Position numbers and translations under genes: made by a program. DNA of 64,000 nucleotides. It comes from Bigelowiella natans CCMP2755 (taxonomy: Eukaryota > Protista > Cercozoa). The notes below the pieces were generated by a model. That model saw nothing but the letters and a program-made list of their open reading frames with translations, was not told where the DNA came from and did no database searches. Positions 1-64,000 of this stretch are shown in pieces. Each line of letters opens with the position of its first letter. The stretch's first letter is position 1. The stretch lies in contig ADNK01002595.1 of NCBI GenBank assembly GCA_000320545.1, forward strand, positions 63,632 to 127,631, written 5' to 3'.

Positions 1-625
1 TTAGAGAAGCACGTTGTGGCGGGTCGTTGGATCCTGCTTTCGGGTTAGCAAATCGTTGAACAACAAGAAGAAGAAGAACAACAACAACAACAACAACAAC
101 AGCAAATAAAGAATAGTAGTAGTAAAAGAGGAGGAGGAGGAGGAGGAGGAGAAGAGAATCGGCACTTTATGTCGCATTTTGTGCGTCTTCCTACGATATA
201 TGACACGGCGATCGACGGTAGATGTGAGTTGTGCTGCAGCCAGGCAAAGCTTCGTTTTGTAACGGTTTTTTCACCGTTATTATTAACTACCACTAATAAT
301 AATATTAAGGCCGCGCGGTTGCATGCCTGTGGAGAGGGAAAAGGAGCTCGATGCCCTCGCATATGGGAAGTTTGCAATAAGCGGTCCTACCTACTGTGTA
401 GCTGCAGCTTGCTGCTGCTGCCTTCATCATCATCATCATCATCATTATCGCCCATTACTTGCTGTGTGGTGTAGTGCCCAGATAGAATCCTTTTCCGGGT
501 TGTTATGTGCGCTGATATATCAATAAATAAATTGGCATTTGGTGGTGGTTTTTGATGTCACAGGCGCCCTGTGTGCGGCGGTGTCTCACGCCGTTCTAAC
601 CCCATTGGAAGTTGTCAAGACGAAG

Positions 626-657
<32 letters not shown>

Positions 658-921
658 TGTACTTTAGGATGGCAATGACTCTAGACAACACAAAAGGAGG
701 GGGGGGGTGAGAATATTCGTATGTTATAATAGTGATGATATGCAACCAACTACTTGCTGCTTCTCTCCTCGTCTCCAGGTACAAATGGAACCCGAGGCGA
801 ACGTTGTAGATGTCGTAAAAGGCACGTTTAGCATGGGTCCTGCTGCCCTATTTAGAGGTAGGCGAGAGTGAGTAATCACAAATACTGATGCGATGTGAGA
901 GTGAGTTCGTGGGATATATTT

Positions 922-956
<35 letters not shown>

Positions 957-1062
957 AATCACGATGGCGATGTACGGAAAGATATCAAGATGTTGGTCTT
1001 AACCTCTCTCAATTTGACGACGAATTGGGTGCTTGTCTATGTTGCTCTCCTCCTCCTCCTCG

Positions 1063-1098
<36 letters not shown>

Positions 1099-1953
1099 CT
1101 ATTATCATCACCATTCTCTCATCCTCCTCCTCCTCTTCTTCTTCTTCTTCTTCTTCTTGCTCCTCAGGCATAGGGCCAACAGCAGCTGGATTCTTCGTCG
1201 GCGGGTCGATGAGCTTTGGCCTCACCGAGCTTTTCCGTAGGCTTTTTGCTGAGGTCATTAGTAAGATGAATGATGATCATGATGATGATGATGATGATGA
1301 TATATCTCTATATCTTGCTGTCATTCACGCTCTGTCGTTGATACTATAACAACAATAGCTTTCGATCGTCAATATCGTCCTGTTTGGATAAATTCCCTTA
1401 ATATTACGGAGTCGTATGCGCGCACATTGAAGTGTATAATATGTGTATCTATCAGACTGTGGGGCCGTCAAACGCAGTATTATACGAGGTGCCGATTGTA
1501 ATTTCAGCAAGGTGGTACTTGAAATGTTAGCAGTCAGATTCGCAGTAGCAGAAGTTATGCGGTGAAAAGAGGAGGAGGAGGAGGAAGAAGAAGACCAGAA
1601 AGATGCTCATTACCATTGGGAATGCAGATTGAACACGTCTTTATCATCATCATTATCATCGTCGTCATCATTAATTCTCCTCTCTCTGCATCCCCTCCAT
1701 GATCATCATCACGACAGCATCACCGCAGTTATCTTTGCCTGTATCGGTGTGGTGCCGTTTGAGGCCGTGCGTATAAAGCTGCAATCCGATGACAATTTTG
1801 CTGATGGCCTTGTAGGAGGCTTTAAGCGCCTCTCCGAGGTTGTGTTAGTACTAGTAGTTAGTCGTTGTTGTTGTTGTAGCAGTGGAATCATCCTTAATTT
1901 CGCACATCGATGTAATTGCACCGCTTTGGCTGTTCTTCCAACCATAGAGATTT

Positions 1954-1988
<35 letters not shown>

Positions 1989-2637
1989 TCTCTACTACCT
2001 ACCTACCGTGTTATCAGGAGTCTGGTATTGTCGGATTCTATGAAGGATTGGGGGCGATTTTATTCAAGGAGATCCCCTTTGCTTTATGCAAATTCGCTGT
2101 GTTTGACGCTGCTTGCTCGCAAATATACGATCGGTAGGTTTTGGTGTTTTCTCCAATATCACACGATCATCGTTTTAGGAGGGAGCATGGTGAAAAGGAA
2201 ATCGGCCAGCGAGAATGTGACAGAAACAGGGATAGATGGATAGATGGATGGTTGGAGAGAGCAAAACCGACATGTGGAATGTGATTTGCCCATGCTAGCA
2301 TGTACACCACAAGAACAGCATAACAACCTGATAATACTGTCGGTGTGTTTGGTGTTACAAAAGGTATCCTGCTGCACGTGAGGCGCTAACGACGGCTTTG
2401 ATCGTCTCGGTGATAGGCGGAGCAATATCAGGCGCAGTGTCAGCAGTCGTGTCTCACCCTGCTGATACTGTGCTGACGACTTTGTACTCTGGTGGAGAGG
2501 GCGGAGGGGATGAGAGGGGGGGGGGTGATGATGACGTGGATAGAAGCGATTTGGTAATTGACAATACGATCATCCTACTACTACTACTACTACTACTACC
2601 ATTAGCAGTATTGCAAGTTCTTTTACTTGCTTGTGTT

Positions 2638-2699
<62 letters not shown>

Positions 2700-3017
2700 C
2701 GTGTGTGCGTCTCTGTGTGTGTAGTACTTGTAGAACTCAAGAAGTATCGTGGGGGGGGAGAGGGGGCATTCTGAAATCTCTTCGTCAGCATATGCTAACG
2801 TTGTTCCTTTACACATTGTTCTCAGCTTGCAGCAGTTCGGCGTATCACCGATGAACGCGGCGTCCAAGGCCTCTTCGCTGGCCTGATTCCCCGCATGATT
2901 TTCGCTGCATCACTGCTGGCACTTGAATTCTTGCTGTACGACTACCTGAAAGTGCTCCTGGGCGTGTCGCCTGACGATCTCGGCCAATATCTTGACGTCC
3001 TCGGGACATTTAGATGA
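1..3017 (+). CDS. Mitochondrial carrier family protein, phosphate carrier (PiC/MIR1/SLC25A3-like), multi-exon, 5' end probably upstream of the window
   Basis: Spliced exons give three carrier signature motifs: HAVLTPLEVVKTK (~565-625), VVPFEAVRIKLQ (~1750-1785) and VSHPADTVLT (~2448-2478). Also present are KEIPFALCKFAVFD and GLFAGLIPRMIF...LLYDYLKVLLG. The TGA stop is at 3015-3017. Confidence 0.88.
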
Positions 3018-3789
3018 TAATGAGGAGGAGGAGGAGGAGGAGGAGGATGATAATCCTGGCAATACAGATTTACACCACCTACGAACAGCATCCATTCCAA
3101 CATCTTCGCAGCTCTTGCGGATCGAGCGAATGGCCTGCGACTGGGATGGATAACAATATCGCCTTGCTTGTCATCATTTCGTTGGTTGACTAATACGGCC
3201 ACCGAATAAGCAATGACGATTTAATGAATATGATGATTATGATGATGACGATGACGATGATGTAATAATAGAGAAAAGCATAGCTGTAAGCGACGGCTGG
3301 ACGCTCAGTCGCTGTCAATATGCTTAGTACACACACTCATCTATCTACGATAGCTACGTGTGCGTGCCATTGTCAATGCATGTCTGGATTCTGTATAACA
3401 TGTCTCGTACATGTATGTGTACACACACATATATGCACATGTACATATACTCTGCATGTCTACATGCATGTACACATAGCAGCTTGTTGGTCGGCACGCA
3501 TATAGCGGATACTATAATATCTGCGGACGCATTGCATTATTAGTGCGGCAAGTGTTGAAATCATGCTATTGCAGTATTTTGCCGTGACATAAGAAATTGT
3601 GATTTATTAACAAATAAGTACATACATCTATATATATACAATATGGATGCGTTATGCAGCTGCAGCCTAGTCGATCGACGTACAGCTGCCATTCGAGGTA
3701 TCTGTGTTATCACATGCACATGTTGTACGGGTGCTCCCCTATTACTCGCTTCTAGGTGGTTCTATACGTCCTGTTGTGCATCGCATCAG

Positions 3790-5124
3790 TTACTTCCACG
3801 ACTTTGCCAGAAGCTCTTTGGGCTTGGCCCTCACCAGCTTTCCATTTTGATAATCCCTATGTATTTATGAATAACCACGTACCACAGGGGTACGAATTCT
3901 TGAGCGTATATAATTAATACAAAAGGTGTGTGGAAAGCAATACCGACATATTTGACCGCTGTGCCGCATCAGGACGAATGCTTGGTGTTGTACATTGTTT
4001 TTCTTCATCATAGTCATCATCATCATCATCATCCTCATCAATATCACCGGATGCATTCCATGATTTCTTCCTGCGTGTTCATGACAAACGGTCCGTGCCA
4101 CGCAACAGGCTCCTTCAACTTCTTTCCAGCGAGAAGCATGAATTTAAGACCCTTGTCTCCCGCAGTGAAGGATACCGCACCTCCGTCCTATTTGAGAATG
4201 TTGTTTGTTTACTATTGCTACTATTGCCAACGCCCTGCTAGTGCTAAGTACTTCTCTGAACGTATCATACCTCAGAGAATAGTAGGGTAGATGTCCTCTC
4301 AGCTTTCACTTCTGCATCATAACAACAACACAGAGCTAATCAACACATTCCAACCGAAGGAAGAGTACAATTTTGCTTCATTTCTCTCCTCCTCCTCCTC
4401 CTCCTCCTCCTCTCAGGTTCTGTGCCCCTCATCCATCCTGTGGTGTATCTTTCCTTCCCTTCCTTCTCATGCTACTTCTTGCTGCTGCTACATTCTCTCG
4501 CTAACATCTCATCACCCTTGGAAGTGAACGTTCCCTCTCCTTCGTAGACGTAGACGATGCACGTTTCCATCTCCTAATCAGGGGGTTAGCAATGAAGGGG
4601 CTGATTAACGATCGACGATGATGACGATGATGACGACGATGATGATGATGATGACGACGACGATGCTGATGATGATGATAGCAGTTCATTTGCCGAGATG
4701 ATTACAAAGAAAACAAGCCCCCCCCCCCCATCCTTCACAAACACATCTCTGGAGGGACAGAGCAGCGTGTTAGATGATCCTTACAAGCTGCTTTAAGGCA
4801 TTAGCGACCTTGGGAATGTTATGCGTGTAGGATGCGTTGGCCTCTAGCATAAACTCAATGTACTGAATCGGTACCTACGATGATATATCATGTTTGCAAA
4901 ATCCTGATTTGATTGATCTCTATTTTTCATCAGCAGTGTCATCATCATCACACCATCATCATCACACCATCATCATCATCATCATCATCATCATTATTGG
5001 AAATTATCATTTGTGTGTATGAGGGGCGGAATACACACCACGGGCTGGATCTTCGCCTTTACGTCTCCCACAGTGCCTATCATCACGGTCAAAAACAAAT
5101 CATCCTTCTACACCATCCTTGCGG

Positions 5125-5165
<41 letters not shown>

Positions 5166-5316
5166 TTAAAACTTATGCTAATCATCTTATAAGTATTCAC
5201 CAACCTGCAATAATATTAGCTTGGACACTACCATCCTTATTCCTAGATACATCATTAGCATCAGCATCGACAGCAGTAGCAGCAGCACGTGCAATATTCG
5301 GTGATATTCTTTCACA

Positions 5317-5355
<39 letters not shown>

Positions 5356-6381
5356 CAAATCTCATAGATCACATAATGACAAACAGCCGCAAACAAGAAT
5401 GCATACATGCGAGTTGTATATTGGTATAGAATCGTGAGAGAAAGTGTTGCTTCTTGCTGCATATATGTGATGTACGTGTAGTGCGGTTTCTCCTTGCTTC
5501 GGATGGTGCGGTAGGCCGGATCTATCCACTGATCATTGTAGTAATGGTAGTAGTAGTAGTGGTAGAAGAAGAAGAAGAAATAGAAGCAAAAGATTCACAT
5601 TTTCAAAGTTTAAACCTAAAAACCTCACAGGAAAAGTTCCTGTACAACATCATAAAGAGCCTGCCTTTGCGTGTAATAAAAAACTTTGTTATCCCCCCCC
5701 CCCCCTCCCCTGCATCCCGATTCTCCATTCCGCAACCTTGTGCTTCTTTGGCAAGTTGATCCACATTTGGAACCCGTGTAGCTTCCCGCCCGGGTGGTTT
5801 CGGCCCTCATCTTTTCGAAATATCAGATGAAAACAACAACAGCAATCAGTGAAAATAGAAGGGAGAGCATAAGGGACCATGTATGAAGAGAGAGGGGGGG
5901 GGGGGGGGGGGGGAGGAGGGAAAGAGAAGACATGCTGCCTGTGATCTAATAAATCTATAACCATGAATGATGCCGCTTCCTGCTGTCATCCACTGACACT
6001 AAAGAAAGATCAGTAGCATCAAATCATCATAATCTTGAGCCAGTAAAAGCGGCAAAGAACGCATGTCTTCGTCGCCATGGAATGACGGCATTATTATTGT
6101 TGATAATTTTGTCCTTGCTGATGATGGGAGATTTTATTACGTCTCCAGCGTATAGCGATCCTTTATTCCCCGTTGAGTCTTGGTGGTCCCCCTGCCCTTC
6201 CTTGAGGTACATCACAGTGTCAATTCCTCTGTGGGGATGCCAAGGAGCCCTGATGATGATGATGATGATGAAGATGGTGAAGATGATGAAGATGATGGTC
6301 ATTGTCTTGAACTAGTTATCCGATCTTTCGGGTAGTATTAGTTTTGGTTGTTGTTTGTATTACATAATATTATATATGTAT

Positions 6382-6437
<56 letters not shown>

Positions 6438-7064
6438 CCCCCTTCCCTTCTCCCCCCTTGCTACGTGAGTTGTACGTCGTATTATCTGCTCGTCGTCGTC
6501 TCAATTACTACCCTTCAAATTCTCCCTTTCCATACGTTACAGGACCGAGCTCATCGAGCTGAGAGAAGCACCCAGGAATGGTGATTTGATAAATCTTGTA
6601 CATTTCCTCACTTCTCTAGGGATATACAGATGTATACATAACACAATGGGCGGAGGAGACCTACACTACCATGAGGAAAGGGTCAGTCGTCGCGGTTGAC
6701 ATCTCGCTGTCTCCGATGGGCCTGGAAACGAGTGAATTTGGTATTAAATTGATGCTATGCGTGGAAGTAAGCAGAAGAAGACATCAGAAGATCGAGAATT
6801 TAGTCTTGTAGATTAGTCTGGCTACTAATCGATGACCTGTGAATTGTGAATCCAGCTCCCTCCTTGCGGGTAACAGCCTTTTATACAACATTTGCCAGAG
6901 GCAGGGGGAAAGAGAATAATGCATATTTGCACACGTAGATATACACGTACATATACATATACAATATGCATCGTGTGTGTATTTAAGAGTACCTTGAATG
7001 TCTTCACCACGGTTCTTTCCTCCACGTTTCCCTGTCCTCCGCTCTTTGACTCTACTCTACTCAT
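3790..7064 (-). CDS. Pirin (bicupin, Fe-binding) family protein, ~14 exons; possible N-terminal extension to ~7280
   Basis: Spliced reading: RTVVKTFK-AVTRKEGAGFTIHR-PIGDSEMSTATTDPFLM-LDELGP...-APWHPHRGIDTVMY...-MTAGSGIIH-DEG...LHGFQMWINLP...-EPVAWHGPFVMNTQEEI-DYQNGKL*. The HPH, H and E metal ligands are intact. Confidence 0.92.
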
Positions 7065-7580
7065 ACTACAGCTTCCTTCTTCAGACGCCTGGCAAGAAGA
7101 TAATAGGAGCACTCCGATAAAGTAAAGATTGTGTAACGTCCTGGCTTTACGCTCTTAGCGTCGTCTGCGCTCGCGCGTTCGTCTTGGAAATGGTGTGCCT
7201 CCTGAGTTGTGGAGGGGTGGGTGGGTTGTTCCCTAGGTTCCGAGTTGTGAGCATACCAGAGTAAGAGCACGATTATCACCACTTAGATATGTCTTAAAAT
7301 CAACAGTCATCTAGCCAATATGTTCCATAAAAATACCCACATGTATCCACTGCGACAACGATGAACCGCCTGGCGCGTAATAAAAAACAACTCACTCCCC
7401 GTGCATCTCATCTGGGCACGAAACTCAGATGATCGAGCCTAATATTTGGCTCACCCGTGGTTGTCGCACACGTGAAATACCATGCGATTATATCTTAAAT
7501 GATGAGCTGCCGTTCGAGTACCAGTAACTGAAGACTGAAGGCGATTGTCGCGTAGACAGCCATAGAGCAAATCCAGCGAA

Positions 7581-7638
7581 GAACAACAGCAAACACCACA
7601 GAGAGGAGGGAACAACAGCAAACACCACAGAGAGGAGG
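7581..7638 (+). repeat. Perfect 29-bp tandem duplication in the pirin/U-box divergent spacer
   Basis: gaacaacagcaaacaccacagagaggagg occurs twice head-to-tail (7581-7609, 7610-7638). Confidence 0.9.
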
Positions 7639-7744
7639 AGGAGGAGCAGGATGGTGTTCGAATCAAACTCTCAACGAAGGAGAGGGGCGGGCTAGCTGCT
7701 GGAATAGCGTTTGACATACGCACCAAACCGAATATTTAAGGGCA

Positions 7745-9271
7745 ATGGCAACGAAAATAGAGGTATTGCTACTACTACCACACCACCACTGAAGAGAGGA
7801 CCGTTTGCAGATGCTGATGTATTCGGGTATTCTCTTCTGTACAGGGCTATCGATGTGCGATCACGCAGTTGATCATGGAGAATCCAGCGGTTGCTGCTGG
7901 TACGATGCGATTTTAATCTATTGCTCTCGTTGTCCGGCTGTTGGCTTCATTTTGACAGAATAGCTGTGCGAAGTATATCCACATACTTACTCATACCGTG
8001 TCGCACTAATATCGCCGATGAATTAGATGGATTCTGCTATGAATGGAATGAGATCGAACGGTGGCTTCGCACCCATGATAGGTTGTTCCAGAGTATATCT
8101 GTCGTGATTCGTAAATGACAAATTTTGTAAACATGGAAGAATAAGCATACCGTCCTCAGGTCCCCTATGACGAACATGGCCCTTCCACACAAATTCCTAA
8201 ACCCGAACCGCAGCTTAAAGACTCAAATACAGGTAAAATTTGCACACAGTCTAGAAATATGTCATTGGGTAATTATGGTTGACGCTGAGGGGAAATGACG
8301 TTCTTTTTTACGACGAACAGGAGTATTTAGCTAAGCACCCGGAACTTTACAGCAAAGGTGCGGCATTATGATGTTGCGAAATATACCTCACTGATTTTAT
8401 CATCATACATTCTTCATGTTAACGTGCGTGTTGTTATCAAAGGAGAGGTTTATATCAGTCAAGAGCAACAGGTAAATCCATATTACACAACTGTGCCCTA
8501 TTGCCCTTCCTTTTTTTCTTTGTGTGTTGTGGTTTCAGTGAGAATTATTTACGTCTGAATTCTTTCTCCTCCCCTCTGCTACGCTGTCTCGTTGTTTATT
8601 TAGCTTCGGTTTCGCGCGGAGTTGTTGGATTTAGTCCGCAAAGATGACATTAAGGTGGAAGTAGAATAAGTAGAAACGACACAAGTTGATGAGATTCACA
8701 ATGATCTATGGACGCAAGAATAGATGCCACGCAGTATATACACTGAACACTCAACATGACTGAAATTCTCCATCCTGGCTCTCCTTCGCCTCATTTGTAG
8801 GGTCTCCCTTTGCGCTTGATCAAAGCAAATGTCGCCGCACCCTATAACACATCGTATTTTGATGAAGATGACATAAAGAACGGCGAAGACGAGGGAAGGG
8901 AGACAGGACTAACTCATCCTTCCCCGGCACAAAATGACAGACTACTGCATTTTGCTGCACGTTGTGGCGCTGTCAAAACTGTATCGTATCTGCTGGAGCA
9001 ACGGTAGCGAACGCAGCATGTGTGCGCAGAAGAAATGTTTGATAATACTCTATTTCTAAGGAAAACATCTACTACTTCTGAAGTGAAACTTGTTGCGCGA
9101 CACACGATACTCCCTTCGTTCTTATGGCGTCCATTTATCTAATCGGGTGGTGTGTGTCTTATTTTCTGTCTTTTCCATCAATGTCAGTGCAAGCCTTGCG
9201 GTGCAGAATGTATACGCAGAGACACCGCTGCACTCTGTCCTCCGTGGCACAACAGATGACGATTTAGCGCT

Positions 9272-9319
<48 letters not shown>

Positions 9320-9723
9320 ATGTGTGTGTGTGTACAGTGTGCTTGGGTTTGTACTTTACACGTAAATATGTGTTGGCATACTTGTGAGCTTGCATGTATC
9401 ATGCCTACCTGATTGATGTGCTGTTATACTTGCAGAGATGTTACACAGTATGCGACGATCAATGAACCGGTATCCTGAGTCTCACGTACCAGCATCAACT
9501 TCATCACCATGTATTACTACTCCTACTACTATTACTACAACTACTACAACAACAACTGCTGCTGCTACTACTACTACTACTTTGCTACGAGGAATAGAAT
9601 AGAAATTCCAATATCTCCTTCCTTATTGAGCAGATATAGATGTAGCGTGGCCCTGCAATACGCATCTTTGCATCAACGATAGTATGTCTCGGTATTAGGA
9701 GACTGTTTTATGTTGTGCTGGTG

Positions 9724-9763
<40 letters not shown>

Positions 9764-11199
9764 TATTATGTGTGTGTGTGTTTATGTGGGCTGATCTTGC
9801 AGTGCTAACGACATTGAAGGACAAGAGGCTGCCATCTGCACACACCACTGACATCTGGGAAGACTCTTCGTCATCACCAAAGAAGCAGAGTATAATACAA
9901 AAGGAGGGGGATATAGATCTCGAAGAAGATGATGCGTCTTTCTCTAAGATAAACGATATCAGCCTTAAAAACCATCTGGGGAGGGAGGAGGAGCAAAATG
10001 GGGAGGGAGAAACGAAGCAAGATCTTGCAAGTACAGCAGATACGATCTCTTCTGCTGCAGGACGGAAGATGGCTAGTGATATGTATCCCATCCTTGCTCC
10101 TCCTCAACGTCATCAGGTGTGCATATATAGTCGTACTATCAAGACATATACAATAGCATTTCGGATACTACAATGATGCTAATGACTATATTCTCCTTCC
10201 CACCTCTTTTCTGTCGGCATTGCATCTCGGCGTTGTTATCATATCAACCTCATGATGAAGTCTTTCTCTCACAACTACTCTAGGATGCTCCTAGTGCACC
10301 GCCGTTGCTCGTTCCTGCATTCAGCGATTATGGAAACGATAGCGAGGGCAATGAGAAGGATAGCACTAAGGACAATGTACCACTATCTCCCCCCAGTCGC
10401 AACCCCTTCCATCAGCCCTTCAGTGATTTGTACTCTTCGTCATCATCGAAGCTGGTTTTGTCAGAAGTGTCACCGATATCTGTAAGTGCTATGCTTCTCA
10501 ACGCAAAGGATAACAGTGGCCTCACGGTGCTGCATCTTGCTGCCAAATCCACCTTTAAGGTACTTAAATAGGAAGGTTTTTCGTCGTATAAACAACAATG
10601 CTTTCAGTTACTACATATCTCTTTCATTCCTTCCAGCATAAGCGCCAGCAGCTGTCGGGTATGATCAAGTGTCTGCAGTTCCTACTGAATGAACCCACAT
10701 GCGACGTGCATGTGCAGGATGCAAATGGTGGTTGATATATAATTATATCTATATATATATATATATATATATATTTAAGCAATATGGCGCTTGAGGGGGG
10801 TTGGGAAGGAAGAGAAAAGATAAGATATATGCTGAATTGTCGGTAGGTAAGTTTCGTCGATGATGCACGGCATTGACGATAGTAGGTGTAACTAACACGC
10901 ACTACTACTTTTTATGCAGGCTGTACAGCGCTACATCTGTCTGTCGAGGCTGGTAGATGATATATCTTCACGCATATCTTGCGTGTAGACACTACCGCAA
11001 CCACTACTGCACATACACAAATACTATAGATTTGTTCATAAATTCAAGTGAGATGCTGATACATTACCACTAACACGTATTCCGTACTTCTACTACTACT
11101 CTCTTCAGGAAACAAACATGCAGTCGAAATGCTTCTGGAATCAAACTCAGATCCGTCAGCACGTAATCGGTAAAGTGAAGCGGATTATATCTCACCCTG

Positions 11200-11238
<39 letters not shown>

Positions 11239-11833
11239 TATGTATATAAATATGTTTAATTATTTAATTCTCACTGGACATTTGATACCTTTCAAAGGGA
11301 AGGTAGGACAGCGTTTGATGTGTGCAAAGGGGTCGGAGGAGTGGATGAGGAATGGTTCCAAGAGGCGGTGCTGAGGGTGGTAATCATGCGTTTCGGAAGA
11401 AAATAAAAAAAGAAACGATGAGTAAGAAAATAAAATAAGATGAATAGGGCTAAGGATACTCAACGTGCATGTGGTATTCAACCTAATCTCCTCTCTAATG
11501 CAGAGGAAAGCGCGGCTCGAGAAAAGTGGAGGGTCCGATGCTGCAACGATGATCTTAGAGCTCAAGGTAGATGCTTCCATCTGAGTCTATTATTTCTTCC
11601 TTTCTTTCTAAATATTAGCCGACATTTTATGTAAATTACTGGATCTCATACTTGTTAATCGGTGGTGAAGGGACAAGTCGAGGCGATACAAAGGCAGATG
11701 CAACGCCAACAGACTCAGCATGATCGTACACTCAATACTGTAGTTACCCCTCACTATATATGTACATTGATAAGAAGATCAATGACTCAAGTTTTAATAA
11801 ATGCTGTTCAACCATTGGCTCCTTTTTGTCTCC

Positions 11834-11877
<44 letters not shown>

Positions 11878-12533
11878 CTCTCTCTCTTCCCTCAGACATG
11901 CACAGATTCTTCCACATTCGCTTTACTAAAATGATATAGCAAATACGAATGGAAGCGAGTACATGTAGCTGTCATCATCGCTCACACCTTTGTTGCACCA
12001 AAGGCTATACAGAGGATTCGCTGCTTAGAAATCGGTCATGCGGATCTATACCGCGACAACCAAAGACTAAAGACCTCTATCGTTATCGCTCAGAACACGA
12101 TACGGAGGTAATGTGAAGTACTTGGAAATATACGAAGAAATCCCTTCTTGCAGGATACAATATATTCTAAAGACAGGATGCACAGATTAGAATATGCAAC
12201 CTTGATTGAATATAATAGGGCGCAGCCGAGGGAGCAAAAGCGAATCCAGAGCGCGGAAAGGAGATTTCAAAAGGCGCTCCGTGCGAGCAAAGACCGGGTG
12301 AGGCTGACACAAGGAGGAGGGGTCTCGTTTAAGAGGGTGGGGGTGGGGTTATGAAACGCTATCTTTCGATGCATGGCACTTTTCTTCGTTTATCATTTTG
12401 TAAATTTTCTCTGATTATAACAGGATGGAAAGGAGAAAGACCCTGTAGCTGCGTACAAGGGATTCAAACAGGCAGCAGCCGATGGACATACGCGTAGCAT
12501 GTGAGCAGCATCATAAATAAAACGCGAGTTCCT

Positions 12534-12569
<36 letters not shown>

Positions 12570-12850
12570 CCCATATGATCACGAATCTTGGTGTTCTTCT
12601 GCATCAATAGGTACCATCTCGCCATCTGCTACGAAAATGGATTCGGTATTAGGAAGGACATGTCAAAGGTCGATTTTCATGAAGGGGATGAAGATCATTG
12701 AGGGGGGGGGTGGATGATTACACACCAATTCCTATCTCTTTCCAGGCATTTAAGTGGTACGAAATGGCCGCGCTTCAGGGAAACTTCAGAGCGCAAACAG
12801 AGGTGCACCCGATGATTTGACGAGAGAGAAGGCTTGTGTTGATGCATGCA

Positions 12851-12887
<37 letters not shown>

Positions 12888-13089
12888 CGGCTTCATGATC
12901 CAATAAGTCTTTGTTTGTGATCGTTTCGTAGGTGGGGTACTTCTATCGCCATGGAATTGGAGTGAAGAGAGACGATTTCATGGCTGTGGAATGGTACAAC
13001 AACCGCGACAACAACGAGGAAGACGATGATGGTTGCGATGATGATATGATGATGATGCTACGGTAGGATTTGCGATAGCGTTGGTGGAA

Positions 13090-13126
<37 letters not shown>

Positions 13127-13411
13127 TGCTTCTATCATCCAGGTATACACGCGCTGCAGAAGCAGGACATTCTGTGGCGCAGTATAATTTGGGACTTCGA
13201 TTCTTGGACGGAAAAGGTACAGTTGTTTTCTTCAAATCTGCTATAAATCTGCTAAATTATAGAGTCTTGATATAGGGTTGCGTGAGCCGAATCGCGAGAA
13301 AGCAGTTTATTGGTTGAAAAGAGCGGCCTTGCAGAAGGTAAGATGTGCTTCTAGATCAATTGACAACGTATATTATATATGCATATATAAATATATATAA
13401 TTATCTATTTA

Positions 13412-13443
<32 letters not shown>

Positions 13444-13562
13444 CACGTCTTCTTATTATGGAGGGACGGGTTTTATTTTAGCCCAATTATCATGAATTGT
13501 GCAACTTTTAGGATAAAGACGCTTGCAAGAAGCTCCTCAAAATGGGAATAGTAATCTCATGA
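7745..13562 (+). CDS. U-box + ankyrin repeats + coiled coil + Sel1-like repeats protein (putative E3 ubiquitin ligase)
   Basis: U-box: YRCAITQLIMENPAVAADGFCYEWNEIERWLRTHDRSPMTNMAL...PNRSLKTQIQ. Ankyrins: LLHFAARCG, ETPLHSVL, DNSGLTVLHLAA, GCTALHLSV. About four Sel1 repeats: YHLAICYENGFG, AFKWYEMAALQG, AQYNLGLRFLDGKG. Stop at 13560-13562. Confidence 0.85.
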
Positions 13563-14569
13563 GCAGCTCGCATTATGGCAATTTTAACCGCAACTAGCAT
13601 TATTCATGGAGGGATGTATACTGTGACATATAAGTCTCGCATATCTGCGTATAAAGTTCATCTATGTGCATACAACCTTTGTGTCTGGTGACCTTAAGGA
13701 AAAAAAACCTTCTTTCAATATATATTCGCGAGCTCACGACGATTGGTTTTCATTTGAAATGCTGAATGATGGCAGCATCGTGGCTGTGCTGCCTAAAATT
13801 AGAGTCAATGGTTCGTATGCACAGCCAAACTCTCTCAGAGCATCTACTGCCAAGATGAGAGCCTTGTGCAAGGAGCTGGCGTGTGTGATGAACTGCACTT
13901 GTGCGAGCTGTGTTGTGTCATTGTGGTGCATGGATGTCACCACCTGCTGTGGATCATCGGCACATTGTCAAGAAATATTCACTGACATTGCCGTGCAATT
14001 TAAACTCTTCCTGGGACATGTGCCGCAAATGCACATTTACTGCTATACTGCTGTATCAACATTTTTGCAAATTTCACATTGTACGCACATTAGCGAAGCG
14101 CCTGCATGGCTAATGTCACAGCGATACGCGAGATTCATGTACTAACGATGCGAAAAGCAAAGGAAATGATGAGTGAGCATGCATGCACAGCTAGCGCTTC
14201 AAGATCTAAAGAGCTACGTGCAACTAGATGTATTATCTTGCTGCTGTTCGATTCCCGCTTATTATACGGTTGCTGCGGCAGCAAGCACAGGTATGCGGAA
14301 TTATAGTACTATTGATGTTCATACAATAGCGGCATCGTGCAAAGAAGATGTAATAGTATTTGTTCCTCTGATTTTATATTGATTTTCCTAGAGCTTCTTA
14401 AGCAAAGTGGGGTAGTTTTCTAGAACCTGAACCAAAGTATTAAAGTATAAATCTAGTGCATAACTGTTAATTATCTACACCTCTGTGTACAGTCATAATG
14501 CAACATAGAAATGTCTGTTGGTGTTCTGCATGATTTCAATCGCATATCCATAAAAACATAGGGCAAACA

Positions 14570-15105
14570 TCACCGACACGATAACTTATGTAATGAACCC
14601 TCTCTCCGCACCTCTTCTGCAATCTGCACTGCATTCAATGCCGCACCCTTCCGGATTTGGTCTCCGGCGACGAAAAACTATGTGGGGGAAGTAAGGGGCA
14701 TAGGACAAGGGGGTGGGTTAAATTGGATAAGTGGAAAGGGGGAGATAATGATGAGATCCATACTACTTTTCACTTCTACTATCTATCATCACGTAGTAGT
14801 ACCTCGAGACCATAGCCCTCAGGCTGGCTCAAGTCTCTTCGCATTCGTCCAACCAAAATGTCATCCTTTCCTGTTGTTTCCAAACAATCAGTTACAACGC
14901 AGCAGCAAAAGGAGAATAGGAGAATCAGAGAATACATCAATGAATATGTCAAGGTCGATGCATATGAAGATGTAATTATTCACACTCTTGTATTATATGC
15001 ATATGTGAGTGCGTATGTTGTTGTTTGATCATACTAAAGTTACCGGAAGCATCGAGAGGTTCAGGGAACTTGTTATTCTCTCTACACACACACACACGAA
15101 GAGAG

Positions 15106-15150
<45 letters not shown>

Positions 15151-15456
15151 CTCAGAATCACAAACGCATTAACCTATTAATACAAAAGATAAACAAAGCA
15201 TTTCACAAAAATATTTAGTTACACAAAATTAACACCTGTCATCAACGACAGTAACTCCAGGAGACTTTGAAAGGATCTCGAGTGCCTATGTACATAGTTC
15301 ATCTTCATCATCATCATCATCATCATCATCTCATTATCATAATCACCACTCATCATCCTAATCAGCCAAACACCACCTCATCTTCGTGCATTGGTGACTC
15401 AAGCGTGACATTGATCGCCTCACAGTGAGCTCGAAGCACTAAATAAACAATGGGCG

Positions 15457-15496
<40 letters not shown>

Positions 15497-15503
15497 AGGA
15501 GAA

Positions 15504-15545
<42 letters not shown>

Positions 15546-15898
15546 ACTACTATCTATAGATTTAAAGAAATATATGTCTATCTATATTAAATATATGTAT
15601 CTACAACAAACCATACTAGCATTGACACCGATGGTGACAATTGGAAAGTCGCAACTACTTGTGCTGCACGTTCCCTCCTCCTCCTCCTCTTATTCTCCTT
15701 TATTCTATTGAACTACTCACTGCATCATCTACATCTCTATCTAGCAAGATACCAGGAACTCGGATACACGTCGCCGTAACAGCAATGTCAGGGGCTGAGA
15801 AGATCTTCTTTGTCTCCTTCACCATCTTCATTTCCTCTTCGTTATATCCTATACGCATTGTATGTGGCCGTTGTGTTTAAATATTATATTTATATAAA

Positions 15899-15956
<58 letters not shown>

Positions 15957-16424
15957 ATGTGTGAAGTACAAATATTTTATATTGAAGCAGCCACCTGTTT
16001 CTTCGATCGGGGAATTATGCGAAAATAGGTTCCAAATGTACCTAATGAGAGGGGGCAGGGATCATAAACATTTAGCTAATATGGCCCGAGCATAGACGAT
16101 AATATGGGGGAATGAATAAGGATTAACTGTCTGCCAAAGATGTCCTGTGTGATAGGATCTCCCGCTACCCAATCCTAGTTAACGTCATCCACACAAACAA
16201 GCAAACTAAACAACATACACACACGGGATAATAATGACTTGCATGCCCCATGTATGCACTCGCACAATGTATACGACGAGGAGGAGGAGGAGGAGGAAGA
16301 TGATGATGATGATGGGGAGGGAAGTGAATGCATAGAAACCTATACCTTCTCTACCTAAACACAACAAAGAATATCATGATGCTATTACACCTTAGCTTGT
16401 TGTTCAAGCTCAGCCATTGCCTAA

Positions 16425-16457
<33 letters not shown>

Positions 16458-17231
16458 CAATGTGTTATATGCTGCCTAGCTGCATTATTGAGCACAGAAC
16501 TCGGTTTAGGATAGAAAGGGATGATGTCAATACCTGCGCTCCGGCACCACTTGCAGCCTTGTAGTATTATCGGATTGCGAAAAGGATGATCGAGAAATTT
16601 GTAGATGAAAAACCCACAAGAATAACACCGATAAAATCAATAAAACGTTGAAGCAGATAATAGTGATCATCATAGGGATGAATCCATACCCCCCCCCCCC
16701 CCCCGCCTCTCCCCCTCTCAAAGCAGCACCGTCTCTAATTCACCTGGTACGTAGATACGACGACACGCTTACAGTTGGCTTTCTAGAAGTATAAGGGGGG
16801 GGGGGGGCGGGACAAAGGCAGTATTACGAGGAGGAAGATGATGATAATATCGTTAATATTCTAAAGGAGAGAAAGAGAGAGAGGAGGAAAAGCAGCAGCC
16901 TCTTCCTCGGTCTTATCACCTGGTGTAGTGGCCACACAACAGTGTTCATAATGATGGTGGAACAGTTCGGGTTGGCGATGATCATAGAGTCCTCCTATAG
17001 GGTGGTATATGATAGCATTCTTAAAAGGTATGCCTGCTGCTGCGTTATGTTTCACTTAAGAGGAAGACGAAGAAGAAGAAGAAGAAGAAGAAGAAGGAAA
17101 AACTTACTGCATCAGGAATAGCCTCTGCGTTCACCTCTGATTTGTGTATAATTATCGACTTATAAACATCTTGTGAGAGTAGGAGAAATACGCATTAATG
17201 GACATGTATTTAAACTTAGTGCACACACACA

Positions 17232-17262
<31 letters not shown>

Positions 17263-17923
17263 GAACATTATTAAGCTATGCATCATACGCTGGTCGCCGT
17301 TTCCTTTTCGGTGAATATTCTACGCATAACCGGTGTTATCATTATTGTTTACCAGGGACAACAAGCGGGCACTTGGGGTCCATTCGAAACGCAGATGAGT
17401 TGTCAATCACCTGAGTTGATAACATACATCACAGCTGTTATCGTTTATTCTTATCCCATGATACGCACAAACTACCAGCTACGAACATGCTCCTATCTAA
17501 GACTGCGCTGAGGAGCTTAGAAGCGCTCTCATTTACGTCTTTTTTCTTCTGATCGTCTTCTCTCCCTTTTCTATGACTCCTTCTGTTGTTCTAATCCTTG
17601 CTGCTTATGTTGGCGCTTCATTACCAAGCAACCCGCTTTTCCTGCAGCCGGCCCGAATTCCTTTGACTAATAAATGGATAGTGATAGATGGTGGAATAAC
17701 AATGATGATAGTAGATGATGATGATAATCAATGATCATCGATTTTAGATGAAGGGCCATTTAGTACGTCACATGCACATGCACACACAAAATTATAGGTA
17801 CATCAAATACACATATGCAGAGCTTACCTGAGATCCTCCAGCACTAAAGAAAGCAATATCAACGTCGCTGAATGAGTCTTGATAAAGGCGGGATAAGAAG
17901 AACACGGTCATCAATACGATTGC

Positions 17924-17960
<37 letters not shown>

Positions 17961-18793
17961 TATATACATGCTTGTAGATCCAGAAAAGAGGGGGGGGGGG
18001 GGGGAAGGAGAGAACATGGCAAATATAAGTGAAAATAGCGTATCATCACCTTCTGTAAGCTCCTCGACGGTCAAGTTCTCTCCTTTAAATGGAATCTGAG
18101 CATCAAATCGGTCAGACCCAAGTAGTCCGCGATCGATAATAACAAAGATAGCACATGGCGGTGTTTGAACACGCGACAAAGGGAGATGTGACGTTCATCA
18201 CGGCTCTTTTTACTTGTTTTCCCGCCGATCTGGCAGATGCGAGTAATTTCAAATTTTTCAGGGGAAATTTGCGCTCATCCAACAACTCCAAGAGTTCCTA
18301 CATGTGATTGGAATGGTACTACATTAGATTGATATATGTCCCTTCCAGGTATTGAATGTCAAGAATCATGCCCATAACAAGTAAGATTATGCTGTTGGTA
18401 ACGGTGTACAATCCATAAATTTACGATTTACGACTTTTTGGTGGCGTTTCATAGTCTTAAAGGTTTCAGCTTGCCAGTGTGTAAACGCACCTGGCCGACA
18501 GCGCCTGTAGCTCCAGCAATAGCGACAGTGACTGAGTGGTAGCACACATGATTAGATGATGCTTCTATCTTGTTCATTCTTACATTTTTATCAAGAATCT
18601 GTAATTCTTTTACCAGGAGCTGTAGAGAAGGCACGTTGCTGTGAAAGAAGCACGGACTGAGAACACAAACAACTGCACATCAACACATTGAATGCCGGCC
18701 GTAAAACTGCGAATGAAATCACAAAAAATACTCTACAAGGTTGTGTTTTGGGATCGATCGTAGCGTCTTTGCGAGAGATGGAGTACGAAGCAT
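14570..18793 (-). CDS. asd: Aspartate-semialdehyde dehydrogenase (plant/cyanobacterial-like type), multi-exon; 3' end approximate
   Basis: [31 protein letters not shown], catalytic [58 protein letters not shown] and [17 protein letters not shown] were all recovered across GT-AG introns. Confidence 0.95.
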
Positions 18794-19488
18794 CGTGAAT
18801 GATAAAAAAGGGGGGGGGTCGCAGAGAAGCGGCGCGGTAGGGTATCGGTCTCTCGTTTGGCTATGATAGTAAGCGCTAGCTTCCTTTCCTTAATCCTCAT
18901 ACATATATAAAGAACGCAGGACATTTCATTGAAAAAGTTCGCCAAAGTGCGAGGAATTTTCAAAAACGATCACGCAGTGCAACCTCGGAAGATTCTGGGA
19001 AGGCTGAATCTTCAATTACCCTGCAAACATCGTGCTTTTTCTTTCCCACCAAATTATAGGCTCTTGTCGCGCTAGTGGATGCGTCGCTGCCACGTGTCAG
19101 CAAACTTACACAGTTGGAAGATGCGACTATATATATTACATGTCGTAAAGTAAAAATTTAGATCATTTAACAACAAATTGTAACATCCAGACAGTTTGCG
19201 TCTACGTCAACAAATTTGTGATGTCGCACGTGTATCATCTAGCAAATCGGAAAGAACAAAAGTGTCCGAAACTGATCTAGATTCATAGATCGTAAGAGTA
19301 CGAAGCCGGCGTTTCGTTCCGTAACTGTCGTAGACCAATCGCAAATTCTCTATTGCTGTATTAATAATTAGACAAATTTCCAAGCCAAGTTTGACCATCA
19401 GATGATAGATTCCCAAATTTTCAACCAAGCGTCGCTCCCCTCTTCCTGGTAATAAGCACCTGTCTGGGCTCGGGTGAGGGGGGGTGCG

Positions 19489-22261
19489 ATGGAGGGCGTA
19501 TTAGGCGACTTGGAACCGCTCGAAAGGCTCAGCAAGCTGCTTAGCGAGTTTGAAGGTCTGAGCATTTTTTTCCTGCATCCCCCTTTTTGACAATACGGTA
19601 CACTCTATCTATCCAAGACGAAGTTAATTCACAATGCCATTAAGATAATGCCTCTGAGCAATGCAATGGTGATGGTGCAGGCTATTCAGTATTGCGATTC
19701 CACTGGAAGCGGCTTCTTGGCCGTATAAAGGGCATTAAAGTTCAGCCTAAGGACTATGAGAGCGTCCAGAATGAAATATATGGAGTCCTCGAGGAGGTTA
19801 GCAAAATGATCCGGATTCACAAAATCTAAAGTTACAACATGCCATGATTGAACAATGTTTTCGATTCTCTATCACGCCCCGTTCCTTTCTCCCCTCCACC
19901 CGATTTAACCCAGCACCGTCATCCACATTTGATATGCATGTCCGACACCCCCCCCCCCCCCCCACACACACATCTCTATATATGTGTGTGTGTGTTTACA
20001 CATATATGCTTTTATAAAATGTGCAGAGTATTCTAGTATGGAAGAAGTTGAAGGATCCAGATGAGGTTGTTAAACAGTCTATATGCACTATAACGAATGC
20101 ATATCCCTCGAGTGGTTATTGAGCCGATGGTGTAATGGCGCCATTGTTGGATATCTAGTGACTCTGTTTTTACAACTGCGTCGTAAATCATAATCCGTTC
20201 TATTTGTATTCCCTTCGACTTTTAATCGAAGTGGCTGCTACCCCAAGAACATACACCAAACTCACACAACCTTTAGCGGAAATGGGAAGGAGTACGGAGG
20301 GACAACATCCCGGATTCGAAGGTAGAGGGCGACGAGACAAATACAGACGGCAAGGATAATGAGCCTCATGCAGAGATAGGAAGGAATGAAGAGGTACAAA
20401 AGAATTAAAAATGCGTAAAGTTGAAAAGAAATCGACTTTTGCCAGTACATAACAAATTCAATTATTTATACTTCTCTACTTCAATACGCACTTGCTTTAG
20501 ATCGATCCAGTGTCAGATCAGGACAGGATGATAGTTGAAATTGAATACACGGAGTTGAAGGTGATTACACCTCGCAGTGATGGGGAGAGGAGCTGTAGCG
20601 TGGAGAGAAATATAATTTTCATGTATTCTAAGCTTTGATATTCGGATTGGCACCATTTCTAATGATCCTAACCATCATTGGGGTGTACCATTTTTTTATT
20701 GGTAGTTGCACAGGATACTATACACGAGGCCAGAAGAGTTTTTCAGCGTCGGAAAATTCCAGAGAAAAGTAATGCATTCTTCTACTTCAGAGCTTGTTAT
20801 CCCTCTTCCTCAATAGAGTCGTGACTGTTTTGCATCCACCTCAGGTTATCTCCGAGTTTCCTAATCCGGAGGCGAAGATGCCAATCTATGGAAGTCAGTA
20901 CTGTAACTGTTGTTTTGCACCGTTGCTGGGATATCTACTGCCAGTATGATTGAGCAGACCGATGATGCCAAATAATAGTACAACGATTGATAACTTGACC
21001 GACAACTCAGGTCGTAACAACTTTCATGCTGTGCTGTTCTGGGCAAGGCATTTCGGTGTGCGCGACATAGTGGATACAGACACCCTATCACTCAGTTTGC
21101 ACCTAGAGCTGCTCACCCAGACTAGCAGCGACAGCTTCTCGGCGGGGGAAGGCACATTCGAGGCCATTGCTGACAACAATAACCCTGTTGCTGTGGACGA
21201 ATGGCAAAGAAAGAAAAACCCTGTATCGGTTCATCCGTCTATATTAAAAAGGATGGTTGAGTCACTCCATCCAAAGGGCTTTCGAGTTAAGAACGCTGGA
21301 GTCAGGTTACCTTACAGGGCGGAGTTCGGTGTCGGCAAGATCCACATATCGCTTGCACAGTGGGTAGCGTTGACCAAGCTCTTCAATCCGAATCCGTAAG
21401 TCGCTGACCTTCTTCATCACAGTTTGATTACTTTGCGTATATTCTACATGTTATGATTGTAAACCCCCAACCCCCCCCCACTTCTACTTCTCCAATGATA
21501 CTGTCTAGCTACTGGAACATCGTTTCGATGGTGGAGTGTATGTCGGATGTAGTCGATATGAACGGCACGCGCTATCCATGGGTTTTTCTCTCCGGTATGA
21601 GTCAGAACGACCTCAACGCCATCCTGCGTAAGCATCGTTACTACTGTGCGGCCACACTCTCCTCAAGATGGTGATGATACCTTTTCTTTAAGATCAATAG
21701 AAGAGAGTCCCATTTATGTGAAGGGCATTTTCAGCAGAGGGGTTATTAGGTTTTTTTTATAAAAAAACACTCCCATTATGTGCGCTCAGCATTCCTACAA
21801 ACTCGTGTAGTAGCGTTAAAAAAACAAGATCAAGTTTCAACAACATCATCAATCCTAGTCGTCGGCATAATCACCATCACCATCATCAACAACAACAACA
21901 ACAACAGCACCATGAAACCACCAAACCGCTATCATATTTTTTTGTCACGATGCCTCTTCTGTCAATTATCGTTCTTATCAGTGCAAACATTGTGATACGG
22001 ACACCTCATGGAATTCAAAACACCAAAGGAGAGTCATCATCCACTGTTCTTGACCTGCGAGACACTGTCGATTTGAAGCAGGAAAGTGTTCGTCAGAAGT
22101 TAGTCGCGTCTCTATCCACCGTCCATCGTAAATTCCAAGAGTCTACTACCGACCTTAAAAAGTAAGTAGCGTGTTAAAGTCACCCCCCGCCCTCTCCCCC
22201 TCTTTTTCTCTCTCTCTTCACCAATCTTTAAACATGTGCACACACACAAAATGTGTGTGTG

Positions 22262-22303
<42 letters not shown>

Positions 22304-22805
22304 TTATTTATACAGCGTTCGCAAACATGTACTACGTGTGCTCTCATTACCTCCCTCTAATCAGATCAAATAGTATTACATTATTAACATCGAATTATTC
22401 TTTGCTGCGAAAGGGACAAAACCTTCTCGATTACGGACTTGATCCGGCAGCAAGAGATGCTTAAAGTTGACGGAATAGAATGGCAAAAACCGCTAAATGG
22501 CCTCGACGAGTGGCAAAAGCCTTCCTATAGACCGTCGTCGCGTGCCAACTCACTTCCCGATGAAATGTCAAGTAAGTACTAGGAAGGGAAAATCTTCAAA
22601 GAAATAAGAAGTCCCCTTATTGTGTCTGGTGTGCGCTTGTTGATAATTTTTGACGACATACATAGGCAGCGTAACGCAATTCCACATATCTCCTCGTAGC
22701 CAGCAACTTCTGAGGATAAATACCAATGGACGCCACAGTCGCCCCACCTCCAGCGGGTACACTGCAGTAGTTTAAGTCTGTGTGTCTGTGTGTGTGCATG
22801 TGCGC

Positions 22806-22836
<31 letters not shown>

Positions 22837-23585
22837 AAATTTTGAGATAACATCAAACATTTAATTAACGTTGGAACGTTGGTTTCGTGGTGTGTGTTGT
22901 GTGTGTGTTGTTTACGCACTTAAGGGGTGCCACCGAAAGCCGCCATCACTTCTTCAAGAGGGTTCCCAGCTCCAAGGTCGAGAGTGGAGATGAGACGCTT
23001 CTTGATAGCCTTGAAAACACAATTCTCGGGCTATTTTCGCGCTATCACCGTGTGGCCAACGAGTGTGAAGCTGCGGAGAATGAGCTGTCCGGGTGCCACG
23101 ATAATGCAGAACGTCTAGACCTCCACCTGAAGGCGCTTCGAAAGCGAAGGGACGCTACTGATAAGAGGGTCTCTCTCCCCCCCCTGTCCTAACCTATTAT
23201 TTCTCCTACCCTTAACACGTACAAACGTAGATCAACATTATCAGCTCCAACATAATAATACCGCAACTACGACTCCTCTTCTATCATCACTATTATTACG
23301 TGTTGTAGGTAACCGAGGCCTTTGGGCGGTTTTCGCAATCACAAGAAGAGCTCAGGATAGCGGAGGGACGCGTTGAAACCTCACGTGCGGCTGTTTTAGC
23401 CGCCGCAGAGCGAATTCAAGAAACCAAGATGAAGCGAACCAGAATTTCAAACGTATGTAGGAACAATTGCAGCATCAGTATCATTATATGACTACGCCGT
23501 GTCAATATTTGGACGCCAGAATCTGCTTCTTTATTCTACTGATATTATTATTCCTTCTAATCTCTTTCTTGATGCACCAAGCAAG

Positions 23586-23622
<37 letters not shown>

Positions 23623-24270
23623 TTTACATATGTAACATTCATAAGGTCACGGAGAAAATGCGGCAGGAGTTGGAGCAAGCGAGGCGTAGTGCACAAAGGG
23701 CACGTGCTGCTGCTGCGCGTGTACGTATTGTGAAGCGGCAAAGGTCTAATCTCACCATGCAGCTGGAGGAAATCAAAGTCCAATTAAAGAAGTACCGGGG
23801 GGAGAGCAAAATGGCGGTTGTACGGAGTAAAAGGGCACTTCCAGCTCAGAGCAGCGGCGTTGTATCACCCCCTTCACATGCATTTAATCAATCCCCAGCA
23901 GCTTCGCGCTTGCATTCAGGACGATCTCCACGGGAGAAACACTCTCCAGGAGTAAATAGCAACAATAGCCATCGCATGCAAGAACTTATTGAGATGCAGA
24001 GCATACAGGAAGGTACAGTGCATGCTGATAATGATCACAAAAATGTAATGATAGTAGTAACAATGGGAGGCGCTGGTGAATGTAAGAGATGGGATCTTGC
24101 AATGCTTCCTTCCGTTGATTCACATCCATTTCGTTTCCCTTAATGCCGTGGAACAAGTCCAAGGAAAGAGCAGACACACTCTCAATAGAGAGGGGAAGAG
24201 AGGGTGAATAGGGGGGCGAAAGGGGGGGGGTAAGTAATGCCCTTTCCATCGATATACACTGACACACACA

Positions 24271-24309
<39 letters not shown>

Positions 24310-24978
24310 TCACATACACTGAAACAGAGGACGAGATGACGCCTCGCGACTCTGATTTTGTCGCTTCCATCAAGAAAAATCTGAAAGATCACGAGCAAGT
24401 TCATGAAGAGGTGATGGAGAAAGCTCAGCAGGCAGAACGTGAATGGGCGGAGATTGTCAAATCAGCCAGGGCCTCGCCTCAGAACAAGAACCCCATTATC
24501 AGCAATCGTAATGAGGACGGTGATGACAATAAGCATGATCCAGAAGAAGAAGCAGCGACAGTGAGATCTCGTCTTCCTCCTGCATTGACGGTTCTCACGG
24601 ACGGAGAAGAGAGCAAGAAAGAAACAACAAGAACTGCTTTGACAGAAAAGAAAATAACGGTTAGCGAGGAAGATGGATTGGAGAATTCCGAGAATGACTC
24701 TGATGACCCTGTCGTCAGCTTCTATCTCGAGAAGGCAAAGGGCAATGAATCGTACGAATACTTCATCTTTTCTTCTCTCGCTCTTTCAAATTCTTGCTAA
24801 CGAAACGAAATCCCTCGAGCCCAATACCCAAATTTGCTATGCTTTCTATGATACCAGGTACATGCAGCAGCTCTCTCAGAGGCTTCATCGCACGGAGGCA
24901 AAGACCAAAGAGCAACAGAAGCGATTGGCTCAGGATGTTCAATCACTTGAGTCGAAGCTGAAAGAGCTCGAGTAGCTG

Positions 24979-25017
<39 letters not shown>

Positions 25018-25760
25018 TATGTGTGTGTGTGTTGTGTGCACCGTCATAATTAGCATCATGATATTGTAATCATCCCTTCCTCTTCAGGTCTAAATTGATG
25101 GATGATACGACTCAGCGAGACAGCGTCTCTTCGCTCAAGCAGAAAGCTCACGATGATGCTCGTGAATCTGCGGATGAGATAAAACGTATTCAGGTCTCCA
25201 TTGTAGAGCACCAGCTGCGCAAGAAGGCCAACGAAGAATCCCTAACCAAAGCAAAAAAGAAAACCAGGACCTTGCAAAGGGCGCGACAAGTAGCATTGCA
25301 ACTCTGCAACGAATGCGTGGATCAACTCTCTGTGACAACGGTGCGAGTATTTAATGACGCGTGTGGGGTACGTTCTTTCGCTAGCTTATCTACTACTGTC
25401 GGTTAGTTTTCTTACACAAAATAGAGAGAGAAATGGAGATGCAGGTTTCTGGTCGCTGCTTTTACTTCATATTATCATACTTCACTATTGTCTAATTATC
25501 CTACTATTCTATTCTTTTACATAATTTCCCCCTCAGGATTTCCAATCTCTCTCCTCCTCTTCCTCCTCCTCCCAAGACGTTGTGCGTGTATGCTCCGTGT
25601 TTTTATCGCTGATATCGCAGTTGCTGGCCTTGTCACCAGATAGTAGCTATAGACAATTTCTGCAAAAGTTTCTTACATACAAACGATGCGATCTTTCTCT
25701 CCTCCCACTCCTCACGCCAAAGAACATCGAACGGTAGTACTCATATTCAACACCTAATAC

Positions 25761-25800
<40 letters not shown>

Positions 25801-26643
25801 CCAAACGGTATTATACTAAGAAGAAACACCGTCTGCTATGGTGTAGCTACAACTTCTGCTTTCCGAGCTCAACTTTAGCTCACGAGGCGGCAACCAAAGC
25901 TCTTGATCACCGCTCTTGGCTGATATTTCTGGGGAAGCTCTCTCTCATCGATAATTGCTCTGTCTTCCATTGTCTGGAGAAGAGCTATTTTGGCGAACAG
26001 CGTAGAGACGGTGTTGATTTGTATGGCGACGGAGATGCAGATGATGATCATCCTGTAGTAAAGGTTAGGGAAATCAAGGACTCGCCTATCGTACGTGCAA
26101 TCTTTGAGTACTACCGGAAAATGAGTCGTCTGAAAAGAACAACAACTCGCAGTTGTTTATTTGAGTGGTAGAAGTGAGAAGGGGGTAGAGATGTGGAACT
26201 AATTATGCACCCCCCCCCCCTCCCCCTTCCCCTCTCTCTCCCCTCTCCCCCTTCTTCTTCCCGTAAAACACCGCCATTTCCTCTTTTTATCTCTCAGGAA
26301 AAAGTCGGCGACATCAGGCGGCAAGAAGTCGGTGTCAGGGGGAAGGGTGGGTTGGGTGTCAAAGCTGATTGGTATTAGTAGCAACCGTGAAACGGTACGA
26401 TCTGACCCTCACAAACAGCTCGAAATGAACCTACGGGAGCTTATTACTGTTCTCCTGTGTATGACGAGGGGCCTTGGCGAACGAAACATGTATTATTATT
26501 TGCTGCCCAGAGTGCTTGAGCAGCTTTCGATAGTCGTTTCTCCTGCTTCCCCCAACCAAAGTCTCTTCATGTGTGCTGGTGGTGGTGGTGCTAGATGGTG
26601 ATTGTGCGGGAAGTAAATGAATGCCACAACCCTGAGGGATATA

Positions 26644-26677
<34 letters not shown>

Positions 26678-28128
26678 GACACACACACACACACACACAC
26701 ACAGTCACACTCACACTACACATCCTTAATTCAAAGATATATATCGCACGTCCTGATGAGCGCTGCGTGTTGCGACGTTGGACAAGTGTTCCAGTGGATT
26801 TCGGAGATGGCCTCGGTGTCCAAGATCCTGCAGTATTGGGAAGAGTTTAAATGCCTCGTGTACGATGCGATGATGCATAGCAAAGAGCAGAAAGACATCA
26901 AAGAGCATGGAAATAATCAACAAAACAGTAGCACCACCGCCCCCATCAGTATCAGTAAGAAAAGCTCTAAAGCACCCAAAATCATCATAGACACCAAATC
27001 TGCAGAAGGTGACGATGATGGCAAGAACCAAAACGAAGGAAAAGAGAAGAAGGATGACATAACAAGCCCTACCGAAGCAGAAATAGCAGAAGGAAGGGGA
27101 GACAGAACTGAGAAGACTTCTTTGCGACAGGAGCTCTCTGATATCATCACAGGCAATGAGCACTACTTGTTCCAGCCAGGATATAAGCACAAGGTGCAAG
27201 TAGTATTAGTAGTAGTATTAGTAGTAGTAGCAGCAGCAGTAGTAGTGTGATTGGCGGATATGGTAGTAAGTAAGCAGTGGTACTTAGAGTATAGAGGAGA
27301 CGTGACAATAGAATAGTCCTAGTTGCAGCAGCATATCATCGTCCGTTATCAATGCACACTCGATAACGAGCTCTGAGATGAAATAATAATCTATACCGTA
27401 GGCCTTCTCATCTAACTTTATAAAGCGGAGGGGATTGAGCCAGGGCGATAAAGTTCAGATCCTTGAAGCTGTTTACGGAGAGCGCGAAAGTGGGTATCGT
27501 TGGCAGGCAGCGACGGTGTTAAGGAAGTGCATTGATGGAGAATCGCACCGTATAACACTGGAACTTCTGGACGAAAAGAAGCGGAGACATACAGTAATTG
27601 AATGTGAAGAAAGAGACATTTGGAATGTAGTCAGAATCCGTCCCAATTCTGTCATTGAAGCGACATACTACACCTCAGACTAAAGCAGCGAATTCATCAT
27701 CATCGTCATCATCGTCATCATCGTCATCATCGTTCAATCGCAAATTGTTCGTACCTTAAGTTAATTGCTCGTTTTTACGTATTATTCAGGTATCACCATT
27801 CGACTGCTTCAAGCTTGAAACAGTCACGGTTACCAAGCAGTCAAAGCTCAACCAATTCTCCGGATATAGAACGTCAGATACAACCACAGAAGGGAGGGGG
27901 AGAGGAGGAAGTGTTCGGAGCTCCGATACCGAGCTTCAGCAGCAGCAGCCGTTTGAGGCTAGTTTTAAAGAAGATAAGTCGGGGCTTCATGGGTGGATTG
28001 CAAACATCGTACGATACCGTAAGCTTCGAGCCTCTTCGGTTATGCTGATGCCTCGATCTACCACCACCTTGTCACACCAACGGGAAATACGACGAGCAGT
28101 GTTGACAGGAGAGGTAATAGTAGTAGTA

Positions 28129-28159
<31 letters not shown>

Positions 28160-29547
28160 CTGCGATCATACTGGTAGTAGTAGTAGTAGGTCACACACTT
28201 GAGAGGCAGTTCTTTAATCATCACTGCTACTACCTGTTGATTCAGGATATGCCACGAATTAAGCGCCCAGGCGAGCATTCTGAGCTGATGCACGAGTTGG
28301 AGCTTCATAGATCTTGGATCCAATATGACGAGTTCAGAACAAATAAGGTATTTGGTGGGGTGTGCTCCTGGGTAGACAAGACAAAGAAACAATTGTACAC
28401 AAAAGCCATATACATCAACCTAGTCAACAATTCTGATCTCCACGCTCATTCCCCCCCCCCCCCCCCAACCACAGGTCGAGTGGCCATGGCCAACGCTCCT
28501 ACATTTATTTATCGACAATGCCGGATCTCGACAGAATTTACGCGATCCTAGCGAGATTGTGAGGAGGCTTCTCACATGGGACTCAGGGTGCGATCATGTC
28601 TCCACTTCGTTGTTTTATGTGGTGATGAGTTCATTGAAAGAAGATATCCTTTCATCAAATTCGAGGGTTTTGGCCGGAAGGAAAGTGGTTGCTAGAAGCA
28701 AGGCGCGAAGCAAAATTCTCAAGACCGTCGATCGTGAGAGACGTATACCAATGATGCTTGCACTGAAGAACCACAATAAGGTGCGAGGAGGAGGAGGAGG
28801 AGGAGAGTTACTCTATCCCCCTTGCTCCCTTCCTTAATTAAAAACATTTACCAGTCAGATGATTAAGCATATATTCTTCCTAGGTACAAATGGTATCTTA
28901 AGAAGTGCTTTGTGCTATTGTTATAGTCTCGACTATCGTGTACCTGGTTCTGATCTTTGTTTTTCTTAGGTTTTATTCCAGATATTATTCGAGGAATCGC
29001 ATGAATCGCTCATGCATCACCGAGACAACACCGGGACTTCACTCTTGCACTATTTGGTGCGCTCACCGCTTTTCTCCGCAGAGGAGATATTCGCACATGA
29101 TCTCAGTAGACCTCTTGACATAGAGGTACAATTCATATTAAGGCCAGAGCTCGTAAGAATGGCAATTGTAGTTGCCATCATTACCCCCAATGTTACACTG
29201 CGAATATCTATAAATAATGACATGACGCCGTGCGTGTGGATATCATCAACAACAGGTCAAAGAGCCAAATGCAGAGCTTAAGATCTGGCTGGAATTGAGT
29301 ATAAATCGCAACTACGTCATCGTTGATGCATCGTCCGCAGCTAAGAACTCCGGGATAATCCTCGGCTCTAAGCTGACGTATGTGAATAACCGAACGCCGT
29401 CGCTTGCTCCATTGCACGACACAAAACATGCACCGGCAACGATGATGCTACTGCTACCGACGGAGAAGAAGGAGTACCCAATCAAGATCAGCCTGATTTT
29501 ACCAGACGGGTTGTTGTTGAGATATGCACATCGTTATTGATATATTA

Positions 29548-29581
<34 letters not shown>

Positions 29582-29698
29582 CGTTTCTTGCCGTAGTCTC
29601 TCCTATATGAGTGGGTGCGTATGAGTGCCACTGCAATTTATGATCAACCTTCATCTTCAAAACCATGCCATGAATCACCACTTTCATCTCTACTTCTC

Positions 29699-29734
<36 letters not shown>

Positions 29735-32700
29735 GATATCGTTGCAGATTTTACATCCGGTCAATGTGTGAAAAAGCGGAACCGTACGAGGGCGACGGCT
29801 TTAACGAGCAGCTCCGCAACATGGCGCGTGGAGGTCTGCTTACCTACAAAGCAAACAGCAAGCAGATCAATGTCCAACCCCCCCTCGAGCAGAAGAGTAC
29901 CCCAGCTAATCTAGGACTGCTGAGCAGAGTTGACAAGAAGCAGAGAGGCACTCACCCTTTCAAGATCTTGGACGATAGCACGAATAACAACAGATACAAC
30001 TTCTCGAGAGCAGACACGTAGGGTGTAGTGGTAGAAGTAGTTCCTGCATTAGTCGCATGTTTTTGCGGTTTTGCGGTATTAGCAGCAGACGGGCAAGATA
30101 TTTGAATGATTAGGATAATGATGATATCTGAGCATGATTGAAATTGCAAGTAATGTTTTGGTGTGCATATAGATCACACGACAATAATACTCTCCCTACA
30201 CACATGTTCGTACATCTAATCTATACATTCTCCCCCGCCAATCAGGAAACATACTTCTCCGGTGTCACATGTGTCTCCTGTGGGGGGAGGTAACCCCAAA
30301 CGAAAAATGCGACGTAAGAAGATTATCGATCTATGGAAAGTGAAGTTGCTCGATATGGCCTTTTTCAAGCGCCTCTCGTACTTTCTCAACAAGCTCCGCA
30401 ACAATATCGGCCTGACAGCGCTTGAGTACTTTCTCGCCGAATACTCTACCACGGCCAAAAACCGGTTGATATCTAGATATGCTAGTGCCCATATAATAAC
30501 GGATAGTATCTTGTCGGACTACTATATGCTCACACGAACTTGCGATTTGAATGCCACGATGAATTAGTCCTTCCGATGTCTTGCTGCCCTTACCCCCTCC
30601 CATAGGCACTTTCACACATATTTGCTGCACTCGTCCGGTCTCGGTGGGGGGGGGAAGTTGAGTTACGAGGAGTGGAGGCGAACGCACGTCTGGGAGAAAG
30701 TGGCAATGATGATTGAGCGTGGCGCGAATTTGTCGGTTTGGTCACCGGAGATACAGGCTTTGCCTCAAGAGGCAAAAGTAAAGGCCGCTCATCGTAAAGC
30801 TGAGGGTGAGAACAAATACTTTGATGAGAAATCGATGATGTCAAAATGGATTGGTTTATTGATTGGTTGATTGATTATTGCGTGTGTCGCTTGTTTGTTA
30901 CGAGCTTACGTACTTACTTACTTACTTGCAACAGGACACCTCTCCAACATTCTATTCGAGATGCTGCGGTATGAGATAGGCATGCCTCTCCCCGATCGCG
31001 CAGAGATAACAGCGCATATCAAGCGGTAAGAAGAAATATCTCGCATTCAGGAGGAGAAGGAGGAGGAGTAGGAGGAGTCATCATGAAACAACTTATAGCA
31101 CAACAGTATGGAACATAATCAAAGATAGGTTGAAATATGAACGTTGTGGTTTGCGAGGGATAAGCACCAGGACACATTATTTTTCGAACAATAATCTATG
31201 TGTAGGTTCGTTCCGCGCTGGCAGAAAAAGCAAGAATTAAAAAAACGTGTAGAGAGGGGCAGCAGCAATTCAAGCTCCCCAGCTATCGAAGGACTCTCAT
31301 CCGGAAAATCCACCGTCGTCACGGTAGTAGGAGATACGTGTACACTTAATAATCACAAAATCTCAGTTTATATTACATCTCTTCTCAACCTTCTTCCTCT
31401 TCCTCCTCTTCCTAATACAGACAATGCGTATGCGCCAAAGTTCATACGCTCTCAATCAGTTTCGTCCTGCTCCGAACGTTGTGCGAGAGAGGAACAGCAG
31501 CTTCTCCAGCACTGCCAGTGTCAAGAATGGGAGATTTGCAAACAGGAGCAGGTAGTAGTAGTTCTAGTAGTGGTTCTTGCAGAGCATTAGCAGTAATGCG
31601 TGGGGTGGGGTGGGGTAAGTATGGTAGTACACATCAATACTACTCGAGCAGACGTCAGAACCGATGAATGTAATGAGAGCTTGCACGATATTATTTTATT
31701 TATCTATTTATTCGTTTATAATTCGTGTGCGTATGCTTTGCATGTGGCAGGTCGTTCACTGTGCGCCACGAAATACGAGCAAGCGACACGAACATTTCTC
31801 CTTTTGGACAAAGGCCATCATCAGCAGCAGCAGGTACCAAGGAAGTGTCGTTTGCCGACAGAGAGGAGAGCAGCTCTATGACGGGGCTATCTAATAAGCT
31901 CACTACAGCATCGTACTCGTGGCGGATGCTATCGAGTGCCATTCGACAGGCAAGTGTGGAACTCGTCCAAATGCTCACAACTGGTTAAGTCTAAGAAAAA
32001 TAGAGAAGAACCTATGAGAGTAGTCGTAGTAGTCGTAGTGGTTGTAATAGTTGTTGTATTATCGTGAATAAAAGAAGAAGATCTCCTTGTCCCCCTTTCT
32101 CATTCTTGGTCAAAGCAGCTTTGAAGTTGGAAATAAAATTTACTTCTAGGGAAATTCGCACAATGGCAGCTCCCACACCTGGCCAAAAGTGATGTCTCGC
32201 TATTGCATTTGGCCTGCGACGACTACTTCTGCATACGACGCTCGGTTTGACAATAATGAGATAACTTCAGTGGTGGGCATGCCTGTGCGGGTGTGTTTGT
32301 GTGTGTGTGTGTGTGCGAACATATTGCCATTACGAATGTGATAACTTGGACATGAAGGTACGATGTTTCCAAATGCTTCTTTGTTTGCCTTAAAACTGTA
32401 CTCTGCATGAATTTGTTTTACTGTCTCGTCATCAGGTGGATATTGTGAAGCTCATTCTCGACTACAACTCGAAGAGAAGGAGGCATCTGGTAGAGGGACT
32501 CTTCCATCCTGCCAACGAAAGCCCGCTGCCAGGACAGGCTGGATTTGCACGTACATATCCACTCATCCAAGAGCTGAAAGGAGACTGTTATTAGTGTAAA
32601 CGAGAGCAAAGTGTCAATTTTGGGGGAGTAATGTGCGACTTTAGCACTGTTTCAGAAAAGGGAGACAATCAGACATAATTACATACTTATACATACGCAC

Positions 32701-34177
32701 ACACACACACACACACACACACGCACGCACGCACAAACACGCACATACTCACATTTTAGGCATGACGTCTGCACACGGTGCCCCACGCCAGCAGAGTGAA
32801 ATGGCGCTCAATATCGACATGCAGCATAGCGAAAACGTGAATGTGAGTAATCTTACATCTCACATCAACGAAATGGCATATAGTCTGAGAAACCTTAGAG
32901 AACACCGATGAAAGAATCATAAAATACTCCCAATTAAAAAAGTTGTCCTCATCATTATGATTCCCGCCGTGATGATGATGGTGACGATGATGATTATTTA
33001 TAATTCTTATTAGGTGCCGATGCATTTGTCGGAGTATCACATGCGGCTGATGTTCAGTACAACTGTGCCTGAATACGTCACCAACCGCACAGCCTTGCAC
33101 TATGCAGCCTCTTCGCTGCATACTGATTCAGGTAAAAGACGATGGAGGAGGGGGAACGAATTCTCTCGCTAGTTTTGTATAGCAATGATTTGATTTTAGA
33201 ATGTTTGCGTGTAATTATATACACTCTTTCGTTTGTACGCATAGGGGTTGGAAACGTCTCCTGTGAGATTACAACAATGTTATTACGACGACACGTGAAG
33301 ATCGGGTAGGTTTTGAATGATGACCGAAGAACACATTTCGCAATGGCGAGAAGATATCGAGTGATGAGGGCGATCCCACGGATGATATCCAAGATAGTTG
33401 TACGACATGCATGTCATGTTAACGATTGATTATGCAGTTTCTACATCATTAAGAAACATACACGTATGTATCTCTAAGTTTGAATATCAAATATGTAGGT
33501 GTTTCGATGAGTTTCAATTATCAGAGCTACACTACGCTGTTCTAAGTACGTGGCAGCACACACAATTCATCATTTCATTATAAAAAGAATTGCACAAATG
33601 CCCCTCAATTTTGCTACCATAAATTCTCTCATCAATCATACACACTATGATTCTTCAACGTCGCCATGTAATCCTCCTCTTCCTCCATCTTCTTTGTCTT
33701 TCGGCCTTCTCTTATTTTTACCCACTTCCATCATGTGCGCATCATTCAGGCAAGCATCTGCAAACGATCGACGAATTGACTAATTACACCGATCTCAACA
33801 TAGCAACTGGGGCCATTAAGAATGTTAGGCAGGTGTGAATGCATCAGCATGCTATTTGTGTAGCATCATCTCCCGATGGATGTCCAAAGTTCCTCCTGCT
33901 TTTACTTTTCATTTCTTGCTGTTAACCATAGTAGTGATGATTGACTTTCGCTCTTAATTTTTACCCCTTCTTTCATCATCATGTTTCTTTGCCAATTTCA
34001 CTCGTCATTGCTTTGTTCATTTCCCAACTTTTATGACGCATATAGGCTGGAGGGAAAAACACAAAGATTTGGAGCTCAAGAGTCCTAGAGTCAGATGAAG
34101 AACAATAAAATCTACATTCATTTTGTTTATGTATTTATTTTCGACCCAATCTTGTTGAATCAATTTACAATTGGATC

Positions 34178-34226
<49 letters not shown>

Positions 34227-34346
34227 GAATTAGGAGTACGATTGATGCTGCGGGGATGATGCTGCTCCCTTATCCTCCAGAGTGTGTGAAAGTTGTCACA
34301 GGCAAGAAAGGTAGTATCGACAGTGATGAGTATTAATACTCTCTAT

Positions 34347-34392
<46 letters not shown>

Positions 34393-34808
34393 TCATGCAC
34401 CGCATATATCGTCTTCAATAGCGATCATCATGATCATTGTGATGGCAGGTAAGTATATCAAAGTGGAGGTTCCGATTCACTCGCGTCAGTGCCGTTTTCA
34501 ACACGGAGGAGAAACTGGTCTGCATTCTCCTGATTCTTTGCGATGTCCACATCATCTTTTCACATCTCCTTATCATCTTCAAAAATAGTAAGATTCTCAT
34601 TGGTGAAATCATGATTTAGGGCTACATCTCGCTGCGGTGAATGGCCTTGTAGATGTGGCAGCAATGCTGCTAAAGAAAGGAGCAAAGAAGGATATTACAG
34701 ATCGCAGGGGAATCACGCCCTTAGGTGGCCAAAACACTACCAAATAATGTCCCATTGCCTAAAGCATATATTTGTGTGCGTGTGCGACTCGCCATTGTTG
34801 TTTATGTT

Positions 34809-34849
<41 letters not shown>

Positions 34850-36788
34850 AACCGTATGATGTTAATCCTCTGTGCACACACGTTAATATAAATACAGGCT
34901 CTGCGATGATGCGGTTCAAAGATATTAAGATGTTTTACGACGTCAATCGGCTCGATAAAAAATATGGTGACAAACACAATCACATCGTTTAATGTCTGGG
35001 AGAGAACAACGTATTTGGGCTTTTACACAATGTTGCCTTGCTATATTTTGAAAGATCATACATAAATATAAATTGTAAGCTTGAAATCACAAGACGAAGC
35101 TACTCGTCTATAAAGGAAAATGAATTTTCTGCCAATTGTATCAGCGCAAAAAGAGTCGCTCACAGATATCGTCCGCCAATCCCGGTTTCACAAATATACA
35201 TCATATTAATTTATGCATCTACATTTTCCTACCTAACAAATGTGCATCTGGGTGTCTTTCTTTTGAACGGGATCTTATTGCTTCTGGTCGCATTGCAAGT
35301 GTTCAATTTGAATAGATTGGTGGTTGATGCGTGCACTCACGACGGAAAATCATAATTATTGAATTCATAACTCAGGACACCTATTCGGCAAGATATGTAC
35401 GTCTCTTCTTCCCGTGCTCCTTTCAAAATGCCAGCTACAATGACAAATGGAGAAGCGATTCGTTTACAACAACATATATAATTTAGACATAGAATGTGTG
35501 CTCTCCTTAGTTGTTAAAATGTTCTGTTCTCCCTTATACCACAGTTTCCGAGCACTTCACGAGCTTAGGAACGATCTAGATGCAATAATACAGTAAAGCA
35601 GCATGATAGGAATTAACTAGTGGGAGAGTGCGATGTTATCCACCCTTAACTTAGAGCATTTGTGAGAAAATGGAAAAAGAAGAAAACAATTATTAATTGT
35701 TCTTATTTTATACGTGGCATACCGCATAATACCCTGCGACAACAATGATTAATAGGCTACTCATTCGAGAGGGGGCAGACTTAGAGCTTGCACAGAGGTT
35801 CAGTGGCACATCATTTGAGGTTCTTCCTGCTATTCTTTGTCTGAATTAGTAAAGAGAGAGAGAGAGGGAGGGGGGGGGGAGGGGGAGGGGGGCACGAGAA
35901 GAAATAGAAGAATGGTAAATAGAACCACTCAAAAGGATGATCTCACTGCACAAAAGATGATGCTGCTTCTCTCTCTCCTCCTCCTCCTCCTCCTCCTCTT
36001 CCTAAATCTGGTAGGAAATCTATGATATTCCTGGCAAGTTTCAGAGCATTGTAGAGCAAGAGAAGCTGTTCGCCAAGGAGGCATGCAAGTCAAAGGACGC
36101 ACGACAGGTGGTGTAACAACCTTACGCAAATAATAGTAACAACAACAATTACACCACACCTTCACACCAAGGTTCCATTCCAAGTCTTAGTTGTCACCAT
36201 GAGAAACCTTTCTCCCTTGAATACTTCTTCTAACTACTAGCATATGCTCTACTTTACCCTGCTGCTGCTGCCACGTGATGATATTGATATCCGTTGATTC
36301 TTCTCAGGTGCGGAGTATAGAGGAGAGCGTGAAGAACCTATTCGATAACCGCATGAATCAGATCGTCTGTGACGCGGTAATAGTAGTAGTAGTAGAAGTA
36401 GAAGTAGTAGTATAGCGATGAAACTAGTCTTATTATTCTGCTACGCACTTGCACCACACAACGCTTATTCCCACTCATATTAACAGTGTTGATGCACAGA
36501 ATAACCACGTCATCGTCGAGCCCCAGCTGCTTTTCAACCACTCTCGTCGTGATGAAACAAGTAGCAAGCGTCTGTTAAATACTCATGCAATGGTGATCAG
36601 GTGTATCGTATGGAAGTGCGCGGAGCACGTGTCTCGAGCTTTCTCTTCTACGCGGTGTTTCTTTCGCTTCTCTCACTGCTCGTCGTTCAGCTGGCAACCC
36701 AAGACCGAAGAACATCCTTTTGGTTTCATAACGCTATGGTAACTAGTAATAGAATTAGTAGTAGTCGCAAGAAACATAATACATATAT

Positions 36789-36841
<53 letters not shown>

Positions 36842-36971
36842 ATATTTGATCACCACCTTCAAGACGACGAGAGAAAGAGCGATAAGACTGCATGATATCG
36901 TGAAATCCCTCAAATTAAAGAACAGAGGATATAGTAGCGTGCTCCATGATTCCTATGATGAAACTGACGAT

Positions 36972-37019
<48 letters not shown>

Positions 37020-37231
37020 GTGCAAACACTTGTGGACGATGAGATTCCGTATGATGTTTCGCGGATAAAAAGGAACTTTAGGGAGATTGATTCGATCGAT
37101 GAATTCTGGTATATTCAGATAAAGGAAATCTGACTGCCGCACTTTGTTTTTCTCTTCGCATTCTAGTCTCCATCCCCTATCATGTTTAAATCATGTTTAA
37201 ATACGGTATGTAATTGTCTGCGCTTGATATT

Positions 37232-37265
<34 letters not shown>

Positions 37266-37422
37266 TGTGAGCTCCTCTATTTGGATATCTACAGGATGTG
37301 GTTGGAAGGGCCTTTTCTAGACCAATTCTATCCTCAAGTCGAGCCCGTATATGTAGCAGACAACGGCACACAGAACGGACTCAGAGGGTTTGACAGCTTG
37401 TACAAAAGGATCCCCACTCTTT

Positions 37423-37459
<37 letters not shown>

Positions 37460-37578
37460 TGTGTGTGTGTGTGTGTGTGTGTTTTATTTCTTTAACATCT
37501 TAGTGAATAATCTTACTGATTGATTGCATCTGATCATCAGATATGTTGGCGGGCAGTCAAGGATCGTTGGAGTTCCAA

Positions 37579-37622
<44 letters not shown>

Positions 37623-38043
37623 CTCTATGACGTAGGAGGGGGCACTCACAATGCTAATTTGTAGTAGTAGTAGCAGTAGTAGTAGTAGTAATACCTGTAC
37701 GCATTCTCACGCACATAGATATCATCACTTCATGTGAATGTTATCAGGATACGGCAGCTGCGATCGATGCGAGAATCATGTGATTTACCTGATCAGGTCA
37801 TCATTTTCGTGCTATGGTTATGGCACTACTCATACAGAAAGAAGCAAACTAGATGGATGTGTTCTTCTGATTGTCTCCTTATATCCTCAGGTAGCGATGG
37901 AGGGTGAGGTTTGCTTCTCAGAGGCAGGCTGCATTATTCCCAAGATACGATGCACAGAAGGTCAAAACGCTTAAATGGTGTTAGAAGGAAGGAAGGAGGA
38001 AAGGAGAGAGAATAACACTTTGATACGATTTCTGACTCTCTTT

Positions 38044-38085
<42 letters not shown>

Positions 38086-38500
38086 CTACCATATATGCTT
38101 TCGCACACCCAAAAGCAAACATACACAAATTCCATCTTGAGAGCTTCATCATCTGCTCCTTACCCCCTCCCCTCCTCCCCAATCGTCGCCACCTCTCCCT
38201 CCTCCTTATTCCACAGGCATCGAGCAGGGCACTCAAGTATTTGGCGGTGTTGAATATGCCTATCAAACTCCCAACGACCTAGATTCTGGCGTGTCTCTTA
38301 CATGGGGCCAATTCAGTCGCTGGTAGTCTATAGCATTCATACCTTCTTCCTCACACGTTCACGTACTACTGACAAATCAACAGGTATCCTGTATCTGGAT
38401 ATGTGCAAAACTTCCCATCCCCATGGTATAACTCGAGCTATTCCAATGCCACTGCCCTTATTGCAGCCCTCAAAGCATCGGATTGGGTAGTATTAGTTAG

Positions 38501-38566
<66 letters not shown>

Positions 38567-39416
38567 TGTGAGTACGTTAATTGATTGACACATGACGTTA
38601 TCATCGCTATATTTTATTGATGATTGTCGCAACCCATAGATTGATCATCTGACACGCGTGGTAAACGTGGAGTTCAGTCTGATAAATACGCACACGAACG
38701 ATTACATGTCTGGGATTATGATGGTCGAGTATCCCCTCGTTGGCGGGGCAATCACAAGCTTTGACTTCAACGTAAAAATAAGTGCTTCCTCTGTTTTTAC
38801 TTGTGCTACAAATACGAATGAATGAGATCCGTCTCCCACATACAAAAGAAAGCGGCAGTTAAACATATCATCGATGATACTGCAATGGTAACTTTTGGTA
38901 CTTGCTATCTCTTCTGTTCTTAGGTCGGTAGATTTGTGCACTACCAAAACGGCAATGGCCTTATTGCTCTAGAAATAGTCGTTTCAATAGGATTCTTCTG
39001 GTATTCTTATAGACATTGTATACGCACATTCATCTTTCAAATCCTTTTATGATTGATGTTTCTCTTCTTCTGTCTTTTGCTGCTATCTTATGTATGTCAT
39101 CCTCGCAGTTATTTGATCAGCGAGCTGGAAGCTTTCTCCCTTCTAGGTTTCAGACAAACGATGAAATACCATGCATGCATGTTGCCAGATGAGGGAGTAT
39201 TGTCTCACAATGATGGACGATACGAATCTTCCGGCAAATTGCTATGCTAATCAGGAACGTGCAAGTACCTCTCTACAATGTCGCATCTTTTGATGTTCTT
39301 AATGCTGGTTATCTGGATGCTTCTCATCATCATGTACATCTACATCATCAACTACGAGAACAGCGTGGTAAGTCAGATGCGACGAAGTTGATGACAAGAG
39401 AGCGAGCGAGAGAGAG

Positions 39417-39455
<39 letters not shown>

Positions 39456-39996
39456 AGGAAGAAGCACATCGATACGATTAGGGAAGTAGTATGAAACACA
39501 TTCACGTACACATACAGAAGACATAATACTAACAACGTCAATCGACATTTGCTGCTGCTGCTGCTGCTGCTGCTGCTCCTTCCACTACTACACCACTACT
39601 ACTACTACTACTACGGTTAATTATAGGATTGGACGGCAAGAGACGAATACGTTCCCATTATCCGCCTTGCACTCGGTGTGCGTGCGACGACGTATCTCCT
39701 TTCATTTCTGATTGCTTTTGCGTGGTGGAACCTCCTCAACTATCTGACGATCATAAAGGTGTAGATTACTTGATAATAATGATAAGAGACCGAATGAGAA
39801 GAATATCTGACCTCCACAAAAACGGATCATCAAATTGTTTATGTGTGTGTGTGTGTGTGTGTGTTTGTAGGCGTTTGCAGAGTTGCTGGTCATGATCGAG
39901 TTCATGTTACTGGCACTTTATCCTTTGTTATTGCTGCTCCTCTTTGTTTTGTGCTCCTTTGCATTCGCCATGTATGTGGCATTCGGGTACTACGTT

Positions 39997-40034
<38 letters not shown>

Positions 40035-40058
40035 AAAGAGGGAGGAGGGAACGAGAGC

Positions 40059-40112
<54 letters not shown>

Positions 40113-40569
40113 AGATCATGACGTTTGTAAGACAATGAAGTCCACAGAAATTAGAAGGGAAAAAAACACAGAGGGAGGAAAAATGTCTGATAGAATGATG
40201 GTGGGGATACCGTATATCTTCTCTGTCTTTGTTTGTTTCTACTTGATAAGTTACCAAGACATCGACAGTCAGACCTTTTGGGTCTCTCTCGCAACACGGG
40301 TAAGAGATATAGCAGCAGAGAACAAGAGGAATCCAATTATGCTATATGCATGTGAGCATGTATGTACGCATAAAATATAAATATTGTTAGTAGCACGCTG
40401 CTTTGTGTGTGTGAGAGAGAAATAATAATAATGACATAGTAGAAGCACACACATCTCACCTAGCTAATGCAGCACCCCAACGATGAAGATGAAGATAAAA
40501 ATAAATGCAAAGAAACTCTTTGCGAGACTTTTGTGATCTTTCACTCTTCCCCTTCCTCTTTCCTCTCCT

Positions 40570-40642
<73 letters not shown>

Positions 40643-41067
40643 TATGTAACAGGTGGTAGAGACGTTTGGCGGCGTAGACTACGAGCGAATAGCTGGATAT
40701 GACCGCGTAATAGGTATCATGCACTACCCAACAATTATAGAGACTCTTACGCCTGAATACGAATGATGTGTCAATATGAAAATATAAATTCTCCATTAAA
40801 ACAACCAAAGGAACGTTCTGGTCGGTGGCTTTTGTGATATTCCTCGGTGTTTTGATCTTAAACCTCATAATCGCTGTTCTCACTCACCAGTACGAGAGCG
40901 CAAGGTCCATCAACATCCTCATCATCACAATACTATTACTGATGATGATGATGCACTGATTTACTGATATTGTTACGATTCCTTAGGGAGCAGGTTGGGA
41001 AGAGGCACTGGGCGCACTATCAGTATAAATCTATTATGGTACGTTAAGTTAGTTGTTGTCGTAAATA

Positions 41068-41100
<33 letters not shown>

Positions 41101-41280
41101 CACACACACAAACACACATACACACATACACATACACAAACACACAACAAACACACACATAAAGAAATTATGTATTTCTACCAAATATTTAAATATTCAG
41201 TCACTAATCTTTATTCAACATTCTTCGCCCATCATCATCATCATCATCATCAATATTATCATCATCATCCCATAATCATC

Positions 41281-41325
<45 letters not shown>

Positions 41326-42179
41326 CCCCCCCCAGTTTCACTGGATAGTAAAAAAGGAAAGGAAGGATTATATCAATACCATGCTATCACGCCTTTGCTG
41401 CAGGTTGTGCATGAAGTGTGTGAGAACAATAAACCATCGCATCACCGTTGGAACGCAGATCATAATTTATGATGTGTGCAGTACTTCGTCCATATTGATT
41501 TTTGTCTAAATCGTGTGATATCGATTTCCAGTAAAAAGGGTGATGATGGTAATGGTGGGAATGCTGACAGACGTAATAACGTCACTGATGAATCTGATGC
41601 GGAATTTGGCTGCTTGGCGAGGTCGGATTATCACTACCCAAGCCCCTCTAACTTGTGATGATAGACCAACAAGAAGTGCTAAGACAATTCCATATGCATC
41701 CTCCTCCTCCTCCTCCTCCTCCTCCTCCTCCTTTTTTCATTAGGTGTAAGAGGGGGTGGAAGTCGTGTATATCATGCCTGGAGGAGACGATAAGTGCGCT
41801 GATAAATGGGGTAATAAGCGTGGTTGTGTCTGATGAGAGGGGGAGGGGGGAGAAATGACGTTCACAAGAGGATATATCGGTATGAAAGTATTTCTATCAT
41901 CGGCAATTTCGTCGTCTTTATTACAATACTTACACTGATATAATGAATATCTTAAATGATACAGTTTTAAGTGACAGCGGCATTGTGCAAAACCTTCTAT
42001 TCTCCTATTTTGTTGATGTGGTTGTATCCTTGGTGGCCGACTGATGATCCTGTATGTACAAATTCTGCTATTATCATAGGTGCGCAAGATCTTCACTAAA
42101 TGCCACAATTGCTGGATTATTCCTGCCTCTAAACAGTAAGTATCAAATTTATGGATGATGTTCCATGAGTATGTGTGTA

Positions 42180-42230
<51 letters not shown>

Positions 42231-43418
42231 CTATTTATATTGATTCATTTGTATCTGACATGGGCTTTGATTCAGTATTATTTCCTTCTGTACTTTTCCC
42301 CCATTTTGCTGCACTTGGCATGATTGCATGTCGGTACACACCCGCATTTGCGCCGCTTTGTTCTCATGCTATTGACAGGTACATGCAGCACGTCATGGAT
42401 CTTGAAGTGAAGGCGAAACTTTCGAAATTGAAGAAGTCAGTGAGTAGATCAAAGATGACGATAATGATAATGATGAAAATAGTGATAGGGTGGTGATAAC
42501 GATGGCAAAGTGAGAGCATGGAGATTGTAGAGGGTGGTGGTAGTTGTGGTTGTGGTGGTGGGCGGCGTCATCATCACCATCCAGTAGATGATTGATGTAT
42601 GTAGCACCTACAAATATTAATGTAAGTCGTCTATGATTTATTTAAAGACACGTGCGGGTGGAGCAAGGAGTTGCGCTGTCAATGCATAGATTGCCTTCGA
42701 TGAGGTCTGAAGTAGTATCAGAATATGTATCAGCAGTAATGAGTCATTGTAGTTGTTTCTACTGGAGCAAAGGCCAACACTGCCACTTCAATAATCGCAT
42801 ACGAAATTTAGACACACAGTTTGTCGCCTCAATGTGATCTCGATAATTGCTTAATTAGTACGGTTCCTGAATATGAAAATACATGCTGCGGCTGCAAGAA
42901 ATCGTGCTACCAGTTTTGGGAAGTAAGCATTCATTCTCCAATGCATTTTTTCAAAACAATTCGTGGTCTCGCTTGATACCCATTCCAAGTGACTTCTGTT
43001 TACTTGAACATGTACCGTATCAGTGGTGCAAGCACTTGTGTCGGTGTTGCGGAGGGTACGTTCTTCATCTATCTTTGACTACTTCACAACAAGTGTGAAT
43101 AATGTAAAAACTGAGATATATCTGATTTTGTTGTGCTGCATGCTCCGCGGTACCCTTGCTTTGTGTGGCGCGCACGCATACATACACAGCAACTCTAATA
43201 AAGCTGATGATATCTTCGTCCATGACCATCTCGACGAAATGTGCCCGCGTAAGTGTTGACCATAGAAATAATTAAGATATTGAATTTTTGAAACGATGAT
43301 TAATGATAATGATGAAGATGTAAATACGTGATTGATATGCTGATATTTATGTTTTTTCTATTTCTCAATGAATCTTTTTGTATTTTTGCAGTCTACGATG
43401 ATGAGGAAGCTGTCGTAG
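19489..43418 (+). CDS. Very large multi-exon gene: helical bundle/Cbl-TKB-like (EF + SH2-like) module, coiled coils, ankyrin repeats, C-terminal polycystin-2 (TRPP)-like cation channel; could instead be two or more genes
   Basis: Same-strand exons splice in frame wherever I checked (21977-26580 and 34620-36738). I did not verify every junction. The 3' end is uncertain (42496 or 43418). Confidence 0.55.
21020..22470 (+). other. Cbl-TKB-like EF-hand-like + SH2-like domain exons
   Basis: HAVLFWARHFGVRDIV and HISLAQWVALTKLFNP resemble Cbl DAAEFWRKAFGEKTIV and YISVFEFDIFTRLFQP. They are followed by YPWVFLSGMSQNDLNAIL...IVIR...KTFSITDLIRQ, an SH2-like pattern (W-F-G-S, FLVR-like Arg, F-S-x-x-L-I). 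Recognised by eye only. Confidence 0.55.
28480..35810 (+). other. Ankyrin-repeat exons of the large gene
   Basis: VDRERRIPMMLAL, RDNTGTSLLHYLV, NRTALHYAA, LSELHYAVL, LHLAAVNGLVDVAAMLLKKGAKKDITDRRGITPL, LLIREGADL. Confidence 0.8.
36600..40905 (+). other. Polycystin-2/PKD2-type channel domain exons
   Basis: S1 FLFYAVFLSLLSLLVV is followed by the polycystin (TOP) domain motifs WLEGPFLD, RIVGVPR-IRQLR...SC and LKASDWID-HLTRVVNVEFSL. Then S5 FVLCSFAFAMYVAFG, pore FGGVDY and S6 FVIFLGVLILNLIIAVLTHQY. Confidence 0.85.
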
Positions 43419-44040
43419 GTACAAATTGAAGCACGTATTACCTCATTAGTGCTGATTCGTTTTCATTAAAAACTTTGAGAGAATGGTTAGATCTTTTCCT
43501 AATTTTGCGTTCCCCATCCTGTATCAGGACATTTTGCCGATGGTGAAATTACTGCGAGTAATTGGCTTGATACCCTCCAAGAGTGATAATAGCATGGCTT
43601 TGGCGAGTAAACATCATCGGTTTGAAATAAGATGAATGATGTTATGCTGAGAAGATTTATAAGCGTTTCTATCGTCTGGCTGCTAAAAGATGATAAAAAA
43701 CATATCAACTGCTTCATCGTCATTATAATTTCTCTCATAAGAGCTTTTAATGAAAGTAACAAATTAGTAACGGACAATTTTTACACTGTAGTCACTGTTT
43801 CAATATATAAATCATGCTTAAGAAGCATGCTATATCTGTATATATATTATGGATGTAAGTTAACATATGAATGAGATTTTTACCGTTCGTTTGAAGAAAA
43901 TACATCAGCGACAAGCAAACATGACATCACCACAGCAGTGCGTTAGAGTCTTAAGGCTATGCAATCGTGTAGAAAATCAGACGTTGCCATACACACACAG
44001 CGCTATTTTCAATCGCATGATGCGCTACGCCTAAAGGCGT

Positions 44041-44075
<35 letters not shown>

Positions 44076-44279
44076 AAACAGGAGAGCATGTTCGAATTAA
44101 GCAAACGCGCGAGTGCAATGTACGCTAAGAAGATGCGATTGCTGCTGTGTAATGTAATTTTCTCATCATCGTTCATTCAATGATAGACATGCAATATTTC
44201 ATGTATTGCTCCACTTGCTTAAACTCTTGACATGTTTGCCTCGGCTCATTTTAGTCGCAGCAGATTGCATCGTTTAACA

Positions 44280-47200
44280 TTATGAATTCGGTCTAATGGT
44301 ACGGCAGCCTTCTTTCAACGCTATTCCATCAGCTTTTTCTAAACTGGCTTGTGCGCCAGGATGCCCTTGGTTGGCGGCCTTTCGATACCATTGGACGGCC
44401 TGCTCCCAGTCTTTTCCCACCCCCCTACCTTTTTCGTAACACAATCCTAACTCATGTTGCGCGCCGCTGTGGCCTTTGATAGCGGCCTTACGATACCAGC
44501 TCACAGCTCGCTGCCAGTCCTTCTGCACTCCCTCACCTTTTTTGTAGCAAGCTGCGACACAGCATTGCGCACCGCTGTGACCTTGGAGGGCGGCTTTTCG
44601 ATACCACTCGACGGCTTGCTTCCAGTCTTGCTCAACTCCCTCGCCTTTTTTGTAGCGAAATCCAAGAGCATATTGTGCGCCGCTGTGCCCTAGGTCGGCG
44701 GCCTTATGGTACCACTCGACAGCTTGCCTCATGTCTTTCTCCACTCCCACACCTTTTTGGTAGCTGTGTGCTAGGTAGTACTGTGCACCACTGTCGTTTT
44801 GGTTCGCGGCTTTTCGATACCACTCGACGGCCTGCTTCCAGTTTTGCTCAACGCCCAGGCCTTTCTGGTAGCAAAATGCTATGTTGTTCTGGGCGCCTCT
44901 GTTTCCTTGTTTGGCAGACTTACGATACCACTCAACGGCTTGCTCCCAGCTTTTCTCCACTCCCCTGCCCTTTTCATAGCAAATTCCCAAAGTACATTGC
45001 GCGCCGCTGTGGCCTTGGTTGGCGGCTTTGAGATACCACTCGAAGGCTTGCTTCAAGTCTATCCCTACTCCCACGCCGCGTTGATAGCAAAGTGCTACAT
45101 TGCATTGCGAAATGACATATCCTTGGTCGGCGGCCTTTCGATACCACCAGTAGGCCAGCTTCACATCTCTCTCTATTCCTCTACCGTTTTGATAGCAAAC
45201 TCCAAGATTATATTGCGCGCCGCTGTGGCCTTGGGTAGCGGCCTTACGATAACACTCGACGGCTTGCTGCCAGTCTTTCTCCACCCCCTCTCCCTTTTCA
45301 TAGCAAAGCGCCACAGCATATGAGGCGAGGCTGTAGCCTTGGTCAGCAGACTTGCGGTACCATTCGAGGGCTTGCTTGAAATCCTTGTCCACTCCGCTAC
45401 CTTTTTTATAGGAAGTCCCCAGATTGTATTGCGCTATACTATCACCGACGGATGCTGCCATACGATACCAGTTTGATGCGATCTTTTCATCGATTTCAAT
45501 CCCTGTTCCAAAAGTGTAACATGCTCCAAGGTTTCTTTGCCCTCTCGCGTGTCCTCGCTCTGCTGCCGTTTGGAAGCACGCAAAAGCCTCTTTATGCCTT
45601 GATTGCCTGTTATGCCATTCTCCAAGGAGGGTAAATGCAGCCCGTTCCCTGTTTGCCTTACTCCATATTTGAGACGCTGACTCCTCGTCCTTTGCGCAGT
45701 CAATTCCATTATAGTAGCAGAAACCTTTGGCTGCTTTGCTTCCCATCGCAGCAGCCTGCTTGATGAGAGCTGTTCCCGTGCTCTTGGATTGCCTTTTCCA
45801 ATTCGATCCATAGTAAAAGTCATACCCTTCTTCGAATTTCCGGGCTATTTCCTCCTCTTGAGCATCCATGTGGCGTTGGTGCTCAGCTTGCATCTCCTGT
45901 GTGCCGTGTTTCTCGATCCCTGCCATTCCATCTTGTGTGAGATTTTTTAATGCCTCATAAGCCGTTGGCCGTTTGTCGAGTTCATGACTTAGGCATTTGT
46001 TAAATATTTTCCCGTAATTGTCTCTGTATCTGAATACCATAATGAATATTTTAAGGAATTGCTTGTAAATGTGACACTTCATCGCTACGACCTGGATGGG
46101 ATATGCAGCTTGCATTTGCCAGTTGTGATTTCAGATACCACATTGGATAAACTCTCCCCAGCTTTGAATCTCCTACTATATGGTGTTTCACCCTTCCACA
46201 AAACTTCAAACATCGTCACGCCAACTGACCAGATGTCCGCTTTGAACGTGAATTTTCGTTCTTTTCGCAGAGCTTCTGGTGGCATCCATGCCCAGGGAAG
46301 GAGTTCGGTACCCGTCGCAATATAAGTTCCACTAGGAGCACGGACGCACAAACCAAAATCAGCTAGTTTGGGAACAAGGCCAGGTTGGATGAGAATATTG
46401 CGGCAAGCGACGTCACGGTGGATGAGCTTATAAATGTGGAGATGCATCAATGCGAGGAGAAGTCCTCGGAATATTTTCCAGAAGTTCTGAGGAAAGGAAG
46501 TATGTAATTTTGATTTCCACCTATCTTCAAATGAAAATGAAAGGAGAGAGGAGTCACCTGAGGCGTTGTCAAATCGTACTTTCTGTGCAATTTGTCTAGG
46601 CTTCCCATTGTACAGAGCTCAGTCAGAAAGCACAACGCCCCTCTTGCATTTGGCAATATTCCACAGAATCTGCACGAACGTACTACAGACTCACACGGTA
46701 TGACAATCAAAAGGCATTGAAACAAGCACCTACCCAACGATATTTTCCTGGCCCGATACGATCATCAGCGCCAGCATCTCCTTCTTGTACCTGCAAAAAT
46801 AGAGCGATGGTTGCCGAAATTGATGATAAAATATAGATGAATATTTTGGGTGTATAATCAGTTGGTGGTTTACTCTTCTGATGCGTTCACGCTCTTTGGC
46901 TCTTTCAAAGCTATGCCCTGCGAACCAAATAACATCGCACATAAAGCGGAAACTTCCACGATCAAGTCTAAATTGCAACCTGTCCCGACTTGAGTGTCGC
47001 CATCCACGTGATCCCAAACTTTCCCTGAAGAAAATCTTTGATCATGTTGGAACGGCTAAGATTTCATTATATGTTGCTGTATCTACACCTCGCCAAGTCG
47101 CTTGGTCCTTTGAATGTCTTGCTCACCAAATACAAATGAGTTTCCCTGATGTTTGGTCTCAATGACATTGTTGCTCTCCGATCGTGGGATCCATTCGTTC

Positions 47201-47805
47201 GAGTCTCTCACAGCTTTTGGCACGTTTTTGCAAGAACCAGATTCTCCTGTATTCTCTACATTTTGCTCACTTTTGTTGTGCGGAGCGTAGCTGTAAATAT
47301 AATTTGTGCGGTCTTCTCCGTTTCCTTGATTTTGGGCCTCACTATTATTACTTTCGTCCGATTGTGGGATCCTTTTTTTGGAATCCTTCATAGATTTCGC
47401 CGTGTTTTCGGAACTTGACTCATCAACTTGAAGCGAACCTTTCGCAACTCCATTATTAACGGCGGGTTTCTTTCCTGTGGCCGAAGAGGAAGCGTAATAT
47501 ATGTACTCCGAATGTTTTTCTCCATCTTCTTGATTTTCGATCTCACTAACATTGCTGCCCTCCACTTGGGGGATCTTTTCATTTGAATCTCTCACAGGTT
47601 CTTTCGCATTTTCGCAACTCGACTCTTCAACTTGAAATGAATCTGTTTCTCCACTTTTGTATTCTCTGCTTTTGCTGTGTGATGACGAAGCGTAGTTGCA
47701 AATGTTATTCAATGCCTCTTCTCCATCTTCTTGTATCCTTTGCTTCGGAGAGTATTTGATGGAAAGCATCGATGCTCGGCATTTTGGGCAAAGTCCTGCT
47801 TCCAA
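44280..47805 (-). CDS. Tyrosine-kinase-like protein kinase with C-terminal Sel1-like repeats; true start probably further upstream (to ~48350)
   Basis: Spliced kinase motifs LGEGKFG, IALK, YKKE, HRDVACRN, ADFG, LPWAWMPPEAL and KADIWSVGV. A final exon (~46033-44280) holds 11 regular and about 3 degenerate 36-aa Sel1 repeats. Confidence 0.9.
44350..45560 (-). repeat. 108-bp coding tandem repeat array (Sel1 units)
   Basis: The motif gcgccgctgtggcc recurs at 44461, 45001 and ~45217, which are multiples of 108 bp apart. The consensus unit is GHSGAQxxLGxCYxKGxGVEKDWxQAVEWYRKAAxQ. Confidence 0.9.
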
Positions 47806-48468
47806 AGCCCTAAGCTACATTGTTCATACATGAAATATTTACACATCTTGTCATCAACTCAAAGAAGGTGCGCGAGTGTATGTGCGTGTGCTCATTCGCT
47901 CGAATTTGTGGTATCCACCTTCTCTCTTGTCTCCTTTAGCTCCTAACCAATATGCAACAAATCACTGATGTTGCCCGTAGCTTGTGGAGAGTAGTAGATG
48001 ATGACGAAAAGGAACGTAAAGGATGTAGTTGTACGCAGCAGTAGCAGTACCAGCACCATCAGCAACGCAATATACGCGCGAGCAGCAGCACCTGTTGGAT
48101 TAGAGCGAGGGTAGGCATGCTTGCAGATGTACTCTGGAGTGAACCCGTAACGCTGCTTCAGCGTCGTCGTTAAAGTAGACAAAATACAAGGGGATTTATC
48201 CCCTACGACAACAACTCGGCACAACAAGACAACGAGAAGGATCTGCTTGGATCCTTTGTCGCATCTGGCAAACGGTGGACATTCCGTCTCCCTTGTTTGT
48301 CTTTAGATTCTTGTTGGAAGTCGTTTTGCTTTTCGTTGTTGTTGGAATCGGCTAGTCGGATGGTATTATTTTTGCAGACGCAGGAAGAAAACCGCCTGTA
48401 TTCTGTGCTTAAAAGTAGTAGTGAAAGTAACACAGCACTGAGCTGTAGCAACCGAGCAGGAGCCGACA

Positions 48469-49070
48469 ATGGTGGCCGTTGAGCCGAGCTCCACCATCGA
48501 GGACGGGCTGCAGAACAACAGAAGAAGCACCATTGAAGAAAAGGAGGATCTCAAATCTAATGGAAAGCTAGTAAGCGAGCACGATTTTGAGCAACGAGAG
48601 CAGAGATGGGTGGAGCACGGCGCTGGGCCTCTGTCAATAGCTCTCATTTACGTCGGTGGGTGAATGAAGGCACACTCTCTTTCCCTTTCAAATATGATTG
48701 GATGTACGTGCAAAATTGGGTGTCGTGAGCAATTTGAAGTCGTTGATCTTTATTTCTTGAACCATACTCACTTTTATTGTCCCTTCCTTTCCCCCCCCTT
48801 TTCTTCTTCTATTGGGCAGTCGTTTTCCCGTTTGCTCTAGGCGTTGCGTTCCAGCTTGAAGACAGGTTATTATTCCAAGGATGAAGAGGATAGTGATGGT
48901 GATGATGATCATGATGATGATGAGATTGCATCATTACTCATTGGTGACTTCGATTCTCCATCCCTTCTGCCAAATGTTATATTTAGTGGCAAGAGAGATT
49001 TTCTCTTGGGACTGTTAGGAGCCTCTGCAGGAGTCTCTCTAATATTCTTAGCCTTGGTTGTTGTTGATTG

Positions 49071-49114
<44 letters not shown>

Positions 49115-49505
49115 TTAAGATTTTCTTTCGTATTCAGTCAAGAAATTAATCATTATACCTATCATCATGATCGTCGTCTTCTTCTACCCTCTTTTCATGG
49201 CCATGGTCGTCATGTGTTCTCTTTACTTGTCGTCGTATCAGACACACCTTACGGATCCTGGGAGACTTAAATTAGAGGATACAGTTGCGGTATATTTTGT
49301 TATGCATATATGTGCATGTATACATATGAATATTTACATATTATATATATATATATATATATATATACTATGCTGCTTATTATCCTACTACATTAATGAT
49401 GAGGTGTACCGCTACAGTATGATTACATGTTGGTGTTAGCTACCCCCCCCTGACGATCCGAGCACCATTTCTTCGAAAGAATGGGGAGGAAAGCGATATA
49501 GATGG

Positions 49506-49543
<38 letters not shown>

Positions 49544-49583
49544 GCTATGCGCTTATGCGTGCACACATATCTACCCCCCACCC

Positions 49584-49623
<40 letters not shown>

Positions 49624-49713
49624 ACTCAAATGTGATTCAGCGAAAATACTAACAAACGTTTTATCATCATCATCACCATCATCATCATTTTCTTAAAAAT
49701 ATTTTTGGACATT

Positions 49714-49746
<33 letters not shown>

Positions 49747-49858
49747 TTATAATCTCGCTGGATTGATCTAAAAGGTGCACCACATGTAAGCTGTGGCGGC
49801 CTCCTCGATGCTCACATTGCAATTTATGCGGTAGTACAGAGAATAAATGAAAGTATGG

Positions 49859-49901
<43 letters not shown>

Positions 49902-50204
49902 TGTCGTCGTGTGTAATCTAACAAATATTTCTAATTCCTGAAGGATACTGCGTGCTACGCTTCGATCATCATTGTCCTGCTATGGGTAATATCACTCTTT
50001 TCAAAACCATGCCATACTATTGCTCATATAAACGCGAGCACACATAAGAGTGTAGATAATATGAAATATAATGTGATGTGTATTTTTGCGTGTGTGTGTG
50101 TGTGTGTGTGTGTTCTAAGGTAATTGTATTGGATTAAAGAACCATCGTTTCTTTGTGGTGATGCTAGTAACTGCTGGCTTCTCTTTGGCACTCTGCATAG
50201 TAAG

Positions 50205-50244
<40 letters not shown>

Positions 50245-50501
50245 AATGATTATCTTGATCACATCTCTCCTTCCTATTATCACCGTGCTCTATACTCTTC
50301 CTCCTCCTCCTCCTCCTCCTCCTGCTGCTGCTCAAACGGATTATGCTGAAAATATGTGTGTATGTGAATATAAAGACTATCTACGTGGAGAGATTAATAG
50401 AAATCAGTTGGCCTTCTCCATCCGCATGGAAACACTGGTAAGGAGGAATGAGAAAAAGATAAATTCTATTTGTTTGCACGAGTACTAATCAATTTGCCCT
50501 A

Positions 50502-50541
<40 letters not shown>

Positions 50542-50642
50542 TTCCACTCTATATCTGCACGTCATTCAGGGAAGCTTATTTAGTTGCTTTGTCGGTTCTA
50601 ATATGCGGGTGTCCCTCCATAAACCTGTACGCAGTAGTTGTA

Positions 50643-50675
<33 letters not shown>

Positions 50676-51293
50676 TCATATTGAACGTCGCTTTAATCTA
50701 TGCACTGATGCTGTAGCCATTTGAGAGAAAGTAAGCTAGTACACACGCATACTATAATCGATATGATACGCACACTCCTACTTTCCTCTATACACAAATT
50801 TATCATCATCATTACCATCTCGTCAGTTGGAGAATTTATCGTCTATCTCAGGTGCGGCTTTGGATGCATAAACTTCTGCAGCTTGTTTTGCGATCTAACT
50901 ACAAAGGAACGAGTCAAAGGTAATGCGAATGATGATGATGGATATGCAAAGCGCTATTCTTACTTTGTGTGGTGGTAGTTGTGTGCATGATTTTTGTTCC
51001 ATGAGTATAGACGACACGATTGCCTTGCGATCGAAGCATTGAAATCAAATCAATCCATCATTTTTGAGTTGAGAAGGAATTGACCGAGCATTATCCTTGT
51101 TATCATCCTGTTAGTACATCACGTCATATTCATTATACTCATTATCAACATCGTCATCACAACCTTTATTCTGATACGGTTAGGACGAGATAGAAACGTC
51201 CTCGCTCCCAGGGTCAGTGATAGTAGTAGTAGAGAGGACAACACGAAGTACTCATTAAAAGGGGGAGGGGAGATAGTTGAAAGTACAAGGGAA

Positions 51294-51333
<40 letters not shown>

Positions 51334-51740
51334 GCATAATTCACTCGTCATTTTCCAATACGTCGTATTTTCCTTGTCATACGTGTGTATGTGTCGTGAA
51401 TATCGTTTATTATTGACGATTATATATCAAGCAAAACGATGATGAGATTTCGCAAGCAAAGTGTAAGTGCGACAATGCCTTACCGTTGCCTTCCGTCTAT
51501 TTCTTCCTTTTGTTCTTTTTCCTTCTTGTTCTTCATAGAATACAAGCGGAATATACGCAATATTATGCGAATCTATCTCACTCCGTGCCCTGGTATACTA
51601 CTACTACTAATGATAATATAATAGTAACAATACTGCTGCTGCTGATGTTACAACAACTACTACTTCCACTGCTAGTAGTAGAACTTCCTACAAGCACCAC
51701 TTATCAGCCATCCTCTACTACAATCAAAACCTACAATCAA

Positions 51741-51805
<65 letters not shown>

Positions 51806-52518
51806 TTTTATTCCTACTTCCTAGTATGTGGACACATGCAATGGAACTCCGCATTACGTTCCAAAACGAAAACGACGAGGCAAGATGCAATACTGCGACT
51901 ACTCCTGCTACTACTACTATTTCCATATCATTAACAGAATAATTATAATAACGATTCGAAATAGGACAACATTGTAAATATAACACGTGTTTGAACCGAG
52001 CCTTATTGCTATCGACGCACTCATGAAGGAGGCTTTCGCATTCCTAGATCTGGATTTGTGTTGTATTTTTGTGTCTTTTCCGACCCATTTCCTATCTCCT
52101 TTTTCTTAGTAAACATATTGCGCTATCTATCTATGTGTAAGTTTACAATACGTATCAACATTTTACAGTTATAGGAGTCACACGCCGTCCACAACCGAGC
52201 GTGGTAATTGTTATAGTGACGCTGAATAAACAAGAATCATAGCGTTTTATGAATACAGGGAGGAGAATTCTCGAAAATCCTTCAACTTTTGGTTTATTTT
52301 GTGGTGCGTGTGCGTGTATTTGGCAGCAACAGCCTACTGCACATGAATTGTTTTGATTTGTTCTTAATAGTTCATCGCCATATTTTAAGGCATCTGTGAA
52401 GTCGGACTCTCCCCTCACACAAGTGGTGGTGGATGGGGAAGTTGTGGCTGCTCCAATAGGGGGCGACGACGAATTGAAGGAAAACAAGGTTACAGAGGAC
52501 GTAGCACGCAATGAATAA
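48469..52518 (+). CDS. DHHC-type protein S-palmitoyltransferase
   Basis: TDPG motif, [44 protein letters not shown] and the LTTKE motif. The C-terminal exons (to the stop at 52516-52518) are less certain. Confidence 0.9.
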
Positions 52519-53227
52519 TCTTGTTGCAATGGGGAAAAACGTTCTTTGAGCATGGCATACCCCTGTCAACTAGTAACTGATGCGAGAGGTTCCCACCAGC
52601 AAAACTAAATTTAACATCGACTAGATCGATGCTATTCGATCGGAGACTATGATTCGCCGCCTAGAACATGTCTAGACAGACGTACCGTTCCGCAAGTAGC
52701 CACACGTCATTTTTATATTAGCTATTCAGGCTTGGTCCCCGCCGTCTATATGCGACATGCCAGCTGTAATTTTGTTAGTGATATGACGTCAATGCAGCTT
52801 GTCGTACCTGAACTATGCCATGCCAGACACGCGAGTAACTGGCACAAAGCACGATGTCCGACAAGTGCTTTGTTTGCCTATAATTTGCCACATCTAGACA
52901 TGCGCTGGCTGAAGGCATGCGTGTATACTACCTCTATGAAACTACACATGATTTGATGATATTGTCACAATATCGATGAGCTTTATGTATATTGAGATCG
53001 CAGGCAAGAAATATGGCAAAAACAGCTAGCTTGAGGAACACTCTAGAGCGGTGTTGCCGGCTGATGTTAGCCTGATCGCGCGCGGGCTGAGCTTTGGCAG
53101 ATGGGAAGCGCATAGAAACAATGGCATCGTTGTCAAAAATTACATTTAGCACATATAAATATATATCACAACTCAAATCTATCTGTGGGTTAGTTAGAAC
53201 ATCTAGATATTTGTTGTTTTGCACGGT

Positions 53228-53813
53228 TCAATATCCCTCCGGTACCCCCATTACTGGGAGCTTCATATCAGGCCCATGAATGCAGCCACCCTGCCTACGG
53301 GAAAACACACGGTCAACCTTTGTTGGATCTGGTCTATACAGTTGAACATTAGCTTTGGTTGCAATTTTTTCGTTCTTATTGAAAAATATCGTTCGCGAAT
53401 TCTTGAATTCCGAGTATATGTGACTCTGCCACTCGCCATCCCTTTCATTTGAGCACTCGTGCACATCGCGTGTCAGCGACCAAAGCATCATCAACTGTCG
53501 AGGAAAAGAGTACATAAGGAGGAGGAGGAGGAGGAGGATACATATGAATTAGGTTACGAATTCACTTGATATCAGTTAGAAGACTATTCTCTACCGACGT
53601 ACAGTGCGAAGTAAAAGAAATTCAAAGAACATGCACTACTTTTCAATACCTTGCTCCCCTTCGAGGCAGTATACCTTGCAATGTCAGAGACGGTTTCCAA
53701 GGGGGTGACTTGTGTCATCACGCCAACACCAACGTTTTCGTATCCAACGATCTTACCATATCTACAATAAAAACTTCGTTTGCTGCTATGCTGGGAACAA
53801 GGTCTAATGCATA

Positions 53814-53911
<98 letters not shown>

Positions 53912-54686
53912 TGGAACATGAGTAGCACGACCTTTCAAAGAGGTCATGTTGTTCATCCCAGTATCTCATGGTGGTAACGTGCTGGATGAGATGCTTTGTC
54001 TCTGCAAGGATTTCTTCGTCGTGTGGATTACCTAACCCAGCACAAACGAGGAATTAGTAACATAGGATGGTTAAGTATTACGGCCTCAACATACTTAAAA
54101 GCGTTTATTTGGTGCAGCAAAACCGTAAGGAGGAGGAGGAGGAGGAGCAACATATGTAACTCTCTTCACGCTCAACTGGTATGTGACTAACCCATAGTGA
54201 CATAGGTGACAATCATGTTGGGATCCTCGTGCTTTATGGATTTAATAAGATCGATGAACTTTCCGGAAAACTTTGTTTCATCCTATCAGGAGAGAGGAAA
54301 GATTGCATGACAACGTTGAAGCACGATATTGCCATTGGAAGTATCATCGTATTCGTTGCGTGCTATACCATGCCACTCTCGATATCCATGTCAAATCCGT
54401 CGATTCCGTGCATCTTAGCATCTGCAACGATATTCTTTGCGAAGGCAGGGATGTTAACCTGGTCCCAATGGCATGTGGGAGAGTCGAGTAGGGATAGCAG
54501 CACCTTCTGCACTTTTTTTCGATTCTTAATCTCTGCAATGTCGCTAAATATCTCTTGTTTGCTATAGACAAATGTTTGATCAAATTCCCAGCCGCTTGCG
54601 TTGTTCATAGACTCCCCATCAAGTGCCCTGATATGTAGAGGATACATTCAAATTAAAATTGAGAATAAATTTACCTCTATGCGCGC

Positions 54687-54727
<41 letters not shown>

Positions 54728-55016
54728 TTTACATAATATCGTAATACCTTGGTGCAATGAATGCAATAGGAATATAATCAATATTTTCAGGAACCTCCTT
54801 AAGGCGATATGGCTTAACATCGCCTTCGTAGTAGCCCTCCCAGTAAGCAATAACTTTTTTGTCGCCACTATTCCTCACATACTCATTCGATGAGATGGTA
54901 ACAGCAGCATTTTTATTAGGCTTGAGTCCAGTCGTTGAGAGAACGCGTCCTTGCCTATTGTGCCAGTGCGAGCTAACTTCCCTAGTTAGGAGCAACAAGG
55001 GGAGGAGGGAGAGCAT
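53228..55016 (-). CDS. Secreted GH18 glycoside hydrolase (chitinase / endo-beta-N-acetylglucosaminidase-like)
   Basis: Signal peptide MLSLLPLLLL, then VIAYWEG, IDYIPIAFI, KVLLSL, catalytic GIDGFDMDIE (DxxDxDxE) and terminal MMLWSL. Confidence 0.85.
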
Positions 55017-55738
55017 CCAGCCAAGGTGTGCTTTGAATAATTATGTTCAGCATACTTCTTCGTCGAACCAAGAGAGAATCTCGTACTTTCTGAGAAATAA
55101 ACCAAAGATATGTCTTGTCGCATCTTTTTAATGCTAAGAATTTACACAGACTTCATTTATTGTACTCTCGAGAAAAAGTATATTCGCCTATGCCCCAATT
55201 TTGAATTGTCGCAATATGTAATTGGACTACGATTTACAAGTTGGCTGCAAACTTTTTAGGGCGACATTCATTATCTTGCGATAACTTGCCAAAACCTCAT
55301 CGTATTTTTGCCTGTAAAAACTCGGTATTTCCATGAAAACAGGACTGCAGAAATTTGTGCGGTGGCGAGGAATGGCGTTTTTTATTAGCGACAAGGTGTT
55401 GCAACGGGTGTTTTTGATGAGCGACAATGCATGATGACAAAAATAATGGCCTCATCATCTCATCATCATCATCGCTCAAGATAAAAAGATAGACTTGGAT
55501 GAGGATAGAACAGAGCTGAACAGAATGAACAAAACGACCAAGTGCCTGGGCCCTCCCGGTCCTTCTTCTAAAGCTCGTCAAAAATCCACAAGTGTTGCCA
55601 GTTCGCAAGCACATCAATCTCTATGAAGTTTGGAATAGCAGCATGGTTACAAATGATCATAATGCATGTGCTCCGAGATTAAATCTAATACTTCTGTCTA
55701 CGTCGTTAAGGTGCAAACGAATTTCGGGCAGGACTTCG

Positions 55739-57521
55739 ATGAGTCGCCTTATTCAGGCAGTAGGTGTTCTTTACATAGTCTTCTTTACTATAAATTGGTT
55801 CCGATTGCTTCCAAGAAAAGAGCAGCAGCAGCTTCCTCATAGCAGTGTCGATCTTGACCAGACTGGCAATCACGGCACCGAAAAATCACTGCCATCTCAC
55901 CAAACAGTCGAACCACAATTAAGGGATAAGGTACGTAGGAGTGGCTCTCTGAGCATGTACGCGCCGTCTCGTCCTATCGAATTCGATGTATCCGGACCGA
56001 GCGAAAATGCACAAGTAAAAGGTGCTGGGGTTCTTAGCAATCGTACCAGACGATTCTGGATCAGGATCAACGATGGATGGCACGGTTTCTTCGCTCAATT
56101 CCTTGTGGTTATGAACGAGATATGTTATGCCGAGCAACACGGTCTAGTTCCATACATCTTTATCGACGGTTCTACAGAGCGCCACGGACCAAACCGCTAT
56201 TTTGACGTCACGTCTGGAAATAACATATGGGAATACTATTTCCTACCCATCTCATCAGAGCCACCCCCAACTACACTGAAGGAACGAAAAAAGGACTTAA
56301 CGTTTAACTGGGATCAGGAACGAGCTCATCATATTTCCCGTGATGCTATCAAAGCGTACGTTGTATACGATAATAAGCATATATCAGAGACCACATGCAG
56401 AACGAGTGCACATACATATAACATAAATATGCGCCATACAACTTATATAAGTTCACATGGTTAGACGTAGGAGCAAAACTAACCTCTTCGCCTTATCAAA
56501 TTCCTTTATCTACCCCCAGTTACTACTACGGACATTCTTTCGATGGGAAATCAAACAAGAAGCGGTTCAGGAGCAACCGCTACGATGACTCATTCTACTA
56601 CCACCATCGTTCCCTTGCCCACAGAGTTCTTGATGCATATTTGCGGCTAAAGCCACAGATTTTTAATGAAACACAAGATTTTGTGCGAGAGAGGTTCATA
56701 GGGAAGACGGTTTTAGGGGTGCACATGCGCGGGACCGATAAGATCGCATCCGCCGGTGGCGGAATGGTAATCCCTGCAGCAAAGTATGCAGTCTACATCC
56801 AAGAGTAATGTTTCACGAAAGCATGCAAGAATAGTATGGACGATGAGAAGGAGGATCTTTCATATTTGAAAGTTTTTGAAAACATTATGCTGTGACACAT
56901 TCCACGTTTAAGCTTTTTTTCCCTTTCTTTTTTTGCCATTTTTTTTTTAAGATTTAGCAGTGCAGCCAGAAATCTTATAATATGCACCAACACCTTAGAT
57001 TCTTGAAGTGGGCAGCTGAATCACCAAATGTTGGCATTACTAATGCAGCTGTCTTCATCGCCACAGAATCTCAATCTCTCCTCGATACGTTAGTGGCGAC
57101 ACTAGAGGAGAAATACGAGGCCTTTGGCGTGAAGAAGGGAGCAAATTCAATAATCATAACGCGTGAGGTGCTTCGATCTCCGAAGTACTTTACCAGACGT
57201 GGACAACGTTTAGAGCAAAATATCTTTCTTGACAGCTCCACTGGGGGAGGATACCAAAAGGGCAAAGACGTATTGATCGACGCGTTGCTGATGAGCCAGT
57301 GCGACTTCTTGATCCACGGTGCGTCTTCTGTGTCAGAAGCTGCTTTCTGGTTCAACCTGGCTCTCCATAACAGCTCGGTGCATTTACAATATGAAGATCA
57401 TGAGGATGTAGCCAAGCAGATGGCGGCAAAAGAAAATGATGATAACAGGAACCAGGGAGGTTGGGATTCGTCATTGTCATCTTATCCATGGAACCGCTTA
57501 ACCAGCTTTCATCGAGTGTAG
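55739..57521 (+). CDS. NodZ/GT23-like alpha-1,6-fucosyltransferase, type II membrane protein, 3 exons
   Basis: N-terminal TM anchor, then GFFAQF, NIWEYYFLPI, VLGVHMRGTDK (GDP-fucose motif I), VFIATES and VLIDALLMSQCDFLIHGASSVS. Confidence 0.82.
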
Positions 57522-58144
57522 CATCAGAAGTGGCAGCCCAACAGGAGATAGCGTTCTTAAACATATTCATCCTGAATATCATGCACACGTGTTATACCGT
57601 CTTGCTTCAACATCCATATCATTTCCCTCAAATTGCCCTGTTCTACAAGAGCCTTCCTAGCTTCGCTCATTTGCTGTGTGCCACTCAATTTTCCAGAGAT
57701 TAGATGTACAAATGTGCATGTCGCAAGAATCATGGTGCCACTGTTCAATGCAAGATGAACTTGTGTTGACATACATGACACGCCCTTGATCTATTTTGCT
57801 GTTGACTTTTTTGAATTGCCAAGAAGCAGAAAAATACCAGCACGGGCAACACATCGTATTATGCATCTATACACCGCATTTGTTCGTGTTTCTGTGCTCT
57901 CATGACGTGCTGCGCACCTTGATTGCTTGGAAAATGATTCATGGAAGATGTGCAGGCAATGCGCTGACATGTTCAACAGTCAAAATTCACATTCCTGATG
58001 GCGAATCGAATGAATGCACACCTAGCACACCAATGATAGACATGCAATATGATATATATATATATATTTAAGCGCTGTAGCCGCTGCATTGCACAGCTAC
58101 ATTAGGATGACCATTGGAAAAATTTAAACATTTCATTACATCCG

Positions 58145-58198
<54 letters not shown>

Positions 58199-58439
58199 CC
58201 ATATTGCTGTGTCTATTATACCATGCGCGAAACACACGAGTCTAGGAGTGGGCAACATCAGTGCAATTAGTTCTTAAGTTGTCTTGAGTTGGATACAAAG
58301 GATGAGTGAAACTTTCCTGCCCAAATCTCATCGCAGGCCAACGAAAGATCGCACCGAGGAGTTCCGCTTCGTTCCGTGCCCCATTGAGTGACCATCGAAA
58401 AAAAAATGATAAATGTGTGCAATGAACGACTTTGCGCAA

Positions 58440-59240
58440 CTCTCCAAACCCACGGACAACGTCCCCTCCTAGCACCTTTCCAGCCCATTGCACTGGGACA
58501 TTAGTGCGACTGCTCGTTTCGTGCTACTTCTGGGACCAGTTTCATCCATCTTCGATTTTCTCACCTTCTACCTCGCTTATTGGCAGCGGTCGGGGCGCGA
58601 AGACCCGCTAGCCCGGCCGTGTTTCGAACCGCATTGTTTGTCGAGGGCATTCTCTCACAGATGTTCATCGTTCTTGTCCTCAGAACTGCTGTGCCTGAAT
58701 CGGCACCTAATCGAGTCATTCCCCTCTGATTCACACTAACGCGGCGAAATCAGCAGCCGGAGCCTAATTAGTGGCAACAGTACACCTACATCGGCTATCG
58801 TCACAGCAGCAGCTGCTAGGGAGTCAACACCGCCACAGCTTGCGTTTTACTACTATCGCCCGTTGCATCAATCCGATCATGGCTTCGTGGCAGTTCTAAT
58901 CGGGTGAGGAGCAAGATAGCGATCGGTTTTGATGTTGATGCCGATGATGATGATAATGATGGTGATGACGACGGCGGTGTCGGTGGTAGGGGTTATAATG
59001 GATGGTGATATTAGTATGTTTACGTTTATTTTCTTATTTCCCCTCCCCTGATTCGTTGGACCCAGGAGAGAGGCGGGCCTTCAGTGTTGCTAGTCGTCGT
59101 GACGGTATTGATGGGTATGATATCTGTCACCCTAACACAAAAATCCCTGTCGTTGGCGATGAGCTGGAGTTCGTCAATCTTCCTGCTCAATATTGGCCAT
59201 GGCTTCTGACCATCATAGTGTTGTATTGCTCGCTCAGTGC
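58440..59240 (+). pseudogene. Decayed C-terminal fragment of an MgtA/MgtB-like (P3B) Mg2+ P-type ATPase
   Basis: Reads PTDNVPS*HLSSPLHWDISATARFVLLLGPVSSIFDFLTF, then a frameshift near 58600 to AVFRTALFVEGILSQMFIVLVLRT, and later LEFVNLPAQYWPWLLTIIVLY. There is an in-frame TAG at 58470-58472. No DKTGT core is present upstream. Confidence 0.75.
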
Positions 59241-60474
59241 AAGGGCGTTGCAGAGGTCTTTCCATGCATTGGGGGTTTTTGAGTTTTGAGTCATCATCAC
59301 ACTTACCGACCGACTACCGCACAGCAGGACATCCATCCATCCATCCCTCCCTTTTTGTCCTACGACAACGGTAAAACAACGAAAAATCGATGACGAGGCC
59401 CTCGAATTGTATCGGACGCTCCAGTTTCTCCACGATGATTTCTTGATTTCCAGCCACTGGATTTTGGAAATGTGGTGCTTCAAGTTTCTGTCTTTCTTTC
59501 TTTTTTGTGTGTTCTCATTACAACACGAACGCTCTCAATTTTTGTATGACGACAAGTTGCACAACAGGTCGATGGGCACACAAATAGGATTCTTGTGTTA
59601 AGGGCTAATAGCTACCATATGTGCCAAACATACCCCTTCCTCGTTCCGATACTACCGGTTTATGTATAAATTTTAGATGAAAAAGAGTACTTTTTTGAAT
59701 TAATTCTAACTTAATTGGAGTTTTCTCATCCTATCCTCCTGAGGAGATTGTGAGGAGATCCCGGAAAGTTTTCATGCAAACACTGGATGGCTATAAAAAA
59801 CCAAAGCCGAATCCTAAAGAGGTGAATGGGCAATTTTCACCATATACATACAAAATGGGCTTTATATGATTTGAAACAAAGGCCACTTGTTTATATTTAT
59901 TACTCAGCTGCAAATAATGCCGTCTTACATTTCAGCTTAATTCTGTACATTCTTATTTTATTTACGGGACCAAGTCAATGTCACAGAACACAAAATATAA
60001 AATGAGATCGTAAATGAAGGATATTTTTCATACTTTTATTCTTTTCTTTCCTAGAAAATAACCTGAATTTAGGTCTGCTCTTTGTTCTCTCTAGGAGAAG
60101 AGTTTTTTCAGTCTTAGTTGTTCAAAATATTCTTTATGTTAAGTAAATTGTACTATTATTATATACCATAGTTTTATCATAACGACCATGAGTAAAAACC
60201 TTTTATTACCCGAAGTCGGTCTTTGATGAAATATAAAATGTATATTCTAGATCTGAATAGGGTTTAATCGCGCATGTAGGGAAATTCAGAATGGTAATTG
60301 CAATCTTTGTATTAATATTTCGTCGAATGTGCTAGAATATAAATGTACGTCATGCCCCCACAACATAAAATAAAACGAATTAGCAGTTACCCATGAATGC
60401 GTTCAACGATTTTATGGTTGGTTTTTTCTTGGTAGAGTCTTGAGGCAGAACCCAACCGGATCCACCTCCCAAAA

Positions 60475-60972
60475 ATGTACCAGCAGATCAACGCACCTAA
60501 GTCCAACATGAAGAAGACTCTTCTTACGGCCTCCGTGGCTCTCAACGCTCTCCTCGTTGTTGCTTTGTGCTTCATGGCATTCTCTGGCAACACCCTTGCA
60601 GCACCTGTTCGCTCTGTGAGCGTGAACTCCCAGGTTGGCCGAAGGGCTGCAATGGGAGGTGCTGCTGCTGGAATGGGGCTTGCTGCTACCCGCATGGCTA
60701 AGGCTGTCAACCCTACCTCTATCTTCGAGACCAACTGTGGAGCTTGCCACCAGGGAGGTGGAAACAACATTATCACTGGACACACTCTTTCCAAGACCGC
60801 TATGGAGCAATACCTTGATGGCGGATGGAACAAGGAGTCCATCGAGTACCAAATCCGCAACGGTAAGGGACCTATGCCTGCTTGGGAGGGAGTTCTTTCC
60901 GATGAAGAAATTAAGGCTATGACCGAGTGGGTTTACGAACAGTCCACCACCACCTTCAAGGATGTCAACTAA
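60475..60972 (+). CDS. petJ: Nucleus-encoded cytochrome c6 precursor (green-algal type), intronless, tripartite targeting sequence
   Basis: CGACHQGGGN heme motif, HTLSKTAMEQYLDGG, and YQIRNGKGPMPAW with the axial Met. The presequence is a signal peptide (ASVALNALLVVAL), a short transit-like stretch, then RR-hydrophobic-AKA. Confidence 0.95.
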   Translation: MYQQINAPKSNMKKTLLTASVALNALLVVALCFMAFSGNTLAAPVRSVSVNSQVGRRAAMGGAAAGMGLAATRMAKAVNPTSIFETNCGACHQGGGNNIITGHTLSKTAMEQYLDGGWNKESIEYQIRNGKGPMPAWEGVLSDEEIKAMTEWVYEQSTTTFKDVN

Positions 60973-61518
60973 ACTAAGTTAAAAAAGAGTTTAGAGCAAC
61001 ACTTTGGATTCTGTTTTATTGATGCCGCATTCTGGAATTTTAATTTAGACGAATCATTCATATGATAGAAAATATTGTGTTTATCACAGCTACGTGAGCC
61101 CCTTTCAGTGATTCAGGACTTGTATTGCGCTATTGTTGCTTGAACTTGCAGCCATCCAGCACAACACGGCGTTGTGACATACCGGGTTACGTACATATTC
61201 ATACCCAGACAACATACATGTCTAGATGTGTATTCACAAAGTGTGCATGTATGTGTATGAAAGTACGTCTAAATATGTGCATGCGCTAGCATATGTATAT
61301 TTATTAACACACGCTAGCACGCACGCTCCAAAGCCGTGCTAGCTAGCTAGTGCATGTTGTGTTGCGGTCGTACAAACGCCATGTGATGACAGTCGAGCAC
61401 GCCTAGCACGCATGCTGCGTCGATCGGTGCGTACATGTTTATGCATGTTGAGATCTAGAGATGTCCACATCGCATCTAGACATCACGCACAACACTACTA
61501 GACTAGAACATGCTAGGA

Positions 61519-61664
61519 TTATAGACATGTAATACCATATATATAATATACATGTGCTATTGCTGTGTCTATTGTAAATCTATTCTAGCGAAAAAGAAGG
61601 GGATACTTATTATAGACATGTAATACCACATGTGTAATATGTGTGCTATTACTGTGTCTATTGT
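61519..61664. repeat. Imperfect ~55-bp direct repeat (two copies, 91 bp apart); a partial third copy at ~58200
   Basis: ttatagacatgtaatacca...tgtgctatt(g/a)ctgtgtctattgt at 61519-61575 and 61610-61664. tattgctgtgtctatt also occurs at ~58202-58217. Confidence 0.85.
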
Positions 61665-61904
61665 TCTATCAGGTCACACGCTCTGCACTACGCTAGCTAG
61701 CTACAGCGTAGTACGATATACAGCTACATACTCGATCTAGTTACGTTGTCTGCTAGTCTGCTAGTAGTTGATGATGCTGCATGTCTTGCGCAGTGGCGAT
61801 GATCGATTCCTGATCATTAAGCTAGCAATGTTGCTGTCGTCGTGATGTTGTCATGCTAGCATATGCATGTTGCTTGCACATGCTTGGTGCAGAACGATGC
61901 ATAG

Positions 61905-62101
61905 CTAATAGCTTGTTTCTTTCATGGAGCTGTCGCAGGGGGGCAGAACTTTTGCAATGGTTCCAAGTGCGAACGCAGCCGTAATCGGCATTGTCAGGTT
62001 GCCATTCATGTCTCCAATCTACAAAGTATGTGAACAAACAAGGCATTTGTGCATGAACGTGCACTTGTGTGTGTTTGTGCATGATGTGAGAGAGGAACTG
62101 G

Positions 62102-62162
<61 letters not shown>

Positions 62163-62516
62163 TGAATAAATGAGTTGTCACACCACAACAATATCTGCTA
62201 TTGCCGAGATCACCCCATTAAGCACTGCTACCGCGACCTGAGCCATAAAAAAATGCTTATAATTTTCAGGGAGACAAAACCAAAGATCTAAAAATTCGGA
62301 TGGAAAAGATGAGTTTTGATGTACATGACTGACCCGACGACAAGGGCATGTCACACTGCTAAGAATGATCGATGTACATATTATTGCTCTTGTCGTCGTT
62401 GTTTAAGATTAATTTACGGCACCTTGATCAAAGGGACAAAGAGTATCTTTGGAAGGAAGAACCCCCCGCGCAATTGGATTGGACCAAGGCATAAATCCTG
62501 TGTGTGCGTGTGATTG

Positions 62517-62564
<48 letters not shown>

Positions 62565-63073
62565 TGGTACATGGGTTCATTCGCTCCATGTCTCTCGTGA
62601 CCCTACTGATAATATTAGCCCAACCTGAAACGCCAGGAAAGCCATTGTAGAAGTTGCTGTCGCGGTTGCATTCCAAATGCATGCAACCTATAAGTGAAAA
62701 AATAGCAATCATAGGACTTGAATAACACGAATCTATATTTTGGAGTTTTTACTGATCAAGAATCAACGGAGAGAGTACAAAATGCGCTTCTCGTTGAATA
62801 TAAAAATCGTACATAGCTCTTGCCCTCCAGTCCAAATATCAGCTGTCGCTTGGCCACCTATGTTAGCAATATGTAAATGTACGATAACCACAGCGAAAGA
62901 TATATGAACATAAAGAAATACATCAGAACGAACGACGTTAACACCTACCTGGCCGGCGAGCTCGGCGAAGGATGTCCCAATAGATAAACCTAGGATTGCG
63001 AGGTGTGCTACTCCTGGAGGGAAGGCGCCGATGACTAATACCAATAGACGTAACGCATAGTGTTGATATAAAT

Positions 63074-63131
<58 letters not shown>

Positions 63132-63660
63132 TTTTATATGTGTATAAATGTGTGCGTGTGTATTGTTTTCCATTTGCTCCATACTACAAGCTTTGAGTAC
63201 TTCTATGCTACAATTCTGAACGACCGGCGGCAAGTCCCCATAAGGTAAACACAGCTACAGGAGGCTCTCCATTGACTTCTTCTTGACTAAACACTCGCTC
63301 GAAAACCTGCATTATGCGTAAGTGGTGTAAAGCTTTGAGTGTGCTAGATTTAAACTGTGCTCTGTTGTCTCACAAAATCTATCTTTCTCTTCCTGTGACT
63401 ATATCTATCACTATAACTACCACTACTGCTATTTCTGCTACTGCTACTACTACAGCTGCTTCTAACAACCGCAAGAAATGCCTCATTTATTTTTGGAGAG
63501 AAGTGCCTGTAGTTAGTTACACATCGCAACATAAGAAACTGGATATAAAGCACTTTTTATTTCTGGACTTATTTTCCTTCTCATTTTCCCTCACCGTGAG
63601 CTATGAGCAATCCTTACGAAGACAGCCATGTAGCATAGGTACTGAACCTTTTATGAATAA
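61905..63660 (-). CDS. Dgk1/phytol kinase/dolichol kinase (CTP-dependent polyprenol kinase superfamily)-like membrane protein, 5' partial
   Basis: Exons VFERVFSQEEVNGEPPVAVFTLWGLAA, AILGLSIGTSFAELAGQ, VAVAVLNGVISAIADIVV and IGDMNGNLTMPITAAFALG* match the family layout (RxxE...GD..A.L.G...D-N-L-x-x-P), but with substitutions. Confidence 0.55.
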
Positions 63661-64000
63661 GCGTGATCTAACAGTAAACGTAGGTGCTAATTCAGGAAAT
63701 CCCTTTTCTCTTGAAAATACCTCTGTATTTCTCTCACTCTCTCTATTTCTCTCTCCCCCCCCCCCCCACCCCCCCCATAGAAATATTGTTGTTTTCCATC
63801 GGCCCCGAGTGGTCTTTTTTAAAAACCCCAGTCTTTATAAACCCAAAAAGATTAAAGAAGGTCTTGTTGGGGGAGAGTGGAGAGAACATTTTACCCCTAC
63901 CCAAGGGTGTGAGGAGGGGAAGTTCCTCCCAAAATAGAGAAAATTTGAGGGTTAGGGGGATTCTAACCGCTTTTCAAAGAAAGGAGACTTTTCGACCCCT

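What the first reader, a model, noticed from the sequence alone, without database searches (positions are those of the whole stretch)
19489..43418. Giant candidate SH2-like/ankyrin/polycystin-2 channel: a phosphotyrosine-reader-type module fused to a TRPP channel
Seen: an apparently continuous spliced frame runs from an N-terminal helical region through Cbl-like EF/SH2-like motifs, long coiled coils, a Tudor/SH3-like beta segment (~27435-27680) and many ankyrin repeats into a full PKD2-type channel. The ankyrin-to-channel junction can be spliced in frame (...DKKY-GHLFGKIC-TFRALHELRNDLDAII-QLLIREGADLELAQRFSGTSFE-EIYDIPGK...). Known: TRPP/PKD2 channels normally lack ankyrins, which are typical of TRPA/N/C/V, and the Cbl TKB module normally sits on RING E3 ligases. 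Inference: a novel ligand- or phosphorylation-gated cation channel architecture.
Basis: partly seen in the sequence, partly recalled or inferred. Interest (0 to 1): 0.8.

Follow-up and report, generated by a model that had tools for sequence, protein, structure and literature searches.

The report
Giant ankyrin–polycystin-2 channel gene
The alga Bigelowiella natans has a 24-kb, very intron-rich gene for a polycystin-2-type ion channel whose huge inner arm carries coiled coils and ankyrin repeats, a combination I found undescribed for this channel family; the proposed phosphotyrosine-reading (Cbl/SH2) module found no support.

Summary
The locus is real and mostly as described. The window is Bigelowiella natans. 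A public intron-free transcript contig (L009, product P0011) matches the window at 98-100% as 48 exons with 47 GT-AG introns, from 31,876 to 43,791.

For 19.5-31.9 kb there is no transcript. However, a 3,131-aa ortholog from an uncultured eukaryote, encoded as one uninterrupted 9.4-kb ORF, maps in order onto the + strand from 21.0 to 41.0 kb. I put one gene at about 0.8.

The public JGI model (813 aa) is truncated and skips S1.

Cbl-TKB, EF, SH2, Tudor and SH3 got no support from Pfam, PDB sequence searches or genome-wide six-frame scans. The one fold attempt failed (pLDDT 37), so a divergent fold is not excluded.

Verdict: a new variant of a known kind, a TRPP channel with ankyrin repeats and a giant N-terminus of unknown fold. 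Phosphorylation gating is unsupported.

The parts
19489..19554 (+). Predicted first coding exon: ATG at 19489 (MEGVLGDLEPLERLSKLLSEFE), GT donor at 19555. It joins in phase to 'GYSVLRFHWKRLL...' from about 19679.
   Evidence: Read directly from the sequence. Weak resemblance to the ortholog's N-terminus. No transcript evidence.
20950..22579 (+). The conserved motifs are LFWARHFGV and W-x-x-LSG ... LRD.
   Evidence: Matches ortholog P0004 residues 152-439 in order. Single copy in the genome. No Pfam or PDB match. Fold attempt gave pLDDT 37.
22869..25403 (+). Exons encoding a long, charged, helical (coiled-coil-like) region.
   Evidence: Weak in-order hits to P0004 residues 467-858. The ortholog region gives weak crescentin-rod and tropomyosin matches.
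25639..27199 (+). Conserved helical domain of unknown family (ortholog residues 918-1137).
   Evidence: tblastn HSPs at 35-40% identity. In-frame GT-AG junction 26489/26737, exactly where the ortholog is contiguous.
27402..27629 (+).
   Evidence: Open in phase 0. Acceptor scores 6.1 and donor 4.2 on matrices built from the 47 proven introns. Weak match to P0004 residues 1168-1211. No Pfam hit.
27790..28347 (+). Two predicted exons (27790-28113 and 28246-28347) encoding a Ser/Thr/Arg-rich linker and 'LELHRSWIQY'. The intron between them removes the (GTN)n microsatellite.
   Evidence: Strong splice sites (acceptors 8.0 and 6.6; donors 7.9 and 6.4). All in phase 0 and open. A 108-codon open frame has chance probability about 0.001.
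28475..31875 (+). Exons of a degenerate ankyrin-like region (WPWPTLLHLF, TSLLHYLV, MIERGANL). It includes a PDZ-like motif at 29316-29399.
   Evidence: In-order hits to P0004 residues 1365-1926, up to 62% identity. GT-AG junction 28780/28970. The same 'GNSILHYMV' motif occurs upstream of the channel in a third organism. No Pfam hits on the exons tested between 28.4 and 31.0 kb.
31876..35819 (+). mRNA-proven exons of the ankyrin-repeat region. The canonical repeat is at 34620-34724. The micro-exons are 35145-35184 (40 nt) and 35376-35396 (21 nt).
   Evidence: L009 cDNA alignment at 98-100% identity with GT-AG introns. Pfam Ank and Ank_2. AlphaFold2 plus Foldseek give ankyrin-repeat proteins.
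36015..36376 (+). Two exons encoding the conserved pre-S1 linker helices (FQSIVEQEK...VKNLFDNRMNQIVCDA).
   Evidence: Present in the mRNA. Conserved in P0004 and P0006. pLDDT 78-93 in the model.
36601..36738 (+). S1 transmembrane exon (VYRMEVRGARVSSFLFYAVFLSLLSLLVVQLATQDRR...). The public JGI model omits it.
   Evidence: Present in the mRNA. Aligns with PKD2 S1. P0001 replaces it with unrelated sequence.
37020..38771 (+). Exons of the extracellular TOP / polycystin domain between S1 and S2.
   Evidence: Pfam Polycystin_dom 85.3 bits on P0011. Exon-level hits. All PDB hits for the exon at 38640-38822 are PKD2 or PKD2L1.
38924..40904 (+). Exons for S2-S6. The pore loop is at about 40650-40680 (VETFGGVDY) and S6 at 40811-40904.
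   Evidence: Present in the mRNA. PKD_channel 35 bits. Residue-level alignment with human PKD2. Family alignment.
40987..43586 (+). Exons of the cytoplasmic C-terminal tail, with a post-S6 'RHWAHYQY' motif and a Cys-rich cluster. Stop codon TGA at 43584-43586.
   Evidence: Present in the mRNA. Conserved with P0004.
43587..43791 (+). 3' untranslated region, up to the end of the transcript contig.
   Evidence: L009 bases 3597-3801.

Best explanation
One gene (about 19,489-43,791, + strand) encodes a subunit of roughly 3,100 aa of a tetrameric TRPP (polycystin-2-like) cation channel. I estimate 85-95 exons.

SHOWN. The C-terminal ~1,200 aa come from one mRNA. They contain an interrupted ankyrin-repeat region, a conserved helical pre-S1 linker, S1, the extracellular TOP/polycystin domain, S2-S6 with a pore loop, and a Cys-rich tail.

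STRONGLY INFERRED. The ~1,900 aa encoded between 19.5 and 31.9 kb belong to the same polypeptide. They comprise an N-terminal globular region of unknown fold, a long coiled-coil-like region, a helical domain, a small beta-rich segment and degenerate ankyrin-like repeats. The reason is that a relative encodes the whole arrangement as one uninterrupted ORF, in the same order.

INFERRED MECHANISM. The channel conducts cations through a PKD2-like pore whose filter reads F-G-G-x-D instead of L-G-D. The giant cytoplasmic arm is not a phosphotyrosine reader. It more likely acts as an assembly and tethering scaffold: the coiled coil for oligomerisation or reach, the ankyrin repeats for binding the cytoskeleton or partner proteins. 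It would position the channel, for example at the flagellum or cell cortex, or pass force to the pre-S1 linker, as the ankyrin array does in NOMPC.

I give about 0.8 to the single-gene architecture, about 0.99 to ankyrins and channel being one protein, and about 0.35 to the tether/scaffold mechanism specifically.
For: Genome identity: P0001 is JGI Bigna1 model 80484.

mRNA: the L009 contig is intron-free and its ORF is open at the 5' end. It aligns as 48 exons at 98-100% identity, with 47 of 47 GT-AG introns of 61-353 nt, across 31,876-43,791.

Domains on the mRNA product: Ank 43.5, Ank_2 44, Polycystin_dom 85.3 and PKD_channel 35 bits. Human PKD2 aligns S1-S6 at E 7.8e-36.

Ortholog: P0004 (3,131 aa) is a single 9,396-bp ORF on gene-dense genomic or metagenomic contigs from five assemblies. 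It gives 34 + strand HSPs in order, from 21,019 to 41,041, and 24 more sensitive ones over 20.6-32.2 kb.

Junctions: in-frame GT-AG junctions occur exactly where the ortholog is contiguous, at 26489/26737 and 28780/28970. A phase-0 path with strong splice sites crosses 27.4-28.8 kb.

Family: the pre-S1 linker is conserved in three organisms. A third organism has the ankyrin-like 'GNSILHYMV' region upstream of its ANK-PKD2 ORF.

Fold: the ankyrin region gives ankyrin-repeat proteins as the top Foldseek matches, probability 1.0.
Against: No transcript covers 19.5-31.9 kb. Both metagenome-contig scans were blank, and the second failed its positive control, so neither is informative.

The frame of the Tudor-like exon runs into a stop at 27,681. 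The donor I propose before it (27,630) scores only 4.2, below the median of 5.8 for proven donors. A gene split near 27.7-28.2 kb therefore cannot be excluded.

The public gene model is only 813 aa, though the mRNA shows it to be wrong.

The pore filter differs from PKD2's L-G-D, so ion selectivity is unknown.

The tether/scaffold function is inferred purely by analogy. Coiled-coil evidence is weak (E 0.008-0.2). The ankyrin array is interrupted by low-confidence insertions rather than forming one continuous spring.
Confidence: 0.75

Rival explanations
1. Two adjacent genes in B. natans. An upstream gene (about 19.5-27.7 kb) would encode a coiled-coil protein ending at the stop at 27,681. A separate ankyrin-PKD2 channel gene would start near 28.25 kb, for example at the Met in 'MPRIKRPGEHSELMHELELHRSW'. 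This would be a gene fission relative to the single-ORF ortholog.
For: The frame of the 27,402-27,680 segment ends in a stop, with only a modest donor before it. An in-frame ATG lies in the 28,246-28,347 exon. No mRNA spans this point.
Against: The ortholog is continuous here. A phase-0 path uses strong sites (acceptors 8.0, 6.6, 7.4; donors 7.9, 6.4). It passes through a 108-codon open exon that would be open by chance about 1 time in 1,000. The gaps between the proposed exons (127-189 nt) are ordinary intron sizes and leave no room for a terminator plus promoter.
Confidence: 0.15
2. The N-terminal region (21.0-22.5 kb) is a Cbl-TKB-like four-helix/EF/SH2 phosphotyrosine reader, and 27.4-27.7 kb is a Tudor/SH3 domain. 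This would make the channel gated or recruited by tyrosine phosphorylation or a ligand.
For: By eye, the two species share a 'W-x-x-L-S-G ... (about 30 residues) ... h-h-L-R-D' pattern followed by helices, loosely like the SH2 'W-[YF]-x-G ... FLVRES' pattern (sequences). The low-confidence model has helix, three strands, then helix in that region. The genome does encode at least one true SH2 domain. A tyrosine-kinase-like gene was noted just downstream (note s1-755338, not checked here).
Against: No Cbl_N, Cbl_N2, Cbl_N3, SH2, EF-hand, Tudor or SH3 hit on the window's exons at E<=1, on the ortholog's sub-ranges at E<=5, or on the paralog's N-terminal exons at E<=10. PDB sequence searches give no SH2 or Cbl chain. 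Six-frame SH2 and Cbl_N3 scans of the genome do not hit this locus. The structure model is unusable at pLDDT 37.
Confidence: 0.07
3. The public annotation is right: an 813-aa stand-alone PKD2-like channel starting near 35.95 kb, with unrelated genes or no genes upstream.
For: JGI model Bigna1 80484 (P0001).
Against: The mRNA contig continues upstream through 19 more exons, with its frame still open. The model's first 18 residues (MMLLLSLLLL...) map to no mRNA exon and resemble a repeat-derived open frame at about 35.95 kb. The model skips the S1 helix, and near the pore it keeps a segment that the mRNA splices out.
Confidence: 0.02

Closest known systems
Polycystin-2 / TRPP2 (human PKD2, PKD2L1)
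   Same: Six-helix channel with a large extracellular TOP/polycystin domain between S1 and S2. Alignable from S1 to S6 (E 7.8e-36). Pfam Polycystin_dom and PKD_channel both above cutoff.
   Different: About 2,300 aa of cytoplasmic N-terminus, with ankyrin repeats and coiled-coil-like sequence, where PKD2 has a short N-terminus. The pore loop reads F-G-G-x-D rather than L-G-D. No EF-hand detected in the C-terminal tail; there is a Cys-rich tail instead.
NOMPC / TRPN1 (and TRPA, TRPC, TRPV: group-1 TRPs with ankyrin repeats)
   Same: A TRP-superfamily channel with N-terminal ankyrin repeats connected to S1 through a helical linker. NOMPC's ankyrin array tethers the channel to microtubules and conveys force (cited in PMC10543168). 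NOMPC appears among the PDB ankyrin hits.
   Different: The transmembrane core here is group-2 (TRPP) with a TOP domain, not group-1. The ankyrin repeats are few, degenerate and interrupted by insertions, not 29 contiguous repeats. There are additional coiled-coil and unknown domains.
Oomycete PKDRR proteins (PKD2-type channels fused to RyR domains)
   Same: A precedent that protist PKD2-type channels acquire extra cytoplasmic domains by domain shuffling (PMC7399828).
   Different: The fused domains there are RyR 'R' domains. That paper reports no ankyrin repeats on PKD channels. It concerns a different lineage, the stramenopiles.
P0004 (3,131 aa, uncultured eukaryote: NCBI GCA_977009605.1, ENA ERZ23491473) and P0006 (at least 1,189 aa, Logan SRR28720659)
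   Same: True family members. P0004 has the same order of conserved blocks from the N-terminal 'LFW-x-R-x-FGV' motif to the channel tail. P0006 shares the ankyrins, pre-S1 linker and channel.
   Different: P0004 has no introns in the gene, whereas B. natans has at least 47 in the last third alone. P0006's contig ends before any N-terminal region, so its full length is unknown.
Cbl tyrosine-kinase-binding (TKB) module / SH2 domains
   Same: Only a motif-level resemblance seen by eye (W..LSG ... LRD).
   Different: No detectable sequence similarity by any search. No RING domain. The fold is untested.

Membership tests
TRPP / polycystin-2 channel family | Extracellular TOP (polycystin) domain between S1 and S2 | tested here: met
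   Pfam PF20519 scores 85.3 bits on the mRNA product, against a cutoff of 23.6. All 16 PDB hits for the exon at 38640-38822 are PKD2 or PKD2L1, at the same position.
TRPP / polycystin-2 channel family | Six-helix PKD_channel core alignable with solved PKD2 | tested here: met
   PF08016 scores 35 bits against a cutoff of 22.4. phmmer against PKD2 structures gives E 7.8e-36 over residues 485-974, covering S1 to S6.
TRPP / polycystin-2 channel family | Selectivity filter L-G-D, as in human PKD2 and PKD2L1 | tested here: not met
   The filter aligns to F-G-G (then V-D) in B. natans, F-D-G (I-D) in P0004 and F-G-G (A-D) in P0006. An acidic residue is kept two positions later. This is a variant, not grounds for excluding it from the family.
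TRPP / polycystin-2 channel family | C-terminal EF-hand and coiled coil, as in metazoan PKD2 | tested here: not met
   No EF-hand family among the Pfam hits on P0011 or P0004. The tail is Cys-rich instead.
Ankyrin-repeat proteins | Repeats matching the Ank profile and the helix-turn-helix stack fold | tested here: met
   PF00023 scores 43.5 bits and PF12796 44 bits. The single exon scores 23.4 against 21.1. The top-ranked Foldseek hits are ankyrin-repeat or designed-repeat proteins, probability 1.0. Only part of the region is confidently folded.
Cbl TKB module | Cbl_N four-helix bundle + Cbl_N2 EF-hand + Cbl_N3 SH2-like domain, detectable by profile | tested here: not met
   No hit on the window's exons at E<=1 or on ortholog residues 101-460 at E<=5. 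A genome-wide six-frame scan with PF02762 found nothing, though that control also rang nowhere. No Cbl chain in the PDB search.
Cbl TKB module | TKB fold by structure comparison | tested here: inconclusive
   Single-sequence AlphaFold2 of ortholog residues 140-450 gave pLDDT 37 and pTM 0.21, so no fold search was run on it.
SH2 domain | Match to the SH2 profile, including the FLVRES arginine | tested here: not met
   A six-frame PF00017 scan finds a true SH2 at C1637 (45.5 bits) but nothing in this window. No SH2 hit at E<=5 on the ortholog or at E<=10 on the paralog's exons. The conserved 'LRD' is only suggestive.
Tudor / SH3-like beta-barrel | Profile match or barrel fold for 27402-27680 | tested here: inconclusive
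   No Pfam hit at E<=1 on the exon or at E<=5 on ortholog residues 1181-1290.

The most novel reading that the evidence does not exclude
The conserved N-terminal ~1,300 aa would be a previously unrecognised regulatory module. It comprises the 'LFW-x-R-x-FGV' globular region, the coiled coil, the helical domain and the small beta segment, and no profile or PDB sequence matches any of it. It might include a highly divergent SH2-like phospho-reader. Such a module would couple a signalling input directly to gating of a TRPP channel, giving the first group-2 TRP with a built-in cytoplasmic sensor arm.
Probability: 0.1. Interest if true: 0.8.

Novelty: new variant of a known kind. Interest (0 to 1): 0.55.

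Why it matters
TRP channels are usually split into two groups. Group 1 often carries N-terminal ankyrin repeats. Group 2 (TRPP and TRPML) has an extracellular TOP-type domain and no ankyrins (reviews read). This gene has both features in one mRNA-verified protein, and relatives exist in at least two other protists. Ankyrin arms are therefore not confined to group-1 TRPs.

It offers a natural test of whether an ankyrin/coiled-coil arm can tether or gate a polycystin-type pore. That is relevant to how polycystins sense stimuli, which is still debated.

It also corrects a badly truncated public gene model. And it provides a striking pair for intron evolution: at least 47 introns in the B. natans gene against none in the ortholog.

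Tried and rejected
1. Exon-by-exon Pfam on 50 stop-free pieces. Only the Polycystin_dom, Ion_trans and Ank hits were relevant to this gene. The other weak hits looked like chance or low-complexity matches.

2. Two metagenome-contig scans for upstream transcripts. Both were blank. The second should have returned L009 and did not, so the collection lacks or withholds that sample and the blanks mean nothing.

3. Word-indexed protein searches. They found only self or the truncated model, or were swamped by generic ankyrin proteins. They even missed P0006, so they say little about distribution.

4. Single-sequence AlphaFold2 of the N-terminal region. pLDDT was 37, so no fold search was run on it.

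5. ESM Atlas. 

6. A two-species profile of the N-terminal region (alignment A2). MAFFT stacked the exon fragments, so I dropped the planned profile search against the PDB.

7. The seven 'PKD_channel' hits elsewhere in the genome. They are voltage-gated four-domain-type channels, not polycystins.

8. The paralog on C1141. Only its channel exons are statistically similar to this gene. The upstream resemblances are motif-level only, and its N-terminal exons give no SH2 hit.

10. Searches used single exons by reference, the public mRNA product P0011 with its contig L009, and the ortholog's natural ORF. Only short local junction peptides were inspected in scripts.

Full report
WHAT THE WINDOW IS. 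The region is eukaryotic, with short exons and many microsatellites. The genome is 91 Mb in 3,736 contigs, and the window is C1142:63632-127631. A search of 1.84 billion representative proteins with the TOP-domain exon (38640-38822) returned a 100% identical hit, P0001. Its source names are EukProt 'Bigelowiella_natans' and JGI 'Bigna1/80484/fgenesh1_pg.71_'. The window is therefore Bigelowiella natans, a chlorarachniophyte alga.

THE CHANNEL IS REAL. Single exons already point to polycystin-2. Pfam Polycystin_dom scores E 8e-4 and 5e-3 on two exons, and Ion_trans scores on the S6 exon. All 16 PDB hits for one exon are PKD2 or PKD2L1, at the same place in the TOP domain. On the mRNA product P0011, Polycystin_dom scores 85.3 bits and PKD_channel 35 bits, both above the curated cutoffs. 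Human polycystin-2 aligns from S1 to beyond S6 at E 7.8e-36. The pore loop differs from the human one. PKD2's L-G-D aligns to F-G-G followed by V-D here, to F-D-G-I-D in the ortholog, and to F-G-G-A-D in a third relative.

THE ANKYRIN-TO-CHANNEL LINK IS PROVEN BY AN mRNA. The cluster of P0001 holds a second member, P0011 (1,197 aa). It is encoded on a 3,801-bp contig from JGI sample 3300017192 (L009). The ORF occupies bases 3-3596 and is open at the 5' end.
- Aligned to the window, the contig splits into 48 exons at 98-100% identity, from 31,876 to 43,791, and every base of the contig is accounted for.
- All 47 implied introns are GT-AG and 61-353 nt long. Only a spliced mRNA gives that pattern.
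- The mRNA runs through the ankyrin exons, including the canonical repeat at 34,620-34,724. That exon alone passes Pfam's Ank cutoff.
- It continues through the small exons 34,898-34,966, 35,145-35,184, 35,376-35,396, 35,545-35,592, 35,756-35,819, 36,015-36,107 and 36,308-36,376, and into the S1 exon at 36,601-36,738.
The 21-nt micro-exon was therefore read in the wrong frame; the mRNA reads ...DKKY|AQKESLTDIVRQSR|TPIRQDI|FRALHELRNDLDAIIQ|LLIREGADLELAQRFSGTSFE|EIYDIPGK....
- The coding sequence ends at TGA 43,584-43,586, after one more intron, not at 43,418.

THE PUBLIC MODEL IS WRONG. P0001 (813 aa) starts with a sequence (MMLLLSLLLL...) that maps to no mRNA exon and resembles a repeat-derived open frame at about 35.95 kb. 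It replaces the S1 helix with unrelated sequence. Before the pore it keeps a segment that the mRNA splices out.

THE UPSTREAM 12 KB. No transcript could be found for it. Both metagenome-contig scans came back empty, including one with an exon that overlaps L009 and should have retrieved it, so those blanks are uninformative. The evidence is therefore comparative.
- The representative search also returned P0004, 3,131 aa, with the TOP segment at residues 2598-2642.
- P0004 is encoded as a single uninterrupted 9,396-bp ORF on gene-dense contigs with genes on both strands. Near-identical copies occur in five assemblies (NCBI GCA_977009605.1, ENA ERZ23491473, Logan). One 78-kb metagenome scaffold carries 13 intron-free genes in 29.5 kb. 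In that organism the giant protein needs no splicing inference.
- P0004 maps to the window's + strand as 34 HSPs in order, from 21,019 (residue 152) to 41,041 (residue 2886). A more sensitive search adds blocks through the coiled-coil and linker regions.
- Where the ortholog is contiguous across two window blocks, in-frame GT-AG introns exist at exactly the expected places: 26,489/26,737 and 28,780/28,970.
They reveal a path with every junction in phase 0: 27,402-27,629 | 27,790-28,113 | 28,246-28,347 | 28,475-28,780. Acceptors score 8.0, 6.6 and 7.4 and donors 4.2, 7.9 and 6.4. Each exon is open, and the 108-codon exon would be open by chance about once in 1,000.
- The weakest point is the 4.2-scoring donor just before the in-frame stop at 27,681. 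I keep about 0.15 for a two-gene arrangement.

WHAT THE N-TERMINAL ARM IS, AND IS NOT.
- On the ortholog's uninterrupted sequence, Pfam finds only ankyrin repeats (about residues 1903-1972 and 2192-2240) plus the channel domains.
- Residues ~460-1000 give weak crescentin-rod and tropomyosin matches (E 0.008-0.2), consistent with coiled coil.
- Nothing matches Cbl_N, Cbl_N2, Cbl_N3, SH2, EF-hand, Tudor, SH3 or PDZ at E<=5, or on the window's own exons at E<=1.
- A six-frame SH2 scan of the genome finds a genuine SH2 at C1637 (45.5 bits) but none here. A Cbl_N3 scan finds nothing anywhere.
- The N-terminal exon is single-copy in the genome, and no other protein of 1,722-5,479 aa shares the N-terminal 2,180 residues at the word-index level.
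- Single-sequence AlphaFold2 of ortholog residues 140-450 failed (pLDDT 37), so the fold question is open.
- By eye there is a conserved W-x-x-LSG ... LRD pattern that probably prompted the SH2 idea. I rate a true SH2-like fold at under 10%.

THE ANKYRIN REGION. I folded the first 480 residues of the mRNA product with a three-sequence alignment. The model was partly confident (pLDDT 57.9, pTM 0.61), with good blocks at 180-230, 300-345 and 380-480 separated by low-confidence insertions. The top-ranked Foldseek matches listed are ankyrin-repeat or designed-repeat proteins at probability 1.0. 'Many ankyrin repeats' is therefore fair, but they are degenerate and interrupted, and only a few pass Pfam.

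FAMILY AND DISTRIBUTION.
- P0006 (1,189 aa, from a 37%-GC organism) has several ankyrin repeats (Ank_2 81.6 bits), the same pre-S1 linker motif, and the channel.
- On P0006's contig, an upstream ORF in another frame matches ortholog residues 1435-1501, including 'GNSILHYMV'. Its gene therefore extends further 5' as well.
- B. natans has one paralogous polycystin-type gene, at C1141 around 171.3-174.2 kb.
- By eye, canonical ankyrin repeats and similar short motifs lie upstream of that paralog. Only its channel exons are statistically similar to this gene, and its N-terminal exons give no SH2 hit.
- An earlier scan note (s1-417294) describes an 'SH2 + ankyrin + polycystin-2' gene on another contig. 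It may be this paralog.
- The seven other 'PKD_channel' hits in the genome are voltage-gated four-domain-type channels.

LITERATURE. The texts I could read treat ankyrin repeats as a feature of TRPA, TRPN and other group-1 channels, and they describe TRPP and TRPML as an ancient separate group. None describes an ankyrin-bearing TRPP. Oomycete PKDRR proteins show that protist PKD2-type channels can acquire other cytoplasmic domains (PMC7399828). I therefore class this as a new variant of a known kind.

MECHANISM.
- Shown: a PKD2-type pore-forming subunit carrying ankyrin repeats, on one mRNA.
- Inferred: tetramer formation and cation conduction, by homology with PKD2.
- Inferred: the arm works as an assembly and tethering scaffold rather than a phospho-reader, by analogy with NOMPC's ankyrin tether and with Chlamydomonas PKD2, which is anchored to the axoneme (PMC10543168). 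I give this specific mechanism about 0.35.

STEPS LEFT OUT. Exons were searched one by one by reference, and the natural public sequences (P0011/L009 and P0004/L008) stood in for the whole. The profile search from alignment A2 was dropped because the alignment was unsound. The protein atlas could not be used: the first call exceeded its length limit, and the five retries found the machine busy.

Noticed in passing
window 35950-43586: The public JGI model Bigna1 80484 (813 aa) is truncated. It begins with a sequence that maps to no mRNA exon, omits the S1 transmembrane helix, and keeps a segment before the pore helix that the mRNA splices out.
   Followed up: yes
window 31876-43791 compared with L008:3001-12396: Extreme contrast in intron content. 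There are 47 GT-AG introns (61-353 nt; mean exon about 80 nt; micro-exons of 21 and 40 nt) in the last third of the B. natans gene. The orthologous gene in an uncultured compact-genome eukaryote (58% GC) has none.
   Followed up: partly
G000:C1141:160500-175000 (L014, L015): A second polycystin-2-type gene in B. natans. By eye, canonical ankyrin repeats (about 167.5-168.2 kb) and short motifs resembling this gene's (LFWWRFFGV, VSFLHYLIQ, YRWTILRNAVQYG) lie upstream of it. Only the channel exons are statistically similar.
   Followed up: partly
G000:C1637:41960-42151 (- strand): A genuine SH2 domain (PF00017, 45.5 bits) in a 246-aa open frame. This shows that the genome does encode SH2 domains, though not at this locus.
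   Followed up: no
G000:C3708:157482-163610, C1679, C3151, C3424, C2350, C1167 (L001-L007): Long intron-free open frames (up to 1,681 aa) encoding voltage-gated four-domain-type cation channels (Ion_trans up to 373 bits; GPHH). This is unusual in such an intron-rich genome.
   Followed up: partly
window 40987-43586: The C-terminal tail has a Cys-rich cluster (CCG..CKKSCYQFWEWCKHLCRCCG) and a post-S6 'RHWAHYQY' motif, both conserved with the ortholog. They could be sites of S-acylation or metal binding, or a TRP-box-like helix. The precomputed Pfam list for the product includes YVC1_C.
   Followed up: no
window 29316-29399: A PDZ-like motif (SAAKNSGIILGSKLTYVNNRTP; the ortholog has RYARLQGVSPGSRIISINGRSP) sits inside the degenerate ankyrin-like region. 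Pfam gives no hit.
   Followed up: no
window 9156-11200 (+ strand): Ankyrin-like motifs (ETPLHSVLRG; LLLLSSGNKHAVEMLLESNSDPSARN) suggest another ankyrin-repeat gene upstream of this one.
   Followed up: no
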